Assembly (NCBI GenBank): GCA_963843575.1 | Contig: CAWJKZ010000017.1 | Location: 260,734-324,733, forward strand | Origin: an uncultured Acidobacteriota bacterium | GTDB lineage: Bacteria; Acidobacteriota; UBA6911 | Direction: 5' to 3' | DNA length: 64,000 bases | In this document: one piece after another, positions 1 to 64,000 of the stretch | Layout of the letters: each line of letters begins with the position of its first letter | Numbering within the stretch: position 1 is the first letter of the stretch | Position numbers and translations under genes: made by a program | Notes under the pieces: generated by a model | Databases searched by the model: none | Seen by the model: the letters and a program-made list of their open reading frames with translations, nothing else | What the model was told of the DNA's origin: nothing

Positions 1-1450
1 TGTACTGTTCCAGATTCCGGCTTTGCGGGAAGACGAAGTCGACGCCCGCGTTCAGCTGGTACAGCGCACGATAGAACTGGTGCAGGATGCTGAGGTAATC
101 GTCCTGGTCCGAGAACGGCATGAAGCGGATGCCGTTGAACGAGTCGATGCTGTACAGGATCGCCACGTCGCTCGTGCGCCGCAGGTTGGCCAGCCGGGGG
201 CCGAGCTTTTTGAACTCGCTCCCGATTCGGCTTACCTCGGCGTACGCCCGGTTGGGCTCGAGGTCGTGCGAGAGCACCCCTTTCCAGTAAGTCTCCTGGC
301 CGTAGTGGAGCGAATGCCAATGCCAGTAAGCAACCATTTCGGCGCCGCTCGCGACATGGCTGAAGGCGCTGAGCCTCAGCTGCCCGTCGTAGGGGGGGTA
401 CTGCGTCCGCGAGTCCCAACCTATGGTCTGAGCATTCGTCTCGGTGACCAGGTAATTCTGCTGCTTCAGCGAGCGGCACAGGTCCCCGGAAAGGCTGATG
501 GGGAAGCCGTCGAGTTCGTCCTGCATGGCGTGGTAGGGATTGACCGCCGTGATGTCGAGGTGTTGTGCGATGTCCTGCTCGTCGATGTTGGTCCGGATGC
601 CGCCGACGAAATTGTGCATTATGAACTGGCCGGGTTTGCGGTACTCGGACACGATGCGCGCCTGCCAGGCCAGGAAATCGGTCACGATCTTCCGTTGGAA
701 GCGCTCCCATTCCAGCTTGTAGCCCGGGTTCAGGATTCCGTCGCGGGCGGGAAACTCGTCCCAGCCGTTCACGAGCTGCCCCCAGTAGGACAATCCCCAG
801 AGTTGATTGAGACGCTGGGGAGTCCCGAACTTCCGCTTGAGGTACTCGACGAATGCGATCTGGACGTTGCGCAGCGGCAGCCCGTTCGGCCCCGTCTCGT
901 TGTCGATCTGGTAACCAATCACCGCCGGATGGTCCTTGAAGTGCGACACAACCTGGCGGATGACGCGCTCGGCATAGAACAGGTACGCGGGGTGCGTGAT
1001 GTCCATGTTCTGGCGCGGTCCGTAAGCCCCCGGCGGCCTGGCTCCGGGATAGCTGGGCGACGTGGGATCGGACAGGGGCGGAGCCGTCGTCAGCTGCACC
1101 ACGACGATCTCGGGATGTCTGGCGTAGAGCCAGGGGGGGATGGAGTAGGTCGGGGTGCCCAGGATCACTTTGATGCCGGCCCGGTGCAGCCGGTCGAGGA
1201 TGCGTTCCATCCAATCGAACCGGAATTCACCGTCGCGGGGTTCCCAGCTACTCCACGTGGATTCGCCCAGCCGAACCACCGAGATGTTGGCCTTCTGCAT
1301 CAGCTCCACATCCTTGTCGAGCCGCTCGTAGGGCATGTACTCGTGGTAGTAGGAGGCGCCGTAGAGCAACGTGTCGATGCGGGCCTGCTGCGCCGCCAGG
1401 GGCAAGCACCCGATGGCGAGGGACACAAGGACGAATGTCGTTCGACCCAT
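1..1450 (-). CDS. GH42-family beta-galactosidase, secreted (C-terminus runs off the window)
   Basis: Not in the ORF track; read manually. ATG at 1450 after AGGAG RBS. Signal peptide MGRTTFVLVSLAIGCLPLAAQ, then YGASYYHEY, RLGESTWSSWEP, GTPTYSIPPW, YQIDNE and YWHWHSLHYGQETYWKG motifs typical of GH42. Confidence 0.9.
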   Translation of the reverse strand, partial: MGRTTFVLVSLAIGCLPLAAQQARIDTLLYGASYYHEYMPYERLDKDVELMQKANISVVRLGESTWSSWEPRDGEFRFDWMERILDRLHRAGIKVILGTPTYSIPPWLYARHPEIVVVQLTTAPPLSDPTSPSYPGARPPGAYGPRQNMDITHPAYLFYAERVIRQVVSHFKDHPAVIGYQIDNETGPNGLPLRNVQIAFVEYLKRKFGTPQRLNQLWGLSYWGQLVNGWDEFPARDGILNPGYKLEWERFQRKIVTDFLAWQARIVSEYRKPGQFIMHNFVGGIRTNIDEQDIAQHLDITAVNPYHAMQDELDGFPISLSGDLCRSLKQQNYLVTETNAQTIGWDSRTQYPPYDGQLRLSAFSHVASGAEMVAYWHWHSLHYGQETYWKGVLSHDLEPNRAYAEVSRIGSEFKKLGPRLANLRRTSDVAILYSIDSFNGIRFMPFSDQDDYLSILHQFYRALYQLNAGVDFVFPQSRNLEQY

Positions 1451-1717
1451 CTCAACTCCTCGATGTCGTGTACCGCCATATTCGCACTCATCCCCCCGCA
1501 AAGAAACCCTCATCCGTCGCTGAAGGTCATCCCGCGGGGCAGGGAGGAGCCGCCCCCGCCCACCACTTCGGCCGCGACTTGCAGCGGCGGTTCCGGGTCG
1601 TGCGCCGGCCCCGGGGACGACGACCGAAAAACGCGCCAACCCCCCCGGAGTTTGCCGGTTTGCGGAACAGGAAGTTGGTATATCATGCGGCTTCTGCGAA
1701 ATCCCAGGGAGCCGGTA

Positions 1718-3559
1718 ATGGGCACAAAGTTCAGCACGTGCACACTCTTGCTGCAGAACGCGCCCCCACGATCCCACCTAACCAGCCTCGACTGGTTGAT
1801 GATCGCCATTTACTTCGCAGTCCTGCTCTGTGTCGCCTGGTGGGTCGTGCGCAAGAGCAAAGACAACGCCACGGACTATTTTCTGGCAGGCCGCAATCTC
1901 GGCTGGTGGATCATCGGCGCGTCGATCTTTGCTTCAAATATCGGTTCAGAGCACGTGGTCGGGCTGGCCGGCTCGGGGGCAACCGATGGCGTGGCGATGG
2001 CCCACTATGAGCTGCACGCCTGGTGCCTGCTTGTGCTCGCGTGGGTCTTTGTCCCGTTCTACGCGCGCTCTCTCGTGTTCACCATGCCCGAGTTTCTCGA
2101 GAGGCGATTCTCCACTCCTTCGAGATATGTGCTGTCGGTGGTTTCCCTGATCACCTTCATCGTCTCCAAGATCGCGGTCGGAATCTTCGCAGGCGGCGTT
2201 GTCTTCAGTACCCTGCTGCCGGAACTGCGCCTCAACATCTGGGGAGTGGAGGTCGACAGCTTCTGGATCGGCTCCATTCTCGTGATCGTCCTGACGGGAC
2301 TGTACACGATTCTCGGCGGCATGCGCGCCGTTGCCTACAACGACGCCGTGCAGGTTACGGTCCTCATCACCGGGTCCGCGCTCCTCACCTTCTATGGGCT
2401 CAACAAACTGGGGGGTTGGGCAGAGCTTCGCCACTGGTGCGGGTCGGACATGTTCAACTTGTGGAAACCCCTCATTCCGCCCGGCGTGGAAGGCACATGG
2501 GCTCCCGTGATGGAACGAGATGCGCTCGGGAATGTCGTAAAACAGGCGTGGTATTTCAACGGACATTTCCCCTGGCTCGGCATGCTGTTCTGCGCACCGA
2601 TCATAGGGCTGTGGTATTGGTGCACCGATCAATACATCGTGCAGCGAGCGCTGGGCGCCCCCAACGAGACAATCGCCCGCCGGGGCAGCATTTTTGCCGC
2701 TTTCCTCAAGCTTTTTCCCGTTTACCTCTTCATTATCCCGGGGCTCGTCTGCTTCGCACTGGCGAAGAGCGGCAGGGTACCGGAACTGCAGAGCATCCTG
2801 ATCGCGCCCGACGGCTCCGTTACAAAAGAAGCTCAAGGGGCGTTCCCGCTGATGGTGCAATACCTGCTGCCGCCGGGCCTGCGCGGCATCGTCGTGGCCG
2901 GCTTGCTCTCGGCACTGATGGGATCGCTGGCGGGTGTGTTCAACGCCTGCTCGACCCTCTTTACCGTGGACATTTACGAGAAATGGAAACCCAAGGCCAC
3001 CCAGCATGATCTCGTACGCACCGGCCGCATCGCGACCGCCATCATGGTCCTGATCGCCCTCGCCTGGATCCCGGTGATCAAGGGAGCTTCAGGCCTGTAC
3101 AACTACCTGCAGGCCGTTCAGGGCTATCTCGCGCCCCCCATATTCGTGGTCTTCTTCTTCGGCGTTTTCTTCAAAAGGCTCAACGCCAAGGGCTGTTTGT
3201 GGGCCATGCTCGTAGGCTTCGTCCTGGGTATCTTCCGGATGCTCGTGGATACACCGGTCACGCTTGGGCTGAAGGGCTTCGAGAACGGCTACGAGCCCGG
3301 CTCTTTTCTCTGGATTGTCAACAACATCTACTTCCAGTACTTCAGCGTGCTGATTACCGTCGTCTCCGCCGTGGTGATGGTGGTGGTGAGCTACATGACC
3401 ACTGAGCCGGACTATGAGAGGATCAAGAGCCTGACATACGGCACGATCACCCAGGAGGACCGCAAACTCACACGTTTGAGCTGGGATTGGCGGGATCTCC
3501 TTTCGTCGGCAGTGGTGCTCGCCTGTATCCTGGGAGCTTACCTCTACTTCACAGGCTAG
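1718..3559 (+). CDS. Sodium:solute symporter (SSS/SLC5), probably for sugars
   Basis: DYFLAGR, ASNIGSEH, TMPEFLERRF, YTILGGMRAV and WYWCTDQYIVQRAL motifs; many TM helices. Real start is likely ATG 1718, divergent from the GH42 gene. Confidence 0.92.
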   Translation: MGTKFSTCTLLLQNAPPRSHLTSLDWLMIAIYFAVLLCVAWWVVRKSKDNATDYFLAGRNLGWWIIGASIFASNIGSEHVVGLAGSGATDGVAMAHYELHAWCLLVLAWVFVPFYARSLVFTMPEFLERRFSTPSRYVLSVVSLITFIVSKIAVGIFAGGVVFSTLLPELRLNIWGVEVDSFWIGSILVIVLTGLYTILGGMRAVAYNDAVQVTVLITGSALLTFYGLNKLGGWAELRHWCGSDMFNLWKPLIPPGVEGTWAPVMERDALGNVVKQAWYFNGHFPWLGMLFCAPIIGLWYWCTDQYIVQRALGAPNETIARRGSIFAAFLKLFPVYLFIIPGLVCFALAKSGRVPELQSILIAPDGSVTKEAQGAFPLMVQYLLPPGLRGIVVAGLLSALMGSLAGVFNACSTLFTVDIYEKWKPKATQHDLVRTGRIATAIMVLIALAWIPVIKGASGLYNYLQAVQGYLAPPIFVVFFFGVFFKRLNAKGCLWAMLVGFVLGIFRMLVDTPVTLGLKGFENGYEPGSFLWIVNNIYFQYFSVLITVVSAVVMVVVSYMTTEPDYERIKSLTYGTITQEDRKLTRLSWDWRDLLSSAVVLACILGAYLYFTG

Positions 3560-3726
3560 CGGCCGGCAAACGGGTGGCGCCGGGCTGCAGACTCCCGAAT
3601 CTGCAATGGCCCGGAGCGATGAAGCAGTGTTGCCCTTCGACACGAATTGCCCGACTGGCAGCCGGGACAGGTGCGGGCGAACAGGCCCCGCGGCGTGCCG
3701 TTCAATGAGTGGAATCCGGAGACGAA

Positions 3727-4095
3727 ATGAGCCTTTCGACTGAGCTGTCGGCACAGAGTGCCTCGACCCTCATCCTGATAAACCGCGACGGCATGGGATC
3801 GGCCGAAGAGGCGCTGCGCCGCAAGCTGCTGCGCATCTATCTGACCATGCTCCTCGAAAATGAGCTGTTACCCGGCGCCATCTGCTTCTATGCCGACGGG
3901 GTGAGGATGGTGGTGCAGGATTCCCCGGTCCTCGACCTGCTGCTCGCGCTGGAAGCGAAGGGAGTTCACCTCGTCGTCTGCACGACCTGCCTTCAGCATT
4001 TCGGTTTGGCGAACAAGGTGGCGGTAGGGGTCGCCGGGGGAATGCCCGATATTCTTCTGGCGCAGTGGAAGGCGAGCAAGGTGATTACACTCTGA
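3727..4095 (+). CDS. DsrE/YedF-like sulfurtransferase family protein
   Basis: DGMG...FYADGV...GVHLVVCTTCL (CxxC)...GGMPDIL pattern of YedF/DsrE proteins. Confidence 0.75.
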   Translation: MSLSTELSAQSASTLILINRDGMGSAEEALRRKLLRIYLTMLLENELLPGAICFYADGVRMVVQDSPVLDLLLALEAKGVHLVVCTTCLQHFGLANKVAVGVAGGMPDILLAQWKASKVITL

Positions 4096-4181
4096 ACGGG
4101 CACGGGTGGGCGGGTTCGGCCCGACCCCGTCCCGCCGAACAAGCAGCGATTACGAATATAGGTGAAAACGCCCGATCATCA

Positions 4182-6507
4182 TCAGGTTCCCTGGGCCGCG
4201 TCGGGCCGCCGTGGCCCACCGCGCGCGTCATCGGGCAGGCTCGGTCCGTCTTCCTGGGTGTCACCGCTGGTTTCGTCCTCCCCCTCCCGGACGCCGGTCT
4301 CAGGCTCGCGGTTGGATAGTTCGGCAACGACATCCGACAACACCCTTTGCCTGGTCGCCGACCGCAGCTCCCGGTTCATGCGGCGGAGAGCCACGCCAAC
4401 CACGTCGCGATGGTGCAGCCTGACACCGAACTTCTCGGTGAGGTCGAGCCACATCTGGTGAAGCAGTTCGAGGTCCTGCGGCCACAGGCGCGGGCGGGTG
4501 CGGCCCCATGTTCACGTAAATCGACGGACGGTCGGGCGAGATGATCTCCAGCGAAAAAGCGTGCCGCCCCTCGGACGTCTTTTCCCAGGCCTGGCCTATG
4601 CGGCGCGCCAGAACTTCCGATACCATCCGGGCGGAGACCCCGGTCACCAGCCGCGCGGCCTTGAGCTTGGAGGCCGAATAAACCATCGCCTCGAACGGGT
4701 CGATCCCGGGTACTACGACGAGCTCGACCGGTTTCCCCTCCTTCTCCGCCATCGCGACGACCCGCGAAAACAACTCCTGTTCGTAACTCGTGAACAGCTG
4801 GCCTTCGCGCAGCTGGTATTCTCCCGTGCCCGCGGTGGAAACGCGCCGCACCGTCATGACGACTACGTCCTGCTTGAGCGTGTTCGTCTTCTGCAGAACC
4901 GATTGCAGGTGCAGCATGCGGTTGTAGTCGCGGACCGCCACCAGCACGCACCCAGGCCTGACGTGCATCCCCTTCTGGTCGAGATCGGCGCGCATGTCGA
5001 GCCTGAACTGCTCGAGCCCTGCCTTGACGCGCTTCGCCCGCATCATCCGCTCGGAGATGGTGAAAACCACGAATAGAATCATGGTGAAGGCGAATCCGGA
5101 CAGGGTGGCGATCCGCTTCGAGAAGAGGTTGGCCACGGCGACGGAGAACAGCACCAGGATGGTCAGCCCCAACCCGACGGGGATTTCCAGCTTCCCCACC
5201 CTTACGTTCAGCGGAACCTTGTACTCCTGATCGTGACGCTGGAACCGGAGCACGAAAACACCAAGCGACTTCAGGAAGAAACTCCACACGATCCCGAAAG
5301 CATAGGCCTCTCCGAGAAGGTACGTGTTGCCACGGCTGGCGACGATCGTGGCGAGCTGCAGAACCGTGATGATGTTTATGATGCGATAGGTGGTGCCGTA
5401 GCGGCGGTGAGGTTTCTGGAAGGCGCTGTGGAGCACGCCGTCCTCCGCAACGCGGTTCATTACGCCGTTGGCGCCGATGATCGAGGTGTTGACCGCGCCG
5501 GAGAGGATCAGGATGCCGACGATCACGACGAACACGTGAAAAATGAGGCGGAGCAGCTCCGGACCGGCCAGGTGCATCGCCAGCCCTCCCAGCAGGTTTT
5601 CCACGTAATTCCCTCGCACGTTGTCCGGGATGATCATCGCCGCCAGAATCGTGATAACCCCCGTCGAAACGGCGGCATAGGTGCACACGATCGTGGCCGT
5701 GATCTTCAGGTTCTTCAGCTTCGGGGCGGCGAGCTCGCGGTAGACCTGCGCCAGCGTCTCGAATCCGCTCATGGACAGGAGCGAGTGACCGAATGCGATG
5801 ATGATGGCTACCACCGGTATGGTGGGCCAGAATGTACCCTCGAACCACCCGAGCGATTCACTGCTGAAGCGCAGGTGCGACGGGGTCGGCGCCGGCGGAA
5901 TCTGGGCCGGTCCTCGAAGGATAAGGGTTAGCGAGCACCAGACCAAAAACATGACGATCATGACCGTGGTGATCTGCATGATCCTGAGCGCTTTGCTGCT
6001 GGACTCCGGAATGCCCTTGGTGTTCAGCCACCAGAAGTAGACGGTAACGGCCAGCGCAAACGCCACCGCGAACATCTCCGGCGATATCCGCAAGGCCGAG
6101 TGCATCGTCTCGGCTGCTTCGTTGATCAGTCGCCCAAGGTACTGGCCCGCGCTCACGCTGCTGATTGGTCCGGTCAGGATGTAGTCAAAGATCAGTGCCG
6201 AAACGGAAAGCCGTGCTACGAACGACCCCATGGCGTCGCGTATCACGACGTAGACGCCTCCGCGCACGAACATGCTGCTGCTTTCCATGTAGACCGCGCG
6301 AACGGCGAAGGTGAAAAGCATCACCCCGAGAATGAACCATGGAGCGCTCCTGCCGATGGCCCGCTCGGCGATGCCGCCGGCGTAATAGACGCTGGAGCCA
6401 AGGTCGTTGAGGACAATGGCCGCCGCCCGCCAGAACGAGATGAACGAGAGCATCACCGTGCTGGCGACGACAACCTTCGTGGGCGTGGTTTTCTCCGAAC
6501 CGGGCAT
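4182..6507 (-). CDS. APC-superfamily permease, KimA-like K+ transporter candidate (apparent frameshift near 4490)
   Basis: LNDLGSSVYY in TM1, about 12 TMs and a cytoplasmic C-terminal domain. The ORF 4300-6507 continues in another frame (HPPRLWPQDLELLHQMWLDL...) to a stop at 4182. Confidence 0.8.
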
Positions 6508-6514
6508 TGAATTC

Positions 6515-7027
6515 CTACCTGTAGGTCACCTTGATCACTTCGCGGCCGCGCCGTCGAAGCGATGCGACGAGTCGCTCCGTCTTCAGGAAAGGCCGGGGGA
6601 CGATCCCCCACCCGCGCAGACCGACAGAAAGGGGTGAGTGCTTGTGGAACTGCGCCGAGAAGCCCTTCCAGGACGTCACGGCAGAGGCAAAGGTAAAGGT
6701 GCGGCCGTGCGCCGACCGACGACGCGAGCCCTCTGAGCCTCTGGAAGGTAAACGCCGGAGAAACAGGGGGGCGCTGGAGGCACAGCGGGTAAGGAACAAC
6801 TTGGGGGACTATAAGAGCAACCTGCGCATCCAGACCGGCTGACATCGAGATTGCGGTTGAGAGTGCCGCCCTCGTGCCTTCCGTGGTCGTGAATACCACG
6901 CAGATCCGCAGGTACTCCCAAGCCGTGCGTGCTTCCGGTAAAACGATCCGAAGGTCGAGGGCAGTTCACCAACCGGCTGCAACACGACGGCGCACGATCT
7001 GCTGCCATCCTGATCCATGACAAGCAT
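6515..7027 (-). CDS. Small Usp-like protein of kdp neighbourhoods (frameshifted)
   Basis: VVFTTTEGTRAAL...LIVPQVVPYPL...LYLCLCRD...ERLVASLRRRGREVI split across three frames; resembles hypothetical proteins I recall from acidobacterial kdp clusters. Confidence 0.55.
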
Positions 7028-7036
7028 CCGATGTGA

Positions 7037-7080
7037 ATTTTAGGCGGCGATCCGTAAGGAAGTCATAAAGAGAGCATCAG
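7037..7080 (-). promoter_or_regulatory. Putative KdpE-binding tandem repeats plus -10 box
   Basis: Minus strand CTGATG-n5-TTTATG-n5-CTTACG (11-bp periodicity) followed by TAAAAT; resembles OmpR-family/KdpE boxes. Confidence 0.45.
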
Positions 7081-7263
7081 GAATCCCTCAGTGGGCAGGC
7101 GGTGTGGAGGCCGGAACGGGGACTGCCACGGAAGACACTGGGCACACGGACTCGGCCCGGCTTCCGTGTCCTTCATTGTCTTCCGTGGCAAGTTATTGAT
7201 TCCCGGCCAGTCAGGACCGACTTGGACTTTGGGCTTTACCCGGCGGTTGCGGGCAAAACGGGG

Positions 7264-7954
7264 CTATTCGGGGAGAACAAGCCGGTATCCGACCCAGGGC
7301 TCGGTCAGAAGGTAGCGGGGCGTAGAAGGGTTGCGTTCGATCTTCTTGCGCAGCTGATTCACGAACACGCGCAGGTACTCGACCTCGTCGCGGTAATCCG
7401 GCCCCCAGACCGCCTGCAGAAGCCGGGCGTGCGAGATCGGGATGTTGGGGTGGGCCACCAGGTACTGGAGAAGGTCGAACTCCTTCGGGGTCAGCCGCAC
7501 CTCGCGCCTCGCCCGCCGTGACGCGCCGCGTGGTGAAGTTGACTTCGACCTCGTCGAATCGAACCAGCTGCGGAACGCCGGCTCCGGCACTCGCGCGTCT
7601 CAGCGCCGCCCGGATGCGGGCCAGCAGTTCCGGGAAGCTGAAGGGCTTCGTCACGTAGTCGTCGGCCCCCGCGTCGAGGGCCTGCACCTTGTCCGGTTCG
7701 CTGTCCCGGACGGTGAGCATGATGATGGCTCCGTTGAAGCCTGACCGCAGCGAGCGGCAGGTCTCGATCCCGCCGATCCCGGGCATGTTCATGTCGAGCA
7801 GGACGAGGTCGAGTCTCTCGGCCCGCACGCGTTCGAGCGCCTCTTCCCCGTTGCGGGCGTCGTCGACCTCGTAGCCCTGAGAGACCAGGGCGGTGCGCAG
7901 GACGCGCCGGATCTGCGGGTCGTCGTCCACCACGAGTATGCGTCCGGAACTCAT
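7264..7954 (-). CDS. kdpE: KdpE-like OmpR-family response regulator (frameshift near 7520)
   Basis: ILVVDDD, LLDMNMPG, GADDYVTKPF; winged helix LTPKEFDLL...YLRVFVNQLRKKIE...TEPWVGYRL. ATG overlaps the kinase stop. Confidence 0.85.
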
Positions 7955-9428
7955 GCTTCCTCCCGCTGCGGCGCCTGATCGGGAATCGCAGGACAAATTC
8001 CGTCCCGCGCTCGGCGCTGCTCGCGACCGCCGATGGTGCCTCCGTGCGCCAGCAGGATTTCCCGTGCTATGGCCAGCCCCATGCCGGTGCCGAGAACGTG
8101 CTGCCCCACATTCGGACCGCGATAGAACTTGTCGAATACCCGCGCCTGCTCTTCGGCGCGAGAGCGGTTCGCCCCAGTTGTGCACCCCTATTTCGACCAC
8201 GCCGCCGACCGCCTTCGCGCTGATCCCGACCGGGGACCGTCGCGCCGAATACTTGACGGCGTTGTCGAGCAGCTGCCGGAGAGCGACCTGCATCAGTTGC
8301 AGATCGATCTCCACGGGGGGCAGACCCGGCGCTATCGAGAGATCGACGGCGCGCCCGTCGCGTCCGAGCGACATCTGGTCCAGCGCGCCGCCGATCAGGC
8401 CGGAGACGGAGTGCGCCCGCCTGTTGAGATCGACCTTGCCCGCTTCGATGCGCGCGAGGTGCGTGGTCTCGGTCACGAGCCTGTTCAGTCTCTCCGCTTC
8501 TTGGTCCACGACGGTGAGGAGTTCCTCCCGCTGCTTTTCGTTTATGTTGCCGCCGGAAAGAAGGGCCGTCGTCGCCCCCTTGATGGACGTCAGCGGTGTC
8601 TTGAATTCGTGCGCCAGCGCATCGAGCAGCGTGGACTTGAACTCTTCGCTCTGCCGGACAGCCGCGGCACTGGTGGCGATCTGGTGGCTGCGCGCATTCT
8701 CCAGCGTAATCGCGATCAGGTTCAGCAGCGCCTGGACGGCCGGGTCCGGCGAGGTGCTCCCCGCCAGAAGAACGCTCCCGATGCACTTCCCGCCCGGACA
8801 TGAGCGGACGGATCATGCTTTCGCTCTCGGGCTGATCCAGCGGAGTACAGTCCCGGGCAGCCACTTTCAACCGGAGTTCCAGATCCGTCATGGGGCACTT
8901 CCCGGCCGAGTACACCGCGCGCCGCGCGGCATCGAAGATTGCGACGCCCCGGGCGGGGTAGATCCGCAGCACCTCGTCGGCGACCTGCGCGGCAATCGAA
9001 GGATTCGGCTCGATCAGCATGATGGCGCGGCTGAGTTCGTAGAGCCGTTCCACCTCGAGCCTCCTGCTGGTCGCCTCCGCCGCCCTATGCCTGGCAGCAG
9101 CCGAAAGCTCACTCGCAATCAGCGCCGTCGCCAGGAAGGCGAAAAACGCCACCCAGTTGTGAGGGTCGCTGATTTCCCATGTCCCGATCGGCGGGAGGAA
9201 GAAGTAATTGAAGCAGAACGCAGCCGCAATCGCCGCCGCAACGGATTCGTAGAATCCACCGTACGCCGCAGTGACGAGCACCTCGATCAGATACGCAAAA
9301 CCTGCCGTGCTCGCGTTGACGGGAATGGCGAGGGTGAAGACTGCAGTCGCACCCACTACACTGCCCAGCGCGGCCATTCCAACAAGCATCGTCCTCGTGA
9401 GGTGAGAGTGGCGTGTCCGTCGAGGCAT
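7951..9428 (-). CDS. kdpD: KdpD-like sensor histidine kinase, short form: DUF4118 TMs, GAF, HisKA, HATPase (several frameshifts)
   Basis: CFNYFFLPP...WVAFFAFL TM block, ERLYELSR, LLDALAHEFKTPLTSIK, QLLDNAVKYS, GTGMGL spread over three frames. Confidence 0.8.
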
Positions 9429-9725
9429 CTTGTCCGTCCGCTTCGGCTCCGTGGTATCAAACCGGAAGCAAGGTGGCGCGGCACCGCCGCACAACCTATA
9501 CAGTACACTTGAAGGTCAACGCGATAAAACAGCTGGTTCCAGGAGATGAGCTGCAGAAGACCCGGATGGGGAGTGCAAAAGCGTTGTTTCGGACGCGACC
9601 GGTCCCTGGCTGTAGTGAGGGGAGCCAATGATCAGGGGGTGAACTTGCCGCGTGGTTGCGCCGGGTGCCCTCGAACACAGGGACACCGCGCTGTCGCTGC
9701 GCCGGCTCGGTTCGCCTCCCGGGCC

Positions 9726-9763
9726 GGCTGGCGCCGCGAAAAGGATCGCGGCGCCAGCCCTAC
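9726..9763 (-). repeat. GTAG-type REP-like palindrome
   Basis: Perfect 14-bp stem GGCTGGCGCCGCGA/TCGCGGCGCCAGCC with a 6-nt loop, preceded by GTAG on the minus strand. Confidence 0.5.
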
Positions 9764-9963
9764 CGTGTTCGACGCGCCTTTGCCGGACGTATCGCTGGAG
9801 CCTGCCGAGAACCTCGGCCAGCCTTCGCGCGAGCAGTCAACGCTCGGATCCACCTCGCCTGGATGCCACTGCCAGGCACGCGATGGGGCGATACCAGGAG
9901 ATTAAGCGTCGGGCACTCGACGGTTCCTGCAATCGGCTGTAATGCCGGTAAGCTTCTTCGTTG

Positions 9964-11061
9964 CTATTTCTTCAGAATCCGCAATGCGTTATCCCGATAG
10001 AGCTTTTTGAGAGTGGCATCGCTAAGCCCTACTCCGGAGAGGGCAAATCGCGTAGTTTGCCACATCCCAGGCGTAGAAGTGTTCGTCGAGCGTCTCCCAG
10101 ATATGGAATGAATTCCGATACATGGGCAGGCTGTAACCCTGGTCGGTACCCCAGACCAGGCGGTCAGCGTACTTCTCCATAAACTGCTTTGCGAACCTGG
10201 GGATGGCTGCTACATACGCTTCTCTCTGGGATACGTCGGCATACAGGTTTGGATACTTATCAAGCATTCTTCCGAGCTGATTCAGATCGTATGTCTGGTT
10301 CATGAAATGGCAGGCGACGAAAGTCGTTCGCGGATGTTTTTTCACGGCGCTTTCCAGGATAGCTCCCATTTCTTCAAGGTTCAAAATGTTCCGGCTTATT
10401 GTCGAGCCGGAAATTGAGTAGCCTCGAACAACAGGTCATTGTGATCGTCCATCGGTTCGTACATCCATTTCGGATCTCCCATGTGGACGTTGATCGGCAG
10501 TTTGAGGTCGGCAAGTTTTTCCAGAATAGGATCCATGCGCGGATCGTCGAGGTGCATTGGCGGGGTTGTACCGCGCATATCCGGCTCCCTTTATCACTGA
10601 TCTCGCCGACGCCCTTGGCGCCGAGCTTCACGCATCTTTCCAGTTCAGCTATGGTCGAAGCAGGGACGTAGCCTGAAAAATCGAACCCGCACCACAGTTC
10701 GATGCGATCGGGGTATTTTCCGAAAACGGCCGCCAGGTCATCGAATGCCTTCCCTGTACCGCAAAAGAGAATGGTTTTTTGAATGCCACATTCATCCATG
10801 TTTTTCAACAGCTCGGCAGCGGCCTTATTCAAATCGCCGCCTCCGCGAGGGGCATGCATGTGCATGTCAATGGCCGGATACTTGGCCTTTAGAACCTGGG
10901 TCTGGGGCGTCTTAAAAATGGATTGCGGTCTGTAATCCTTCAGAAGCAGCGTGTCCTGCAATCCCGGCTGCTCTGAATTGACGTTGCTGCGCCTGCGAAA
11001 CAAGAATGATTACAGAACACAACAATGAGAATAGTAAACTTTTCAATAGTAGTTTTTTCAT
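9964..11061 (-). CDS. Amidohydrolase_2 family metallo-hydrolase, secreted (multiple frameshifts)
   Basis: IDMHMH, GAKGVGEISDKG, PINVHMGDP, FVACH, RLVWGTD and LKKLYRDNALRIL segments across frames; visibly lower GC than its neighbours. Confidence 0.8.
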
Positions 11062-11305
11062 AAGGTTATCCCATCACGTTAGATTAAGAGCTCACGTAGA
11101 ACCAGGCGAGGCATGGCGACTCTCCGGTTATCAGAAGCAAGAGAAAGCGAACTCCTGATCCAAAACGACGACTCTTTCTGTCCTATCCCTCGCATTGCCT
11201 TGTCAAGCAAAATTCTCATTGACTCCGGCGAATCCGACGCCGCAGCTGGCCGGCCTGGCTGGCGGCCCGGGACCTCAATACTGTGGAACGAAAGCGGACC
11301 TCCTG

Positions 11306-11347
11306 AACGTTTCTCAGGACGCCGATGTACGCGGATTTTCGCAGATC
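11306..11347 (+). repeat. Dispersed palindromic repeat family, copy 1
   Basis: aacgtttctcaggacgccgatgtacgcggat matches the reverse complement of 34831-34860 at 29/31 positions. Confidence 0.7.
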
Positions 11348-11405
11348 AAAAAAGAGGCATTGGTGACAGGTCGCGCCGTGAACCCGTAAAATCCGGAACA
11401 CCGGG

Positions 11406-14400
11406 TTAGGTGCGGGGCGGCGATTCCTCCGCCCCCTGCCGCAGTTCCCACGGCCGGCCCGAGACGAGGTGGGTCCCGCACACGGTGACGGCTTCGTTCA
11501 GCTCGTCGTCCGTCAACGCGGTGACGCGCAGGCCCGTGATGCGGGCCAGCACCGCGTCGAGACTCGATCCGTCCAGGAGCGCCAGCGGCAGCAGCGCCTT
11601 CAATCCCTCCCAGTCCGAGTTTTCCGGCGGCCACGACCAGCGTGCGGAAGTAGAGTCGAGGAATGCAATGCGCATTTCGCGATCGGACATGGCGGCGAAT
11701 TCATCGAGCACGAGCTTGAGGCTGGGCACGTCCCGCGCCAGCCAGCCCCGGCAGGCTTTGACCAGGCGCACCCGGTCCTCGCGGAACTTCGGGTCTCGAA
11801 CATTCGACGCCCTCTTCAGTGCCAGGTCGGCCAGAAGCTCGACCCGGCCCTCGGGGTTGCCGATTTCAATGCAGCGGTTAGCCAGCGCCATGTAAGCCAT
11901 GCTGATGTAACCAGAGTAACCGCTGGCAAGGGCTTCGGCTTCCCCTATCGCACAGAACGCTTCGGCTTTCTTGCCCTGCCGAAAAAGAGCGGCGGCGCGA
12001 GCGGAGCGTTCCCGCATCCTCGTGCCCCAGCGGTCGCAGGCGGCGCGTGCCTTCCCGAGATAGGCGGCCAGGACCGGGGCTTCCCGGTTGCGGCGCCCGC
12101 ATTCCGCGAGCAGGACTGCGGCGAGGTCAAAAGTAAAAGTGACCCCTTCCCCCTGCATCGCGGCGCGCAGAATGCGACGGAGTCTCTGTCGGGCCCACGC
12201 CGGATCGGGCACCGCAAGCACGGCGAGGCTGATTGCCAGGAACGCGATGTCGCGGTAGCGAGGGTAGGGGTTTCTTTCGGCAATATCCAGCGCGTCCTCG
12301 ATTTGGCCCCGGTCGGCGGAATCCCCGGTCAGCTTGCGCAGCGGCCCAAAATCCATGTCGAGACGCCCCGTGCGCTGCTCGTCCACCAACGAATCGTCGC
12401 CGTAGCCCGTGTCCGGGAGCAGCCCCTGCAGAACCTGCATCCTGAGGCTGTTGATGCGTTCGTCGAGAGTCGCGATTAGTTCCTGCCGCTTCCGGGCGTC
12501 GAGTGGTGCCTCTTTGCAGCACTCGACCAACTTTCCCGCTTCGGGACCGCGGCTGAACGCTCCGATCCAGACGGAGGGGGCGTCCGCGGTCGGCGCGAGG
12601 ATGCGGGCAGCCCGGGTGAGCAGTGTCTCGCACAGGGGAAGAGTGTGGCTTGGCTGGATCGCGCAGGTCGCGGTTGCGGCCGTTACCGCCTCCTCGAGCT
12701 TCCCGGCCAGCGCCGCCTCCCAGGCAAGATAGGAGAAGACGACCCCTTCCCAGGCTCCCGAATGGCACAGCAGCCTCGCCCAGGCGAGCGCTTCGGTAAA
12801 ATCTCCTCTGTCGACGCACTTGAGAAGGTCCTCGGTGAGGCTGGCTCTGGGAGCCGTTTCACGGTAGGCGCCTGCGCAAGCCAGGGCCTTGACGGTGTGG
12901 TCCTGCTCGAGGGCGACATGCAAGGCCAGCCGCAGATCTCCGAGGGTGTTCTCTGGACGGCCGAGGATCTCTCTCTGGGCCGCTCGGAATTGCGGATCGA
13001 GCACGAGGGAGTAAAGCTTGTCGAGCTGTCCGGCCGCCTTGAGGTGCTCGGCGTAGTGGCTCAGCGGGTAACTGCTCCGGTTGCGTTTCCAGTCGGCGCA
13101 GTAGGCCAGCAGCCTGTCCCGATACACCTCGGTTTTGATGCACTTGCGCATGTACTGGCGCAGGCGCGGGTGGGCGAGGGCATAGCCATGAGTGTCGTTG
13201 CCCACGACGAAGCGGCGCACCCGCTGCAGGATGTCCTCGAAGAAGTCCTGCCCCCAGTCGTTTACGAGGCTCGGGTTCACAGCCTCGAGATCCGACCTGA
13301 ACATCGGGCCAAAGCAGGCCGTGAGGGTCCCGAAGAGATCGCGCGCCGGGGCGTCGCCGGCGAGTTGCTTGATTTCCTCCCACCACTGATCGAGATAGTT
13401 CGCCAGCCCCTGCGGTTGCGCGGCGAGATTCGCAGCGGTCAGCCGGCCATCGGCCAGGTCCTCCGCGAGCAGGCGCATGTAAAACGGATCGCATCCGAGG
13501 GTCGGATCGCCCTGGTACGAGGAGATCCGCACAACCTCGTCCAGCGCCGCGGAGTCGTCTGCGACCGCAGCGGCGGAGGTCCCGGCGGCACGAAGGACCG
13601 CGGAAACATCGGCGGTTGTCAGGCCCCCAAGTGGCAGGTGTTCCGTCTGGTGCGGCGGCATGCCGTAAATCGCCGACCAATCCTGACCCACATCCCGGAC
13701 TGTCAGGATCAAGTGGAGCCTGGCCGGAAGATGGCGGCTAAGGTACGGCCTCAGCTGCCAGGTCGTGACCTCGTCCAACCCGTCGATGACCAGGACGCGC
13801 ATGCAGTCCAGGTACTCGTCCAGGAGCTTGTGATACAGCGCCCGCAGTTCGTGGACCTTTTCGGGGATCGGGTAGGTGTGAGCGTGCCACTGGGCCATCT
13901 GCTGCACCACGTTGCGCAGGAAGAACTCCTCGCCGAGGCTTCCCGTACCGTAGAGAGGAGTGAAAAAATGGTAAGCGAAAGCCTCCGGATTACGTTTGAC
14001 GATATTGGCCATCAGGGCCGTTTTGCCGAATCCGGCCGGGGCGGTGATCATCAGATACCCCCCCGCGGGCCCGGCAGCGAATTCTTCCACGCGGGCCTGG
14101 ATGTCTTCGCGGCCCGCGAAAAGAGCGGTCCGGTCGTCCAGGAGGGGGGCGAAGACCTCGCGCAGGGCTGGCTTGACCGGTGAGTACCGTTCTTCGGCCG
14201 CCGCAACCGGGGGCCCGATGCGCCACTGGTAGTGACAAACCGCGATGTCCAGGGCGAAGCGGAATGGCCTCTCCGGGCAGTCCAGCTGCTCGCGCCCGGC
14301 GGCGGCTGCGCGCTCGAAGGAAAGGACCCCGGGGTCCGTGCGTCCCGCGGCTTCGGGGACCCCCACGGGCAGCACCTTGCTCTGCGCGAAACCCGTGCAT

Positions 14401-14903
14401 TCGACCGTGATGTAAGCGCCCCCGTCGACCAGCTCCCGCAGCGGGCCTGGATCGGTCATCGGCCCGGCCTGGAACAGTTCGCGCTCGTGCCGGTCGAGCG
14501 CGTTCCAGTCGCGCAGGCCGTGAGTGAGTGAGACGGCGGCAAACGCGTGCCCCTCGGTCACCACCAGAACTGGAAGCAGCTCGTTGCCCAGGCAGAGACC
14601 GCAGAAAAGTACGGCGAGGTCGAGGCACGTTCCCTCGCGGGGCGCCTCCAGGACGTCGGCAGGCCGGCGGATCGGCTGCAGGGCATCGGAGGGATGATAC
14701 ATCTCGGCGGCATAGCGGATCTGCTTCGCCAGGAGAGCACCGTAGATGGCTTCGACCAGACGGCGGCGTCCCTCGGGCTCGGCTGCCAAGTCCAGGCGGT
14801 TCACGGGCAAGCGGAGTAGTGTGACGGCGTCAGGCGTCACGAAACGCGCCAGTCCCCTCTCATCGACCTTCGACCATTCCCTCGGAAACTCGGCGACCGG
14901 CAC
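11406..14903 (-). CDS. NLR-like protein: N-terminal transglutaminase/papain-like domain, STAND (NACHT-like) NTPase, helical repeats
   Basis: GTG after AAGGAG. GTCLDL...EGHAFAAV...VECTG putative C-H-E triad; Walker A APAGFGKT; Walker B VLVIDGLDE; winged-helix HPRLRQY; Ala/Leu-rich TPR/ARM-like C-terminus. Confidence 0.8.
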   Translation of the reverse strand: MPVAEFPREWSKVDERGLARFVTPDAVTLLRLPVNRLDLAAEPEGRRRLVEAIYGALLAKQIRYAAEMYHPSDALQPIRRPADVLEAPREGTCLDLAVLFCGLCLGNELLPVLVVTEGHAFAAVSLTHGLRDWNALDRHERELFQAGPMTDPGPLRELVDGGAYITVECTGFAQSKVLPVGVPEAAGRTDPGVLSFERAAAAGREQLDCPERPFRFALDIAVCHYQWRIGPPVAAAEERYSPVKPALREVFAPLLDDRTALFAGREDIQARVEEFAAGPAGGYLMITAPAGFGKTALMANIVKRNPEAFAYHFFTPLYGTGSLGEEFFLRNVVQQMAQWHAHTYPIPEKVHELRALYHKLLDEYLDCMRVLVIDGLDEVTTWQLRPYLSRHLPARLHLILTVRDVGQDWSAIYGMPPHQTEHLPLGGLTTADVSAVLRAAGTSAAAVADDSAALDEVVRISSYQGDPTLGCDPFYMRLLAEDLADGRLTAANLAAQPQGLANYLDQWWEEIKQLAGDAPARDLFGTLTACFGPMFRSDLEAVNPSLVNDWGQDFFEDILQRVRRFVVGNDTHGYALAHPRLRQYMRKCIKTEVYRDRLLAYCADWKRNRSSYPLSHYAEHLKAAGQLDKLYSLVLDPQFRAAQREILGRPENTLGDLRLALHVALEQDHTVKALACAGAYRETAPRASLTEDLLKCVDRGDFTEALAWARLLCHSGAWEGVVFSYLAWEAALAGKLEEAVTAATATCAIQPSHTLPLCETLLTRAARILAPTADAPSVWIGAFSRGPEAGKLVECCKEAPLDARKRQELIATLDERINSLRMQVLQGLLPDTGYGDDSLVDEQRTGRLDMDFGPLRKLTGDSADRGQIEDALDIAERNPYPRYRDIAFLAISLAVLAVPDPAWARQRLRRILRAAMQGEGVTFTFDLAAVLLAECGRRNREAPVLAAYLGKARAACDRWGTRMRERSARAAALFRQGKKAEAFCAIGEAEALASGYSGYISMAYMALANRCIEIGNPEGRVELLADLALKRASNVRDPKFREDRVRLVKACRGWLARDVPSLKLVLDEFAAMSDREMRIAFLDSTSARWSWPPENSDWEGLKALLPLALLDGSSLDAVLARITGLRVTALTDDELNEAVTVCGTHLVSGRPWELRQGAEESPPRT

Positions 14904-14968
14904 CGCTTTCTCCTTGACCCATCCTGCACTTCCCCGCCAAGGGGAACCTGTCGAGTGCAGAGGGTGCG

Positions 14969-15017
14969 GAAAAAAACATCGCCGCCGCGTCGCGGACTGG
15001 GCGTCCCCGTGGCGGCG
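14969..15017 (-). terminator. Intrinsic terminator between the lipase and STAND genes
   Basis: Minus strand GC stem cgccgccacg...cgcggcggcg followed by ATG and a T-run. Confidence 0.6.
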
Positions 15018-15027
15018 TCATTCTCTT

Positions 15028-16476
15028 TTACTGCTTCAGAATCTCGAATATGTCGTGCACCGCAGGGGGCGATGCGGGACCCGCTTTCCGCGTGCCGACC
15101 TCCACCCGGTACAGCCCGGGGGGCATCTGGTCACGCTCGAGCACCCACTCGCCGTCCAACTCCCGGAACTCCGTCTTCACTGCCGGTCCGCCCGCGAGAG
15201 GCTGGATCCGGGCACCCATTCCACCCGGGTCGTCCCCATAATTCACGAGCCGAGCCCGCATGAGCACCGGATCCCCCGCCACATAGATATCCTCCAGGTC
15301 GAGGGCGATGGCCGCCCCCTGCTCCCTGTCCGCACTGATCTCCGGGCCGCGAATCGCCCCCAGGCCCGGGATCTGCATCTGCCTGAGCCGGTTCCGGAGC
15401 TCGTTGAGCATCTGCAGATTGTTTTGCAGGCACCCGTGCCGTTCGGGTATGTAGCTCTCCCTGTACTCCGCGGAAAGTTCGATCGGAATGGCCGAGAGGT
15501 ACGGAACTGTCCCGTCGCCGTCGTCGAGCAACGGGTCGATCCCGGACGGGAGCGTGCGGCTGGTCACGACGCGCCCATTTGCTAGGCAAGCCGATTGCAG
15601 AGTCGGCTGGCGGGTCCCTACAACCGGCACGATCCGGTATCCGGCCTTGGCGTACTCCGGATCGCCCTGATGGAGCGACACGGCCTGCTCGATCTCCCTG
15701 TGAAACTCCAGCGCGTCCTCCGCCTTCTCCCTGGCGATTCCCGGAACGCCGTCCGTTTCGGCGATTCTGTTGACGGAGCCCCCGCACTCGAGGACTTTGT
15801 AAATCGGGAGCAACTGGTAGACCGACGTGAAGGACCGCATCATGTCGGTCAGATCGAGAAATAGCTTCTTGTAGCCGTTGGCGAGGAAGTCGACGGCGTT
15901 CACGGAACCGCGATACGGGGTGCCAAAGGTCACGAGCGCCCTGCAGTCCCTCCAACCCTCCAGGACTTCCAGGTAGTAGCGTGCCACCAGCCCGCCCATG
16001 CTGTGCGCCAGAAAGATGACCTTCGCATCGGCGGCACCGCTGTGCTTGCGCCAGAGGGGGAGACGGTCCCGGATGAAGGCCTGCAGGCGCCTCGCCGAGC
16101 AACGATTGTCGCGGCGCCAGTCGTAAGGGAATTCGAAAAAATTGGCGGGATTGCCATTCTCGATACTGCCGGCGACAACCTCGAACTCACCTGCGACGAG
16201 CCTCGACATCCCGGAGTACCCGTCGATCTTCACCAGGCCGGGGACCAGGTGGGCGTCGGCCATCACCCGGACCGCCCGCACCCCATCCCCGAGGTCGTCA
16301 ATCGCCGGATCGTCCCCTGAGAGTTTCAACCGCTGCAGCGCCGACCCCAAGGTGACAAGTGCGCTCCATGCGGCCTGACCCGAGATTGCCCAGAGATCTT
16401 TCCCATCTTTCTGAAGCACGCTTCCCGTGATCCCCGGCAGCAGAATCACGAGGTCCCGCATGCGCAATTTGGCCAT
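15028..16476 (-). CDS. LCAT/PGAP1-like alpha/beta-hydrolase (lipase/acyltransferase) with C-terminal beta-sandwich
   Basis: LPGITGS, FPYDWRR, LAHSMGGL nucleophile elbow, GTPYRGS, DGDGTVP, ERHG; no signal peptide. Confidence 0.88.
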   Translation of the reverse strand: MAKLRMRDLVILLPGITGSVLQKDGKDLWAISGQAAWSALVTLGSALQRLKLSGDDPAIDDLGDGVRAVRVMADAHLVPGLVKIDGYSGMSRLVAGEFEVVAGSIENGNPANFFEFPYDWRRDNRCSARRLQAFIRDRLPLWRKHSGAADAKVIFLAHSMGGLVARYYLEVLEGWRDCRALVTFGTPYRGSVNAVDFLANGYKKLFLDLTDMMRSFTSVYQLLPIYKVLECGGSVNRIAETDGVPGIAREKAEDALEFHREIEQAVSLHQGDPEYAKAGYRIVPVVGTRQPTLQSACLANGRVVTSRTLPSGIDPLLDDGDGTVPYLSAIPIELSAEYRESYIPERHGCLQNNLQMLNELRNRLRQMQIPGLGAIRGPEISADREQGAAIALDLEDIYVAGDPVLMRARLVNYGDDPGGMGARIQPLAGGPAVKTEFRELDGEWVLERDQMPPGLYRVEVGTRKAGPASPPAVHDIFEILKQ

Positions 16477-16551
16477 TGGTCCTGCCTCCTGGACGCCGAT
16501 TAACGCGGAATTCCCGGGGGAATCCGTGGTTTGTCCGTTCGCGGTTTCATG

Positions 16552-17427
16552 TCAGACCAGGAGCCGGTACCCGGGATCCAGTTTCTGGTATCCGATCAGG
16601 ATCTCGTGGATGTTGTAGGGGTGGGTTTCTTCACCGCTCAGCGTGTTGCCCACGACCTGAAACACGTGTTCGATCCCTTGGGCGTCGTCGATGTCCACAT
16701 CCGCCATGAACTCCAGCGTCTCCGGTTTGCTGAAGAATGTGACCTGCAGGTTTCCGTAGCGCTCCATCGTCTTGAAGCTGTCTGCCAGGCAGAATCCGGG
16801 TGGGGGAACGTGCAGGGTTCCCGGAACTTCATGGAACAGATCCGCGGCGATGCTGTTCTTGACCTCATCGCGCAGCTCCTTTTCGACACGCGCGAAAAAA
16901 CGGTCGCCTCGAATGCGAGTCAGGCTGGCCACAAAGGAAAAAGCGTCACGCCCGTTGGGAAACCGGGTCGCCTTCATCCTGGAGTAGATATTCAGAAGCC
17001 CGGCCTTGCGCAGGTCGTCCAGCGCGGAATAGAGTGCCGGCCCGGCGAGGTCCCCGGTTCCCTCGACGACCGACCGCGCGAGAACCTGCTGCAGGTCCGC
17101 GGCGCAGGACGCGTAATCAGGAAACTCCGCCTTGATGACACGTCGGGGGTCCACGGGCAGCGTGATGGCGTAACGAACGGTCTTCCCCTCGCTGACCTGC
17201 ACGAAGCGGCTCACCGGAAGGTGGCGCATCGGAAAGACGCCCACGCGGTAGCAACCGTTGGGCGGGCATTCCAGGTCCCGGATACGCAGCCTTTTTGTTG
17301 CCTGCACATCTCTTGCCTGGGTCACGTTGCCGAGCAACGTGTGGGTCAGCGAGACATCCAGCCGGTCGTCCGGCCGCTCTCCGTTCACATCTGCGAAATC
17401 CAACAGCAAGTCGCCTTTGTTGGTCAT
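16552..17427 (-). CDS. Hypothetical protein (beta-sandwich N-terminus, His/Asp-rich C-terminal domain)
   Basis: ATG 17427 after AGAGGGA; sits in an operon between the GMC and lipase genes. Motifs SFKT-x3-GNLQVTF, ADVDIDDAQG-x2-H, THPYNIHE. Confidence 0.75.
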   Translation of the reverse strand: MTNKGDLLLDFADVNGERPDDRLDVSLTHTLLGNVTQARDVQATKRLRIRDLECPPNGCYRVGVFPMRHLPVSRFVQVSEGKTVRYAITLPVDPRRVIKAEFPDYASCAADLQQVLARSVVEGTGDLAGPALYSALDDLRKAGLLNIYSRMKATRFPNGRDAFSFVASLTRIRGDRFFARVEKELRDEVKNSIAADLFHEVPGTLHVPPPGFCLADSFKTMERYGNLQVTFFSKPETLEFMADVDIDDAQGIEHVFQVVGNTLSGEETHPYNIHEILIGYQKLDPGYRLLV

Positions 17428-17503
17428 CGATCCCTCTGCGATCGGCGGCACGCTTCGATCGGGAAGCACGGCCCTGAGTCGCCGCAAACGGCCGCCGCCT
17501 TAC

Positions 17504-20500
17504 TTATGACACTCTCTCGAGCACGTAGTTCAGAACCATCGAATTCTGCCGGGGCTCAAGGTAGCCACACAGCGCGGGCTGGAGAACTGGGTCCCGGAGC
17601 CACAGGGCCGAAGGGGCGGACACCCACCTGCCGAGCATCGTCTGGTCGTCCACGATCCGCATCTCCTCCGCTATGCCCGCCGAAGCCACGAGTCTCGCGA
17701 ACTCGTCGGTCCAATAAGTCGGGCCGCCTGCAGGGCCGAGTCCAAAGCTAAACCTCGCTTCTGCGCCGTTGGCTGTGGGCAGGAATCTGACGTGGAAGGC
17801 GACCGGGTTGACCTGGTTGAGCAGGCTCACGTCCGGCCTGGTCAAAAAGAGGATGTGCCCTCTCCACTCTCCCGCGATTTCGGTCGGTTTCGGGACGCGT
17901 GCCCGGTCGCCGGTGAATATGGCCAGGTGATCGGGGACGGACATGTTCTTGAAGGGATAGTTGTGCCGCGCCATCACGAACGTCGCAAACTCGAGACCCG
18001 TCGGAAACGTGCCCAGGTGCATGACCCCTATACAGTCGTTCTCGCCAACCGCTTTGATGACGTCGTAGACCATCCGGTACGGCGCATTCGTGTATGTCAA
18101 AAGCAGGACGTCGTCTCCTGCCTTGACGAACTTGCGGTTGTCGTCTGGGTAGCGCAACTGCTCGACGACGGGCCTCCCGGGCAAGCACTGAAGCTCGTAA
18201 TTGACGACGTAGCCTGAAAGCGACCCGCTCCGCATCCCGTCGAAGCGCTTCCAGAAACTCCCCCCGGTGTATCGCTCGGCGGGGGGGCGTTCACCCAGCG
18301 CCAGGGCGGCGGCACGCAGGCGTTCCTCCCACCCGAGCAGGGTGTCCCGCGCGAACGATCCTTTCCAGAAAGAGTCGCGCAGGATGCGGCGATTCGCGTA
18401 GTCGATCCGGACGCTCCCCCGGTTGAGCAGCGTTTCGAGCGGCCGCGTAGGGGTCTCGCGCATGATGGTCTGCAGTTCCGGCGTCGGGCGGGTGCTGAAA
18501 TAGTCGGGGATCTCGGCCCCGCGCAGGACCGCCTCGCGCACTTCTTCCGCGGCAAACCCGCCCTGAGCGCTGAGGGGATCGTACTCACGCATCACGAACT
18601 GGTTGGTCAACGCCAGGAACCGGAGCAGGCCGCGCGCTTTCAGGAGGGGATTGTCCGTGCCGGTCACCTCGAAGGAGCGCAGAAAGGCCGCGAAGCTGCC
18701 TGCCGCCTCGATGTCTTCGAAGGTCCGGAACCTGAGCAGCCCGGAGCCCAGGCCGGCGCCGGATGCCGTGTCGGAAAGCCGGCAGTAGAGCGTGGTGTAG
18801 TCCCGCAGGATTTCGCGAATCCCGGCAATGCCGCCGCGCTTGTTCTTCTGCATGTACTTGCGTCCGTGCAGCAGGTATTCCGTGCGTGCGGGATCGCGGA
18901 AATAGACGTGATAGAGCATTTCCGCTTCGCCGGTCGCCGGGTTGATGCGCAAGTAGTTGAAGTAGCTTTTGTCCGCATTGATCTCGAAGGTTGCGGGGCC
19001 CTGTCCTCCGAAGTCGCCGAAGTGGATTGTCCCCCGCATGCGCGCTTCGTGTTCGGGGCTTTCGAAAAATTCGTTCAGGTCGCGCACCGTCATCCGGACC
19101 TGGAAACTGCAGGGCAGCTTCTGCTCCGGCCCCGAGACCCTGGCTTCGATTGCCCCATCCCCTTCGAATCCCGGCGGAGGCAGAAACCCGGGGAAGTAGT
19201 GGCCGGTCATTTCCTCGTCGAACGTCATGCCCAGCCCATCCGGGAGCCGGACATCGAGGAGTGGGGCCAGGAAGGGGGAGGGCGGCGGTTTGTCGGGGCC
19301 GCTCCTGCGCAGCGTGTAGTAGAAGGAAAACTGCGGCGCTCCGCCGGCGCCGGACTCGAGCTGGAAGAGGCCGATGGAGCTCGGTCCAAACAGCTGCGCG
19401 AGTCCCGGGGGAGACGCCGTGGTGTACTTTCCGACCATGAGATCCGGACCGATCGCGCGGATCTCGTCGTGGAAGGGGGTAAAGTCGTTGAGTTGGAAGT
19501 GGTCGTGCGCGAACACGGGTTCGGCCATGCCCTCGAGCAACCCGAGCAGCTGGTATCGCGTTTCGAGGCGGCCGTCTGGTTTCAGCTCGAAATTCAGGTA
19601 CGCCACGACGCCGGTGTTCGCCGCGTTGGAAACCATGCGCATCTCCCACAGGCCGGCGAGCTGCTCTTTGGCCGGGGCCGGCGCGCTCTCGTAGAGACGG
19701 CGGTGATCTGCCACCGTCGCCTCGTCGAGGCCGTAAACCCGTGTCATGGGGAAGGTGAAGAGCCGGAGACCGTTCGGGAATTCGCCCAGGTACACCCTGC
19801 CGATCAGCAGTTCCTCGTTGACGATCTTGAACACATCGTAGAAACCGCGCCAGGGATCGTCAGGATAGCGCAGCAGGATGTACTTGCCCGGTTCCAGGGT
19901 GGCGGTCCTGGTGGTGATGTGGATCTCCTCGAGCGTGTTCCTGGCGCGAATGCGGCCGTCCGAATCGGATGTCTCGCCCGTGATGCCCCCGGCAGTGCGC
20001 GTAAACCGCTTTTTAAACCCGGCGAAGAATGCCGTCGAGAACTGGTTCAGGATGTGGCGTCGCGGGAAGAAACCCTTCCAGCACGTGTCATTCCTGATAA
20101 TGCCCCGATCGCCATCGATGCCCACTTCGCCGCCGTTGACGATGGTCGCGACACCCAGGCTCTCGACGCGGCTGAAGATACGCTCCAGGTCCGCTTCCTT
20201 GTAGTTGAGCACCTCCAGCGGATCGAGCCCGGGCACGGTGATCCGGGCAGGGCGCTCCGGATAAGCTTCCCCCCCGACCGAACGGACGAGCCTGTCGGCG
20301 ATCCGCTCGGAGAGGGCCGAGATCGTGAGGAACGGGTTCACCCCCAGTGCCGAGGGGATAAGTGAACCGTCGGCAACGAACAGCCCCGGGTGGATGCTGC
20401 CGTCGCCGGCGAACACCCTCCCGAACTCGTCGGCCGCCCCCTGCATGTAGTCCTCGCCGAGGGGGCAGCCGCCGAGCGGGTGGGCAGTGATCAGGTTGCG

Positions 20501-21970
20501 CACCGTGACAAAGTTCCACAACGGGTTCGTCATGAAGCTGCCGCCGAGGGCGCGCGCGTGGCGCCGGATTTCCTCGTTGATGAGGGTGAAGACCGGCTGG
20601 CGCCCGACATTGTCCCAATCGACGGCCACGTGCTCGTCCTGTTCGAGAAAACTCCTTTTCAGGTGAAGCATCCCCTTGGCGTCGTCGCGCCCCATGATCA
20701 GGTAGAGCATGGTGTGGTTGAGCGCGTTGTGTTCCTGGTAGACATCGAAGACGTTGTCGCGCCGGCGCCGTTCGAACTCCTCTTTTTCGTCTCCCACGTC
20801 CATGTCCTCGGCGCCTCCGAGCGCGGCCACGGAGCCGAAGGCGAGCATCGCCGATCCCACGTAGGCGCCTGGGAACGAGAAGTCCTCGACGGCGATACGC
20901 TGTTCCAGCGGCAGGCTGGAATCGTACTTGACGCACCCGACGATGCTTGGCCCCGGTGCATTGCCCTGCTTGCGCCACGGGTGCATGGGGTCGGCGCCGA
21001 ACCCGAGCGTGTTGACCTGCTGATCCGCGTTGTAGGCCAGGGCGAAGAAATCGCCGTTCCCCGTGAACTGGGTGCCGAGTTTCGGCGAAAGCGACAAGCC
21101 GTGCGCTTCGGATTTCAGCAGGATCTCAACCGTACCCAGCGAGCCTGCAGCCAGGATCACGTTGGCGGTCTCGAGACTGAATTTCTCGGTGGACGCCGGT
21201 TGGAGGAAGCGCGTGCCATGAATCCGCCAGCCTCCGCCCGGCAGACGCTCGACCCGGTCAACCTGCATCCGCGTAAATATGTCGGTGCCGTTTCGGTGCG
21301 CCACGGGCAGGTAGTTCATATAGAGAGTGTTTTTCGCACCCGTGTTGCACCCTGTGACGCAGTCGCCGCAGTCTATGCAGGGAGTCTGGTTCCGGCCGTG
21401 CGGATTCACCCCGTCTATGTCGAAATTGACCGTGAGATCCAGGCCGAAGGCGCGCCTGCCGATTTCGCGGGCGCGCTTGTCGAGGGCTTTGACCTTCAAC
21501 AGGCAGTCCTGCTGGTCCGGATTCGAGCGCGGGTGGGGACGCGCGGCGAGCATTTGCCTCGCCTTGTCATAGTGCGGGAGCAGTTCCTGCAGCGTGATAT
21601 TGCGCGGCCAGGCGACCTGGTCAAAAATGTCCGCATCGGGCACGATCGCCACGTTCGCGTTGATCAGCGACGTGCCGCCCAGACCGGACCCCTTCAGTAC
21701 GGATATGTCGGGGAACACCAGGAAATCGTAGAGCCCCAGCGGATTGAGAAGCGGATTGCGGACGGCGGAGAGGATCTCGTTCAGCCGGTCCGGGAATTCG
21801 CCCGAGACCCACTCCCTTCCGCGTTCGAGCAGGCAAACGGAGGGCTTGGGAGACGCGTTGGATATCCGGGCAGCCGTGATCGCGCCACCATATCCAGACC
21901 CGATCACCGCAAAATCGTATTTCTGACGCCTCCGGCTCCAGTCCTTTGACAGGCGTTCGTCTGCGGGCAT
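17504..21970 (-). CDS. Cholesterol-oxidase-like GMC oxidoreductase with about 900-aa C-terminal extension
   Basis: VIGSGYGG FAD motif, LGGTSLINAN, CIDCGDCVTGC, AHPLGGC, ADGSLIP...GVNPFLTI; extension carries two homologous modules. Confidence 0.9.
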   Translation of the reverse strand: MPADERLSKDWSRRRQKYDFAVIGSGYGGAITAARISNASPKPSVCLLERGREWVSGEFPDRLNEILSAVRNPLLNPLGLYDFLVFPDISVLKGSGLGGTSLINANVAIVPDADIFDQVAWPRNITLQELLPHYDKARQMLAARPHPRSNPDQQDCLLKVKALDKRAREIGRRAFGLDLTVNFDIDGVNPHGRNQTPCIDCGDCVTGCNTGAKNTLYMNYLPVAHRNGTDIFTRMQVDRVERLPGGGWRIHGTRFLQPASTEKFSLETANVILAAGSLGTVEILLKSEAHGLSLSPKLGTQFTGNGDFFALAYNADQQVNTLGFGADPMHPWRKQGNAPGPSIVGCVKYDSSLPLEQRIAVEDFSFPGAYVGSAMLAFGSVAALGGAEDMDVGDEKEEFERRRRDNVFDVYQEHNALNHTMLYLIMGRDDAKGMLHLKRSFLEQDEHVAVDWDNVGRQPVFTLINEEIRRHARALGGSFMTNPLWNFVTVRNLITAHPLGGCPLGEDYMQGAADEFGRVFAGDGSIHPGLFVADGSLIPSALGVNPFLTISALSERIADRLVRSVGGEAYPERPARITVPGLDPLEVLNYKEADLERIFSRVESLGVATIVNGGEVGIDGDRGIIRNDTCWKGFFPRRHILNQFSTAFFAGFKKRFTRTAGGITGETSDSDGRIRARNTLEEIHITTRTATLEPGKYILLRYPDDPWRGFYDVFKIVNEELLIGRVYLGEFPNGLRLFTFPMTRVYGLDEATVADHRRLYESAPAPAKEQLAGLWEMRMVSNAANTGVVAYLNFELKPDGRLETRYQLLGLLEGMAEPVFAHDHFQLNDFTPFHDEIRAIGPDLMVGKYTTASPPGLAQLFGPSSIGLFQLESGAGGAPQFSFYYTLRRSGPDKPPPSPFLAPLLDVRLPDGLGMTFDEEMTGHYFPGFLPPPGFEGDGAIEARVSGPEQKLPCSFQVRMTVRDLNEFFESPEHEARMRGTIHFGDFGGQGPATFEINADKSYFNYLRINPATGEAEMLYHVYFRDPARTEYLLHGRKYMQKNKRGGIAGIREILRDYTTLYCRLSDTASGAGLGSGLLRFRTFEDIEAAGSFAAFLRSFEVTGTDNPLLKARGLLRFLALTNQFVMREYDPLSAQGGFAAEEVREAVLRGAEIPDYFSTRPTPELQTIMRETPTRPLETLLNRGSVRIDYANRRILRDSFWKGSFARDTLLGWEERLRAAALALGERPPAERYTGGSFWKRFDGMRSGSLSGYVVNYELQCLPGRPVVEQLRYPDDNRKFVKAGDDVLLLTYTNAPYRMVYDVIKAVGENDCIGVMHLGTFPTGLEFATFVMARHNYPFKNMSVPDHLAIFTGDRARVPKPTEIAGEWRGHILFLTRPDVSLLNQVNPVAFHVRFLPTANGAEARFSFGLGPAGGPTYWTDEFARLVASAGIAEEMRIVDDQTMLGRWVSAPSALWLRDPVLQPALCGYLEPRQNSMVLNYVLERVS

Positions 21971-22258
21971 GGCAAAGCTCTCCCGAAATGAGCGCTAGAA
22001 ATTGAGGTTCAAGCCAGTTCCCCGAGTAACTGAACGTACTTGTTACAGAATGTGATACCGTGCGCAGCGGCTTGTCAAGCCCGATTGCAGGCTGGAATAC
22101 GATGCCGTTTTTTCGGACGCGGATGGACGCAGGTCCGCGCAGATAGAAAACAAAGGCATTAGTGCCAGGCCGGTGTTCATCTACGTCCCGCTGTTTATAT
22201 TCCGACAATTCTGTGTTACTTCTAGGCCATTCGATTGTCCTCACCAGGAGTGCACGAC

Positions 22259-24148
22259 ATGGCACAGCCGCACGCACGTCGCAGCGCAGTTTCCCCGCCG
22301 GCGTACCGGCGGCTGCGAACCTATGCTTTCGATCCCAGCCTCGTCAAACTCGAGACGGCAGGGCTCAACCTGGCGACCCTCAAGGTCCGGTGGGAGAGGG
22401 ACGCAAAAACCAGGGCCGAACTGCTGCAGCCGGGGCCGGTAGGCGAATACGTGGAGGTCGTGGACTACGACCCGGCGAGCGAATGTTTCTACCTGCCCGT
22501 CGATCTGAACGATTTCCGCCTCGTAGCGCAGGACGGCCTGGACCCGTCGGAAGGCAACCCTCAGTTTCACCAGCAGATGGTTTATGCCGTCTCGATGAGC
22601 ACGATCCAGAATTTCGAGAGGGCGCTGGGCCGCGTTGCCCTGTGGTCGGCGCGCGATCCGGGTGGGAACGCGCGGGGGCGGTATGTCCAGCGCCTGCGCG
22701 TATACCCGCACGCGATGCGCGATGCCAACGCGTACTACAGCCCGGCCCGGAAAGCGCTTCTGTTTGGGTATTTCCCGGCCTCGCTCGAAAACCCGGGGAG
22801 CAATCTGCCCGGCGGGACGGTTTTCACGTGCCTTTCCCACGACATCGTCGCGCACGAGACGACGCACGCGCTGCTGGATGGCCTGCACCCGTGGTTTGCG
22901 GAGCCCAGCAATCCCGACGTGCTCGCATTCCACGAGGCGTTCGCGGACCTGGTTGCGCTGCTGCAGCACTTCACCCACCCGGAAGTGCTGCAGCACCAGA
23001 TCGCCAGGACCCGGGGCGACCTTGCCAGGCAGAACCTCCTGGGCCAGCTGGCGCAGCAGTTCGGTCAGGCCATAGGTCGCTACGGTGCGTTGCGCGATGC
23101 CCTCGGGAGGGTGAATGCCGAAACGCATGCCTGGGAGGTCCTCCAGCCCGATCCGGCCGACTACGCGGCGGCGGCGGAGCCGCACGACCGCGGCGCAATA
23201 CTGGTGGCTGCCGTCTTCGATGGTTTCCTCTCCATCTATAAGGCGCGCATAGCGGATCTGATCCGCATCGCGACCGGCGGCAGCGGCGTGCTGGCCGAGG
23301 GGGAACTGAACGCGGACCTGGTCCGCCGGCTTGCCGAGGAGGCCGCCAAATCGGCGCAGCATGTCCTGACCATGTGCATCCGGGCGCTCGATTACTGCCC
23401 GCCCGTCGATATTACCTTCGGCGAATACCTGCGGGCCCTCATCACGGCGGATGCGGACCTCGTGCCGGACGATGACCGGGGATATCGCCTCGCCGTGATC
23501 GAAGCGTTCCGCAGGAGGGGCATCTATCCCGGCGGCGTGCGCAACCTCGCCGAAGACAGCTTGCGCTGGCATGAGCCGCTGCTGCCCGATTTCCCCGGAT
23601 TCGCCGGCACGAAGCGCACTCTCGAGCTGGAATGGGACCAGAAGACCGATCGATTCGCCGTCTGGCAGGCGATGCAGGCCAACCGCAACGTGATCAAGGA
23701 TTGGCTCGCTTCGGGAGTTCTAACCTGCGACTACGCCGAACAGTTGGGCCTGGCGCTCGGCCGCGATGCCCCGGCCACCATCCCACGCGACAGGAGCGGC
23801 GCCCCCTGCCTCGAGGTTTCCTCCGTGCGTCCGGTCCGGCGCGTCGGACCGGACGGCCAGCTCATGGTCGACCTGGTTGTCGAGCTGACGCAGAAGCGTG
23901 TCGAGTTGCTCGACGAGCGGAACAGGAACTCCGGCACCTTCACGTTCCGCGGCGGCTGCTCGCTGGTGGTGGACCTGGAAGCGTACAAGGTGCGATGCGC
24001 GGTCGCCAAGAATATCCTGAGCGAGCACAGGCTGCGGCGGCAGAGGGATTTCACGGCCGATTCGTCGCAGCAGTCGCTTCACGCGACCTACTTCGGCGCC
24101 GAGCGCGCGGGGGCCGAACCGTTCCTGCGCCTTCACCGCGGTTTGTAG
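22259..24148 (+). CDS. M4-like (gluzincin) zinc metallopeptidase, no signal peptide
   Basis: ATG after CAGGAG; NAYYS, AHETTH (HExxH), FHEAFAD (third zinc ligand), EPHDRG. Confidence 0.85.
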   Translation: MAQPHARRSAVSPPAYRRLRTYAFDPSLVKLETAGLNLATLKVRWERDAKTRAELLQPGPVGEYVEVVDYDPASECFYLPVDLNDFRLVAQDGLDPSEGNPQFHQQMVYAVSMSTIQNFERALGRVALWSARDPGGNARGRYVQRLRVYPHAMRDANAYYSPARKALLFGYFPASLENPGSNLPGGTVFTCLSHDIVAHETTHALLDGLHPWFAEPSNPDVLAFHEAFADLVALLQHFTHPEVLQHQIARTRGDLARQNLLGQLAQQFGQAIGRYGALRDALGRVNAETHAWEVLQPDPADYAAAAEPHDRGAILVAAVFDGFLSIYKARIADLIRIATGGSGVLAEGELNADLVRRLAEEAAKSAQHVLTMCIRALDYCPPVDITFGEYLRALITADADLVPDDDRGYRLAVIEAFRRRGIYPGGVRNLAEDSLRWHEPLLPDFPGFAGTKRTLELEWDQKTDRFAVWQAMQANRNVIKDWLASGVLTCDYAEQLGLALGRDAPATIPRDRSGAPCLEVSSVRPVRRVGPDGQLMVDLVVELTQKRVELLDERNRNSGTFTFRGGCSLVVDLEAYKVRCAVAKNILSEHRLRRQRDFTADSSQQSLHATYFGAERAGAEPFLRLHRGL

Positions 24149-24155
24149 GAGAGTT

Positions 24156-25646
24156 ATGCCACGAACAGATGTGGAGCCTGAAGGCGCGCCCGCCGCCGCG
24201 GCCGGACTCATGACGCCGCCGACCGGCGGCGCGAAAATAAGGATGTACCGGCACGGGTTGGGCGACTGTTTTCTCCTGGCCTTCCCTGCCCGCGCCGGCC
24301 GGCCGTTTTATTTTCTGGTCGATTGCGGCGTCATCCTCGGGACGCCCGACGCTTCCCGCAAAATGCAGGATGTGGTGCGAGACATTGCCGCGGCCACCGG
24401 CGGACGAATCGACGTCGCCGCCGCCACCCACGAACATTGGGATCACATTTCCGGGTTCGCCCAGGCAGCCGAAATCTTCCAGCGAGATCTCAAAATCGGT
24501 CAGGTCTGGCTTGCCTGGACGGAGGACAAGTCAAACCCGCTGGCCCGGAAACTGATCGCAGACCGCCACCGAAAGGTCGAGGCTCTCCGGGGCTTGGTGC
24601 AACACCTCCAAGCCGCGGAATCCCCGGTTGCCGGGCACGTCACTCGCCTGCTGGATTTCTTTGGCGGCCTGGGAGCCACCAGCACGGGGGACGCACTGGA
24701 TGCCGTGCGCGGTTACTCCGAGCAGCCCCTCCGATACTGTCGGCCCGCCGACCCGCCCGCCGCTTTCGGCGATGTTCCCGGTCTCCGCACCTACGTGCTC
24801 GGCCCGCCGGAGGATGAACAGCTGCTGAACCGGGACCTCCCCACCAAGACCGGCAGGGAAACGTATGATGACAGCTCCGTCCCGCTGAACCTGGAAAACG
24901 CATTTCTTGCCGCCGCTCTGCACCGGGACCTCGGGTCTGAACCTGGAATCGTGGAGCGCGAACTGCAGGAACTCAGCCTGCCATTTGACCGCTCGCTGCA
25001 GATCCCCGTCCGCGACGCGAAACGGCTGTCCTTCTTCCGCAGGTACTACTTCGGCTCGGGACGGGCCCACGATCTGGCGTGGCGGCAGATCGACAACGAC
25101 TGGCTCAATGCGGCGGATCAGATCGCGCTGAAGCTTGACAGCGACACGAACAACACCAGCCTAGTCCTGGCGTTCGAGCTGACCGTAAGCGGGAGGGTAT
25201 TGCTCTTCGCTGCCGACGCGCAGGTCGGGAACTGGCTCTCCTGGGGCGGCTTGACCTGGAAACTCACCACCGGCGAGTCTGCAGGCCTGGACGTGACGGC
25301 CCAGGACCTGCTGGCCCGCACTGTCCTCTACAAAGTGGGTCACCACGGGAGCCACAACGCCACCCTGCGGGCCGGGGGCCTCGAGCTGATGCGCAGTCCG
25401 GATCTCATGGCGCTGATCCCCGTAGACTCCGCCGTGGCCCAAAAGAAGAAATGGGATATGCCGTTCCCACCCCTGGTCAACCGTCTTCGCGAGAAGACGT
25501 CCGACCGGATCCTGAGAAGTGACGACGCGGTTGCGCTCGCCCGCCGACAGGTGCCCGAGGACGCCACCGCTCTAATGTGGAGCCGCTTTCAGAAGAGCGT
25601 CGTCGAAACGGACCTCTACTTCGAAATCACAATCGCCGACTCATGA
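24156..25646 (+). CDS. MBL-fold metallo-hydrolase (ComEC/Rec2-like)
   Basis: GLGDCFLL, LVDCG, THEHWDH, NNTSLV, LFAADAQ, KVGHHGSHNAT; 7 bp after the peptidase stop, with a GGAG RBS. Confidence 0.88.
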   Translation: MPRTDVEPEGAPAAAAGLMTPPTGGAKIRMYRHGLGDCFLLAFPARAGRPFYFLVDCGVILGTPDASRKMQDVVRDIAAATGGRIDVAAATHEHWDHISGFAQAAEIFQRDLKIGQVWLAWTEDKSNPLARKLIADRHRKVEALRGLVQHLQAAESPVAGHVTRLLDFFGGLGATSTGDALDAVRGYSEQPLRYCRPADPPAAFGDVPGLRTYVLGPPEDEQLLNRDLPTKTGRETYDDSSVPLNLENAFLAAALHRDLGSEPGIVERELQELSLPFDRSLQIPVRDAKRLSFFRRYYFGSGRAHDLAWRQIDNDWLNAADQIALKLDSDTNNTSLVLAFELTVSGRVLLFAADAQVGNWLSWGGLTWKLTTGESAGLDVTAQDLLARTVLYKVGHHGSHNATLRAGGLELMRSPDLMALIPVDSAVAQKKKWDMPFPPLVNRLREKTSDRILRSDDAVALARRQVPEDATALMWSRFQKSVVETDLYFEITIADS

Positions 25647-25668
25647 TGCCGAAGGCTCGCGCCGGGTC

Positions 25669-26532
25669 CTACCCGACGCGGCCCGTGGCGGCGCGGGTTT
25701 CGATCGTGAGGGGTTTCTGGCGCTCGAACGCCCTGTCGGCGGCTCCCGCGCGGAAGAAGTTCGGCGACTGCCATGGCGGCATGCTTCTGCGGATCTTCGC
25801 GTAGAGATCCCCGTAATTCCGGAGCTTGCCCTTGTTCCACACCGACAGAAGGGTGGCCGTGAACAGCCCGTTCTTGTCGCCATCCGACGACAGCTGGTTG
25901 TCCTGGCAGCCCGAGATCAGCAGGATGGAAGCATTGACCGATACACGCTCGCCATCCGGAGAGTACCTCTGGATGTCGTCGTACAGCTTCTGGTTTGCCC
26001 TGTACGTCCTTTCCTGAACGTCGAGCGGCAGGGCTTTGAATCGGGGGCCGATCGGCGCGGGCGCAGGCGCCGAGCCCAGTGCCGCGCTCATCCTGTTGTA
26101 GAGTTCGCGCACCACGCTGCCGCTGTGGCAGCTGTCCGAGAGCACGAAGATCCGCACTCCCGGATCGAATTCCGAAAAGAGCGCATAGAGCTCGTCGTCA
26201 ATCAGCTGCCTGTCATACAGAACCCAGGTTTCGTCCCTGCCGTCCGGCTCGTCGCCGTTGGTGTCGGGCACCTGCCCCCCGTGCCCGGAGTAGGTCACGA
26301 ACAGCATGTCGCCGTGATCAAGCTCGCGGGCCGCTTTGCGGAGCGCCCCGGTAACGTTCTCGGCGGTGGCTTGTTCCGTGAGCATCTGCTGCGCGAGGTA
26401 TCCCTTCGCCTTGGCGATGGTGTTCATGTCGCGGGCATCGGCCTCGCAAGCCGCCAGCTGCCCGTCCCAGCCTTCGTAATGCGCCGGGTCCACACGATTG
26501 AGCCCAATGTGAATGGATATTCCTTTAGCCAT
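25669..26532 (-). CDS. Metacaspase (peptidase C14, caspase family)
   Basis: IHIGLN, LAACEADA, YSGHGGQ (His), LSDSCHSG (Cys), ISGCQDNQ, GLFT, QSP; ATG 26532 after GGAGAAG. Confidence 0.93.
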   Translation of the reverse strand: MAKGISIHIGLNRVDPAHYEGWDGQLAACEADARDMNTIAKAKGYLAQQMLTEQATAENVTGALRKAARELDHGDMLFVTYSGHGGQVPDTNGDEPDGRDETWVLYDRQLIDDELYALFSEFDPGVRIFVLSDSCHSGSVVRELYNRMSAALGSAPAPAPIGPRFKALPLDVQERTYRANQKLYDDIQRYSPDGERVSVNASILLISGCQDNQLSSDGDKNGLFTATLLSVWNKGKLRNYGDLYAKIRRSMPPWQSPNFFRAGAADRAFERQKPLTIETRAATGRVG

Positions 26533-26645
26533 GTTTTTGCTTCTCCCGAGGATCTTGTCTTTAGCAAGTTTGGGAATGGGCGTGGCACCCGCACACGCCG
26601 GATTAATCTGATGAGAATACACGGCTCGGTCCGTGTCAAGGGTTT

Positions 26646-26709
26646 TGGAGTGCGGCGACTCGCCGCCGCAATGTCGCGATTCGGGGTGGCGCCGAGGCGC
26701 CGCACTCCA
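26646..26709. repeat. REP-like palindrome (GGAGTGCGGCG...CGCCGCACTCC type)
   Basis: 12-bp inverted repeat TGGAGTGCGGCG / CGCCGCACTCCA with inner hairpins, between the CHAT and metacaspase genes. Confidence 0.6.
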
Positions 26710-26720
26710 GATTGCCAACT

Positions 26721-29700
26721 TCAGGAGATCGCCTGCCGCAGTGCCGCCAGTGCGGCCACGAGGGGGCGCCGGTGCGTCGCATCGGCCCCGGCCTGCGCCA
26801 TCTTTTCCAGGAAAGCGATATCTTCCGTCACGTTGCACGCCGGGCTGCCCTGCTGGACAGCGGCGAGATAGCCGGCCCGGATTTCCGCCCCCGCCTGTTC
26901 GGAAATGGCCTGTTGCCGCAGGCAGCTCAGCAGCCGGTGATCGGCAGCCAGCCGCAGGCTCCAGGGCTCGTCGGCGTTTTGCCCCACGCCCGCGAGCCGT
27001 TCGAGATCCTCGAGTCCTCTTCCGATCCTTTCGAGGCGTTGATCGTATGTTTCCCGGTCGCTGCCGCGTGCCGGTTTCCGCCAGCCCAGGACAATCTCCG
27101 CCACGAGCTGATCCTTCAGGTACAGGCCGCGCGCGCTCATGGGCGCAGCGTCCTCCCGAAACGCTTCACGGTAGCTGCTTGCCATAATCTCCAGGTGCTT
27201 GCGACAGCTTGCCGGATTCCGGGCGAGCGTCGCCCGCAGTTTGCCGAGGCGGCCCCTGAGGGAATGACGTTCCCGTGTTTCCCTGACGAGGCTCAAGCCG
27301 TCCAGGAGGCGGCTCGCCTTTTCCAGGAGGATCCCAGGTTTGTGGCGCAGTTCCTGGTCGGCCGCACTTTCCGATACGGAATCCAGCCGGGCTATCAGTT
27401 GGGCAGCCCAGCGCACTTCCAGAGCCGCCATCCGGTCGAGCGAGTCCACGGGGGCATCGGCCGGCTCGCAGGTTCTTGCCAACTCGTAGTAGCGCAAACC
27501 CTCTTCGAACATGTCCAGCTCGAAGCAGGCATCGCCGAGGGCCGCGCAGGTCGTGGCCGCGGCGAGCCAATGCCGGGGAACAGATTTCACCACGGCCGCC
27601 AGGCGCTGGCGCGACGATTTCTGCCCGGAGAGCCCGGCGCTGCGGGACGACTGCACCAGATCCTCGAGCTCGCCCAGGAGCTCGGCTGGGGCCACGATGC
27701 GGTTGCTGCGCGGGGTCCGGGACGCGGCCGCCGCCCCTGTGTTCAACGAGAAATCCGGGTCGCCGTAACACTGGTACGCTCCCCAGGTGTTCGTGGCGCC
27801 GAAGCGAAGATGGATTTCCTCCCGAGCGAGGCGCACGGCCTCCCCGAAGGCGCGGCCTTCCAGGAGCTCGCAGTAGAACGTGGCGGCAAAGGCGCCGGCC
27901 GCCGCGTCGTCGACGGCCCAACCGGCCGCCACCACGCAGCGCACACCGATCCGAATGAGTTGGGTTGCGATGTTCGCCGCAAGTCGGTGGTACTGGACAG
28001 CATCCTGCTGGGCTTCACCCCTGGTCTGCCCCAGGTGGCAGCAATTCACGAACACCACGTCGGGTACGAAGCGCATCTGCTCGATTTCGGCAGGGGTGAG
28101 AAACAACCCATCGCCGAGGACGATCCCACTCACGGTTTCGCCGGGGACCGCACCATTGCTCACCGGGAATTGGAACACGCCGTGCCCGGCCACGTGCAGG
28201 ATGCGATAAGGCCGGGAGTACAACGCGGTCAGAATGGACTGGGCGGTTGCCTCCTCCCCGGCCAGCTCGACCGTTTCGGCATAGCCGTGATCGCGGAGTT
28301 GCCGGGCTACTGCCCGCGCTTCCGCCTCGGCGCCCGGGAGCGGAGCGTACTTTCCGGATTTGTCGCTTCTGGTAGGGTCCCCCACCACCAGCGCGGTGTA
28401 GCGGGTCGCCTGCAGTACCTTCTCACGAAACACCGGCACCGCCAGCTGCCTTACCATGCCGGCCTCCACGGACAGCGGCCTCGCACCGGCGCAGAACCGG
28501 TCCTGCATCAGCTCCCAGGGGTAGGCTGCCGACTGTTCGTCGAGCACGAGCACCAGGTTGCGCCGGTCCGGGGCGTGCTCCTTCAACAGGTTCGGCACCA
28601 GGAGTTCGAAGAGCGTGCAGCCCAGATCGGCGTCGCCGCCCGTCGAGGCGACCGCGCGTTCGAGGAAACTCTCAACCAGCCTGCGCTGGGTCGGCTGCAG
28701 GTAGCTCTCGGCTCGTGCCCGCTCGGTGAGCCCTTCAAACTTCAGCGCGCCGTCTTCCTGGACCGAGATCCGCATCCGTTGCCACCACCCGGGTTCCTCA
28801 TCGTAATAAGCGCGCTTCCGCCCGTCCGCACTCCCGACGACCAACTCCTCTATTTGAAAACGGTCGCGGAACTCGGCCGACCGCCCCAGATCCAGCAGGG
28901 CCTTGACCGCCTGTATCGCACGGTCCTGCCACAACTCGATGATGTCCAGCTGATCGATGAACGCGGTGAGCTTCGACGCCCCATCTGGGGCTCCCGGCGC
29001 GCCGCCGCGGCTGGCAGGCTTTTTGGTCTGCAGCGACTGAAGGTGCTGGTTGGCCTGGGTCACCCCTCGCAGGATGGACTGCAGCGAGTCTGTAACCGTC
29101 AGGCCTGCGCCGCCCGTCCCGATGAGCAGCGCCGCCATCGCCGCACTTATGCGGCCCTCCCCATCTGGGGCCTGCGGAGCCTGCCGGCGCCCGGCGCGCT
29201 CGCTGTCGATCAGGCCCATGGCGTATGCCGTTGCGGCGCGTGAGAAGCTCCCCGCGAGCCCGCCCGGCGTCAGGCTGCCGACCGTGCCGAGCCCGACCAC
29301 AATAGCTCCGGGGTGGGCCCCGCTCCTGCGGCGCCCCTCCTCGTTCAGGAAGACGGCGCTGGTGTTTAGTTCGCCCGGGTAAAGGTCCAGCCGCTGCATC
29401 TCGCGGAGGCGGTTGTCGAGCTGCCAGTCGAGGTACGCTTCCGCGCTGACGATGGTGTCCCCGCAATAATGGCCGACCACGACGGGATAAGCCGCCCGGC
29501 TCAGGTTCCCGTGCACCACCCGCACCCGGACCCTGGGATTGGGCTCGGCTGCTCTGCGATGGCGCGTGGACCCGAGGGCCGATGCGACGAGGTCCTCCTC
29601 GTCCGGGTAGAAGGCGGGAGCCTCGACCGGCAACTCGAAGGTCTCACCGGAGGCGCCGCGGAGGGCCGGTGGGGTCTGTGGCAGCTTGGTCGTGACCCCG

Positions 29701-32138
29701 ACATTGAGCAGGTCCAGGAGGGCCGGGAAAGCGGCGGAAGTGTTGGCGAGATCGCCGTGTTCGACATCCATGTAGTAGGTCTTGCTCTTCAAATCGGACG
29801 GAACGCCGGTCGCCCACGGGACCCGTCCATCGCCCTGGGCGGTGGCATGCACGACGACGCGGTGACCTTGGGGAGCGGACGTGTCGATGGTTACGTCGCA
29901 GGGGGTGGCCGCAGCGCAGCCCGCCACATAGATCATCCGATCCGGATCTATGGGGCTCGCGTGCAGCAGGTCCCGGACCCTCGCCGCCTCGGCCAGGTGC
30001 GTGGCCTCGGGGACAGGCCACTCGGATTGCGAGCCGTTCTGCTGCAGGACACGCCAGGTCGCAGCGTCGTAGGCGTCGAGCGAGCCTTCGTGCGGCAGCA
30101 TCTGCAGCACCCCCGCAAATGCGGAAAAGAACTCGAGCAGCTCGCCACATCCGTGTCTGATGTCGACCAGCGCAAGCTTGCGCACCAGCGCGTCACGCCC
30201 CATCAGCATGGCTGTGATTGCGTGCGAGCCTCCGTTCGGAGTGCCCAGCATTATGAAACGGGCGCCCGGGTGCCGGCACATGCGTTCCCAGACTTTCCAC
30301 CCTTCCGGCGTCGCCAGCATCGCACGCACCGCCAGTCCTCCCATCGCGTGGGCGATAATTCGGACCGGTTGGCTGCCGGCTTCGGCCTTCGCGAGCTTTT
30401 CCTCGATGCGGAGCCGCAACGCCTCCGCCGTTTCACAGACCGATTGGCGCCAATCGTACGCGAAGGGAACGACCTCGTGGGTTTGGGCGAGGAAGCGCAC
30501 GAGCTCTCTGTAGCTGCCGGCGACGAGCCCGTCCGGGCTGACATTCCGCCCGCCCGCCTGCAGATCGCGCAAACCGCCCGACGCAAGACTGCAGATGTCG
30601 AGCCAGACCCTGGATTTGCCAGCTTTCAGGTGACTTCCCATCAGTCCCGGCAACACGAATACGACCGGCTGGGAATCCACCGCGCGCTTCCTGTAATCAT
30701 CCTCCGTGACTTCGTAGGGAGGCTTTTCCAGGAGGTGATAGGAGTCCTGATCCGCGGCGGCCAGGCCGCCGAGCAGCCGGCTGGCCGTGTCGTCATTCCT
30801 GAAATAGCTGAAATGGTCCACCTTCGAGCCGGTGTCTATCCAATAGCGGATGCCGGCGGTCCTGCTGGCGCCGCCGAACATGGACGGCGTGTTGACCACC
30901 AGGTCATGGTCCTCCCGATAGAACAGGTCGGTGACCAGGGCCTTGAGCCGGCTCCACATCCCCTCTCCCGCCAGGTCGCCTCCCAGGACGTGAAGGTCCG
31001 CCCCGGTGTCGAGCCCGGGGCGGTTCAGCACCCGGATCAGCGGGGCTTCCGGCATCATCGCCTCCAGTCCCGGCAACTCACGTGGGTCGGTCCGGTTTTT
31101 GACCACCGCGAGCAGAAGCGCCGAGACGGCGTCGAACACGGGATTGGCCCTCATGCCGGGCGCCCGTTCGAGGACGTTCACCACGATCGACAGGAAACGA
31201 TCGAGCCGGCCGCCGGCGAGCGTGGTGCCCCTCGTGGGGCAGGCAACCCGAATGAAGCGTTCCACCCGCAACTGCCGTGAAGCGAGGATGTCCTGCAACT
31301 GCTGAAGCGCAGCGCGATCGCGCTGCCGGCCGGGGCCGTCGAAAAGTTTCAGCTCCGTCTCTTCGAAAGGAGCGCGGCCAACCAGCATTCCGCGGCAGAG
31401 GAGCTCGCCGACAAGCCCGCCGCGGGAATGCGAAACCAGGTGCAGCCTGGCGCCGTTTGGAAGGGCCTTTGCCAGTTCCAGCGCATTTTCAATCGGGCTC
31501 TCCGTCAATGTGCGGTGCTGAAATGCAAGCACCCGGCCCTCGTAGAGTTTGAGGAGGTCCGAGATACGGGCGTGAGGCGCGTTTTCCCACAGCCCGCCGA
31601 AGCTCCCCCCCGTCGTGGATGCCGTCCCATGGATGAACACCAGCAGGGGCTGGTCGGCCGGCGCCAGTTCGACCGGGCTCAGGTCGTCGGGGCTTGCGCC
31701 GCCGCAGCGGTAGAGGCCGGCTCCCGGCTTGAGGACACTCTCGACTTTTTCCCGGATCAGATCCGTGATTTCAGACGGCATGTCGACGCCGAGTATCTTC
31801 AGACCCTTGATCACCCACTGGCCGACACCGCGGCTGGGAGTGCCAAGGGGGAGGACCTGCGGGATTTCGAAACTGTCCGCAGCCGGACCCCGCCGCGTCC
31901 ACCCAGCCAGGTCGCCCTTCAGATCGTCGGCACGCGTCCACAGCCGGATTCCTCCGTCCAGCTCCAGTTCAACGAGGTCATCGTCGGCGACATCCACGGT
32001 GCGCGGCGCGCTTGCGGACCGGTCCATCGCGATTTGAACGCCGTACTTCGGCCGGATGGTCCCGGGGCCAAGCGCCCGGGCAAGGTCCGTGTTCTCGGGT
32101 GTGGAATCGACTTTTCCGTAAAAAGAGAGTGTGGGCAT
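26721..32138 (-). CDS. 1805-aa multidomain protein: two alpha/beta-hydrolase domains, M17-N/macro-like domain, CHAT protease, TPR-like tail
   Basis: FIHGT...SHSRGG (hydrolase 1); LPGLMGS, YDWR, AHAMGG, GDGRV, EHGDL (hydrolase 2); VVHGNL...VVGHY...GAIVVGLG; [44 protein letters not shown]. Confidence 0.9.
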
Positions 32139-32273
32139 GGCCTGCTCTGTGATTCGATTCTGGTGCGTTTCCGTTGAATATCAAATTACATGCATTATGG
32201 ATCCGTGGTACCGCGCTTTAAAGGGTGTAACTTGCATGGCGGGCGTTGGGAAGTACGAAATGCGAACTCCACT

Positions 32274-32330
32274 CCGTACGCCGACCTGCGCCGACCCGCA
32301 TCTCCCGTCGGCGCTTCCGTCGGCGTACGG
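32274..32330. other. Long GC hairpin in the divergent promoter region
   Basis: ccgtacgccgac...gtcggcgtacgg perfect 12-bp outer stem plus an inner gcgccgac/gtcggcgc stem. Confidence 0.55.
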
Positions 32331-32390
32331 GCTGACCCTTGATCGACGTGCGGGGGGACGAGCATAATGCTGGCAACAGGGGTGTAACTG

Positions 32391-33629
32391 TTGGACATCA
32401 AGAGCTTTCTCGAGCAGCTGCCTGCAGCCGCAAGCTCTCCGCTCGCCCTCGGGTCCTACGCGCTGGTGCTTGCCGCCTGGATCGTGGTCGTCTGGCTGCG
32501 CCAGAAACCGCAGCGCGAGGCGCGCCGAATACTCGAGCAATACAAGGACGACGATAAGCGCAATAAGGCGCTGGCATCGCTGCTCGGAACGGCGCCTCCG
32601 GAAGGCCTTGCGCGCCGGGAGATTCTCGAGTGGGTGAAACTGAAGTCCGCCGATTCGACCCGGACCTATCTTCTTATTGCGTATCTCGCGACGCTGGCGG
32701 CCCTGCTGATCATCGCGGTGTCGGCCCTGTTCAAGCCCGGAGTGGCTTCACCGGCAGACGTCAAGGTGACACTGCACGGGGTGGGAGGACCTGCCGATTG
32801 CCCGCCGCTCCCGTTCTCCACGGAATTGGTGGTTTCGGTAAACGGCAAGCCGCAGGCGCGGGTCCCGGTAAGCGGCTGCGAGGTCGAAGTACCGGCAACG
32901 GCCGGTTTGCGCCCCGGGACCGCGGCTACCGTATCGCTCGACAATTCCGGCCCTTTCCAGGTCGCGGCCCCGGCGGCGAAGTACGAATTCGGCTCCGGCA
33001 AATGGTATGTCGCCGTGGGCACGCAGGCGAACGGCCCGCGTCTGATCGTCCACCTCTTCAAATACGGCGGCGCATCGGAGCTGCCGGAACGCCGCGTGAA
33101 GTTCGATCAGTTCTCCACCATCATCCGCCAGAAGATCCAGGACCTCGGGCAGGAACTGGCCTCGCAGAACGAGGCCTGCGCATACCTGACTGGCCTAACG
33201 GTGGTGCGCTCCGACCGTGAGCTCGATTTCAGCCCGCGCGATACGCTTGAGTACTGGAAGAAATCCAACTCGCTCCAGATCCTCTCCGGTCTTCTGGACC
33301 AGCGCGGCGGCGGGTTTTTCGTACGAAGCCGCCCATACTTCGGCGAGCTCGCGGCAGGCAGTCCGGCAGAACGCGTGGAACTCGAGCTCAACATCGATGC
33401 GGAGGAGTTGGGCAAAACGCTCGACAGCCACTCGCTCGCGCTGCTATACGCCCTGGCGTCGGACGCCAGGCGGCGCAACCTGCCGTCCGAGGTCGTCTTC
33501 ATTTACCTCGCGCGGGCGGTCTCGATCGCCCGCGAGCTCGACGCGTCGGTCGCCGGCGCTTCCGGCCTCAAACGGGCAATCCGCGATCTGTTCCGAAGCA
33601 TGGGCCGCCCAGAACCACTAGAGCTCTGA
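32391..33629 (+). CDS. Hypothetical membrane protein (2 TMs, extracytoplasmic beta and alpha/beta domains)
   Basis: TTG start; hydrophobic stretches LALGSYALVLAAWIVVVWL and YLLIAYLATLAALLIIAVSALF; stop 1 bp before the next ATG. Confidence 0.7.
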   Translation: MDIKSFLEQLPAAASSPLALGSYALVLAAWIVVVWLRQKPQREARRILEQYKDDDKRNKALASLLGTAPPEGLARREILEWVKLKSADSTRTYLLIAYLATLAALLIIAVSALFKPGVASPADVKVTLHGVGGPADCPPLPFSTELVVSVNGKPQARVPVSGCEVEVPATAGLRPGTAATVSLDNSGPFQVAAPAAKYEFGSGKWYVAVGTQANGPRLIVHLFKYGGASELPERRVKFDQFSTIIRQKIQDLGQELASQNEACAYLTGLTVVRSDRELDFSPRDTLEYWKKSNSLQILSGLLDQRGGGFFVRSRPYFGELAAGSPAERVELELNIDAEELGKTLDSHSLALLYALASDARRRNLPSEVVFIYLARAVSIARELDASVAGASGLKRAIRDLFRSMGRPEPLEL

Positions 33630-33630
33630 T

Positions 33631-34680
33631 ATGACTTTCCTGCGCGCAGCCGTTTTTACCGTCGCCATGGCTGTGCCCGTAATGGGGCAGGAAGTCGGCC
33701 TCCTGGTGGCGCCTTTCGAAGGGCCGGGCAACCTGGGGGCTCGCACGGCGACGGTTCTCAACCTTCAGGTGTGGCAGACTCTGCGCGCCGCTCCGCACCC
33801 GAACCCACACGGTCTCAATTTCGGGAGTGGAACGGTTTACTTCATGCCGGAAGGCTCAATGCCTGTGCGCAGTCACATCGAGGCCGAGCGAGCCGCCGAC
33901 GGGCAAGCCCAAGCCGTTCTGTGGGGGCGCGCCCAGCCTTACGGCGACGGCGTCGTCGTCCAGGCGTACCTCTCGGTGCCGCGGGCGACCTCGCCGGGCC
34001 ACCCCGGAGGAACCGCCATCTGGAAGATTGCGCTTCCCGACGGGCAGAGCATCTCGGTCGATATCCCGGCCTGGCGTTATGAGTTCGCGCCGATCGTGCT
34101 CAGGACCGAAGCCGTGTTGCAGCTGAACACCCCCGAGGGACTGAAGCTCTACAGGTCCCCGCAGTCGAGCGAAGTGCTCGGGTCCGTAGGCAGCCGGTTC
34201 CGCGCGCTGGAGCAGAGCCCGAACGGCGCGAAAGTGGAGTCCGCGGGAATCACCGGTTGGGTGCGCCTGCCGCAGCTGTCGCGCAATCGAAGTGAAGTGG
34301 TCGACTTCACCGGGGCACTCGTCCGCATCTTCCGGAAGGACTGGGGCGGAGCCCTGGAACTGTTCAGCCGCGTCGTCGGCAGCCAGACCGCGCCGGCGAC
34401 CATCAAGGCTTACTCGCTGCTGATGATGGCAGCGGCATCCGAGCAGGTGAGCCATCAGACAGGGCAAGCCTCGCGTGCGGTGGAATTCGTGAACCAATCG
34501 TACCGGCTGAACCCGTATCTGCAAGCGACGGTCCGGTACAAGTGCATGGCGCACCTGGAGGACATGGCCCGCACGACATCCGCGAAGCGGCAACTCGCCG
34601 AAACGGTCGCGCGCAACGAGTATCTCTTCCCGAAGACGGACAGATGGATCGGCAAGGTGAAAGCGGTGCTCGCGAGATGA
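33631..34680 (+). CDS. Secreted hypothetical protein (TolB-N/CsgG-like, SH3b-like, TPR-like)
   Basis: Signal peptide MTFLRAAVFTVAMAVPVMG; LLVAPF...AQAVLWG; LKLYRSP...GITGWV SH3-like segment; helical C-terminus. Confidence 0.65.
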   Translation: MTFLRAAVFTVAMAVPVMGQEVGLLVAPFEGPGNLGARTATVLNLQVWQTLRAAPHPNPHGLNFGSGTVYFMPEGSMPVRSHIEAERAADGQAQAVLWGRAQPYGDGVVVQAYLSVPRATSPGHPGGTAIWKIALPDGQSISVDIPAWRYEFAPIVLRTEAVLQLNTPEGLKLYRSPQSSEVLGSVGSRFRALEQSPNGAKVESAGITGWVRLPQLSRNRSEVVDFTGALVRIFRKDWGGALELFSRVVGSQTAPATIKAYSLLMMAAASEQVSHQTGQASRAVEFVNQSYRLNPYLQATVRYKCMAHLEDMARTTSAKRQLAETVARNEYLFPKTDRWIGKVKAVLAR

Positions 34681-34764
34681 GGATCAGCGCGGGTTTCGGC
34701 CGGTTCGGGTGAAGTACGCTAACGTATTCTTGGGATGGAGCTGGTCGCCGATTGACAACAGCAG

Positions 34765-34864
34765 AACGCGGATCTTCGCGGATTTTACCGATTCACGCGG
34801 ATCGGCCGCGCCCGGTAGAAATCCGCGTGCATCCGCGTAGATCGGCGTCCTGGAAACGTTAGCG
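34765..34864. repeat. Dispersed palindromic repeat family, full copy
   Basis: Arrays of CGCGGAT units facing ATCCGCG units; homologous to 11306, 41027 and 60868. Confidence 0.75.
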
Positions 34865-34910
34865 CGAGTACTTAGTTCTACGAACCACTACCCTACCTTG
34901 GAGGAGCTTC

Positions 34911-37886
34911 ATGCCTAGCCTCTCGCTCAAGAGAACAGACCTCCCGTTTCTGCTCGGCGGCAACGGGGAAGTCTCCGTCGATTCGGGTGACCTGCAACTG
35001 GGTCGGCCAATCAACGAGGCAAGCCCGGCCCTGCTCAACGTCCGTTTCGCGGCGCAGGGAAGCGACAAAGTGGCTCTGGGCCAGCCCGACACCGTCAAGG
35101 TCGCGGTCTCTACCGCGGAGACTCTCAATTTGACCGCTATCTTCCCGGGCTCGACCGGCCCCGCAGCCAAACTGGCCGGGACCTGCGGGCTGAGCGACTT
35201 CTTCGAGAACGGCGAGAACGCCGACAAGCTCATCCTCGCTCTGGATACCGGAGCCTCGGCCGGCGTTTCCGCGGCGGGGTCGTTCGCGTATTCGGCGCTG
35301 AAGACCACCGTCGAAGTGAACGCGGGTATCGACGGGGGGTACTCGTACTTGCGGGCTTTCGACAAGTCGCTGCCGGTCCGACAGGTCCTGATCGATTTCT
35401 TCAGAACAATGAGGCTTCCCGAACAGGTCAATACCCAACCGGAGGCGGGCGAGGCGATTTCGTTGCGCTTCGGCGGCTACCTGCGGATGGCGGCAGAAGC
35501 CTCCGCAGGCTATCGGCTCGCCGGCACCCGGTCCACCTCGCTCGGGCACATGGCGCTTTCGGAAAAGTACAATCTGAGCGTCCTAGGCAAGATCGGGCTG
35601 GCGGCCGGAATCGCGGGTCATTTCTCGGTTCTGGTGACGGCAGCGCCCGGATTGCCGGGCTGGGCACGGGTCCAGGTTCACCGGGAACACTCCGGCGATT
35701 TCAAGGTGGCCGCCGACGTGAACGTGGGATACAAGAACCAGCTGGACGGCCTGCCCTCCAGTGCGGACGAGTTCCTCGGCGCGGTGCTCGGCGTCAATGC
35801 CAAGAATTTCCTGAACGTGCTGCAGAAGGCTCACGAGCTCTCCGACTTCGAGAAGTTCAAAGGCGCCGTCGACGGCCTCGCCCGGAAATATGTCAGCGAG
35901 TTCATCGGCGAGGGCTTCGAGAAACTCGGATCCGAACCCAGGTTTAATGCCTTTCTCGCACGCGTCCACGCCGTGGTGAACAGCTACGAGGAAGTCGAAG
36001 ACCGCGCCGTTACGTTGTTTGACCGGTTTTTCCACAACCTCCCGGACTTGACCTCGTTTCTCGAGAAGATCCAGGGCCTGGCACCGGGCACGGTGCAGTC
36101 GTTGAGGAACAACCTCAGCCCCCAACTGTGGAACATACTGTCGCAGCTTACGGACGGGGACCCGCTCGGTTTCCTGCTGGAGCAGGTCGTCGTGGAGGGC
36201 AAAAGGGTCGATAGCCTGGCCGAGTTGAAACAACGCGCCGCCACGTCGCTCGACCTCGTCAGGAACGACGCCCACGCCGAGATCCGCAACGCCATCGCCC
36301 TTGCGAAGCAGGCATTCGGCGTGGACGGATTCTTCCGCGAGCTGGCCAAGCTCGACACGGTCGACGAGCTCCAGGCGCTGGCGAATGACAAGGTAGGGCA
36401 ATTCGTGACCCGGCTGGTCGGCCGAACGCTGGATTCGGCGACAAATCTCAAGGAGGCGTTCAAGCAGGTGAAGGCGGTCCTCGACCGGGCCGACGACTTC
36501 AAAGAGAAGCTCTACAAGGGTTTCAAGGAGGCGTCCAGGAGCTCCTACCAGGTCGCCCTGAGCGCGGCATACAGCCATGCTTCCGAGGACGACGCGCTGA
36601 TTGATCTCCTGGTCAACGTGTCCGATCGTCGGGGCGCCGACCTGCTCGCCCAGGCCGGCAGGGGTGATTTCGAACAAATCCTGACCACGTCCGACGCCGG
36701 GCTGGTACGGCTGCTCGAGGGCGTGTTCACCCACCAAGTGCGCCGCGAGCACTCGTGGAAGGTCAACATTCTCGGCTGGCACCTGAACTACGAATACGAG
36801 GGCTTCGACCGCGTCATCACCGAAACCGAACAACGGCTGATTCCGTCCGACCAGGGCCTCACAGTGCTCACGACTGCGGATCTCACCGTCGAAAGAATGC
36901 GCAAACGCAACGATGAACAGACGCACGTCAATTTCCTGCTGCGAGCGTTGGGGGAGTCCGCCCGGGCGCTCAGGTCGGAGAGAGCGGACTCCGCTTATTT
37001 CATCGAGGCACTCGAGTCGACGACGGCGCGTTATCAGTTGAGCTTTACGGACGAGGACACCTCGACGGCCGAACTGCGCGACTACCTGGCGTTTGCCGCC
37101 GACGTGCAACTCGACGCCGAGGGCGCCACCCTCGAGGCGCTGAAGCCATTTCTCCCCCAGGCCCAGAACGGCGGTTTCGGGAAGGTCGAAACCCGCTACG
37201 ACATCCGCTTCGGCCCAAAGGCCGTAAACGCGCTGCTGTCGGTGAAGCAGCTTTCGGCTGCCGGAGAGGCCGCGGTCCGGAACGCGATGCGTCAGATGGT
37301 TCTCTCGAACTATCTGAAAAACCAGGAGCAGCACGACGTTGCGTTTGCCTATGCTTCCCCGGGAGTGTTTGACATCTTCTCCAGGGAAGGCTTTGCGGAG
37401 TTCGGAAATCACTCCCGGCGTGTCTTCGCCGTCAAGCTGTCGAATCCCGGGATTGCGGCCCCTTCGCAGGTGGCGCTGGATCGTATGAAAATCGCCGTCT
37501 TGACGACGCTGTACAACATTGAGAACTCGATGATCCAGGCCATCAAAGACTTGTACAAGCTGCTCGGAGCCGGGGAGGCGATGGATCCCCGCGAGTTTGA
37601 AAAGAAGCTCGCCAGGTTCGGCAGCGCGATGAACGATTTTGACGCGTTCGATCAAACCACGAACAGGAACGGGTGCGGTACCAGCACGATCTTTGCCATG
37701 TTCGATGTGCTGGTGCGCCTTGCATCCGCCGGCGACCCCGCCAACACGGCGATGCTGCGGGTGAGGAGCGAGGCGAATGGCAAAGAGGTGGAGAAGATCT
37801 TCCTGTCGCGCGAGGCGGCAAACACGGTCCTGACGACCGCGGATCCCGCGCCGCGTCGTGCCCGCATTCGTCGCGCAGGATCCTGA
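34911..37886 (+). CDS. 991-aa hypothetical protein (beta-rich, helical, beta-rich)
   Basis: ATG after GGAGGAG; long intact ORF; no signal peptide and no recognisable catalytic motif. Confidence 0.85.
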   Translation: MPSLSLKRTDLPFLLGGNGEVSVDSGDLQLGRPINEASPALLNVRFAAQGSDKVALGQPDTVKVAVSTAETLNLTAIFPGSTGPAAKLAGTCGLSDFFENGENADKLILALDTGASAGVSAAGSFAYSALKTTVEVNAGIDGGYSYLRAFDKSLPVRQVLIDFFRTMRLPEQVNTQPEAGEAISLRFGGYLRMAAEASAGYRLAGTRSTSLGHMALSEKYNLSVLGKIGLAAGIAGHFSVLVTAAPGLPGWARVQVHREHSGDFKVAADVNVGYKNQLDGLPSSADEFLGAVLGVNAKNFLNVLQKAHELSDFEKFKGAVDGLARKYVSEFIGEGFEKLGSEPRFNAFLARVHAVVNSYEEVEDRAVTLFDRFFHNLPDLTSFLEKIQGLAPGTVQSLRNNLSPQLWNILSQLTDGDPLGFLLEQVVVEGKRVDSLAELKQRAATSLDLVRNDAHAEIRNAIALAKQAFGVDGFFRELAKLDTVDELQALANDKVGQFVTRLVGRTLDSATNLKEAFKQVKAVLDRADDFKEKLYKGFKEASRSSYQVALSAAYSHASEDDALIDLLVNVSDRRGADLLAQAGRGDFEQILTTSDAGLVRLLEGVFTHQVRREHSWKVNILGWHLNYEYEGFDRVITETEQRLIPSDQGLTVLTTADLTVERMRKRNDEQTHVNFLLRALGESARALRSERADSAYFIEALESTTARYQLSFTDEDTSTAELRDYLAFAADVQLDAEGATLEALKPFLPQAQNGGFGKVETRYDIRFGPKAVNALLSVKQLSAAGEAAVRNAMRQMVLSNYLKNQEQHDVAFAYASPGVFDIFSREGFAEFGNHSRRVFAVKLSNPGIAAPSQVALDRMKIAVLTTLYNIENSMIQAIKDLYKLLGAGEAMDPREFEKKLARFGSAMNDFDAFDQTTNRNGCGTSTIFAMFDVLVRLASAGDPANTAMLRVRSEANGKEVEKIFLSREAANTVLTTADPAPRRARIRRAGS

Positions 37887-37905
37887 CCGGCCTGCGCCTG
37901 GCCTA

Positions 37906-38322
37906 TCAGTTCTGGATCAGAATCCGCGGGTCCTGCACGCAGACGACGTTCCCGTCCTGTTTCAACGTGATGTTGTACTTGTACTCCGATCCCGGATTCG
38001 CGGAGTCGGCGGCAGGCCCGCTGGTGCAGCGTTTCGCGTCCTGGCAGCTGAAATTATCGAATGGGCTTCCTTGCGGGAACTCGATGGTAAAGGTGTAGTT
38101 GCCGGTCGCAACCCAGGTGACCGCGTGCTTGGCGCCTTTCGATATGGGGGCGGCGTCGCAGTCGGCCAATTGCTCGCACTCCTTGATCTTCCCGATCCGT
38201 ATGGTGTGGTTGCCGACCTGGTTGCACGGGGCCTGGGCCTCGGACGTTTGAGACAGGAGTGTCACGGCACAAGCCAAGACGGCCACCGTGAACGTGTTGC
38301 GGCGGAGTGGTGATCTGCTCAT
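37906..38322 (-). CDS. Small secreted Cys-containing beta protein ending in a DP motif
   Basis: ATG overlaps the kinase TGA (ATGA) after AAGGAAGGA. Signal peptide, 6 Cys in the mature part, YKYNITL...QDPRILIQN. Confidence 0.75.
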   Translation of the reverse strand: MSRSPLRRNTFTVAVLACAVTLLSQTSEAQAPCNQVGNHTIRIGKIKECEQLADCDAAPISKGAKHAVTWVATGNYTFTIEFPQGSPFDNFSCQDAKRCTSGPAADSANPGSEYKYNITLKQDGNVVCVQDPRILIQN

Positions 38323-40904
38323 GGTTCCTTCCTTGATTCGGTTGTGAGCTGGATGGCCTGTTTGAACGCTGGTTCGGCCCGCAGGCTTTCGAACTCGGGG
38401 TCCCTTTCGAGGAACACCTTCGGGTACCCCTTCCGCACAGCGAGCATCAGCCAGGCGAGGGCTTCGCTTTTCCTGTGCGCAAGGCCGGCCACGACGGCGG
38501 CGTCGTGAAGCAGTTCCGGGTTCCCGGGGTTGGCGGCAAGCGCCTGCTGGATGTGCTTTTGCGCCTCGCCGACTCTGCCCGTCTTCGCCAGGGCTGCCGC
38601 GAGAAGCGAACGAACTTCGCCGGCCCCGGGGTTGAGCCGCAGTTCGCCCTCGCACAGCTCGATCGCCTTCGCGTAAGCCTGGGCAGCGCGCGGGGCCCGG
38701 CCCTTCGCCCACCTGCAGGCATCGCCGAGGTTCGCCCAGAGTTCGTAATTTTCCGGCGTCAACCGCAGCGCGGCTTCATACGCCTCCGCCGCGAGCTCGA
38801 ATCGGCCGCTGAAGTAGTTCAGGGTCCCGATGTTCGAATACGCCAGCGGCGTCGGCGACAGCGCCAGCGAGCGGTTGTACGCTTCAAGGGCCCGGGGAAG
38901 GTCGCCGTTGAGCTGGTAGGCCGCTCCGAGGTTCCCGAAAGCCCGGGCGTTGTCCGGGCAGAGTCCCGTGACGCGGACAAACATCCGGATCGCCGCCGGG
39001 TAATCGCCCGCGCCGAAGTGGTACCCCGCGAGCTTGCTGTACCCTCCCCAGTACGAGGGCTGCAGATCGATCGCGCGCCGGCAGGTCGCGACGGCTTCAC
39101 TCGTGTTCCCAAGCGCGTTCTGCGCGTCGGCAAGGCCGAGCAGCGCCGGGTAGCTGTTCGGTTGCTGCGCGAGCACCCGCTCGAAAATGCGGGCGGCTTC
39201 CCGAGCCTCGCCGGTGAGGACCTGAAGCTCGCCGAGCGTGATGTCCACGTCGGGGTTGTCGGGATTGAGCTGCTGGGCGCGGCGGCAGGCGGCGATCGCT
39301 TCCTCGGCAGACTTGCGGTCGCGGGTCAAACGGAACCGGGTCAGGTAGGCGCGGGCGAGGGCAGCCTGGACGATGGGAACGTCGGGCCTTTCCGCCGCCA
39401 GCGCCGCGAGTTCCCTGATCCCCTCCTGGACGGATGCTTCGCGGTCGTACCGCTGCAGCCGCCCGATGGCCGTGACATACCGCGCCTGCTCCGCGGCGGT
39501 CTCGAGACCCTTCCACTGAACCGCCGCTGGCCCGTGCCCGACCTTGAGGGCGCCAATCACGTCGTCTACGAGCCGATCCTGCATGCCGAAGAGATCCGAG
39601 GCGGCCCCGTCTATCGTTTTGCCCGCCAGGCGAGTCCGCTGCCCCGAGTTCCAGACCGTGAAGGTGATTCGTATCCGCTCCCCGGTCTGCTGCACCGAAC
39701 CTTGCAGCAGAAGGCTGGCGCCGGCCTTGCCCGCGGCCTGGAACGGCTCGTTGTTTTTGTCGGCGGCGGCGATCGCTTCGGCCGGGGTAACAACCTGGAG
39801 CCCCGGCACCTGCGCCAGGCGCGACGAGAGCGTCTCGACCATCCCGTCGCCCATCAGCTGGCCGGTGGGGGTGCCGCTCAGGTCCTTGAACGGCAGGATC
39901 ATGACGATCTTGGCTGCCGGGATGGCGGCCGCCGCGGGACGGGCGCGCGTCCACCACGAGACGAGGACGGCGAGAACCGCAACGAGCACCGCGGCCGCAA
40001 GGGCCATTCCTGCCACGCGCCACCTGGCTCCGCGGTTCGCCGGGCCGGAGCCGCCGGCGCTCAGGGCGGCGGCTATTGTGCCCTTCAGCTCGGAAACCGA
40101 GGCGGCCCGGGTCCCTGCGTCCTTTTCGAAACAGCGGCGCAGCATGTCCTTTATGACGGGGGGGACGTGCCGAGGCAGCGCATCCCATTCCGGCTCACCG
40201 ACGAGGATTGCGGCAATTCGGTCCGAAAGGGTCGCCCCGGGGAAGGCGCGCCGGCCGGACAGCATTTCGAAGAGCACGCATCCGAATGCCCAGACATCCG
40301 TGCGGTTGTCGCTCGACTGCCCGCGCGCCTGCTCCGGGCTCATGTATCCGAAAGTGCCAACGACGGTGCCGGGGGCCGTCGCGTCCGCCGAAAAAGTGGC
40401 GGAGCCAGGCGGTTCCGACAGGAGTTCGAAGTCTTTTGCGAGCCCGAAATCCAGGATCTTGACCATCCCCCCGGGAGTGATCATGACGTTGGCCGGCTTG
40501 AGGTCCCGGTGCACGATGCCGCGGCTGTGCGCCGCCTCGAGCGCCCCTGCAATCTGCAGCGCGTATTCGAGCGCCCGGCGGACGGGCAGCGGGCCGCCGG
40601 CCAGCCTCTCCATCAGGGTCTCGCCGGGGACGAGTTCCAGAACCATGAAGCGGTAATTACCGGATTCCTGCACGTCATAGATGGACGCGATGTTCGGGTG
40701 ATTCAGCGAGGCCAGGAGCCGTGCTTCTTTGTCGAGGCGCGCCAGGCGGCTCGGATCCGTGAGCAGCGCCTGGGGCAGGACCTTCACGGCCACCTCGCGG
40801 CCGAGCCGGGGATCGGCGGCGCGATACACCTCTCCCATGCCGCCCGCGCCGAGCGGACCGATGATTTCGTAAGCCCCGAGCCGAGTTCCCGGAACAAGAC
40901 CCAT
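38319..40904 (-). CDS. Ser/Thr protein kinase with TM, TolB-N/FlgO-like and TPR domains
   Basis: GAGGMGEVY, VAVK, HRDLKPAN, DFGLAK, GTFGYMSPEQ; TM helix; ILPFKDLSG; many TPRs. Confidence 0.95.
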   Translation of the reverse strand: MGLVPGTRLGAYEIIGPLGAGGMGEVYRAADPRLGREVAVKVLPQALLTDPSRLARLDKEARLLASLNHPNIASIYDVQESGNYRFMVLELVPGETLMERLAGGPLPVRRALEYALQIAGALEAAHSRGIVHRDLKPANVMITPGGMVKILDFGLAKDFELLSEPPGSATFSADATAPGTVVGTFGYMSPEQARGQSSDNRTDVWAFGCVLFEMLSGRRAFPGATLSDRIAAILVGEPEWDALPRHVPPVIKDMLRRCFEKDAGTRAASVSELKGTIAAALSAGGSGPANRGARWRVAGMALAAAVLVAVLAVLVSWWTRARPAAAAIPAAKIVMILPFKDLSGTPTGQLMGDGMVETLSSRLAQVPGLQVVTPAEAIAAADKNNEPFQAAGKAGASLLLQGSVQQTGERIRITFTVWNSGQRTRLAGKTIDGAASDLFGMQDRLVDDVIGALKVGHGPAAVQWKGLETAAEQARYVTAIGRLQRYDREASVQEGIRELAALAAERPDVPIVQAALARAYLTRFRLTRDRKSAEEAIAACRRAQQLNPDNPDVDITLGELQVLTGEAREAARIFERVLAQQPNSYPALLGLADAQNALGNTSEAVATCRRAIDLQPSYWGGYSKLAGYHFGAGDYPAAIRMFVRVTGLCPDNARAFGNLGAAYQLNGDLPRALEAYNRSLALSPTPLAYSNIGTLNYFSGRFELAAEAYEAALRLTPENYELWANLGDACRWAKGRAPRAAQAYAKAIELCEGELRLNPGAGEVRSLLAAALAKTGRVGEAQKHIQQALAANPGNPELLHDAAVVAGLAHRKSEALAWLMLAVRKGYPKVFLERDPEFESLRAEPAFKQAIQLTTESRKEP

Positions 40905-41026
40905 AAGGGCGGCGCCAGCATTCCCTTGGCTGAGACAATTTGTGGACGAGCCAATCACACCTGATCTTGCTCCAAATAGTACAACGTACGGGGTCAACTT
41001 CAAGTCTTCGTGACTCGTCCTGTTAA

Positions 41027-41084
41027 GCGGATTTCACGGATCGGCCGCGTGCATCCGCGAAATCCGCATCCAGAGACGTCAGCG
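41027..41084. repeat. Dispersed palindromic repeat family, internally deleted copy
   Basis: ggatcggccgcgtgcatccgcgaaatccgcatccagagacgtcagcg aligns with 34799-34864. Confidence 0.65.
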
Positions 41085-41129
41085 TATTTCTGTACCAGGG
41101 CACTAACGGGGCGGGGGGGCAGGAAGCGG

Positions 41130-41166
41130 TCCGGCCGCTCCAGTCCTGAGGGCTAGAGCGGCCGGA
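41130..41166 (-). terminator. Hairpin downstream of the DUF1080 gene (possible terminator)
   Basis: tccggccgctc/gagcggccgga 11-bp stem, no strong U-tract. Confidence 0.35.
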
Positions 41167-41213
41167 GAGGATGACCGGGAAACCTCTCCCGGATATTCAA
41201 ATCAACTGCGGGG

Positions 41214-42203
41214 TTACTTCTTCACCAGGGGGGTCAGCACCATGTTCCGGAACTCCACCCGGCCATGGTCTCCCTGCAGGATGAAGGGACCCGGTTCGGC
41301 TTCGTTGGGATCGAAGGTGATCGCGCTGGGGCCTTCGAGCTCGCCTTTGACAACCGTCTTGCCGTTGAGCGTGATGGTTACGTCACGTCCCACCAGGCGG
41401 ATCTCGTAGGTCTGCCAGTTGTCGGGTCCCGTGTACGCGTTCTCGGTGGGTATGATCCTCGTGTAGGCCGCCCCCGAACCATGGAGGTTGGGCTCCCTGC
41501 CAAGATCGTCCACGATCTGGACCTCGTACCGCCCCCTCAAGCCGATTCCGCTGTTGCTCCCCTTGGGGATCCGGTACTCGAGGTGGAGCTTGTAGTTCCA
41601 GAACTTCCCGGTGGAAACCAGATCGCTTCCCTTGCCGTTGGACACGAGAAGCCCGTTCTCGGCGGACCAGCCGGCCTCACCGCCGGGCACAATGCCACGC
41701 CACCCGGTAAGGTCCTTGCCGTTGAACAGGGTGACCGGCTTGCCCTCGCGCCAGCTGCCGTCGTCCTTATCTTTGATGACGGGAGCGCGGACGCCCGTCC
41801 ACTTGATGGGAGGCTCCTTCTGCCCCTCTACTTCGTAAGTACCTTCGAGTTTGCCGTTTGCGAGCCGGGCCTTGTAGACCAGGTGCTGCGGCTGGACCTG
41901 AACGTTCGCGCGCGCTCGTGGCGCGGGGCGAAACCCGAACACGATCTCGTTGCCGTTGATGGACACCTCTTCGGTCTTGTTGAGGTCCCCGGAGAAAGCA
42001 CTGATGAACTCCACCTTGGGGTGATCCGTTTCGGCGCCTTCGACCTTCAACCACCAGGCGCGCGGACGGTGACTCCCAGGTTCGTTGACTTCCTTAATAG
42101 TTTGTTCGTGGATTGTAATATCCCACCGCCCGTTGAACTGGGCATTGGCACAGAACGCGGGCGCACACGCTAAAGCCAGGACTGCAAATGTCTTTATTTT
42201 CAT
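41214..42203 (-). CDS. DUF1080 / 3-keto-disaccharide hydrolase family, secreted
   Basis: LFNGKDLTGW, NSGIGLRGRYEVQI, WQTYEI, LQGDHG.VEFRN. Confidence 0.9.
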   Translation of the reverse strand: MKIKTFAVLALACAPAFCANAQFNGRWDITIHEQTIKEVNEPGSHRPRAWWLKVEGAETDHPKVEFISAFSGDLNKTEEVSINGNEIVFGFRPAPRARANVQVQPQHLVYKARLANGKLEGTYEVEGQKEPPIKWTGVRAPVIKDKDDGSWREGKPVTLFNGKDLTGWRGIVPGGEAGWSAENGLLVSNGKGSDLVSTGKFWNYKLHLEYRIPKGSNSGIGLRGRYEVQIVDDLGREPNLHGSGAAYTRIIPTENAYTGPDNWQTYEIRLVGRDVTITLNGKTVVKGELEGPSAITFDPNEAEPGPFILQGDHGRVEFRNMVLTPLVKK

Positions 42204-42320
42204 AGCCAGCAATTTTGCCACCATCTACCTGAAATGAGGATGTTTTTTTTGCAGTTGTGTCTCCACCGGCACGCGAACCCGCCATCTCGCGGCCCTGGAT
42301 TGCCCACCAGGCCGCAATCG

Positions 42321-42803
42321 TCACTTGGCCGGTGGCACTGCAGATGAGAGACTTGTTCTGGAATACATGCCCACCGGATGACCGGCGGGATCGAGGATCA
42401 GGGCAACGGCGCCGGCGCCGTCCGGCAGGTCAAAGGGAAACCCCGCCACGACTGTCCCCCCCAGCTCCTTCGACTTTTTGCAGCTTGCCCGGATGTCGAT
42501 CACCTGAACGTAGACCACCCCGTTGAACGCGCTGATCTTGCCCTCCGCAACCCGCAGCGTTCCGACCGCCGCGTCACCTGAGACAATCTCCACCGCCTGA
42601 TCGGTTCCTGCCAGCGGGGCGAATTTCCAGTCGAAGAGCTTCCCGTAGAACTCCTTGGATTGCGGCAGATTGGACGTGGTGATGTCGAACCAGGCGATGC
42701 GGCCGGGGCCGACATCCGGCGGGGGCGACTTGGCGGGGCCGGAATGAAGCTGTCCGGTCACGAGAGTCAGGGCCACGATCATCGCCAGAATCGCGTTTCT
42801 CAT
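42321..42803 (-). CDS. VOC (glyoxalase/bleomycin resistance) family protein with signal peptide
   Basis: IAWFDI, KEFYGKLFDW, GGTVV, DPAGHPVG; GAGGAG RBS. Confidence 0.85.
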   Translation of the reverse strand: MRNAILAMIVALTLVTGQLHSGPAKSPPPDVGPGRIAWFDITTSNLPQSKEFYGKLFDWKFAPLAGTDQAVEIVSGDAAVGTLRVAEGKISAFNGVVYVQVIDIRASCKKSKELGGTVVAGFPFDLPDGAGAVALILDPAGHPVGMYSRTSLSSAVPPAK

Positions 42804-43165
42804 CGGTGTTCTCCTCACTCCAATCATAATTGGACAGAACTATCCAGCTCCAGAGACACTGCCTGGCCGGTCAGCGTGAGCCGTGCTTCCCTGCCCGCAG
42901 TCATGAGGTCCAACCGCGGCAGGTAGAAACACTGATCACCACCCAATTGGGACATTCCGAACGTGAAACGGCGCTGTGGTCGGTAACCGAATGCGGTGAC
43001 CCCCTCGGGGTCGCTATCGTCGGGGAGCAGCACCGCGCGAGGCGCGAGGCTGACCGGCCACGAGCAGGAACCGCAGAGGAACTCCCCGGCGGTCAGGGGC
43101 GTCGTTCGTTGCCGGCGCCTGTTTTTCCCCTTGTGCCGGCAGATGGATTGGCCTAATAGAACAGT

Positions 43166-44681
43166 ATGCGAAAATTCGGCGCCAACTCAACGCTTTCGGC
43201 GAGCAGAGTTGCGGGATTTATTCTTATCGCGCCGCTGCTGCTGTCTCAGTCGCCTGTAGCACCACTCATGAGCGTCGTCGATCTGAACGCGGGGCAACCC
43301 GAGGAGGTGAAGCTGCATAACGGCGCCAGCGCGCGGGTCGAGTTGCTGGAACGCACGGAGATCTGCGACAACGTGCGCGGCGCCGTGCGGAACGCCCGCG
43401 CTCGAGTGAAGGTGAACGGGCGGGAAGTCCGACTCGACTGCGGCAACTACAACTTGCCGGTTGCCGTCGCGGGCGTCCAGGTCGACTGCGCGGTGACAAA
43501 GGGGTTCCTCGGCAACTCGCGCGACAACCCGTGGGGTCTTGCCAAGGACGCGAGGCTGCGACTGTGGCCTGCGGGTTCCGCGTTCATGGCTTCAGGCACT
43601 TATGTCTATCCGGTGAAGCAACGATGGTTCGCTACGACTACACAGATGGCGAACCAGCCGTCTTTCGTGGACGGCTCGGAGACGCCGTGGGGCCGGAGGA
43701 TTTACTATCACTACGGTCTCGACACCGGGGGCGCGGAAGGACTGACCGAGGTCGTGTCGGCGACCAGGGGGCTGGTGGTGGTCCGCGGCCAGAGTGCCAT
43801 GCCGGGGTACGAGAAGAATCCCTGCACCGAAGTAAGCTACGACGGCGTGATCGTCCTGGACGAACGCGGCTGGTATCACTGGTACTTCCACCTGTTCTCC
43901 ATCGACCCGGGCGTGAAACTCGGCGAGGCAGTCGCCACCGGCCAGCGCATAGGGCTTGTCGGCAAGGAAGGCAGCGCGGGCTGCTGGTCTCACCTTCATT
44001 ATGAGATTCGCGGGCCTCAGCCTTCCGGGAAGGCAGGCATCGTGGAGGGCTATGCCTTCCTCTGGGAAGCGTACCAGAGGCAATACGGGCCGGATGTCGT
44101 CGCGGTGGCTCGTCCCCACTCCTACGCCTGGGTGGGTGAAACAGTCACCTTGGATGGAACGCGCTCCTGGAGCCGCTCGGGACGGATCGTCCGGTACGAG
44201 TGGACTTTTGGCGACGGCTCGAAGGCGGGCGGCCCGACCGTAAGCCGCATGTACGGGAAGCCCGGGACGTACAGCGAGATTCTCAAGGTTACGGACAGAC
44301 CGCGGCCACAGCGCCTACGATTTCGCCGTCGTTCAGATTGCAGGCAAGCAGGTCTCCGAACAACAGGACGAGGCAAGCCTGGCTCCTACCATTCATGCCT
44401 CGTACTGGCCGACACTCGATGTGCTCGCCGGGCAGCCCGTCACCTTTCTGGTCCGCACGTGCCGGACGACACACGGCCAGGAGACCTGGGACTTTGGCGA
44501 CGGCTCCGAGCCGGTGACGGTGAAATCGGACGGATGTACGAACGAGAAAGCCAAGGAAGGCTACGCCCGCACGCAGCATGTTTTCCGGCAACCCGGCGAC
44601 TATCTCGTGAAAGTGGAGCGTGCGAACGAACGCGGCGAGAAGGCGACCGCCCACCTGTGGGTTCCCGTGCGCAAGTCCTGA
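43166..44681 (+). CDS. M23 peptidase-like plus two PKD domains, secreted (frameshift near 44300)
   Basis: HYGLD and SHLHYE M23 motifs; WTFGDG and WDFGDG PKD motifs, the second PKD in a shifted frame ending at 44681. Confidence 0.8.
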
Positions 44682-45200
44682 AGGAAGTGGCCCAGGGACT
44701 TCCGCCCTCCCCTGCCGAGATGCCGGTTCCCGGCGATGCGCTGCAGAGGCGCTCGATTACCTGAAAACCGGCGCGCTCGCCTCGGTCCCCCTGTTCCTCC
44801 GGCTTCTCCCCCGGGTGCGCGGTGTCAGCCCTCCTCGTATCCCCACTTGGCCGGATCCGCATGACCCGTGTAGTTGAATTCATCCGACCAGACCAGTTTC
44901 CAGCCGGGAATCTCGGGAGCCTGCGCACAGGCCAACTTCGTTCCGAACAGCGATAGGAATACAACCGCAAGGAGTCGGGGCATCAGGTTCCCTTTCTGCG
45001 GCTTTTCTTGCGAACTTCACTGTATTGCTGCCTCCCGGAGGGCGTCAATCGAAATGAAACTAAAGCACCGGTTCCGCCAGAAGTTTTTCTCACAGACAAC
45101 TGCGATTCCGCGAGAAGTCCGGGGACAGGGGACGTATGATGGCAGACAACTTCCGTCGACAAGCTCTCACCGTCATCTGCCTTGCAAGGAGGCGAATCCG

Positions 45201-46691
45201 ATGAAACGGACCATCTCGGCAATTGCAGTCCTCGGTCTTCTGATTCAGATGTCAGGCTGCAGCACCAGGAATGTGCGACGCGTCGGCGCTCCGGACGTGC
45301 AGAATCCGGCATTGGAGAAGATTATCGGCATCACGACCAAAGGGGGCGAGGATGTCAGCTTCCAGCCACCGGGAGCAACCGTCCGGAATGGCAAGCTCGA
45401 GGCGATGGTAAGAAACAAACCCTACGAGATTTCCGTCGACCAGATAGAACGTTATTGGATCGAGCGGCGGGAACACTCCACGGCCCGCACCGTCGGCCTG
45501 GTCGCGGCCATCGCCGTCGGGTCACTCGCCCTGATCGCGGGTATTGTGGCGGCCACAAAGGAATCCTGCCCATTTATCTACTCGTGGGACGGACGACAAT
45601 ACGTCTTCGACGCCGAGCCATACGGTGGTGCCATCACACGCGGCCTGGAACGGGACGACTACTCGGAACTCGAACGCCTGGTGCCGGACAAGGGGCTCTA
45701 TCGTCTCATGATCGGCAACGAGGTGGAGGAAACGCAGTACACCAACCTCATGGAGCTTGTCGTCGCCGATCACAGTGCCGGCCGCGTTGCGATGGACGAT
45801 GCGGGCAAACTACACACCCTGGCGTCGATGCAAGAGCCGGACACCGCGGTCGACGAAACCGGGCGCGACTTGCTTCCTTGGCTCGAAAAGACGGACAAGC
45901 ACATATGGGAAGCGGAACCCGAAAAGGATCCGGCCGCACGTGTGAGGCAAGAGATACGCCTCACGTTCCCCAAGCCCCCGTCGGCGGCAAGGGCGAAGCT
46001 GGTTGTCAATGCCGCGACGTCTTTGTGGGGCTCCTACATGATCAAGGCGCTCTCAGAACTCCGCGGGAGCGACATCAATGCCTGGTACTCCGCGATGGAC
46101 AACAATCCGACGGACCGTTCCGCGCTGCGGGCCTGGAACGAGCGTGAGGAACTCTTCATTCTGAAAATTGATGTCGAGGAACCGGAAGGCTGGGTGCAGC
46201 GCGGGTTGCTGCTCGGGGGCGGTCCTTTCGTGCTGGAGGACCGCGTCGTCGATCTTGATGTCGGCCGTGCCCAAGGAAGTCAGCTCAACGTACGGATGAG
46301 GCCGCCAAAAGGATTTTGGGCCTTCAATTCATTCGCAGTGGACTACACACCGGACCAGCCGGTCGAACTCCAGGTTCTCGGTCCCGTTGAGTGTCGCGAC
46401 TCCGGTGGCCGGGATCGACTGCCGCAAATCGCCGCTGCCGACGCTTCGTACTATGAGATGCCGAACATCGGAGATCGGGGCTACCTGAGTTTCACTGCCC
46501 AGCCAGGCAAGCCGGGCTTGAAACGGACCGTGTTTCTCCACACCCGCGGGTATTACCGGATCCACTTGAACGGGACAGGACCTTCGGACAATGGAATGCT
46601 GACCCGAATTACCGCCATTCCGGACGCGGCGGCGCGTTTTTCCGGGTTGCGTTTCGCGGCCTGGCAGACGGAACAGCAGGGCCGGCATTAA
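45201..46691 (+). CDS. Hypothetical lipoprotein with an SCPFIYSWDG domain
   Basis: ATG after AAGGAGG; lipobox MSGC; internal TM; SCPFIYSWDG...GYY domain as seen in ASPIC/UnbV-associated proteins. Confidence 0.75.
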   Translation: MKRTISAIAVLGLLIQMSGCSTRNVRRVGAPDVQNPALEKIIGITTKGGEDVSFQPPGATVRNGKLEAMVRNKPYEISVDQIERYWIERREHSTARTVGLVAAIAVGSLALIAGIVAATKESCPFIYSWDGRQYVFDAEPYGGAITRGLERDDYSELERLVPDKGLYRLMIGNEVEETQYTNLMELVVADHSAGRVAMDDAGKLHTLASMQEPDTAVDETGRDLLPWLEKTDKHIWEAEPEKDPAARVRQEIRLTFPKPPSAARAKLVVNAATSLWGSYMIKALSELRGSDINAWYSAMDNNPTDRSALRAWNEREELFILKIDVEEPEGWVQRGLLLGGGPFVLEDRVVDLDVGRAQGSQLNVRMRPPKGFWAFNSFAVDYTPDQPVELQVLGPVECRDSGGRDRLPQIAAADASYYEMPNIGDRGYLSFTAQPGKPGLKRTVFLHTRGYYRIHLNGTGPSDNGMLTRITAIPDAAARFSGLRFAAWQTEQQGRH

Positions 46692-46721
46692 CCCGCGCCG
46701 GGACTCTGAACATGAGGGCCT

Positions 46722-48011
46722 ATGAAGTCAGGCTCACAAGATTCGACGCCGGCCTTCCAGATCCACAGCGGCTGGCGCCTGCGCTTCCGTCAAGCGGCCT
46801 TCGCCCTGTCCGCGGCCCGGTATCTTCGGAAGAGCAAGTACCCGCTGTTCACCGTCAGGGGAGCCGTCTCCACCTACAGGATCGGGCGGGCACTGAAGCT
46901 CCACAAGCTGGTGCAGCTCAATGGAGGTTTCTTCACGACGCCGGTCCTTCCGCACTATCCATCCTCGGCTTTTGATCACATGGTCGCGGGGGGCGGCTTG
47001 AACATCAGTGCGGCCGGAACGCCCCTGAAGTCACAGATCAGTATGATCCTCCTGGGCTTCACGCGGAAATGCAGCCTCCACTGCCGCCATTGCTACGAAC
47101 GTTTCAACATCGGTTCCGAAGACCTCGTTCCTCTCAGTCGCTGGAAAGAGGTCATCCGCGAAATCCAGGGCGTGGGTGCGGGGGTCATCGTGTTTTCGGG
47201 CGGCGAGCCGATGCAACGGTATGAGGAACTGCTGGAGGCCCTGGAATCCGGAAATAAGGACCTCTCGGATTTCCACCTCCACACTTCCGGCCAGGGTGTC
47301 ACTCCCGAGCGTGCAAGGGAGCTGCGTAAGGCCGGACTGACCGCGGCGGCAGTCGGCCTGGATGACGTCGATGCAGGCCGTCACGATGCGCTGCGCGGTT
47401 TTCAGGGATCACATCGACAGGCAGTTCGTGCGCTACGGGACCTCCACGCCGCTGGTGTCTTCACTTACACCAACATGTGCCTGACCAAAGAAATCATCAG
47501 GAAGGGGGATCTCTGGTCCTATCTCGACCTCGTGAAGGATCTCAAAGCCGGCTTCATTGAAATGCTCGAGCCAAGGCCTTGCGGCGGATATTCCTCTGCT
47601 GGCGAAGACGTTCTGCTCACGGAGGACGAACGGAGGAAGGCGACGGAGTTCTTTGTCCAGGGCAACACCCGGAGGAGGTATCGGCACCACCCTCTTATCT
47701 ACTACGTCGCATACACGGAGGCTCCCGAACGGATGGGTTGCCAGATGGGAGGGCTCTCCCACATGACGATCGACAGCAGGGGGAACGTGAATCCGTGCGT
47801 GTTCCTGCCGGTGACGTTCGGGAACATCATGGACGAGGATTTCCGGGGCATCTATCAAAGGATGAGGGAACATATCCCACGCCCGATCCGCAAGGAGTGC
47901 CCGTCGATTTCGCTGGCTCAAGCGCTCGGAGCCAAGGCGAGCGAGTGCACTGGCTGGCCTGTACCCTTCGACGCAGTGCGGAACGAATGGGATGCAGTGA
48001 TGAAGGGCTAG
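46722..48011 (+). CDS. Radical SAM / SPASM-twitch protein
   Basis: CSLHCRHC (CxxxCxxC), SGGEP, HDALRG, GCQMGG...IDSRGNVNPC...FGNI. Confidence 0.9.
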   Translation: MKSGSQDSTPAFQIHSGWRLRFRQAAFALSAARYLRKSKYPLFTVRGAVSTYRIGRALKLHKLVQLNGGFFTTPVLPHYPSSAFDHMVAGGGLNISAAGTPLKSQISMILLGFTRKCSLHCRHCYERFNIGSEDLVPLSRWKEVIREIQGVGAGVIVFSGGEPMQRYEELLEALESGNKDLSDFHLHTSGQGVTPERARELRKAGLTAAAVGLDDVDAGRHDALRGFQGSHRQAVRALRDLHAAGVFTYTNMCLTKEIIRKGDLWSYLDLVKDLKAGFIEMLEPRPCGGYSSAGEDVLLTEDERRKATEFFVQGNTRRRYRHHPLIYYVAYTEAPERMGCQMGGLSHMTIDSRGNVNPCVFLPVTFGNIMDEDFRGIYQRMREHIPRPIRKECPSISLAQALGAKASECTGWPVPFDAVRNEWDAVMKG

Positions 48012-48149
48012 CCACGACTTGGAGGCAGCAGAAACAGTTGCTCTGGGCAGCAAGGACGATATGCCTGTGCCCAGTTCGATAACGTAAGGACCCCGTCGTC
48101 AGGATCAAAAGAAATCAGCTGAATTTGGGACGGACTCGTAGCGTTTCCT

Positions 48150-48872
48150 TCACTCGCCGACAACGGGAAGGACCGTGAGCAGTCCCTTCACCTGGGAAAG
48201 CGCCACGGCAATGAACGGCTCGCCCGACTGGCTGACGACCTGGATAGAGCCGTCGAAGAAATCCACATCATCTGGCGGGAGGGTCTCGTGTAGGAACCGG
48301 GCGCGCTGCTGCCCAGGCGCGAGGTCCACGGTGAGTGCTCCGCCGATCGGCACGCCCTCGGAGGAATAAGCCCTGACCGTGAGCGTGATCGGGGTCGTGC
48401 CCGGATTTGCGAGCGCATAACTCATGTATTCTTCCTCGGGGAGGCTTACGCGCGCCGGGATACTCGCGGATTGCATCGGACGCGCGCCAAGCACTGCGGC
48501 CGCTGCCTTGGGAACGCCCCGTTCCTGCAACAGAAAGGTCGCGACGCCGGTTACCTTCCCCCCCTCGCCGACGAATTTTCCCCACCCCGTTCGAAGGACG
48601 CCGCCGCCGGATGTGACCGAATTCGTCCCCCGGGCGGGAATTATCACCTGAGTTGGGATCAGCGGATTCCCTTGCGTGTCGTACAGTTGCAGGATACCGG
48701 TCGCGTCCGTCGTCCCGGTATTCATCAGGGTGAACGTCGTCGAATAACCGTTTCCTCTCGCGAAGTGGGCAAAGTAAATCTCACTCGGGTCCGTCGACTG
48801 TGCCGAAACCCGGATAGCGGACCACAAGACGAGCACGAGCAGTAGAGATGGTACGCGCCGCAGTGAATTCAA
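48150..48872 (-). CDS. Secreted protein with two Ig-like repeats (acidobacterial type)
   Basis: Signal peptide; YFAHFARGNGYSTTFTLMN...LYDTQGNP and a second repeat ALANPG...AYSSEGVP. Confidence 0.7.
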   Translation of the reverse strand: MNSLRRVPSLLLVLVLWSAIRVSAQSTDPSEIYFAHFARGNGYSTTFTLMNTGTTDATGILQLYDTQGNPLIPTQVIIPARGTNSVTSGGGVLRTGWGKFVGEGGKVTGVATFLLQERGVPKAAAAVLGARPMQSASIPARVSLPEEEYMSYALANPGTTPITLTVRAYSSEGVPIGGALTVDLAPGQQRARFLHETLPPDDVDFFDGSIQVVSQSGEPFIAVALSQVKGLLTVLPVVGE

Positions 48873-49522
48873 AGCCGTAGTCCTTTCTGAGTGTGGTTTA
48901 GGGCTGTGGAGGGTGCCTTATTTTACAGGACCGACCGTGAAAGCACCAGACGTGGAACGTAGGGGACTGGAATATCTGCACAACACCCGGGCATCGAGGC
49001 TTTCCCTGTCACCGAATCTCGCCGCGGACCGGGACTATAATTTTCGGGAATTCGGGATCGTTTGTCTCGATGATGATAGACCCCTCGATCGGACCAGTCT
49101 GAACCTTCTCCGCTATGAGCGAAACAGTGCTCTGATATCGATCGCCCTTCGGGGCGAGCTCCGACTTCTGAGCTCGCCGCATCGCCCTAAGGAGATTGCG
49201 GCGCTCCGCGAGGAACTCAACCGGAGCACCGTCACGTTACTCGGATCCCGCCTCCAGTCTCCGCTGAGCCGTCGAATCCGGTCGGGCGGGCTATCAGAGG
49301 ACAACAGGAGGTCTGGAATTGTGACCACCGTCACAAGTTTTGGGGCAATCTCGGATCTATGCTCATTTCGCGAGGGGATGTTCAGGCCGGGCAGCAGCCG
49401 TTCGGTCTGCCAACGGAATTTCTGCAGAATCAGTTCTTTACGCAAGGAAGGCTGCCTATTTTCTCCAGCAGCGAAGGCCTAAAACCCTGGGAAAACGGAG
49501 TGGATCGACGGGGAGCTTGGCA

Positions 49523-50044
49523 TTGAAAATCAAACTATTCACCGGTCCGGGCACGAGGCGATGGCCCCGTTTCAATATAGCAGACGCTCCGGCGGTAAAG
49601 GGCATCCGTTCCAACGCGGGATTTGAGATACAGGTTGGCAACATCTCTCGGGGAGGCGCCTTGCTGCATACCCGAAAGCGACTCGCGCCGGGCACGAGCG
49701 TTCAACTTAGATTAGTGATCGTTGAAGGCGAGGTTCCGCTCAACGGTTTTGTCCTTCGTTCATCCATTTCTTCCCCGAAAGGCATGCCGCGATATCAGGC
49801 TGCAGTTGCTTTTGACCGCCCGTTGCGGGTTCTGGATAGCCAGCCGGGGCCAACAGCTGACGCGTCGCAGGTTCCCGTGCTCCACTCCCCTTCCTTCGGG
49901 GCTTTTCGCTCTGACAGCGACGACTCATTATACAGGCCAATCCGGTACGGCGATTCAGCAGTGAGTGCAGGCGCTTTTGCAATCAGTGCCTGCAATGCGC
50001 AAGACGCCGCACTGTATGAGATGTGCAAGCTGAATAACTGGTAA
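49523..50044 (+). CDS. PilZ domain protein
   Basis: RRWPR (RxxxR) and NISRGG (D/NxSxxG) c-di-GMP motifs; start uncertain (TTG after GGGGAG). Confidence 0.75.
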   Translation: MKIKLFTGPGTRRWPRFNIADAPAVKGIRSNAGFEIQVGNISRGGALLHTRKRLAPGTSVQLRLVIVEGEVPLNGFVLRSSISSPKGMPRYQAAVAFDRPLRVLDSQPGPTADASQVPVLHSPSFGAFRSDSDDSLYRPIRYGDSAVSAGAFAISACNAQDAALYEMCKLNNW

Positions 50045-50144
50045 GCAGGATTGGATCCCCTGCGCCGCTGCTCCTTCCCATGAGCATTGTGGGCCCCCAC
50101 GCGGGAGCACCTGAAAGTCATCTCACACGATGCGCATAAGCGCA

Positions 50145-50711
50145 TCATGATCCGGCGCTTTGCGGTTTGATTCTCCAGGCTACGACGAACCCTATCAGCG
50201 CCCACGTGATCACGCTGGTGACCGCCCTTCCCGCAACGGACGCGAGCGGCAGCTCATCGGTGAGGCTGCTCATGAGGTCGGCGGAGACAGCCACAAATAG
50301 GCCCAGAGTTGAAACAAAGAGCACCCTGCGCAAATAGGTCGCCAGGACCCTCTTCGACGCCTGCGCAAGCAGCCAGGCTGCAACCATCGGCGCCAGCAGA
50401 AAGGATAGCATCCCGACGGAGGCAAATCCTGGGACGGTGCCATGGGTGTATCCCGTATAAGTAACTGTGAAAATCGGTTCGTTGAGATAATCAGGGAAAA
50501 GCGCGCTCCTTCTTTCCGGCGATAGATAAGGGACCACATACGTGCCTGGTTTGGTAATACGTTGTTTCAGTTGCGCATGAATCGGAACTTGATCAGGCAT
50601 CTCCAGGAGTGCAGGGTGACCGGCGGCCGGCAGTAACAGTCTGAAGGCCCCCATCACGATGAACATCATCACTCCGCCCAGAGCCCCTGAAATCAGCAGG
50701 TTTTTTGTCAT
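50145..50711 (-). CDS. Hypothetical 4-TM membrane protein
   Basis: Four hydrophobic segments; ATG overlaps the upstream stop. Confidence 0.75.
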   Translation of the reverse strand: MTKNLLISGALGGVMMFIVMGAFRLLLPAAGHPALLEMPDQVPIHAQLKQRITKPGTYVVPYLSPERRSALFPDYLNEPIFTVTYTGYTHGTVPGFASVGMLSFLLAPMVAAWLLAQASKRVLATYLRRVLFVSTLGLFVAVSADLMSSLTDELPLASVAGRAVTSVITWALIGFVVAWRIKPQSAGS

Positions 50712-51742
50712 ATAGACCTCGCTACTTGTTCCTTGGAAGGCTCACCCCTGAGACGGGAATCTGCCAGGGCCGCCACGATGACAATAACCAGAAGAAATAC
50801 AAAGAATGTACCCAAGGCGCGTTGGTAGCGAACCGGTTGGCCGAGGGCGAACTGGGGAATCGAATTGATGGCAGTATGCAAGATCATCGGCGGGATGAGA
50901 CTCCCGCCCACGCGCAGCATGACCCAGGTGAATAGGATGGCTAAGGGCAAGGTCCAGATCTGGCGCATTGCCAGCGCACCTATGCCCGAGAGGCCAAAGC
51001 CCTGCGAAAGATCGATCGGCGCATGCCATAGGGCCCACCAGAAGCTGATGATCAGGCTGGCGGTAAAGGGCGAGTGACGTTGCAGCAGCCGAGGGAGCCA
51101 GACGCCTCGCCAGCCGGGCTCTTCGCCAAGCGATCCCCCATAAGCCAGATTCATGGCGAAGGCAGCCGCCACGCCCAGAGGCGTAAGGTCCCGGACCGGC
51201 ACTGCCTGGATACTGGATCCTCCCGTGGCTGTGTCGCTGGTCATCGCCCAGGCAGCCAGGAATAGAAGAGTCGGAGCGATCACGCAACCCGCCGACCACA
51301 AGACGGTAGTCACGCTATCGGCTGGCACATCGGGCCAAGGGACCAGCCGGTTCCTCGGTGTGCTGAACCAGACCAGGATCCAGATCGCCAAAACGATCAT
51401 TCCCCACGTGGAGATGGCATCGACCGTCATGAACGAAGAAAAGCCGCGCGTCGCGATCCACAGGCCCAACGCCACAGCCGGTAGGTATACAAGGGCCAGG
51501 AGCCACCATGTGCGCCTCATCCCGGCAGTATCGACGCAGGCGGCCCCAAGGACCATGCCGGCGAAGGCGGGCGCGAACACTCCGACCTGAGCCAGCAGCC
51601 AGGAAATGTCGGGAGTGCGAATGGGCGTACGTGAGAGTACGCCCGATACCAGCCACAAAGGCCATGAAATGCCAAAGGTCAGCAAGAGAAAGACTGTTGT
51701 GTCATGCCGCACGATCCATGGTTTCATGCCGTGCTTCCTCAC
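50708..51742 (-). CDS. CPBP (CAAX/Abi) intramembrane glutamic endopeptidase
   Basis: GEEPGWRG, WALWH and HTAIN motifs; multiple TMs. Confidence 0.9.
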   Translation of the reverse strand: MRKHGMKPWIVRHDTTVFLLLTFGISWPLWLVSGVLSRTPIRTPDISWLLAQVGVFAPAFAGMVLGAACVDTAGMRRTWWLLALVYLPAVALGLWIATRGFSSFMTVDAISTWGMIVLAIWILVWFSTPRNRLVPWPDVPADSVTTVLWSAGCVIAPTLLFLAAWAMTSDTATGGSSIQAVPVRDLTPLGVAAAFAMNLAYGGSLGEEPGWRGVWLPRLLQRHSPFTASLIISFWWALWHAPIDLSQGFGLSGIGALAMRQIWTLPLAILFTWVMLRVGGSLIPPMILHTAINSIPQFALGQPVRYQRALGTFFVFLLVIVIVAALADSRLRGEPSKEQVARSI

Positions 51743-52139
51743 TGTCGGGCTGCGTGCTTCCTACCTGTACGCCTCCCTCTCACCGCGCCCTGCTCCATGT
51801 ACTCGCGCCGCATTTTCGTGGTTTTCGTGTGCTTGGTGACTCCCCATCTGCAGTAGCTCGGTGTCAACCCGAGATTACTGATGCTTCTCGAAGGGCGTCA
51901 CGATGAGTACGAACACCGCAACCAGGAAAACCAGCGCTGGCATGGGAAACACACACCAGACTGCCCGGTTGAGAGGCGTCCGGGCGGTAGGCTCGCGCCG
52001 AGCCTGGTTCCGATCATGGAGAATCGCTCCACAGGCCTTCGCGTACTGCAATCAGAAAGACGTCGGTTTTTGCTGCGATCATAGTCGGTCGGTTCGGCCC
52101 TGGGTAGCCGAGTCAGCAGCACTTGTGGCGATACCTGGC

Positions 52140-52400
52140 AATCGAAACCCTCAGGGGTCTGGTGCACGGCCTTCTTGCGCTCGGCTGATCTCGACGCCTT
52201 CGCCGGAAGCATCGGTTCCCGCCGTTTGCGATCTTCGACCAGCTCTTCATCCTTGAACAGGATGGGTGCCAGTGCCCAGCGCATGTGCCACTCGACATTG
52301 TAGGCGAGCAGGCACAGGAACATGTGCGCCGGCACCCGATCCGCCGTGCGATGCGAATCGGTCGAACCAACAGGTCGAACACCGCTTCGAGACAGCGGAC
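52140..52400 (-). pseudogene. IS1634-family transposase C-terminal remnant
   Basis: RCL...DLLVRPI / HRTADRVPAHMFLCLLAYNVEWHMRWALAPILFKDEE...PAKASRSAERKK; no start, frameshifted. Confidence 0.75.
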
Positions 52401-52431
52401 AGCCCCTGGGCGGCTGTTTGACACCTGACAA

Positions 52432-54676
52432 CTAATACAACGCCAGCAACTCCTTCACTAAGCGGTCTTTCCAGACATCCATCGCCCGGTCGCTCCTGGC
52501 CCGCTCCCAGAAATCATCCAGCGTGCTGGCACCGCCCTGGCCTCGTCCGGCGGCCACCTCGCCGAACAGCGTGGTGAGGAACCCGCTCAGGTCCACGCCC
52601 TTTTCGGCGGCGCGGGCTTTCAGGGTTTCGAGCAGGCGACGGTCATCCCAGGCCTCGCGCAGACCCGTCATGAACGGAGCGGGCAGCATACCGAACGGGG
52701 TCTGCCACGCGTACATCCAGTTCTCGCCGTCCAGAGTGTCGAAACGGTTGCCCCAGTTGTAGGCCCAGACCAACGAGCCGCGGCTGTCGTGTCCCGCGAA
52801 ATACCAGCCGAACGTGTAGCGCGCTACCCCGGGAAGGCCTTTGTCGCTGGTGCCGGAGTATTGCCAGAGAGTCTTGCCCCCCGCGCGCACCTCGCTCGGA
52901 AGGTTCCAGTTCTCGGCCACGGCGTTGGTGCAGAAGATGTCCACATCCTCCAGGAACTCGATCCCGCCGTAGTAGTGGTGGATCGAACCGTAGATCTGCA
53001 CTTTCGGGTCGCCCTGACGCAGAAGGGCCACCTGCTGCTTGAACTGCGGCTTGATGAAATACAGCATGCCCTTGTCCGAGGTGTACTGGTGCCACTTGGC
53101 CGGCTCATCGAACGGGGTGAGGATCACGTTCGGCCAGCCGGTGGAGTCGGCATGCGAGCGGAAGCGGCGCACCCACTCGACAATGTACGGAGCGACCTCT
53201 TTCGGCACGTTGTAGGGATCGCGGAAAGACAGCTCGCGCCAGCCGCGATCATCCAACCCCAGCATCGTAGCAGCCAGCTTGCGCGGCAGGTGCATGGTCT
53301 GCGGGAAACCGTAGGGGTTGCCGCCTAAGAAATACACCATGTCGGTCATCCCGGCGCGCCGGGCCGAGAGCATGAACTCATCCATCAGACGGAAATCCAG
53401 GTCGAAACTGTCGCCGCTCTTTTTCATCTCGGGACGGTCCGACTGGAACCAGATGTTGACCATGTTGTGGTTGTTCTCTTTCAGCCACTCCATCTCGAAC
53501 TCGGGTATCAGGCCGGTGGTGCAGCCGCCCAGCTTCAGGCCCGCCTCCTCCATCGTCAGCAGCCGACGGCCCAGGATTTCGAGTGCCAGCGGCACGGAGG
53601 CCTCCTCGACCCCATCGTCCTTGTTCGCCCTGATCCGCACGGCGGTCGCATACTTGCCGGCTCGGCTGAATTCCTCGCTCGTGTGCAGGGTGATCAGCAG
53701 CATGTGGCTGCGCCCCGCCGGAACGTCGAACGAGTAGGCGGGCCAGAGACGCTGCGGGAACGGCTCCACGAAATAGCTGCGGACATTCCAGCCCTTGACC
53801 AGCGAATACTCGGCCACGCGCAGCTCGGCCTCGGCCACCACCTTGCCCGCGCTGTCGCGCACGGGGTCCACGCTGACGGTCACGCCCTTGAGGTCCGCGC
53901 CGTTGGCGTAGACCCCAAGCTGAAGCGGCTCGTACTCGTTCAGGAACATGCGGGCGGAAAGCGCAGCCCCGGCCTCGCCCGCACGCGGAGCGCTGATCGG
54001 CAGGACCAGATCCATGTAATTCCGGGCGAACGGCACCAAGCGGCGGCCGGTCCATCTTTCGGGCAGCGCCGGAGCCTGGGCCAGCTCCCAGTAGGTGGGG
54101 TCGATTCCGCCGCGTTTCTGCGCCCGGGCCACCCACTCGCGGCAGGCGGCCTCGTAACGGGCCTGCTCATCCGGCAGGGGAGCGACCAGCCGGGCGGAGC
54201 GGATTTTGAGCGCGCCGCCGGGCGAGGCGAGCCGGAATCGGACGGTTCCGGAGGGCAGGTGCAGGTAAATCATGTCCGCCGGGGCAGGCGCGCGGACAGT
54301 CCGCCACTGCCCGTCGCCAAAGCCGCCGAACCGGTGCACCTCGTCGAACGGACGGTCGGTGCTCAGACCGGAGTAGACCTCGACGGTCGCCATCTCCTTC
54401 ACATTGTCCAAGTACTCCAGCTCCAGGACCACCATCTCATCGCGCGGCGGACGGTTGCCGGTGAACCAGGCCGGGGCCTCGAGCAACCCGCCCTGACGGG
54501 CAGCCAGTACGAGGTCCGCGCCCGCGCCGCTCCAGGCGTCGCCGCCCTGAACCGGATGTCATGACCAGGGGCAGCTTCACCCCGGCGGGGGCTTTAAACG
54601 TAAGCGCCGCGGCGGGTGCGGCCGACAGCGCGACTAGCAGGCAGAGCCGTGTGGCAGCAAACATCGGACATTTCAT
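52432..54676 (-). CDS. Secreted glycoside-hydrolase-like protein (GH123/DUF4091-like TIM barrel); frameshift near 54490-54560
   Basis: Signal peptide ORF at 54676; NEYEPLQL, PFDEP, WQYS, LREAWDDRR motifs. Confidence 0.65.
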
Positions 54677-54715
54677 AAGTGCCCCTTGGGTAGGCTACTG
54701 CATCCTGCAAGATTC

Positions 54716-55777
54716 TTAGAGAGATCGCATTCTGTATTTGTTAAATCCCTTGACAGAAGCGAGGACATTTTCTTCGGGATACGTCGGCCGGTGCCAGCGC
54801 ATCACCGTGCACATGAATCCGCCATCCGGCGAATGAAAGGCTTCATGCAGACTGTCGGTTTCTGCTTCTATCTCGGCGGCCGTTCCGTTCGGCAGAGTAT
54901 GCTGCATATCTACCGAAGCGTTGATGCATATCTTGCCCTTTAGCTTGTCTCGGATGAGCTCTATGCCCGTTGCCTTGTGATCAACGACGGAAAACACATC
55001 GACACCCAGTTTCCCAAGGTCATCCAGAATAGCGCCGGAATTGCCGTCAATCAGAATGCCGGTATACATTCCCTGCTCATGAACAAACTTATAGAAACCA
55101 GTCAGGGTGGGCTTGAAATACTTGCGCCAGTCGTCCGGTTTGATCAGCAGAGCATGGGCGTGGTCGCCGCCGATGTCTTCGAAAACAGTTATCATGTGCG
55201 CGCCGGCCTGTTTGTATTTGACCACTACCTGTTTGTAGTACTCGGCTACCCGGGCATACGCCTCCGACACAAGCAGCGGGTTGCAGGCTATGTGCAGCAG
55301 AAAATCCTGCATGCCAAAAAGAAACTGAGCGGTCAGGAATATGCCGGCGTCAATCTTGGCGTTGATGAAACGATCGGGGTATTTCTCCTTGATGGTGTTC
55401 CCGAGTTTCTGGAAATGAGGGTCCAGATCATCCGGGTCCGGAAATTCATATCCATCGAGCGAATCCTTCCCCGACAGGGGATGCCCCAGAAGCACGTACG
55501 TCGAGTTTTCATCTAGAGGGGTCTTGAGCTTGACGCCGAACTGATCCTCTTTCAGTATTTCTCCTTCGCGTGTCTTGCCGGTCACCGTGTGATACCAGGA
55601 ATAACAGCAGGGCCACAGAATGTCGAAATTCTCCGTTCCAGGAATCAGTGCCACCGTATTCGGATCGAGGGTATGGTAGGCATTGTATATGGCCGGAACA
55701 TCAAGGATCTCCATGGGAATGTAGTCGGGCTTCCGAAACTCAATGGCACGTTTCACGATTTCAATGTGGTCTGACAC
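54716..55777 (-). CDS. Uroporphyrinogen decarboxylase (URO-D/MtaA-like) family protein
   Basis: GTG after CAGGAG; AIEFRKPDYIP, DQFGV, HPL...YEFPDPD, EDIG, VDMQHTLPNGT, PEENV. Confidence 0.85.
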   Translation of the reverse strand: MSDHIEIVKRAIEFRKPDYIPMEILDVPAIYNAYHTLDPNTVALIPGTENFDILWPCCYSWYHTVTGKTREGEILKEDQFGVKLKTPLDENSTYVLLGHPLSGKDSLDGYEFPDPDDLDPHFQKLGNTIKEKYPDRFINAKIDAGIFLTAQFLFGMQDFLLHIACNPLLVSEAYARVAEYYKQVVVKYKQAGAHMITVFEDIGGDHAHALLIKPDDWRKYFKPTLTGFYKFVHEQGMYTGILIDGNSGAILDDLGKLGVDVFSVVDHKATGIELIRDKLKGKICINASVDMQHTLPNGTAAEIEAETDSLHEAFHSPDGGFMCTVMRWHRPTYPEENVLASVKGFNKYRMRSL

Positions 55778-55964
55778 GGCTCTCTCCTGATGTGTGTGCA
55801 GGATCCGATTGTTCTCCCGATAGGGGAGTGATGATGTCCACTTCCCGATGCTCCGCTGACAGTACACGCGGGGATTATATACCGAAAAACGACATGAAAA
55901 ACCCGGAGGAGCTGGGCGTCGGCCGGGCTCCAATCACGTCAATGAGGACTCTGCCGTTTCCCGC

Positions 55965-56244
55965 TCAAAGCGGACGCAGAAGGTCGATCAGTTCCTCTCG
56001 AGTGAAAACCTTGTCCAGGCGCGGATCGTCGGATTGAACTATCGAGTCCATCAAGCGGCGCTTACGTTCGATGATGGCCGAGATTGTTTCCTCAAGCGTA
56101 CCGGCGGCCATCAACTTGAACACCTGCACCGCGCGCTTCTGGCCGATGCGCGAGCACCTCAGCCGCGGGCGGCGGCGTCTCCCCGGCGCCGCAGTCGACC
56201 AGCTTGTTCAGGAATTCGACGTTGCCCCTGGGATAGGTGCGCAT
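55965..56244 (-). pseudogene. SNF2-family helicase remnant (C-terminal about 60 codons)
   Basis: RIGQKRAVQVFKLMAAGTLEETISAIIERKRRLMDSIV...FTREELIDLL-stop (motif VI and brace), joined out of frame to a short N-terminal stub. Confidence 0.7.
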
Positions 56245-56496
56245 TCAGGTCCTTGGCCAGGCAGAGGGGGAAGCGCAAATACCGTTCGCGTGCCAAGACA
56301 CACGAGGCATCTGGAGCAGGCCCCGCAGTGACGCATGCTTAATTCGCAGGTGGCCTAAACGGCGCCGGGAACGCTTTCCCTCGGCGCACACCACGCGTCA
56401 ATCCCTATTCGTCTATGGAACGACCCTATGATGCAGCCGAGTCAACCTCGGCCCTACGACACGGTCGTGGCCCCTCCTGGCGCTGACGACAGGCTA

Positions 56497-56787
56497 TCAA
56501 AGGGATTTCCAGACCTGTTCACACTGTTCAATGGTCAAGAGAACCTTGCTCGTAAATTTGACGTAGGGCGCGAAAGTGTCCGCTATCTTCAGCGCATCCA
56601 ACTCGTTCCCCTCAACGATCACGTAGCCAGCGCTCTCGCCCGCGTAGTGCGCCCACTCCTTGATCTCTCCGCTTTTGAGTTGTCTTTTCACTATCTCCGT
56701 CAGGGCCAGCCACTGGCTTACCTTCTCCTTCGGGTCCAGGGGGCACCGGCTCGTGTCATACTCCCAAAGCAACATGTATCTAGCCAT
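56497..56787 (-). CDS. DUF3303-like small ferredoxin-fold protein
   Basis: ATG after AAGGAG; MARYMLLWE...GEIKEWAHYAGESAGYVIVEG...PYVKF. Confidence 0.65.
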   Translation of the reverse strand: MARYMLLWEYDTSRCPLDPKEKVSQWLALTEIVKRQLKSGEIKEWAHYAGESAGYVIVEGNELDALKIADTFAPYVKFTSKVLLTIEQCEQVWKSL

Positions 56788-57014
56788 CGTTCGTCTCCTT
56801 TCTCGGAAGGATAACAACATCACGAAGGCCGGGTCAAAAAAACAACTTGTGAGAACGCAGTGTAGGAAATGAGGGGGCACACTCGAGGGTGTCTGCCACA
56901 AGATCTTCGATCCACGCAATCCTGCCCGATTAGCCAGTTACGTCCACTTGACAGGCGCATGGTGCGGGAACATCTCATGGAAGCTCCTGGTGATACTGAC
57001 AAAGATCGCAAAAC

Positions 57015-57268
57015 TGGGTATCCCCTTGACTCAGGTAACCGCTATGGGTTGTGGTCTCGGCTTTTGCCGCCCGGTGATGGCGGACTTCGGTTTGCCCGCT
57101 GCGCGCAGCGCTGCGCCTGTCACCATTGGAGGCTCGGTAAAAATCCTACCACCGGCGTGGACCGGGCATCGAGGCTGCCTCAAACGGCCAAGGACCACGA
57201 GAACCGGGGCGGTGGCGGTTGGCCACAACCACAAGATGTTGGGGCTACCTGAGTCAAGGGGATACCCA
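57015..57268. mobile_element. MITE-like element with 23-bp perfect terminal inverted repeats
   Basis: TGGGTATCCCCTTGACTCAGGTA (57015-57037) and its exact reverse complement (57246-57268); ATCGCAAAA lies 1-2 bp outside both ends. Confidence 0.65.
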
Positions 57269-57366
57269 ATATCGCAAAAATCGGAAAAATCCGGGATGTC
57301 CCCGTTGCCCAGCCCGGGACTTCATCCCATCGACTTTGAAAATGAAAAGTCGGGGCGCCGCCCTCT

Positions 57367-60300
57367 CTATGGTTGCCTGACAGGTGCTGGTTTCACTACC
57401 TTGACCGGGTAAGGTGGCCGCTTCGGCTGCGCGGGCGGATTCTTTTTCAGCGCATCCATTGCGACCTGGATTGCTTTTTCCAATTGTGGATCCCTCCCGG
57501 CGATTACGTCGGCCGGAGTCTGTTCCACCTCGATGTCCGGCGGCACTCCTTCGTTCTCGACGACCCAACCTTCCTCCGGCGTCCAGATGGCGAGATTCGG
57601 AGCGGTTACGCCTCCGCCGTCCATCAGGACGGGGAATCCGAGCATGCCGACAAGCCCGCCCCAAGTTCTCTTTCCCACGAGGGTTCCGAGCTTGAATTTA
57701 CGGAACATCCAGGGCAGCAGGTCGCCGCCGGACCCGGCTGTTTCATCGATGATCATGACCTTGGGGCCCTGAATCGACGCGCTCGGCGTCTTCAGATCTG
57801 CCCCATAGCGCATGTTCCAGTAGCTGATGAAGGTCCTGCGCAGGTGGTCGATGTAGTAGTCGGCCAGCAAACCGCCACCGTTGAAACGCTCATCGACGAT
57901 GATCGCATCCTTATACGCCTGCGGGAAAAAGTAACGCTTGAAATATTCGTGACCCGCGGTGCTCGTATTCGGCACGTAGACGTACGCCACGCGGCTGCCG
58001 GTGGCTAGGTCAACCTTCTTGAGGTTTCCCTCGACCCAATCCCGGTTGCGCAATGACGATTCGTCCGCTACCGGAACGACGGACACGGTTCTCGCTGCTG
58101 TTCCTTCGGGATTCGGGCCTACCGTGATGTCGATCAGCTTCCCGCTCGTGTTCTCAAACAGGCTGTAGAGATTCATCGGCGGCCGCAGCTCCTTGCCTTG
58201 CACGGCGAGGAGATAATCGCCCGCCTTCACGTTGACACCCGGCTCGGTCAAGGGAGAGCGCAAACCCGGATTCCAGTTGAGCCCGCCGTACACCTTCTTG
58301 AACCGGTAGCGGCCGTTTTCGATGTGAATAGTCGGCGCCGAGCAGGCCCCCCGGCACACTCTTCGGCTGATACAGAAAATCGCCTCCCCCGACACGGTGA
58401 TGCCCGACGCCGAGTTCGCTGCACATCCACTGGATTACGCGGTTGAGGTCGCTTCGAGACGCCAGATGGGGCAGGAACATCGAATACTTCTGGCGCATCT
58501 CGTTCCAGTCTGCTCCGTGCATGTTGGTTGCATAGAAGTAATCCCGGTTGATGCGCCATGCTTCATTGAAGATCTGCTGCCACTCCGCTCGCGGCTCGAT
58601 GCGGACCTCCACCGCATCGATGTTCAGTTTTCCCTGTCCCGGCTCGACTTTCTCGCCGGCCGACACGATGAATGCAGCATCTCTTGTCGAGTAGAGGATC
58701 TTCTTGCTGTCGCCAGACAGCGCATAACCTGCAACGCCGGTCAGGACGATTTCATCCTTTCGCTTGTTGAGATCGTATCGATGCAGCGACCTCAATCCTC
58801 CGCCCGGATCGGCTTCCGAGGCTCGGGGTGTCGCTTCGAGGTAATAGAACTGACCGGCTGTGCCTGCCTGCAGGTCGAGGTACTCCCCGGCGGGAAGGGG
58901 AACAGAAAGAATACGATATTGGAGGCCGTCAAAGTCGATCGATACGTCGCTCAACTGCGGCTTTGTCTCTTTGGGCTTCTCGTCCTTAGCAACGCCCTTC
59001 TCTTCGTCGCTCTCCTTTGCGAGAGGATTTGGCAGATCCTGGCGGAGAACAGCAACGTAAATCGACTGTGTCGCGCGCATGTCGAGAATCGAAAGGTCGA
59101 ACCATTGCCTCAATGGCCCGGCATTGGTGGACGCGAACATGTAGAGGTATTTGCCGCTCGCATCGAACACCGGCTCGGTCACGTCGCTCAACCCATCGGT
59201 GATCTGGGTCGACTTGTCCTGGTCCAGCGAGTACACGTAGACGGTCTGAATGTAGGTTCTGGAATTCAAAGTATAGGCAATCCAGCGCGAATCGGGCGAC
59301 CATACCTGGCCAAGGTTGTTTGCCGGGCCATACATCGAGTCTGAAGCGATCTTTTTCGACGCGCCCGTCCTGAGGTCGATCCAGTAAAGCGTCAACGAAT
59401 TGTCCGAGTATGCGATTTTCTGACTGTCCGGGGACCAGACGGGCGACCGGTAGAATCCCGAACCGATCATCCTGTATTTCTTGATCTCGCCCTGCCCGTC
59501 CTGATTGCGGACATGAAGTTCGTATTCGCCGGACTCGTCGGAAAAATAAGCGATCGATTTGCCGTCCGGGGACCAGACCGGTGAGCGTTCGTTGACGGCG
59601 GAAGTGTTGGTCAGGTTACGCGGGTCCCCCTTCTCGGCGGGCACCGTGACGATTTCCCCCCTGAATTCGAGGGCGGCCCGGGCACCGGTGGGTGAAAGTG
59701 AGTAGTTGCGGATGTACCGGAACCCCTTTACGAATCTCGGACGAGTTTCCACAAGATCGGCGGCCACCCCGATTGTCAGCTTCCTGCTTTGTCCCTTGCG
59801 CGGGTCCAGAACATGAAGATATCCCGCCTGTTCGTAGATGACCTGCCCCCCGCCCGCCGACGCCGACAGCACCGGGAAGTCCTGGTGATTGGTGACCTGC
59901 CTGACGGCCTTTGTCTTCAGGTCGTAGGAAAAGATGTTGAACTCGTTGTTGCGATCCGACCGGAAACACACCATGTCCCCCATCCACATCGGGTCGACGT
60001 CGTTGCAGCGCCCGGCGGGCTGGGGAATCTTCTCGACCGAATTGTCGCCGAATCTGAAAAGGGAAATCGTCGAATTAGTACCGCCGCGATAGTGTTTCCA
60101 TTGGGTAAAGGCCTGGTAAAGCGGATTGTAGGCCAGGCGGGCCCCGTCGGGCGAATACGCTGCCTGGTTGGCGTGCGGTATGGGGAGCGGCTCCTCCGGG
60201 GAATCCCCCGCCGTCTTCACCGTGAAAAGCTGCGTGTAGCGCGTCGTGAATACGGCACGGGGCGATGTGAACAGGACAGCGGACCCGTCGGGAACAAACC

Positions 60301-60658
60301 CTTGCACGATGTCCGGGCCGGGATGCCACGTGAGCCTTTTCGGAATGCCCCCTTCCACGGGAACCACGTAGACATCGGTGTTTCCCTCATACTGGGAGCT
60401 GAACGCGAGCAGCCTCCCGTCCGGGGAGAAAGCCGGATTGGACTCTGGGCTGTCGGACGTGGTCAAGCGCCGCACGTCCTTACCGTCGATCCCGGCAGCC
60501 CATAGATCGCCGGCATAGATGAAGGCGATGTGGGTCTTGCTGATGGCAGGCTGCGTCAGAAGCCTGGTGTCGGCGATATCGACCCCCTGGCTGAAGACCA
60601 CAGCAACGAGGACAACTACGGAGCAACAGCCTGCTGCAATGGCACATCGGCTTTTCAT
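57367..60658 (-). CDS. Tricorn-like S41 protease (PD40 propellers, PDZ); frameshift near 58330
   Basis: Signal peptide, repeated P.WSPDG, RDYFY, DERFNGGG, AGSGGD, GKRTWGG, ENEGVPPD, DPQLEKAI. Confidence 0.92.
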
Positions 60659-60867
60659 GGAAGGGACCTCCTCGCTTGAAATGAGCCGGACGATAATTCA
60701 AGTCCACATGCCCTTCTGGCAATTTGCGCACCGCAATCCTGATTTTGCCGCCATCATAGTCGGCCGCTTTGGTTCTGGATAGCTGAAACCGAAGCCCATG
60801 TCGGTATTTCGAGCGCTCGGAACGTCCTGGCGACCGGCGTCGACGACCCGGACGCCGGGCTTCGCAT

Positions 60868-60906
60868 GACGCGGATCTACGCGAATGCACGCGGATTGCT
60901 ACCGGG
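60868..60906 (+). repeat. Dispersed palindromic repeat family, half copy
   Basis: 39-bp match with 3 mismatches to the reverse complement of 34811-34849. Confidence 0.7.
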
Positions 60907-60937
60907 TGGCAGGCCCTGTGGCAGAGGACGGGCGCAC

Positions 60938-60968
60938 AAAGAAAACAGGCCGCCCGGAAGAGCGGCCC
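60938..60968 (-). terminator. Intrinsic terminator
   Basis: Minus strand ggccgc-tcttccgg-gcggcc followed by TGTTTTCTTT. Confidence 0.6.
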
Positions 60969-61020
60969 CTGCGGGAACCGAACAACCCCGACTGTAAACG
61001 ACGAACGAACGGAAAACTCG

Positions 61021-61629
61021 CTATTTGGACGGCGAAATCTGAATACCGAATTTCTCCCAGCGGCAGGGCAAGCAGAACAGTCCGTCCTCCGAGCAGATTC
61101 CGGAATCCTTCTTGGATGGCAGCATGAGCCAGCTTGTTGTCACGTCGAAGGCCTTGCCAGCCGCGTCATAGACCATGCCCCTCCAATACCAGACACTGGG
61201 GCACCCGTTCTGCCACACGCCATGTACATCGTCGTAAATAGTAGTGAGGGACACGTGTATGCGTCCTGTGCCCCCAAGCCAGATGTCGTCGGGGGCGTCT
61301 TCTGCAAAACATGCAGCGAATCCTGCCGCGCAGTACCAGAATTCTACATCGGCATCGATTGAATGTGTGAAGTCCTTACTGTTTCCTGGATTGAGCCGTT
61401 CAAAGTTGTTCTTGGTGTCAATCATGCCCGCCACGAGCACTTGGCCCGTCTCATCATCCCATTGCCCCCAAGCCCACTGACCCGGCTCCCATTCATAGAA
61501 ACAAACCCCCGGCTTGTCACAGGTCGGGGCGGGATATGATGCCCATTTGGGCCTCTGCTGCGCCAATGACAAGGCGGTAAACGACACGTAGACCGAAGCA
61601 ATCATCAGAAAGTATCTCATTCTGCGCAT
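61021..61629 (-). CDS. Secreted Cys/Trp-rich hypothetical protein
   Basis: GGAGG RBS, signal peptide (SLA-QQ), 8 Cys, own terminator. Confidence 0.75.
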   Translation of the reverse strand: MRRMRYFLMIASVYVSFTALSLAQQRPKWASYPAPTCDKPGVCFYEWEPGQWAWGQWDDETGQVLVAGMIDTKNNFERLNPGNSKDFTHSIDADVEFWYCAAGFAACFAEDAPDDIWLGGTGRIHVSLTTIYDDVHGVWQNGCPSVWYWRGMVYDAAGKAFDVTTSWLMLPSKKDSGICSEDGLFCLPCRWEKFGIQISPSK

Positions 61630-61844
61630 GATAATCCTCCATTGGTGTCAGATACCCGGGCTCGCTAACCTCATTTTGAAGTACTTCTGCCGGAACGGCC
61701 AATTTCGGTTGGGGAATTGCCCAGCCGAGCCGCCTAACGCGACAGACTGCTAGCAGGAGGGGACAGGGGAACAGACGCTGGCTTGAACGAGGTGCCGCGG
61801 GCAACGTGATGTGTGCTGGAACCCGTTCTCTCTTGTTTGAAACG

Positions 61845-61874
61845 ACCTTACGCCCGTTCGAAAACGGCTGTCAA
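61845..61874 (-). promoter_or_regulatory. Putative sigma70 promoter
   Basis: TTGACA-18 bp-TAAGGT on the minus strand upstream of 61629. Confidence 0.4.
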
Positions 61875-62048
61875 CGAGAACCTTAGTGGGTCCCAATGGT
61901 GCAATTGGGGCGATTCAGATCGAGGCTGCGGATGGGAGAGCCCTCACTACCCCGGGCCTGACCGAAACGAGTTTTGGTTTTGTTGAGGGGAACCACCCCC
62001 AGCCGCGCCAGCTACGGAGGGTGCCGCGAAGGCCGAACGCCAGTCGCC

Positions 62049-64000
62049 TCAGCCCCGCTTCTTCACCACGCTGATAGCTTTGAGGATGACGGCATTCTTC
62101 GGAATCACCGGCCCGTAGTCGCCGCCAAAGCCTTGTGACGCACCGCAAAAGCCGGTAGTCCCCTTTACGCGCACTTCCGTGATTCTCTTCCCGAGACGCG
62201 GGTTCTTCCATTCGATTGCATAGAATGTAATGGGATTGTCGCGCTTCCCTCCGAGAGGTACTGCGTCGGCGCCGTAGCAATAATCCCACTCCGAGCGGCG
62301 GCTCGCCCAATTCCACTCCTGGATATTGACACCGTATCGGAGGGGAATGGTTGTGACAAAACCGTCTTCGTAGATGACTTCATACCAGCCGAGGAGATCG
62401 GCGGTATCGTCCTGATCCCAGAGCAGTGCCCACCCCGGCCGGTTCGTCGGCCGGCCGCGCGGAAGCGTGCAGGAAGATCAGGCTGGTGGCGTCTTCGCCG
62501 ATGGGAATTGCACCGGAATCCTTCGGCAGCCCTGTCTTTTCCGCACCGTCGGTTCCGACAACGATCGCAACCCTCCCGGCATGCTCGGATAATTCGAACG
62601 GCACTTTACCGAGCGTGGTTGTGGCGCTCTCCATGCCGGCCAGGTTGATGCCTAAACCGGGTTCAGCCGGCCCCATATTGAAGGCCGCGGCGATGTGGAC
62701 CGGAACGATCGATGCCTCCGTTGCGCTCGGTGGTTCTTCGCCCCGGAACCGCGTTCGAATCTCCGGTACCATGGACTGGATCACGCCGGAAAGATCCGGG
62801 CCGTAGAGCGCATCGTCGCGCCAGAGCATATGCGCGCCGCCCAAAAAATCGGATAGCTGGTCTTTCCCGAAGCCGATTTCATTGGTCGCGAACCAGACCG
62901 AGGGCGCCCCGCCGATAATGGAGGAGCGCTTCATGCGGGACTGCCAGTTCTCCGCGTAGGGATGCAGGTTGCCGAAAACCTGCCGGAATCCCATTTGTCG
63001 AATTCGGCCTCAAAGCCTTCGACCTGATCCTGTTTCCAGCCCGTCGGTGAGGTCCCGTCTCCGGTATCGAACGTCGACCAGGCCCAATTGAAGATCAGCA
63101 CGTCTTTCGGGATGAGGCGGCCTACCTGCTCCGGAGTCATCCCACCCGCTACCTGATACGTGAACCCGTCCGGGGCCTTCCTGGTTTGCAGACCCTTGCC
63201 GCTTATGCCTTCCAGCAGCCTGTCGCCCCAAATGATCGTGGAGACCCCCTTCTTGGCCAGGTAATCGTGAATGATCCGGACATCCTCTCCAAACCGTTCA
63301 CCGATATCCTTATCTTTGCACCTGGGGCACAGTCCGACCGGCTGGAACACTTCGTCGTGCCCGGCATGGACCCATTTCGGCTTGAGCAGGTCGATGTACT
63401 CGTCAAATACGTCGAAGAGCAGTTTGTAGCTCGCGGGATTCGAAGGGCAGTACACGCCGGGCCACTTCGTGTCGGGTGTTTCCGACAGATCCGGGTGCGC
63501 GGTCATGAGGTAGTAGCAATGCGTAAAAGATGGCAGCTCCGGAATCAGCTCGATGTGATACCTCTTGATCCAGCGCGCCAGGTCAGCGACCTCTTCCTTC
63601 TCCAGGTAACCGCCATCGGCAGTGTCCTGGTGCGTGGAATTCGTGTCCCAATCGTGCGGCGTGCCGGGCGGAGAATGGCGGCGGGAGTAATTGGTATCCT
63701 GAGCGAATTTGACCCAGCCGGTGTTCAACTCGGGATGCCTGTCAAATCGCATGGACGCATTCATTTCCATGATGAGCGTGTTGTATTTGTATAAGGCCAT
63801 GAAATCCCGGATGAAGCGCTTGAAGAAAGGGATGTTATTGCGCCCGGGGATGTAGAGCTTGATGCCGCGAAACGGCTTGGCCGGCCAATCCCGCACGTTC
63901 ACCCCTTTGAAGCAGAGTCGATCCTTCTCGCTGCGAGCGAGCTGCCGCAGGGATTGCATCCCGTAAAAAGCTCCCCGGTGGTCGCTGCCGGCCACGAGCG
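62049..64000 (-). CDS. GH20-family beta-N-acetylhexosaminidase (N-terminus off window; several frameshifts)
   Basis: GAFYGMQSLRQL, VRDWP..FRG, YKYN, IPELPSFTH, VHAGHDE, IWGD; C-terminal WKNPRLGKRITEV...AISVVKKRG-stop at 62049. Confidence 0.88.

Follow-up and report, generated by a model that had tools for sequence, protein, structure and literature searches.

A dominant logic of prokaryotic immunity, according to recent proposals, is the gating of death effectors by proteolysis. Gating of MBL nucleases by proteases was demonstrated in Lamassu, AVAST and DRT systems (Tuck et al. 2025, PMC12799240), and a preprint (Evans et al. 2025, PMC12642450) connects MBL clades 1-3 with proteases of the trypsin-like, caspase-like and S8 types. 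The same preprint describes a caspase-like protease that cleaves an α/β-hydrolase zymogen into a death effector (LcCaspase/LcHydrolase). Further relatives are the SAVED-CHAT to PCaspase cascade of type III-B CRISPR (10.1101/2023.06.23.546230), the two-gene EACC1-caspase system and the STAND conflict systems (Kaur et al. 2020, PMC7159879), and the bacterial NACHT proteins (bNACHTs), among whose effector domains a transglutaminase-like cysteine protease is listed (Kibby et al., 10.1101/2022.07.19.500537).

We analyzed a window of 64,000 nt from a soil Acidobacteriota genome (6.68 Mb, 88% complete), in which an island of ∼26 kb (positions 11406-37886) carries 11 genes, g1-g11 (Table 1). All reading frames are intact, as an earlier note on this DNA had claimed, and are backed by GC3 values of 0.76-0.82. 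The GC content of the island is 0.644 vs 0.641 for the genome, and a search for marks of a mobile island found no tRNA, integrase or island-specific repeat; the inverted repeat flanking the island is a REP-like element with 26 matches genome-wide. Several of the island families are rare in their own genome: the only Pfam match to C14 (g7), one of the two matches to CHAT (g8) and both matches to LCAT lie in the island, and tblastn (1e-4) detected no paralogues of g1-g11 in the genome outside the window. Nearly all domains named in the earlier note were upheld by Pfam or by motifs, including its three LCAT-type hydrolase domains (LCAT in g2, DUF7379 and LCAT in g8). Its statement that the core enzymes lack signal peptides holds for g1-g8 and g11, which have neither signal peptide nor membrane anchor; a signal-peptide-like N-terminus is present in g10, and an N-terminal hydrophobic helix in g9.

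Table 1. Features of the island; positions are those of the window.
Feature	Position	Strand	Length	Description
g1	11406..14903	-	1165 aa	NACHT STAND NTPase; head weakly transglutaminase-like, C-terminal region weakly TPR-like
g2	15028..16476	-	482 aa	LCAT/PGAP1-like α/β hydrolase without signal peptide
g3	16552..17487	-	311 aa	orphan family, GC3 0.77
g4	17504..21970	-	1488 aa	cholesterol-oxidase-like GMC flavoenzyme (residues 1-580) fused to ∼900 aa
g5	22235..24148	+	637 aa	very large unnamed family, invariant HExxH...E...D, gluzincin-like motif
g6	24156..25646	+	496 aa	MBL-fold hydrolase, candidate protease-gated pro-nuclease
g7	25669..26532 (open frame to 26838)	-	∼287 aa from Met103	C14 caspase-like protease
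hairpin	26646..26709		22-nt arms	91% complementary; 3' of the g8 stop, 5' of g7; terminator-like
g8	26721..32138	-	1805 aa	DUF7379 and LCAT-like hydrolase domains and CHAT protease
g9	32391..33629	+	412 aa	orphan, N-terminal hydrophobic helix
g10	33631..34680	+	349 aa	orphan, signal-peptide-like N-terminus
g11	34911..37886	+	991 aa	belongs to a uniform ∼970-aa family; no known domain

Based on the observed domain content, catalytic motifs and gene recurrence, we classify the region as a defence- or conflict-type accessory island composed of at least four independently inherited modules rather than one pathway, with a probability of about 0.6. Its immune or conflict character, proposed earlier, is supported by the effector heads of g1 relatives, by the plasmid defence genes beside g5-g6 homologs, and by an Azotobacter homolog of g8 located next to a restriction-modification (R-M) system. 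The proteolysis-gating logic would appear here in a poorly studied soil phylum and in forms not yet characterized. The claim that the combination matches no named system stands in so far as no complete PADLOC system was found among 10 of the 11 island proteins (all but g8), which was the expected outcome of that scan. The logic itself is no longer unnamed, because protease-gated MBL and α/β-hydrolase effectors have already been described (PMC12799240 and PMC12642450).

The earlier note had proposed a single route from sensor through protease cascade to lipid attack. In its fullest form, all 11 genes make one system, in which g1 senses a trigger, its transglutaminase-like head, g5, g7 and the CHAT part of g8 relay the signal, and the lipases, the GMC oxidase and the MBL protein damage membrane and DNA. 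The genes are indeed tightly packed into four transcription units with short gaps, and rare families cluster in this genome. Cross-links between the families also exist elsewhere: one locus (G008:C1) holds a GMC gene, an α/β hydrolase, a ceramidase-like gene and a g11-like gene; GMC genes lie near g11 in loci L032 and L047; a g11-like gene stands beside g6-g5 in L088; and a g3-like gene lies 7 kb from g11 in L027. However, no other genome examined has more than three island families together, and the recurring sets are only pairs or triads (g5 with g6, g3 with GMC, and g8 or C14 with g11). The g5-g6 pair travels alone on plasmids, g1 lacks close relatives in the 401 phylum genomes and belongs among proteins described as mostly single-gene systems, and no adaptor domain common to the island proteins was detected. 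We consider the one-system explanation very unlikely.

A genome of the same genus (G001) agrees with the modular interpretation. In a 60-kb stretch of this genome, only two of the 26 query proteins were matched, g8 (truncated, residues 1-858, 82% identity) and g11 (85%), which are adjacent and divergent there; g1, g3, g4, g5, g9 and g10 were not found in G001. The absence of these genes says little about the island boundaries, because the G001 flanks are unsyntenic as well. The predicted co-occurrence of the families as a set was not found, given that this relative keeps only truncated g8 and g11, that close relatives of g1 are missing from the phylum genomes, and that g9 and g10 are orphan genes. 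Thus 'cell-death' domains that lie strikingly close together in one genome can reflect a mosaic and not a pathway.

The g5 family is unnamed and comprises at least 8000 sequence clusters (8000 of the 8000 scored candidates matched). The HETTH sequence at residue 207 of g5 belongs to a pattern invariant in the family, consisting of HExxH, a Glu 23 residues further on, and then Asp. Thermolysin has HExxH...E...D spacing of the same kind. The name 'M4-like gluzincin' given to g5 in the earlier note agrees with this motif pattern and not with profile searches, since neither Pfam, NCBIfam nor PDB returned a match to M4 or any other peptidase family, and PADLOC gave no match either. Homologs of g5 were identified in 32 of the 401 phylum genomes and on 46 plasmid records, and at 57-67% identity the protein matches entries labelled Actinomycetota, Planctomycetota, Myxococcota and Pseudomonadota.

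The description of g6 as an MBL hydrolase is supported by a metal-binding motif of the HxHxDH type (HEHWDH, residues 92-97) and a PADLOC match to LmuA-MBL (4.6e-12), though Pfam Lactamase_B (0.0019) is under its cut-off. Its other defence-library matches are Avs1a (7e-4) and RTasMBL (6e-3), so that PADLOC matches are limited to the MBL models of Lamassu, AVAST and DRT; NCBIfam gave Avs1a (2.3e-4, 20 bits vs a cut-off of 420) and 6A-MBL (3.6e-4). All these matches to defence MBL models span only residues ∼27-137 and are far under the family cut-offs, and no PDB sequence matched g6.

An MBL homolog lies directly 3' of g5 in 12 of 20 Acidobacteriota loci and in all seven plasmid loci, and no MBL gene was found near g5 in 7 of the 20 Acidobacteriota loci. 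In 9 of these 20 loci the g5 domain forms the C-terminal end of a frame of 1180-1434 aa, with Peptidase_S8 present in five of five tested, and in one locus (L102) a C14 gene abuts g5. The gene 5' of g5 on plasmids encodes a patatin (3 of 7) or an AAA ATPase (1 of 7), and one of the seven has an S8-fused g5. According to depositor annotation, the plasmid neighbors of g5-g6 include a CBASS oligonucleotide cyclase, SAVED, DUF1837 with a DEAD/DEAH helicase, and SIR2, as well as an AAA ATPase with HNH, integrases and IS elements.

The g5-g6 pair resembles the published protease/MBL pro-nuclease modules and keeps the adjacency to a candidate protease gene. HamM (HamMAB), Avs1a, the Lamassu and DRT variants and CanABC ('canu') likewise place an HxHxDH MBL beside a protease-type gene (PMC12799240 and PMC12642450, available parts), and the canA-canB-canC order of protease, middle gene and MBL is also that of g5-g6 loci. 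S8 and C14 partners of these modules recur around g5 relatives, and the plasmid-borne pairs sit among defence genes. In contrast to those modules, the pair in the window has no trypsin, caspase or S8 domain, leaving the HExxH domain of g5 as the sole candidate protease, presumably active; the available portions of PMC12799240 and PMC12642450 do not name a metalloprotease or zincin class for MBL modules. Further differences are that g5-g6 has no fused sensor (STAND, HamA or RT), and that g6 exceeds the Avs1a models by ∼100 aa and aligns to them at the N-terminus only. We suggest that the gluzincin-like g5, in relatives fused to or flanked by S8 or C14 proteases, would cleave and so license g6, which would then degrade DNA after the precedent of HamM, Avs1a and CanC. 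If so, this MBL partner family with its invariant zincin motif could represent a fourth protease class for MBL licensing.

A further module consists of clan-CD proteases with hydrolases. The metacaspase call for g7 is confirmed by Pfam (Peptidase_C14, 2e-24) with an intact His (YSGHGG) and Cys (DSCHSG) dyad; Met103, at position ∼26532, is the most likely start. Equally, the CHAT protease call for g8 is supported by Pfam (1.2e-34) and by conserved HVAGHG and FVNCCH motifs. The remaining g8 domains match DUF7379 (2.3e-34), with a SHSRGG elbow, and LCAT (2.1e-7), whose elbow reads AHAMGG, the nucleophile Ser being replaced by Ala in this copy. Homologs of g8 on plasmids have ∼1770-1795 aa and are 33-35% identical over ∼1620-1700 aligned residues (blastp), which makes g8 a conserved ∼1800-aa protein with two lipase-like domains and a CHAT protease; the Azotobacter homolog is plasmid-borne and adjoins a type I R-M system and IS elements.

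The LcCaspase/LcHydrolase system (Evans et al. 2025 preprint, PMC12642450, available part) likewise combines clan-CD proteases, here g7 and the g8 CHAT, with lipase-like α/β hydrolases, here g8 and g2, and the effector in the window is similarly predicted to be latent and intracellular. Unlike LcCaspase/LcHydrolase, g8 fuses two hydrolase domains in cis to CHAT, and in two lineages the g8 module is accompanied by g11 and by a C14 gene separate from g8. The g8 hydrolases are of the LCAT/DUF7379 type, one of them without its nucleophile here. The SAVED-CHAT to PCaspase cascade (10.1101/2023.06.23.546230, available part) also has a CHAT gene beside a C14 caspase. Pfam gave no SAVED match for g8, and the window proteins scanned included no CRISPR-associated family, which sets this locus apart from type III SAVED-CHAT/PCaspase systems. 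As for the EACC1-caspase system, g7 matches the NCBIfam model 'caspase, EACC1-associated type' weakly (1.1e-7; 31.5 bits, far under the cut-off of 140), and the small single-TM EACC1 gene is absent 5' of g7, where g8 is found across a 190-nt gap that holds only the hairpin. No island protein has a Pfam match to gasdermin. We suggest that the g8 CHAT and the g7 C14 protease act together as a brief cleavage relay, by which one or both lipase-like hydrolase domains of g8, and possibly g11, would be released or switched on, with membrane damage as the outcome. For this relay, as for the other modules, we infer the cleavage steps, their substrates and any anti-phage phenotype.

The g11 family includes 725 representative clusters and has a patchy distribution in Acidobacteriota, with two loci labelled Acidimicrobiia. 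The family appears to be exchanged between Acidobacteriota lineages. Across its loci, g11 neighbors g8-like, C14, GMC, ceramidase-like and patatin genes, so that this large family is repeatedly found beside caspase-type proteases and lipid enzymes. A g8-like gene adjoins g11 in 4 of 40 g11 loci (the window, L024, L026 and L037; phmmer), and a further locus (L046), with a 279-aa g8 fragment, was added by BLAST clustering. In L026, a C14 gene with 45% identity to g7 stops 1 nt short of g11, and in L037 a g8-like frame of 2128 aa begins 1 nt past it. CHAT occurs in none of 31 control loci (g5 and g3 loci), a difference (4/40 vs 0/31) that is not significant alone. About 30 of the 40 g11 loci have no other island gene nearby, and the genes directly coupled to g11 are mixed (PPK2, GDPD, HlyD, MFS, metallophosphoesterase).

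We tentatively extend these observations to a broader, though unlikely, proposal, in which g11 would be the constant hub of undescribed proteolysis-coupled, lipid-directed conflict systems with exchangeable partners (CHAT, C14 or C11 proteases, LCAT/DUF7379, patatin, ceramidase-like and GMC enzymes). In the window, CHAT (g8) would act on C14 (g7), thereby licensing the g8 hydrolase and g11 against the cell's own membrane, with g5-g6 as a parallel MBL nuclease gated by a metalloprotease, a fourth protease class for such modules. The g5, g8 and g11 candidates are compact, with one to three genes each, and can be tested for phage defence.

By its sequence, g1 is a stand-alone bacterial NLR-type protein. 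The NACHT/NPHP3_N core (∼residues 262-440) has Walker A (GFGKT) and Walker B (VIDGLDE) motifs, and is found by Pfam as NPHP3_N (25.5 bits, cut-off 24.8) and NACHT (1.2e-5; 25.6 bits, cut-off 26.7). The earlier description of a transglutaminase-like domain on a STAND NTPase is well founded for the core. Its transglutaminase part (∼residues 47-231) corresponds to sub-threshold matches to Transglut_core (0.074) and DUF553 (0.097), an NCBIfam ProA region match (3.3e-14) and a Cys/His motif. The tail matches only TPR_2 (0.02), and relatives have clear TPR or WD40 tails. The NACHT part is 55-63% identical to that of STANDs whose heads are TIR, C14 caspase, trypsin or DUF4062 and whose tails are TPR or WD40, and relatives that cover the head as well have ∼40% identity.

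Like bacterial NACHT/NLR-related anti-phage proteins and STAND conflict systems (Kaur et al. 2020, PMC7159879), g1 has a NACHT core, here between a putative effector head and a putative repeat tail, and heads are swapped among its close relatives. In contrast to known bNACHT heads, that of g1 is only weakly recognizable, and g1 may be the last gene of an operon with g4-g3-g2, an arrangement described as rare among tested bNACHTs (10.1101/2022.07.19.500537, available part). The C-terminal repeat region of g1 may sense a trigger and the NACHT core oligomerize, with the transglutaminase-like cysteine-protease head as the effector.

The g4-g3-g2 genes are best seen as a lipid-enzyme module (GMC fusion, recurrent partner g3 and LCAT-like lipase) that may supply further effectors. 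The cholesterol-oxidase-like GMC assignment of g4 is corroborated by Pfam (GMC_oxred_N and GMC_oxred_C) and by its best solved relative, cholesterol oxidase 1coy (5.4e-24, PDB). The GMC part contains an invariant, Fe-S-like Cys motif (CxxCxxCxxxC), and ∼residues 886-1117 form an α/β-hydrolase-like region; in G008:C1 two separate genes, one GMC and one Abhydrolase_1, correspond to these parts. The g2 protein matches Pfam LCAT (9e-14), has an intact nucleophile elbow (AHSMGG), and is 25% identical over 384 aa to residues 492-800 of g8. No Pfam, NCBIfam or PADLOC match was obtained for g3, which has invariant His/Asp-rich motifs at the C-terminus of its family alignment and occurs in 18 of 137 genomes of the class. 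Among 11 g3 loci examined, a GMC gene is present in the same stretch in four and an LCAT-like gene is adjacent in one. A 406-aa plus-strand ORF (16531-17751) between g2 and g4 was rejected by GC3 in favor of the minus-strand g3 frame.

These enzymes raise the question of whether the cluster serves immunity at all. It might instead remodel lipids or the envelope, or scavenge nutrients (sterol/hopanoid-like alcohol oxidation, acyl transfer and proteolysis), with STAND and caspases as unrelated passengers. The kinship of g4 to cholesterol oxidase with its Fe-S-like motif and the recurrence of LCAT-like, ceramidase-like, GDPD, patatin and DLH enzymes near g3 and g11 are in line with this, as are the genome-typical GC and the flanks, which code for transporters, glycosidases and peptidases; cholesterol-oxidase-like, LCAT-like and, in relatives, ceramidase-like enzymes fit lipid metabolism equally. 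On the other hand, g1-g8 and g11 carry no export or anchoring signals, spread is patchy with high cross-phylum identity (as for g5), g5 and g8 occur on plasmids beside known defence genes, and hydrolases occur in one polypeptide with CHAT or trypsin proteases, which makes a metabolic cluster quite unlikely.

Cholesterol oxidase, LCAT and neutral ceramidase act on lipids typical of eukaryotes. The lipid modules (g2-g4, g8 and g11) could serve to attack or repel eukaryotic grazers or other bacteria, being directed at sterol, phosphatidylcholine and sphingolipid membranes and having no part in abortive infection, in agreement with the predicted substrates of the closest characterized families. 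However, the island showed no sign of secretion (neither a signal nor a secretion-system gene) and no small immunity-like gene, and pairing with intracellular clan-CD proteases better fits self-directed, gated effectors, so that we regard this explanation as highly improbable. Within the modular island that we favor, the two remaining genes, g9 and g10, are probably orphan envelope proteins inserted between g8 and g11: among the 137 class genomes, g9 is present only in the window's own, and g10 in two, one of them a weak match.

Eleven intact genes, g1 to g11 from left to right, make up the island and are organized into four transcription units, as judged from stop-to-stop frames with GC3 values of 0.76-0.82 (Table). 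The genome, G000, has an assembly of 6.68 Mb in 27 contigs that is 88% complete, in which the window corresponds to G000:C17:260734-324733; it falls in Acidobacteriota by the source labels of homologous proteins and by titles of related records, and many near relatives carry the label Vicinamibacterales. The coding frame between g2 and g4 is a 311-aa minus-strand ORF (GC3 0.77); an overlapping plus-strand candidate is longer, yet its GC3 is just 0.62, and it was rejected as a gene. The outline of the island in the earlier note, with its intact ORFs and nearly all of its named domains, is borne out by frames, GC3, Pfam and motifs. Its statement that the core enzymes lack signal peptides holds for g1-g8 and g11; g10 has a signal-peptide-like start, g9 an N-terminal hydrophobic helix, and neither feature occurs in the other island proteins. 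The note expected no complete known system; PADLOC, applied to 10 of the 11 proteins (all but g8), gave partial matches only, in which g6 hit models for the MBL components of Lamassu, AVAST and DRT, and g7 a caspase model.

Positions of the island, its units and other features of the window
Feature	Position	Strand	Remark
Amidohydrolase	10022-11003	minus	overlapping frames 10022-10384 and 10374-11003
AT-rich stretch	about 11000-11100
Inverted repeat	11315-11346 / 34821-34852		REP-like
Island	11406-37886		g1-g11
Unit g4-g3-g2-g1		minus
Rejected ORF	16531-17751	plus
g4 Cys motif	about 21347-21379	minus	residues 198-208
Unit g5-g6		plus
Unit g8, then g7		minus
Hairpin between g8 and g7	26646-26709
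Unit g9-g10, then g11		plus
Three-gene run	43160-48011	plus	M23 peptidase with PKD; 605-aa protein without Pfam match; radical SAM/SPASM enzyme
Stretch shared with G001	52410-55027		97% identical to G001:C5:326680-329309
GH123-like gene	52432-54558	minus	GC3 unusually high (0.86)
Tricorn-type protease	57367-60697	minus	overlapping frames 58154-60697 and 57367-58434
Contig end	64000		end of C17 (324,733 bases)

Within this genome, the clustering of these families exceeds chance, because the only C14 match (Pfam), one of the two CHAT matches and both LCAT matches lie in the island, and tblastn found no paralogues of g1-g11 elsewhere in the genome. The other CHAT domain is at G000:C19:182318-183124, in a 1289-aa frame. 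Classic marks of a mobile island are absent from the stretch: GC content shows no anomaly (0.644 in the island, 0.641 in the genome) and no tRNA was found at the island. The inverted repeat was considered as the island ends and rejected, being a dispersed REP-like element with 26 matches in G000; this element is rich in CGCGGAT, has short matches in G001, a genome of the same genus, and brackets g1-g10 with two copies as an inverted pair. The window stops at the end of its contig, so the right-hand context is cut. Soil-metagenome DNA from 3 runs of 2 studies covers small shares of the stretch (0.05-0.10) in pieces of 84-341 nt, none of which bridges genes; the few joints are single low-depth contigs with short sides, and no matching RNA run is listed among the sequencing runs.

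The earlier note had read the island as one pathway, from a sensor through a protease cascade to an attack on lipids. This single-pathway model is not supported, and the island is not one system, since its homologues are not co-localized as a set: a single conserved island is ruled out by the genomes G001, G008 and G027 and by 39 g11, 11 g3 and 20 g5 loci. The 60 kb around the g8 match in G001 contain only a 908-aa g8 homologue, which spans g8 residues 1-858 and is without CHAT, and g11 (85%), adjacent and divergent; the other 24 query proteins have no match in that stretch, and g1, g3, g4, g5, g9 and g10 were not found in G001 (81% complete). This pattern shows that inheritance was independent, though it gives no insertion site: G001 is unsyntenic for the window flanks as well, and synteny returned no answer on the island borders. 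Taxonomic distributions were recorded gene by gene. Among 137 genomes of the class, matches were obtained in 18 for g3, 11 for g11, 1 for g9, 2 for g10 and 42 for any part of g8 (mostly CHAT alone), and among 401 genomes of the phylum, in 32 for g5 and 7 for g1, the latter all weak and domain-level apart from g1 itself. No adaptor domain of the EAD or Death type is common to the island proteins, none of which has an EAD Pfam match; all-against-all BLASTP links only g2 and g8. Cross-links between modules do occur elsewhere, with GMC genes near g11 (L032, L047), a g11-like gene beside g6-g5 (L088) and a g3-like gene near g11 (L027), which suggests islands shared between modules, a habit of defence systems, and does not suggest one machine. 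What stands of the earlier reading is the immune or conflict flavour of the island, backed by the families represented and by their setting in other replicons.

For the first gene of the island, g1, the best reading is a protein of NLR type that stands alone. Its NACHT/NPHP3_N domain was confirmed by Pfam, and its NACHT part is 55-63% identical to that of many STAND proteins whose heads are TIR, C14, trypsin or DUF4062 and whose tails are TPR or WD40. The head of g1 has weak matches to Transglut_core (0.074) and DUF553 (0.097) and a local match to the NCBIfam model 'anti-phage protein ProA' (3.3e-14), for which nothing usable was found in the literature; a subset of relatives, ~40% identical, shares this head. 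Kibby et al. (10.1101/2022.07.19.500537) count a cysteine protease of transglutaminase-like type among the effector heads of bNACHT proteins and describe the tested bNACHT genes as rarely lying in operons.

In the g5-g6 module, the g5 protein has no family match in Pfam, PADLOC, NCBIfam or PDB sequences, and carries an invariant HExxH followed by E 23 residues on and D four further. The g6 protein contains HEHWDH with a sub-threshold Lactamase_B match (Pfam) and nothing meaningful among PDB sequences. The g5 family is very large (8000 of 8000 scored candidates matched; typical length ~640 aa), includes proteins 57-67% identical labelled Gaiellaceae, Methylocaldum, Gemmataceae, Polyangiaceae and Thermoanaerobaculia, and all but one of the source-given names of its members are 'hypothetical protein'. 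Of the 20 Acidobacteriota loci fetched, 12 have an MBL homologue directly 3' of g5, as do 7/7 plasmid loci. In 9/20 loci the g5 domain is the C-terminal part of a longer frame of 1180-1434 aa, with Peptidase_S8 on the N-terminal side in all five such frames tested, and in L102 g5 is abutted by a C14 gene. Family members were found on plasmids in 46 records, of which 21 are conjugative; in seven plasmid contexts the gene 5' of g5 encodes a patatin (three) or an AAA ATPase (one), and in one g5 is fused to S8. Annotated plasmid neighbours include a CBASS oligonucleotide cyclase, a SAVED protein, DUF1837 with a DEAD/DEAH helicase, SIR2, an AAA ATPase with HNH, ImmA/IrrE, integrases and IS elements; we take DUF1837 plus helicase to be a Hachiman-type pair, and AAA ATPase plus HNH a Septu-type pair. 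On Agrobacterium and Rhizobium plasmids (L106, L111), patatin, g5 homologue, MBL, DUF1837 protein and DEAD/DEAH helicase are co-directional, with the g5-MBL pair directly upstream of the DUF1837-helicase pair; together these genes may constitute a HamMAB-related composite system. No paper was found that places patatin, MBL-fold protein and metalloprotease together in an anti-phage setting.

By analogy, g5-g6 can be read as a putative relative of published protease-gated MBL modules, because those described in the consulted parts of PMC12799240 and PMC12642450 fit it. There, MBL pro-nucleases of Hachiman, AVAST, Lamassu and DRT variants are activated by a neighbouring protease, as are those of caspase-nuclease 'canu' loci (Tuck et al., PMC12799240), and three protease-associated MBL clades are distinguished, trypsin-like, caspase-like and S8 (Evans et al., PMC12642450). 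Unlike these modules, the g5-g6 pair of the window has neither S8 nor caspase and retains the zincin-motif protein alone; a metalloprotease class is not named for MBL modules in the parts of either paper compared. An MBL clade tied to S8 or another protease, with g6 as a member, may be shown in Fig. S2 of PMC12799240 and in supplementary figures of PMC12642450. On this analogy, g5 would license g6.

The g4-g3-g2 genes encode a lipid-enzyme module. The g2 protein matches LCAT (9e-14, Pfam) and keeps AHSMGG, and g4 combines GMC_oxred_N and GMC_oxred_C (Pfam), with cholesterol oxidases as the closest solved structures of its GMC part (1coy, 5.4e-24). A C-x2-C-x2-C-x3-C motif inside the GMC domain of g4 is invariant in five homologues; it resembles an Fe-S cluster motif and suggests, from the sequence, a dehydrogenase rather than an oxidase. 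In 4/11 g3 loci a GMC gene lies inside the fetched stretch, at a distance of 25 nt to about 1.4 kb, and an LCAT-like gene adjoins g3 in one of the 11; on G008:C1, GMC and alpha/beta-hydrolase occur as a split pair, with a ceramidase-like gene and a g11 homologue 5 kb away. For g3, a PDB profile search gave noise only (T4 lysozyme at 0.013), and no match was found on plasmids.

The g8 protein unites DUF7379 (2.3e-34), LCAT (2.1e-7) and CHAT (1.2e-34), and g7 is a Peptidase_C14 (2e-24; all Pfam); the His and Cys of both CHAT and C14 are present. SHSRGG is kept in the DUF7379 domain, for which the literature search found no paper, and the LCAT-like domain has AHAMGG in the window copy, with Ser kept in G001, L037 and three plasmid homologues. 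The architecture is conserved in 1767-1795-aa homologues on Azotobacter and Paracoccus plasmids, 33-35% identical over about 1620-1700 aligned residues (blastp). The copy in Azotobacter is solitary, its neighbours being a type I R-M system and IS elements. Among plasmid relatives of the hydrolase part, one bears the annotation trypsin-like peptidase. A ~1090-aa gene upstream of the Paracoccus g8-like genes proved not to be a g11 relative. The closest worked example for the pairing of CHAT/C14 with a lipase-like domain, in the part of PMC12642450 consulted, is a caspase-activated alpha/beta-hydrolase zymogen. By extension, CHAT could relay to C14, with lipase activity released as a possible outcome. 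Nothing relevant was found in the literature on cholesterol oxidase combined with caspase, lipase and CHAT, and lipase, LCAT and cholesterol are not mentioned in Kaur 2020 or Kaur 2021.

The g11 family is uniform (~970 aa), with 725 representatives at E<=1e-3 and 106 clusters at 90% identity. The best 150 matches of a profile search are full-length relatives and fragments only; g11 has no Pfam domain (16 scattered single or double matches among 31 members), no match to PDB sequences and none on plasmids. Literature searches returned no published description of the g5 family, the hydrolase-hydrolase-CHAT protein or g11, supplementary material excepted, so none of the three has a printed description that we could find. 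By phmmer, 40 g11 loci (the window and 39 others that were fetched) contain a g8-like hydrolase in four, CHAT in three and GMC in three, with CHAT in 0/31 control loci. C14 was detected in L026, and its count is 2/40 because the window g7 was absent from that ORF set. The C14 gene of L026 shares 45% identity with g7 and stops one base short of g11, and in L037 a 2128-aa g8-like frame starts one base after g11. Pfam matches of 99 immediate neighbours are TPR-S and PG_binding (three each) and DUF7379, patatin, C11, C14, phage lysozyme, GH46 and DLH (two each). Ten tightly coupled neighbours comprise PPK2, a glycine-zipper protein, a metallophosphoesterase-cupredoxin, GDPD, HlyD, TPR-S+patatin, MFS, a TPR protein and two proteins without Pfam match. 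Given such mixed neighbours, g11 is without a fixed partner; a minority of its loci, ~1 in 7, do link it recurrently to clan-CD proteases and lipid hydrolases. Any part for g11 in a mechanism of the island would be conjectural.

Several features were observed outside the island. The amidohydrolase patch has low GC (0.56), runs into the AT-rich stretch and is 90% identical to G001:C12; its two frames are likely a frameshifted gene. The stretch around the GH123-like gene is far closer to G001 than other shared stretches (66-90%), which points to recent transfer or exceptional conservation. In the Tricorn-type protease, PD40/Tricorn_C1 is followed by Tricorn PDZ/S41, and the overlapping frames reflect either a frameshift or two genes. 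The three-gene run with the radical SAM/SPASM enzyme is possibly a peptide-modification cluster.

Follow-up and report, generated by a model that had tools for sequence, protein, structure and literature searches.

A STAND NTPase with a transglutaminase-fold N-terminal domain and a co-encoded predicted phospholipase in an uncultured acidobacterium

The STAND gene and its three modules

The analyzed window, i.e., a 64,000-nucleotide stretch of DNA from an uncultured Acidobacteriota bacterium, carries on its minus strand a gene (11406..14903, GTG start) that encodes a STAND protein of 1165 residues followed by a stop codon, as defined by the ORF listing and by homologues. A preliminary description of this locus had given exactly this ORF, which is indeed listed, while leaving out its strand, and all of the motifs it quoted are present, namely GTCLD at residues 91-95 (14619-14633), GHA within residues 117-121 (14541-14555), ECT within residues 167-171 (14391-14405), the Walker A motif APAGFGKT at residues 288-295 (14019-14042) and the Walker B motif IDGLDE at residues 373-378 (13770-13787, embedded in VLVIDGLDE), each on the minus strand. 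Since the protein has 191 homologues in all, the best with an E-value of 6e-240, it can be considered a true gene rather than a chance ORF. The three-part layout proposed for it is real, residues 1-255, 256-640 and 641-1165 behaving as modules that have evolved separately. Of 120 listed homologues (self-match left out), 25 share the N-terminal domain, or N-domain, 115 the NTPase and 18 the C-terminal region.

The central module, comprising residues 256-640 (12984..14138, minus strand), represents a STAND NTPase, probably of the NACHT type, according to Pfam, an Apaf-1 profile match and its homologues. A set of 26 homologues shows no variation at G291, G293, K294, D374 and E378, and the DGxDE form of the Walker B motif is typical of NACHT domains. 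Pfam searches placed NPHP3_N above its cut-off (25.5 versus 24.8 bits), while NACHT (25.6 versus 26.7 bits) and AAA_16 remained below theirs. Furthermore, positions 268-673 of the family profile align with residues 121-532 of Apaf-1, corresponding to its NBD-HD-WHD portion, with an E-value of 4e-9. The NPHP3_N and Apaf-1 results substantiate the designation of this protein as an NLR-like STAND NTPase.

The C-terminal 525 residues (11409..12983, minus strand) are presumed to constitute the ligand sensor, and the 18 homologues sharing this region mostly bear a different N-terminal domain, DUF4062. No Pfam family exceeded its threshold in this region, TPR matches being sub-threshold only (TPR_2, E = 0.0049), and all atlas leads for it fell below 0.9. 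Ala, Leu, Arg and Glu make up 46% of its residues, a composition that fits helices, and the region is thus probably a helical sensor. The last ~500 residues had been described as helical repeats; their helical character is compatible with this composition, while the repeats find no counterpart beyond the sub-threshold TPR matches.

Fold and active site of the N-terminal domain

The N-domain (residues ~8-232; 14208..14882, minus strand) was delineated from an AF2 model, fold matches and conservation. Its ~230 residues were modelled confidently (pLDDT 85.5, pTM 0.86), and a structural search against 48,161 chains placed members of the transglutaminase/papain superfamily at ranks 1 to 35, with Z scores of 5.3-9.4, of which the best, 7-9.4, lie in a range graded as middling by the search tool. 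These matches include 3kd4 (Z 9.4), TglA (8.6), PeiW (8.3) and LapG (7.4), as well as Rad4, PNGase, TG2/TG3/FXIII, arylamine N-acetyltransferases and vasohibin, while a Foldseek search against the PDB returned a single match at E <= 0.001. In the DSSP assignment of the model, helix 93-106 begins with Cys93, strand 119-129 opens at His119, and Glu168 comes just past strand 164-167. The model thus predicts an alpha+beta thiol-enzyme core, with the Cys at the N-terminus of a helix and the His and acidic residue on later strands.

At the sequence level, an hhalign comparison with 30 genuine Transglut_core segments aligned eGTCLDLA over kGHCEYFA with an E-value of 7e-5 and a probability of 63%, covering the Cys segment only. 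The protein scored below the cut-offs of both Pfam Transglut_core (PF01841; 13.8 versus 23 bits) and the transglutaminase-like DUF553 (PF04473; 12.6 versus 20.5 bits), the latter being found at E <= 1e-4 in three of 37 N-domain family members. BTLCP was absent from an hmmscan of the STAND protein at E <= 10, and was not among the 25 most frequent of the 42 Pfam families matching 37 N-domain relatives. By these profile comparisons the N-domain family is a distant relative of Transglut_core/DUF553 rather than a member of either. The transglutaminase-fold peptidases LapG/BTLCP, PeiW/PeiP, 3kd4 and 3isr share the fold and the Cys-His-acid order of the N-domain, although they are only 8-17% identical to it and employ Asp where the N-domain has Glu. 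Peptidase chemistry is only one of several roles open to this fold, whose list of matches extends to enzymes of acyl transfer, deamidation and cross-linking as well as to binding domains that are inactive (Rad4, menin).

Conservation was assessed in a set consisting of the query and 150 representatives. Gln76 (14676-14678), Asp95 (14619-14621) and His119 (14547-14549) are present in 151 of 151 sequences, Cys93 (14625-14627) in 149, the other two having Ser, and Glu168 (14400-14402) in 147, with one Asp and three truncated sequences (all positions on the minus strand). Glu168 forms part of an invariant E-C-T-G motif that includes a second conserved Cys, and the Cys, His and Glu are invariant in all 37 genome-derived ORFs. 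The claim of a transglutaminase/papain-like N-terminus is therefore upheld, as the domain models as an enzymatic fold and its Cys-His-Glu set is conserved among homologues. The same data bear on the possibility that the N-domain is a non-catalytic adaptor which, like an effector-associated domain, docks the hydrolase described below onto the oligomerized sensor. Inactive transglutaminase-fold binding modules do exist, Rad4/XPC and menin being among the matches, and strict gene pairing would suit docking; however, retention of five residues in 147-151 of 151 sequences is expected of an active site and not of a docking surface, which makes an adaptor very improbable indeed.

The N-domain family, for which there is no Pfam model, comprises 832 cluster representatives at E <= 0.001. 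Its C-terminal partners include NB-ARC, NACHT, nSTAND1/3/5, iSTAND, FGE-sulfatase and TPR-GreAB-C-PIN, and of 37 proteins that share the head of the STAND protein, 20 match NPHP3_N and 17 match NACHT. The preliminary description regarded such an effector as unusual, a view which the literature, as far as its available text goes, does not bear out: Kibby et al. 2022 (bioRxiv 10.1101/2022.07.19.500537), Kaur et al. 2020 (PMC7159879) and Kaur et al. 2021 list transglutaminase-like papain-like peptidase heads for bacterial NACHT proteins and for further STAND or conflict-system proteins. The overall architecture of the STAND protein is consequently not new.

A hydrolase gene as the conserved partner

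The conserved partner of the STAND gene is the hydrolase gene directly upstream of it, which had previously gone unmentioned. This gene (15028..16476, minus strand) encodes a 482-residue protein that was assigned, based on Pfam, modelling and synteny, as an LCAT/LPLA2/Tle4-like alpha/beta hydrolase, and a spacer of 124 nt (14904..15027, minus strand), in which no minus-strand terminator-like site was found, separates its stop codon from the STAND start. The Pfam LCAT family matches with an E-value of 9e-14 (51.9 bits versus a cut-off of 21), and the model (pLDDT 88.3) retrieved LPLA2 (E = 2e-12), LCAT (~1e-10) and the T6SS phospholipase Tle4 (6e-10) in Foldseek searches. The triad Ser159 (16000-16002), Asp321 (15514-15516) and His347 (15436-15438), on the minus strand, is invariant in 29 of 29 hydrolase sequences, as are the motifs HSMGG, GDGTVP and ERHG, and the nucleophile elbow has the GxSxG form. 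In the favoured reading the product is a cytoplasmic LCAT/phospholipase-A2-like serine hydrolase. Its catalytic domain is joined by a linker (residues 366-390; 15307..15381, minus strand) to a C-terminal Ig-like beta-sandwich (residues ~389-480; 15037-15312, minus strand). The linker contains a partly conserved Q368 and I-R-G-P at 375-378, is modelled with low confidence at 376-381, and is a candidate processing site; its Arg is retained in eight of ten hydrolases regardless of their partner, which is suggestive but weak support for cleavage at this point.

Among 39 loci from independent genomes, picked solely by N-domain patterns, every one encodes the hydrolase. In 38 of them its gene immediately precedes the head gene in the same orientation, and the median distance between the two is ~19 nt, shorter than the 124 nt observed in the window. 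Clustering of all ORFs identified the head and hydrolase families as the only conserved ones, with 37 loci each, the next family occurring in six loci, so that no third conserved gene emerged among the neighbours. The pairing spans at least six phyla while all other features vary, most of the taxa that harbour the pair being filamentous cyanobacteria, actinomycetes, planctomycetes and acidobacteria. The proposal that the STAND protein is the initiator of an island finds no support, as the remaining island genes, i.e., those encoding a 311-aa protein, a GMC oxidoreductase, two unknowns and a caspase, adjoin the N-domain in 0 of 39 other genomes. This near-constant gene pairing suggests a two-gene cell-suicide module for defence.

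The reverse association is loose: of 22 loci with close hydrolases (E <= 1e-40), only three have the N-domain and four more have clan-CD peptidases, the remainder being short or unresolved. In metagenome loci for which the hydrolase was the sole basis of selection, its neighbour encodes the N-domain in L045, L050 and L063, a caspase C14 in L048 and L049 (where the hydrolases are 42-46% identical to the partner described here), a Peptidase_C25 in L053 and a TPR-CHAT protein in L055. The N-domain therefore interchanges with caspase-type peptidases beside the hydrolase. A caspase and a CHAT-hydrolase fusion also occur near the STAND gene within the window.

These pairings bear on two further explanations. 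The first holds that the transglutaminase-like domain is itself the terminal effector, acting as a protease, deamidase or cross-linker on proteins of the phage or the host, with the hydrolase as a parallel effector or accessory rather than as its substrate. Such an arrangement would agree with the available text of Kibby et al. 2022, where most STAND/Avs/bNACHT effectors sit directly at the N-terminus, and with a conserved catalytic set whose fold matches include deamidases/glutaminases and true transglutaminases. A self-sufficient effector, however, would not need a partner that none of the 39 genomes has lost, and the pairing of the hydrolase family with other Cys peptidases argues for joint function; this explanation thus has a small but appreciable chance of being correct. 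According to the second, an acyl chain removed from a phospholipid by the LCAT-like enzyme would be passed by the Cys-His-Glu domain to a protein or small molecule, the output being lipidation. LCAT, which ranks among the closest structural matches found for the partner, is an acyltransferase, and arylamine N-acetyltransferases (including 4dmo, described with a Cys-His-Glu triad) and an amide synthase match the N-domain with Z scores of 5-7. Nevertheless, it is caspase, C25 and CHAT peptidases, not acyltransferases, that replace the N-domain in other loci, and its top fold matches (3kd4, PeiW/PeiP, LapG and 3isr) are peptidases or isopeptidases, leaving acyl transfer distinctly improbable.

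Proposed mode of action and relation to known systems

The reading we favour, with a probability of roughly 55%, is that of a two-gene cassette in which a sensor-controlled cysteine peptidase is combined with a phospholipase executioner. We infer its defence role, its activation through oligomerization, the peptidase chemistry and the cleavage of the lipase. The C-terminal region would detect an invader-derived cue, upon which the NTPase would oligomerize and cluster the N-terminal thiol-peptidase domains into an active state. The active heads would then act jointly with the co-encoded phospholipase, most likely by cleaving it, possibly at the exposed Arg-containing linker ahead of its Ig-like domain; membrane lipids would be degraded and the infected cell would die, i.e., abortive infection.

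The cassette might also serve a purpose other than antiviral defence: in bacteria whose lifestyles are complex, it could bring about cell death during development or directed at kin, or control the remodelling of membrane lipids. Its carriers mostly belong to the taxa in which the available part of Kaur et al. 2020 places such systems. Relatives on viral contigs were not detected, nor was any connection to viruses or prophages. Among the defence-system models of PADLOC-DB v2 (Avs and others), the hydrolase had no match and the STAND protein returned only GajB P-loop noise (E = 0.011). On the other hand, the N-domain occurs in architectures also seen in experimentally supported defence families (bNACHT and the N-terminal module of ProA, see below), the caspase and the CHAT-hydrolase fusion lie nearby, and the distribution is patchy, since at E <= 1e-20 none of 300 further genomes sampled from the phylum contained the hydrolase. 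A non-antiviral role is consequently regarded as quite unlikely.

The sensor-controlled cassette shares with the bNACHT proteins (Kibby et al., bioRxiv 10.1101/2022.07.19.500537) the succession of an N-terminal effector, a NACHT-type NTPase and a C-terminal sensor, whereas a head family without a Pfam model and an obligatory predicted phospholipase gene set it apart; the available text of that study describes neither a tested member with a transglutaminase-like head nor a partner hydrolase gene. In the accessible portion of Kaur et al. 2020 (PMC7159879), an obligatory pairing of caspase and alpha/beta-hydrolase is reported for the VMAP/MoxR-vWA ternary conflict systems, which resemble the cassette in having a thiol peptidase at the N-terminus of a regulatory protein and an adjoining alpha/beta-hydrolase gene, an arrangement found in 39 of 39 loci here. 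In contrast to those systems, the peptidase has a transglutaminase rather than a caspase fold, the regulatory protein is a NACHT STAND rather than VMAP, and MoxR/vWA are not adjacent; transglutaminase-like peptidases are rare VMAP heads that are not tied to a hydrolase in that portion of the article. With CBASS CapV and T6SS Tle4, the cassette has in common a presumed executioner that hydrolyses membrane lipids. CapV, however, has a patatin-like fold and responds to a cyclic nucleotide, whereas the hydrolase described here resembles LCAT/LPLA2 and would be switched on by the peptidase domain of the STAND protein.

Interest in bacterial NLR-like proteins stems from their being possible ancestors or analogues of the immune receptors of animals and plants, and most of their known outputs are nucleases, NADases and pore-formers. 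If the proposed mode of action is correct, a two-step protease-to-executioner output would be added, with a logic nearer to apoptosome/caspase signalling. It is tentatively proposed, as a reading more doubtful than not, that a thiol peptidase and an LCAT-like phospholipase form a portable, protease-licensed executioner cassette, with interchangeable heads (the N-domain family, caspase, C25 and CHAT) on many sensors (NACHT, NB-ARC, iSTAND, FGE-sulfatase and TPR-GreAB-C-PIN), each head activating its co-encoded lipase by cutting the conserved Arg-containing linker. Such a cassette would parallel, in bacteria, the cascades that lead from caspases to executioners, and cells would be killed through hydrolysis of their membrane lipids.

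The sizeable N-domain family can now be recognized by its clear active-site signature and its near-obligate partner gene, and it is connected to the N-terminal part of a validated defence protein, ProA of Prometheus, described as a DUF4011/DNA2-like nuclease-helicase/DUF3320 protein in the available text of PMC13700489. Residues 47-231 match positions 159-311 of the 1903-position ProA model (NCBIfam NF058533) with an E-value of 3e-14; at 51.3 bits versus a cut-off of 1500, full ProA identity is rejected, and only one N-terminal module is common to both proteins. Should the portable cassette exist, the same head on ProA would point to a proteolytic step there too. The genome also encodes a paralogue that matches the ProA model over positions 1-327 (E = 4e-75) and retains the Gln, the Cys of GTCLD and the His of GHAF.

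Domain organization and fold of the STAND protein

The STAND gene (11406..14903, minus strand, GTG start) is a single open reading frame encoding a protein of 1165 amino acids (P0001), in which all motifs listed in the preliminary description were recovered: GTCLD at residues 91-95, GHA at 118-120, ECT at 168-170, APAGFGKT at 288-295 and IDGLDE at 373-378. A word-indexed search returned 191 homologues at E <= 0.001, and residues 1-255, 256-640 and 641-1165 were each compared by phmmer with the best 120 of these. The N-terminal piece was common to 25 of these proteins, the NTPase piece to 115 and the C-terminal piece to 18 (self-match excluded), and the three parts therefore represent separate evolutionary modules. 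Among the same best 120 of 191, those sharing the NTPase were found by Pfam to possess TIR, DUF4062, trypsin-like, caspase or CHAT heads and TPR or WD40 tails, a shuffling which is typical STAND behaviour. The nearest full-length relatives (P0003-P0013) have both the NTPase and the C-terminal sensor region in common with P0001 (38-45% identity, covering ~78% of the query), whereas in most of them DUF4062 (PF13271) replaces the transglutaminase-like (TGase-like) head, which at the sequence level reads as clear effector swapping on one sensor. The protein atlas gave nothing for the C-terminal part, while a sequence search of the PDB with the whole of P0001 and with its N-terminal domain (N-domain) gave nothing useful, the single match being to an enolase (E = 0.72).

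The NTPase passes the Pfam cut-off for NPHP3_N (25.5 bits, cut-off 24.8), while NACHT (25.6 bits, cut-off 26.7) and AAA_16 remained under theirs. A profile of 26 family members matched the NBD, helical and winged-helix domains of Apaf-1 at E = 4e-9, with Cdc6/Orc and then a plant resistance protein as the next matches, and all 26 have the same Walker A and Walker B residues. P0001 possesses the STAND switch, and its NTPase is classed, on the basis of these profile matches, as a NACHT-type STAND.

The N-domain did not match any Pfam family above its threshold, with only Transglut_core (E = 0.071) and DUF553 ‘transglutaminase-like’ (E = 0.094) listed at E <= 10, and the protein atlas offered DUF553, Transglut_core and DUF4011 as leads, every score being below 0.9. 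When compared by hhalign with 30 genuine Transglut_core segments, taken from the genome of the window and from 20 relatives, the N-domain alignment returned E = 7e-5 with a probability of 63%, placing eGTCLDLA over kGHCEYFA and stopping before the His. The AlphaFold2 model of the N-domain, built from a 26-row alignment, is confident (pLDDT 85.5, pTM 0.86), and its comparison by VIA-align with 48,161 PDB representatives returned 38 chains at Z >= 5, of which those ranked 1-35 all belong to the transglutaminase/papain-like superfamily, as the preliminary description had proposed for this part of the protein. Since best scores of Z 7-8 are common with this method, weight is given to the uniformity of the list and not to single scores. 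The top match was the putative protease 3kd4 (Z 9.4, rmsd 3.1 over 130 residues); further matches included axonemal TGase-like proteins, TglA (Z 8.6), the pseudomurein endo-isopeptidases PeiW and PeiP (8.3 and 7.9), Rad4/XPC, PNGase, 3isr, LapG, TG2, TG3 and factor XIII, RavJ, arylamine N-acetyltransferases, TgpA, CPR-C4 and vasohibin. A Foldseek search of the PDB was weak, with one match at E <= 0.001, to an axonemal protein, and many same-fold proteins (menin, TglA, CPR-C4 and others) among the weaker matches. DSSP assigns Cys93 as the first residue of helix 93-106, His119 as the opening of strand 119-129 and Glu168 to the position right after strand 164-167, a placement which in the model is the layout expected for a transglutaminase fold.

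An exhaustive phmmer search with residues 1-255 against 1.84 billion cluster representatives identified 832 proteins at E <= 0.001, including 266 at E <= 1e-30, and the N-domain begins within the first ~30 residues in 149 of the 150 best matches. The proposed Cys-His-Glu triad was found to be conserved in an alignment of these 150 best matches and the query (n=151): Cys93 is present in 149 (two Ser), His119 in 151 and Glu168 in 147 (one Asp, three truncated), while Gln76 and Asp95 occur in 151, Arg79 in 149, and Cys169 and Arg188 in 145 each. A Gln-Cys-His-acid combination constitutes the papain-type catalytic set. The regions C-terminal to the N-domain fall into 46 similarity groups, and Pfam analysis of 17 picked representatives revealed NB-ARC with an APAF1 helical domain, NACHT, nSTAND1/3/5, iSTAND and FGE-sulfatase, as well as TPR and PIN of the TPR-GreAB-C-PIN system, TPR with a PQQ propeller, and ankyrin repeats; no Pfam match was obtained for five of these representatives. 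The N-domain itself is annotated in none of the precomputed Pfam lists of its family members, whose source names are ‘hypothetical’, ‘ATP-binding’ or ‘AAA family ATPase’. None of 221 pattern matches in viral contigs proved to be a relative.

Pairing of the N-domain with an LCAT-like hydrolase

Patterns derived from the N-domain alone, applied to one genome per species (GTDB), yielded 39 loci from cyanobacteria, actinomycetes, planctomycetes, acidobacteria, Nitrospira, Anaerolineae and proteobacteria. The LCAT-like hydrolase encoded by the gene directly upstream of the STAND gene (482 aa, window 15028-16476, minus strand) was detected by tblastn at all 39 loci (32-62% identity), and its gene lies upstream on the same strand in 38 of them, with a median gap of ~19 nt; exceptions in placement are L010 (divergent), L013 (5.6 kb away) and L038 (~0.6 kb). 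The NTPase block of P0001 was detectable by tblastn at 12 of the 39 loci and the C-terminal block at none. Clustering of all 422 ORFs of these loci identified only two families that are widespread among them, that of the N-domain protein and that of the hydrolase, each present in 37 loci, the next family occurring in six. The near-obligatory N-domain/hydrolase gene pair persists while sensor and NTPase change. Among the 37 N-domain ORFs included in a Pfam census (two loci, in which the ORF filter found none, were dropped), NPHP3_N was matched in 20, NACHT in 17, AAA_16 in 14, HEAT_2 in eight, nSTAND5 in seven, NCC-H in five, DUF553 in three, FGE-sulfatase in two and iSTAND in one; every one of the 37 retains the Cys, His and Glu. 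An apparent hydrolase-TGase fusion in L036, suggested by a long ORF over both genes, was rejected, as the hydrolase is in another frame and the long ORF is a high-GC overprint.

The hydrolase matches Pfam LCAT (E = 9e-14) and, more weakly, PGAP1 and DUF676, with no match in NCBIfam or PADLOC. Its model (pLDDT 88.3, pTM 0.91) comprises an alpha/beta hydrolase and, C-terminal to it, an all-beta domain (~389-480), with low-confidence segments at 32-42 and 376-381. Foldseek returned lysosomal phospholipase A2 (E = 2e-12), the T6SS phospholipase Tle4 (6e-10) and LCAT (3e-10 to 3e-9), then bacterial lipases, while the tail was matched by Ig-like domains. In an alignment of 29 of the 39 hydrolases, from which partial and near-duplicate sequences had been left out, Ser159 (HSMGG), Asp321 (GDGTVP) and His347 (ERHG) are invariant (29/29), and both active sites of the cassette are conserved. 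No signal peptide was evident by eye at the N-terminus. The hydrolase is single-copy in the window's genome and was found in none of 300 other sampled genomes of the phylum (E <= 1e-20). In the linker 366-390, modelled with low confidence, Gln368 is conserved in 28 of the 29 aligned hydrolases and I-R-G-P (375-378) in 19-23 of them, and the Arg is kept at the linker position in eight of ten hydrolases with differing partners; this linker is a possible, albeit weak, candidate for a processing site. Prediction of an N-domain/hydrolase complex, with alignments for both chains and without controls, gave a score of 0.02 and a mark of 0.32, which speaks neither for nor against binding.

The reciprocal analysis employed metagenome loci chosen by hydrolase patterns alone, 66 in total and 22 at E <= 1e-40. 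The N-domain lies directly downstream of the hydrolase in three of these 22 close loci (L045, L050 and L063), while Pfam analysis of ten neighbouring ORFs at the others identified caspase C14 as the immediate downstream neighbour in L048 and L049, Peptidase_C25 downstream in L053, TPR-CHAT proteins on both sides in L055, a downstream TCAD7 protein together with an upstream subtilase in L051, and a NACHT protein upstream in L046; the rest were too short or had no clear ORF. The hydrolase family is therefore a shared partner of several cysteine-peptidase heads, and clan-CD peptidases substitute for the TGase-like head beside it. This is in agreement with the report, in the accessible portion of Kaur et al. 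2020 (PMC7159879), that VMAP systems with a caspase head ‘always’ have an alpha/beta-hydrolase gene next to it, although transglutaminase-like peptidases appear in that portion as rare heads only, untied to a hydrolase.

Proposed mechanism and relation to described systems

It is proposed that the N-domain would act as a peptidase, and not as a deamidase, cross-linker or acyltransferase, that it would be switched on by oligomerisation, and that its substrate would be the hydrolase, with membrane damage and abortive infection as the predicted outcome. We assign this overall mechanism a probability of roughly 0.55. The fold, STAND class and gene pairing, taken together, are held with high confidence and a role of the cassette in conflict or defence is probable, while cleavage of the lipase by the N-domain is a tentative suggestion.

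The combination of a transglutaminase-like peptidase with NACHT/STAND is already in print in the portions of Kibby et al. 2022 and Kaur et al. 2020, 2021 that were accessible; P0001 therefore belongs to a type of system that is already known, and the description of its effector as ‘unusual’ was overstated. A full-text word search of the open-access subset, supplements excluded, did not find the pairing of a TGase-like domain with an LCAT-like hydrolase, which may be recorded in supplementary tables accompanying Kaur et al. or Kibby et al. Relative to that open-access text, four points are apparently new: the delineation of the N-domain family, left unannotated by Pfam, the almost obligatory association of this family with an LCAT/LPLA2-like hydrolase, its standing within the pair as an equivalent of the caspase, C25 and CHAT heads, and its kinship with the N-terminus of ProA. 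PADLOC returned no system match for the STAND protein.

ProA is described, in the accessible portion of PMC13700489, as the single-protein ‘Prometheus’ anti-phage system of Pseudomonas aeruginosa, composed of DUF4011, a DNA2-like nuclease and DUF3320, all domains being needed. The NCBIfam ProA model aligns residues 47-231 of P0001 with profile positions 159-311 of 1903 (E = 3e-14; 51 bits, cut-off 1500); only one module is common to the two proteins, and P0001 is therefore not a ProA. A 454-aa protein from the same genome (L001:1123-2487, contig C24) matches ProA positions 1-327 (E = 4e-75) and consists of an N-terminal zinc ribbon followed by a TGase-like domain, without Pfam annotation, which aligns with the N-domain of P0001 and keeps the Gln, GTCLD and GHAF, the residue that corresponds to Glu168 being Asn. 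Its gene is directly followed by one for a zinc-ribbon Ser/Thr kinase (the kinase read by eye). A second ProA-N-like copy (L002/L004, contig C14) likewise adjoins a gene for a zinc-ribbon Ser/Thr kinase; it contains internal stops (three TGA and one TAG) and seems to be disrupted.

Other genes of the window

The remaining island genes were considered as system members and rejected, since the 311-aa protein, the 1488-aa GMC oxidoreductase, two ORFs without assigned family and the caspase were each detected by tblastn at 0/39 N-domain loci, as was the split amidohydrolase; 28 ‘hits’ of a CHAT fusion protein at these loci fall on the hydrolase gene itself. A scan for promoters and terminators was uninformative, with counts no higher than in shuffles. 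The 1488-aa protein (17504-21970, minus strand) resembles GMC oxidoreductase/cholesterol oxidase over its first ~560 aa (NCBIfam E = 3e-53, below cut-off), the ~900 further residues matching no family; its gene is co-directional with the cassette, yet lies beside the N-domain in none of the 39 loci. Between this gene and that of the caspase are two adjacent ORFs (637 and 496 aa; 22235-25646, plus strand), neither of which has a Pfam match at E <= 0.001.

The 1805-aa CHAT fusion protein (26721-32138, minus strand) contains an LCAT-like hydrolase domain and a CHAT peptidase in addition to two stretches of DUF7379, and its gene is followed by the adjoining caspase (Peptidase_C14) gene (25669-26838, minus strand); together they constitute a second Cys-peptidase/hydrolase combination in the window, 11 kb from the STAND finding. 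A little way downstream of the STAND gene, where the GC content of the window is lowest (0.56 at 10-12 kb versus ~0.64 in flanking bins), the Amidohydro_2 gene (10022-11003, minus strand) is split into two ORFs of 209 and 120 aa, reflecting either a frameshift or a pseudogene. Finally, within 7211-9512, a response-regulator ORF (7211-8509) overlaps a DUF4118 sensor ORF (8067-9494) on the same strand by more than 400 nt, and the starts of these ORFs are probably over-extended.

Follow-up and report, generated by a model that had tools for sequence, protein, structure and literature searches.

Holins, which phages combine with endolysins in lysis cassettes, are small proteins with transmembrane helices. 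Bacterial gasdermins are cytoplasmic, beta-rich proteins that carry no signal peptide, adjoin caspase-like, CHAT or other proteases and act through membrane damage. Protease-activated pore formers of other folds also exist: the portion of PMC12642450 that describes Pepco and EACC1 presents them as non-enzymatic proteins, encoded beside cysteine or serine proteases, which form beta-strand membrane pores once cleaved (Pepco has 117 aa, and EACC1 is cleaved into pieces of 5.7 and 7.1 kDa). Large toxins can also leave the cell via holin/endolysin cassettes, and in the part of PMC10847048 that deals with it, the Tc toxin of Yersinia entomophaga takes this type 10 route.

We compared these systems with X, an ORF of 991 aa (34911..37886, + strand) within a 64-kb window, by which we mean the whole stretch of DNA that was analyzed. 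Like bacterial gasdermins, X is predicted to be cytoplasmic, signal-less and beta-rich, it is adjoined by C14 or CHAT genes at some loci, and death by membrane damage is plausible for it. Unlike them, it is about four times larger, lacks an N-terminal cysteine and a conserved C-terminal inhibitory tail, matches no gasdermin sequence model and is linked to proteases at a minority of loci only; the sequence-only reading of this DNA had likewise set X apart from canonical gasdermins. As in phage holin-endolysin cassettes, X is ATGA-coupled to signal-less, lysozyme-like PG_binding_1 enzymes, a coupling which suggests that the membrane is opened by one of the two so that the other can pass. Unlike holins, however, X is a long protein in which a hydropathy scan found neither a transmembrane helix nor, in agreement with the sequence-only reading, an N-terminal signal peptide; its peak Kyte-Doolittle value (1.67 in a 19-residue window, residues 224-242) falls within a segment modelled as a strand. 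Unlike phage cassettes, the X loci are not prophages, and a search of 50,697 phage records yielded no homologue of X, nor did plasmid records. Pepco and EACC1, as described, are proteins of about 100-120 aa next to proteases, whereas X is far larger and mostly sits at protease-less loci. With the Tc toxin as portrayed in that source, X shares its large size, the missing signal and a position near endolysin-like and membrane proteins, but it is related neither in sequence nor in fold to the Tc components covered there, and the hydrolase gene overlaps X itself instead of belonging to a separate cassette.

The ATG start codon of X lies 4 nt downstream of a Shine-Dalgarno-like GGAGGAG (34900..34906, + strand), the GC fraction at third codon positions is 0.81, and X is present in a single copy in its own genome; a promoter scan detected nothing near the ORF. 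Although X had been called an orphan, 116 proteins among 8000 scored candidates and 444 representatives (clustered at 50% identity) matched it at E≤1e-3, giving a family of proteins of about 970 aa without annotation. A sister branch is homologous to X across 901 columns (hhalign probability 99.9%). The distribution is patchy, with X matched in 12 of 301 sampled Acidobacteriota genomes and the sister branch in 7 of 401, and the family is restricted to soil Acidobacteriota, while Myxococcota have a cluster of proteins that resemble it in structure. No longer, fused forms of X were found, which is weak evidence, and a search for a stand-alone family of its N-terminal domain among shorter proteins gave only 16 matches resembling fragments. 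A literature search on the combination of partner genes returned nothing on the X family.

Searches for known domains were negative throughout. At E≤1, X matched no Pfam family, including the gasdermin (PF04598), MACPF/CDC, aerolysin/ETX-MTX2 and leukocidin profiles, and no PADLOC family, the bGSDM models included; the family profile matched no PDB sequence at E≤10, and neither an NTPase nor any other known signalling domain was found. The Pfam gasdermin model also had no match in 201 Acidobacteriota genomes, a result that is uninformative because the control was likewise silent everywhere. The predicted model of X, built from a deep alignment, is confident (pLDDT 87.7, pTM 0.86), and Foldseek and VIA searches with the whole model gave no clear match; no gasdermin, MACPF/CDC or aerolysin row was prominent among the results, with residues 1-284 barely probed by such whole-model queries. 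The weak structural echoes were to unrelated folds in every case, and the ESM Atlas matches were unnamed clusters from Acidobacteriota and Myxococcota together with outer-membrane barrels at a TM score of about 0.25. X represents a large, sporadic superfamily with no annotation and no recognizable solved fold; its fold is confidently predicted and found no match among the solved structures searched.

In the predicted model, DSSP assigned residues 1-284 (34911..35762, + strand) to an N-terminal beta-rich domain. The Gly+Ala+Ser fraction is 0.33-0.35 here versus 0.27 for the whole protein, in line with the richness previously ascribed to the strands, which we located at residues 111-146, 191-242 and 264-274. 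Two segments of this domain stand out in the model and in the family alignment. Residues 113-142 (35247..35336, + strand) form a Gly/Ala/Ser-rich, amphipathic, hairpin-like segment with the family consensus F-P-Y-G-P at its tip, and residues 116-138 are the sole internal stretch with pLDDT <50. Residues 182-244 (35454..35642, + strand) are predicted to form a very long beta-hairpin of two strands (182-206 and 216-244) with pLDDT of about 77-97, whose modelled hydrophobic stripe is roughly twice as long as a bilayer requires, so that the hairpin may simply pack against the core of the protein. The alternation claimed for these strands held at the level of the family, where a period-2 hydrophobic/polar pattern is conserved in both segments, but not for the single sequence, in which no window exceeded the 95th percentile of maxima from 200 shuffles. 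Any strand with one buried face, however, would be expected to show such a conserved pattern.

The remainder of X begins with an all-helical region (residues 285-556; 35763..36578, + strand), corresponding to the helical bundle seen in the sequence-only reading, which contains the conserved motif LTDGDPLGF at residues 412-420 and ends in a predicted helix of 47 residues (510-556). The second block recognized earlier (residues 557-670; 36579..36920, + strand) carries the conserved motif GWHLNYxYEGFDRVITETEQR and came out mixed: long hairpins in a shallow-alignment model versus short helices and strands in the deep-alignment model. It is followed by a predicted alpha/beta C-terminal region (residues 671-975; 36921..37835, + strand), and D714, T717, R794, E871 and D932 are near-invariant among 125 sequences. 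The final residues, 976-991 (37836..37883, + strand), are predicted to be a disordered, Arg-rich tail; the tail DPAPRRARIRRAGS that had been singled out is indeed present at residues 978-991, but it is not conserved in the family. A predicted complex of three copies of residues 1-290 scored 0.00, weighing neither way.

To see which genes accompany X, we surveyed 132 loci, 46 with X and 86 from the sister branch. The commonest neighbors of X were ordinary housekeeping genes. Envelope-attacking partners occurred at about a quarter of the loci, frequently in ATGA overlap with X, and comprised signal-less PG_binding_1 hydrolases, patatin, C14, CHAT or C11 proteases and a 3-TM protein. In the flanking DNA, partner genes were absent at 31 of the 46 X loci and 68 of the 86 sister-branch loci, many of the latter on short contigs, so that the sister-branch counts are lower bounds and not comparable with background. 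By Pfam, PG_binding_1 was combined with GH46 (L023, L040, L042, L103), GH19 (L127), M74 (L026), a domain of no assigned function (L105) or an Rv2525c-like domain fused to the 3-TM protein (L018); jackhmmer added relatives of the GH46 type in L084/L132 and L122. Patatin was assigned by Pfam in L011 (with TPR-S), L026 and L047, and homologues were found by jackhmmer or BLAST in L048, L049, L061-63 and L116. A GH19-like ORF in L011 was matched by jackhmmer only, Pfam assigning it no family, and jackhmmer matches to C11 in L068, L070 and L071 were discarded as false, being MBG/Ig domains by Pfam.

No signal peptide was seen at the N-termini of the hydrolases of L023, L040, L042, L103, L105 and L127. 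Start and stop codons of X and its partner overlapped as ATGA in L042, L040, L023, L105 and L011 and as GTGA in L103, and these six loci included hydrolases of several catalytic types and both gene orders. When neighbors were mapped on a tree built from 104 full-length rows, a PG-hydrolase neighbor (11 rows) required at least 9 changes, a patatin neighbor (5 rows) 4, a clan CD protease neighbor (6 rows) 3 and a 3-TM neighbor (5 rows) 5. The background of PG_binding_1 was low, six genomes having 2, 1, 8, 3, 6 and 0 matches; by arithmetic from these, about 0.7 of the 132 loci would be expected to have such a gene within 3 kb, while 11 were observed.

Since X genes repeatedly adjoin enzymes that cut the cell wall, cut lipids or resemble caspases, X may be the membrane-permeabilizing core of a module for cell-envelope lysis or cell death, a reading that we put forward tentatively and regard as possible rather than probable. 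X would be synthesized as a soluble cytoplasmic protein, and a trigger could be sensed or relayed by the remaining ~700 residues of helical and alpha/beta structure. The N-terminal beta domain, with its flexible hairpin at 113-142 and amphipathic hairpin at 182-244, would then engage and permeabilize the inner membrane. This breach might suffice on its own to kill the cell, and the enzymes without export signals that are paired with X in many lineages would complete lysis: PG_binding_1 peptidoglycan hydrolases could reach the wall through it, as an endolysin does via a holin, patatin or other lipases would be additional partners, and caspase-like proteases may serve as triggers or co-effectors in a minority of loci, the window included. 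We counted in favor of lysis the two conserved amphipathic hairpins, the recurrent partners and the low PG_binding_1 background; against it stand the missing likeness to pore-former folds, the shuffle-level alternation and the roughly three-quarters of loci without a partner. The analysis shows the family, its confident model, the lack of known domains, the patchy distribution and the recurring partners with their frequent ATGA overlaps, whereas we infer membrane action, the cell itself rather than other cells as its target, and any proteolytic trigger. The boldest form of the proposal is unlikely, namely that X founds a new executioner class, a self-contained sensor-plus-pore of ~1000 residues with its own fold. 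This "giant holin", soluble and inducible, would breach the inner membrane and so license signal-less peptidoglycan hydrolases, phospholipases and caspase-like enzymes for regulated lysis in soil Acidobacteria. If the lysis reading holds, X would breach membranes without being related to holins, gasdermins or classical pore-forming toxins and would cooperate with endolysin-like enzymes outside any phage, which would widen the repertoire of regulated bacterial lysis and give access to the study of cell death or predation in Acidobacteria, a soil phylum that is dominant yet poorly studied. Whatever the mechanism, the family has a confidently predicted fold and spans more than 400 clusters, its partner genes form a clear set that is open to testing, and X with an ATGA-coupled hydrolase makes a two-gene cassette.

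Another explanation is the sequence-only proposal in its strict form, in which X is a gasdermin-like executioner that a C-terminal peptide holds inactive and whose Arg-rich tail is clipped by the neighboring metacaspase or CHAT protease, the freed protein forming a beta-barrel pore. Upstream of X lie a giant of 1805 aa with DUF7379, LCAT-like and CHAT domains (26721..32138, - strand), a possible partner of X, and a caspase-like Peptidase_C14 gene (25669..26838, - strand), the true start of which is probably internal, near MAKGISIH. Two genes of 412 aa and 349 aa separate the CHAT gene from X; neither has a homologue in the 45 related loci or was assigned to a family, and we treated both as unrelated insertions. 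X is preceded by a C14 gene at a distance of 12 bp in L003 and followed, 36 bp downstream, by a CHAT giant with an N-terminal GH19 domain (Pfam) in L014, these two loci being further gene orders with the CHAT-giant family within 3 kb of X, and C14 adjoins the sister-branch genes of L086-L088. The proposed protease association holds for a minority of loci: a clan CD protease was found within 10 kb at 5 of the 46 loci with X and at 3 of the 86 from the sister branch. Close adjacency is above background but far from regular, and CHAT alone (5 of 132 loci versus ~1-2.5 expected, by arithmetic from six genomes with 2, 16, 1, 6, 1 and 0 CHAT genes) is at best modestly enriched. The tail fared worse, being private to the X of the window. 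The protease-linked copies of L003 and L014 stop 6-10 residues past the last conserved strand, which rules out tail clipping as a mechanism of the family, and in the closest relative, L001 (85% identical), the copy ends in SREAAAGAAPF, the giant is reduced to its CHAT-less N-terminal half and the caspase is missing. Moreover, the window caspase gene lies tail to tail with a gene for a 496-aa MBL-fold hydrolase (24156..25646, + strand; HEHWDH at residues 92-97), a protease-effector pairing of the kind set out in the relevant part of PMC12642450; the hydrolase is the more likely substrate of the caspase. A gasdermin-like clipping model is weakly supported, and we consider it very improbable.

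The partner genes fit X equally well as cargo, scaffold or sensor. X could be a cytoplasmic sensor, scaffold or chaperone, not active on membranes, that holds or activates envelope-degrading effectors and whose beta sheet binds proteins; it is constant beside at least four interchangeable kinds of effector, the usual mark of a regulatory core, it is large and multi-domain with a confident model and a well-ordered long hairpin, and partners carry TPR-S domains. We hold this to be rather doubtful, as X has no recognized signalling domain, must have some stand-alone activity since it is alone at most loci, and would leave the signal-less hydrolases in need of a passage through the membrane, with a membrane protein at few loci only. 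It is also unlikely that X has an unrelated structural, lipid-handling or enzymatic function and merely shares variable genome islands with its partners. The prevalence of housekeeping neighbors, the purely unrelated structural echoes and the near-invariant residues, which could form an active site, speak for such a function, but the overlaps at six loci, with varied hydrolases in both orders, and the independent origins of partners against a low PG_binding_1 background speak against it. Finally, X might be a large toxin without a signal peptide, perhaps a pore former, that is directed against prey, competitors or grazers and released by a lysis-type route, which we think unlikely; the 3-TM protein and PG hydrolases would then bring about its release, and patatin, lipases and proteases would be weapons set free together with it. 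A membrane protein and endolysin-like enzymes do recur as partners, the type 10 route is a precedent as far as that source describes it, and the soil range with its Myxococcota look-alikes would suit a weapon. The direct ATGA coupling of X to hydrolases, however, suits the two-part cassette of the lysis reading better than cargo plus a separate release operon, plasmid and phage searches yielded no homologue, and no consistently present immunity-like gene was seen. Intracellular signalling is suggested instead by partners that are Ser/Thr kinases or carry TPR-S sensor domains: in the window, a Ser/Thr kinase gene with TPR repeats and a weak TPR-S match (38319..41003, - strand) is convergent with X, and kinases of its cluster lie within 10 kb of X at 9 of the 46 X loci.

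The gene for the 991-aa protein (hereafter X) is an open reading frame of 991 codons at 34911-37886 (+), with a GGAGGAG four bases 5' of its ATG and a third-position GC of 0.81, typical for genes of this 62% GC window. The sequence features quoted in the sequence-only reading were all present in the translated frame, and X was indeed without a signal peptide, as noted there. No convincing TM helix was seen either; the top 19-residue hydropathy window (1.67) lay within a predicted strand. The label "orphan", in turn, was wrong: a word-indexed search returned 116 related clusters (90% identity), almost all of 960-1000 aa, and when 1.84 billion representatives were searched exhaustively with HMMER, 444 reached E ≤ 1e-3 and 164 of these E ≤ 1e-30. 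The named records were from Acidobacteriota (Vicinamibacterales, Bryobacterales, Pyrinomonadaceae, Blastocatellia, and Terriglobia), with Acidimicrobiia as the label of two MAGs carrying relatives, and the Atlas held a structurally similar cluster, without name, in Myxococcota. The window's own 6.7-Mb genome has one copy. Of 301 Acidobacteriota genomes sampled, 12 had a match to the family profile, and in 7 of these the match spanned most of the profile; the weaker matches led us to a sister branch of longer proteins (1030-1180 aa). This branch was homologous to X over 901 columns (hhalign probability 99.9%) and equally rare (7/401 genomes, 2 of the 7 being cross-matches to X-type genes). No homologue was found on 72,556 plasmids or in 50,697 phage records, and the search gave neither a longer fused form nor a stand-alone N-domain family, the 16 shorter matches resembling fragments.

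To the databases this family is new, and its predicted fold had no match among the solved structures searched. Pfam, PADLOC, and NCBIfam had no family for X, neither the protein nor the family profile had a sequence match in the PDB, and ten distant members as well as five sister-branch members gave no Pfam family above threshold. An AlphaFold model from 41 sequences was poor (pLDDT 65.6, pTM 0.39), while one from a 125-sequence alignment (A4) extending to ~21% identity was confident (pLDDT 87.7, pTM 0.86). The latter predicts a β-rich N-terminal domain (residues 1-284) containing a hairpin (strands 182-206 and 216-244), a helical region (285-556), a mixed block (557-670) and an α/β C-terminal part (671-975), with residues 116-138 as the sole internal low-confidence stretch.

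We surveyed the gene neighbors, taken as simple ORF picks made for this analysis, for the X branch at the window and 45 genome loci, and for the sister branch at 6 genome loci and 80 from metagenomes (locus numbers are prefixed L). No neighbor was seen to be conserved across all loci, and batch Pfam scans (72 upstream, 68 downstream, and 104 sister-branch neighbors) returned mostly housekeeping families, each 1 to 3 times. An envelope-enzyme theme nevertheless recurs in a minority: at least one partner class (PG hydrolase, patatin, clan CD peptidase, or 3-TM protein) was found, within the DNA available around each gene, at 15 of the 46 loci of the X branch and 18 of the 86 of the sister branch, the sister counts being lower bounds since many of those contigs are short. 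The PG hydrolases carry PG_binding_1 and lack a signal peptide; their catalytic parts are GH46 (L023, L040, L042, L103, and, through jackhmmer, L084/L132 and L122), GH19 (L127, and L014 as part of its CHAT giant), Rv2525c-like (L018), M74 (L026), or unknown (L105). Patatins occurred at L011 (fused to TPR-S), L026, L047, L048, L049, L061-63, and L116, and the clan CD partners were CHAT (window, L003, L014, L037, L043), C14 (window, L003, L086-88), and C11 (L037, L043). An unannotated 3-TM protein directly follows X at L004 (12962-14431), L007 (12967-14463), L018 (5031-7865), and L050 (7229-8614), and precedes it at L114 (30-1100); at L018 the same polypeptide also contains PG_binding_1 and a glycoside hydrolase domain of the Rv2525c-like type. 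Partner genes overlapped the X stop or start by ATGA at L042, L040, L023, L105, and L011, and overlapped X by GTGA at L103.

Just upstream of X at L022, L023, L040, and L042 we also observed a gene for a lipoprotein-like protein (250-276 aa) that combines a Gly-zipper of the YMGG type with a linker rich in Pro and Ala. This gene is 23-24 bp before X at L022, L023, and L042 and lies close upstream at L040; the ATGA-coupled GH46 hydrolase accompanies it at L023, L040, and L042, the L022 contig stopping short of that position. We regard its product as a possible immunity or membrane partner.

In a FastTree phylogeny built from 104 full-length rows, the PG-hydrolase state (11 rows) required at least 9 changes, patatin (5 rows) at least 4, clan CD (6 rows) at least 3, and 3-TM (5 rows) at least 5, and the links were therefore gained or lost many times. 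Across six genomes, the background was low, with 2, 1, 8, 3, 6, and 0 matches for PG_binding_1 and 2, 16, 1, 6, 1, and 0 for CHAT. By arithmetic from these genomes, PG_binding_1 within 3 kb was observed at 11 of 132 loci against ~0.7 expected, and CHAT within 10 kb at 5 against roughly 1-2.5, a modest excess; no contig carried both X and a CHAT gene in five other genomes with X. The genome from which the window comes contains a single C14 gene and four patatin genes.

In the window, the C14 caspase (25669-26838, -) and a giant DUF7379-LCAT-CHAT multi-effector protein of 1805 aa (26721-32138, -) lie upstream of X on the opposite strand. The giant is separated from X by two unrelated, unannotated genes 1 bp apart, encoding a 412-aa membrane protein with two hydrophobic helices (32391-33629, +) and a 349-aa protein whose N-terminus resembles a signal peptide (33631-34680, +), both absent from all 45 related loci. 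Members of the giant family adjoin X in the window, at L003, and at L014, each time in a different gene order; at L001, whose X is 85% identical, the giant is reduced to a CHAT-less N-terminal half beside X. In the giant's homologue at L014 (2116 aa, 12953-19300, +), a GH19 lysozyme-like domain is added at the N-terminus and a TPR-S at the C-terminus, together with a PGAP1-like lipase match; its GH19 and TPR-S connect the hydrolase theme with that of the proteases. Tail to tail with the caspase gene, 23 bp apart, is a gene for a 496-aa MBL-fold hydrolase (24156-25646, +; HEHWDH at residues 92-97, weak Avs1a/6A-MBL matches), and the pair looks like the protease-MBL effector module described in PMC12642450.

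Across these loci X is the constant element and the envelope-attacking enzymes are the variable ones, several of which would need a breach of the inner membrane to reach their substrate. The simplest reading, which we put forward tentatively as a candidate role, is that X makes this breach, holin-like or gasdermin-like but with a new fold, its large C-terminal part sensing or gating. In its strict form, the model of the sequence-only reading is a narrow subset of this, in which a neighboring protease would clip the Arg-rich tail to free a pore-forming protein. We consider that version improbable: the tail is private to the window, and the window proteases already have plausible substrates besides X, because caspase-linked MBL and α/β hydrolases are described as protease-activated effectors in PMC12642450. 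Overall, the observation on X is partly confirmed and its interpretation partly supported.

The partners fit equally well with X as a toxin that is released by means of the hydrolases, for which PMC10847048 reportedly offers a precedent, though we judge this rather unlikely. With the same partners X could also be a scaffold or sensor away from the membrane, a somewhat doubtful reading, and there is a similarly small chance that its function is unrelated to theirs. Given its gene partners, a cell-lysis role of X could be put to the test with a two-gene construct.

Convergent with X lies a gene for a TPR-repeat Ser/Thr kinase of 894 aa that has a sub-threshold TPR-S match (38319-41003, -); same-cluster kinases occurred within 10 kb at 9 of 46 X loci and may merely be abundant in the phylum. 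Across the window (1-64000), no tRNA genes and no Rfam families at gathering score were found. At 10001-12000 the GC content drops to 0.56, compared with 0.60-0.67 around it. Genes in a row at 43166-48011 (+) may form a peptide-maturation cluster; they encode a PKD-domain M23 peptidase, a 605-aa protein without annotation, and an enzyme of the radical SAM/SPASM type.
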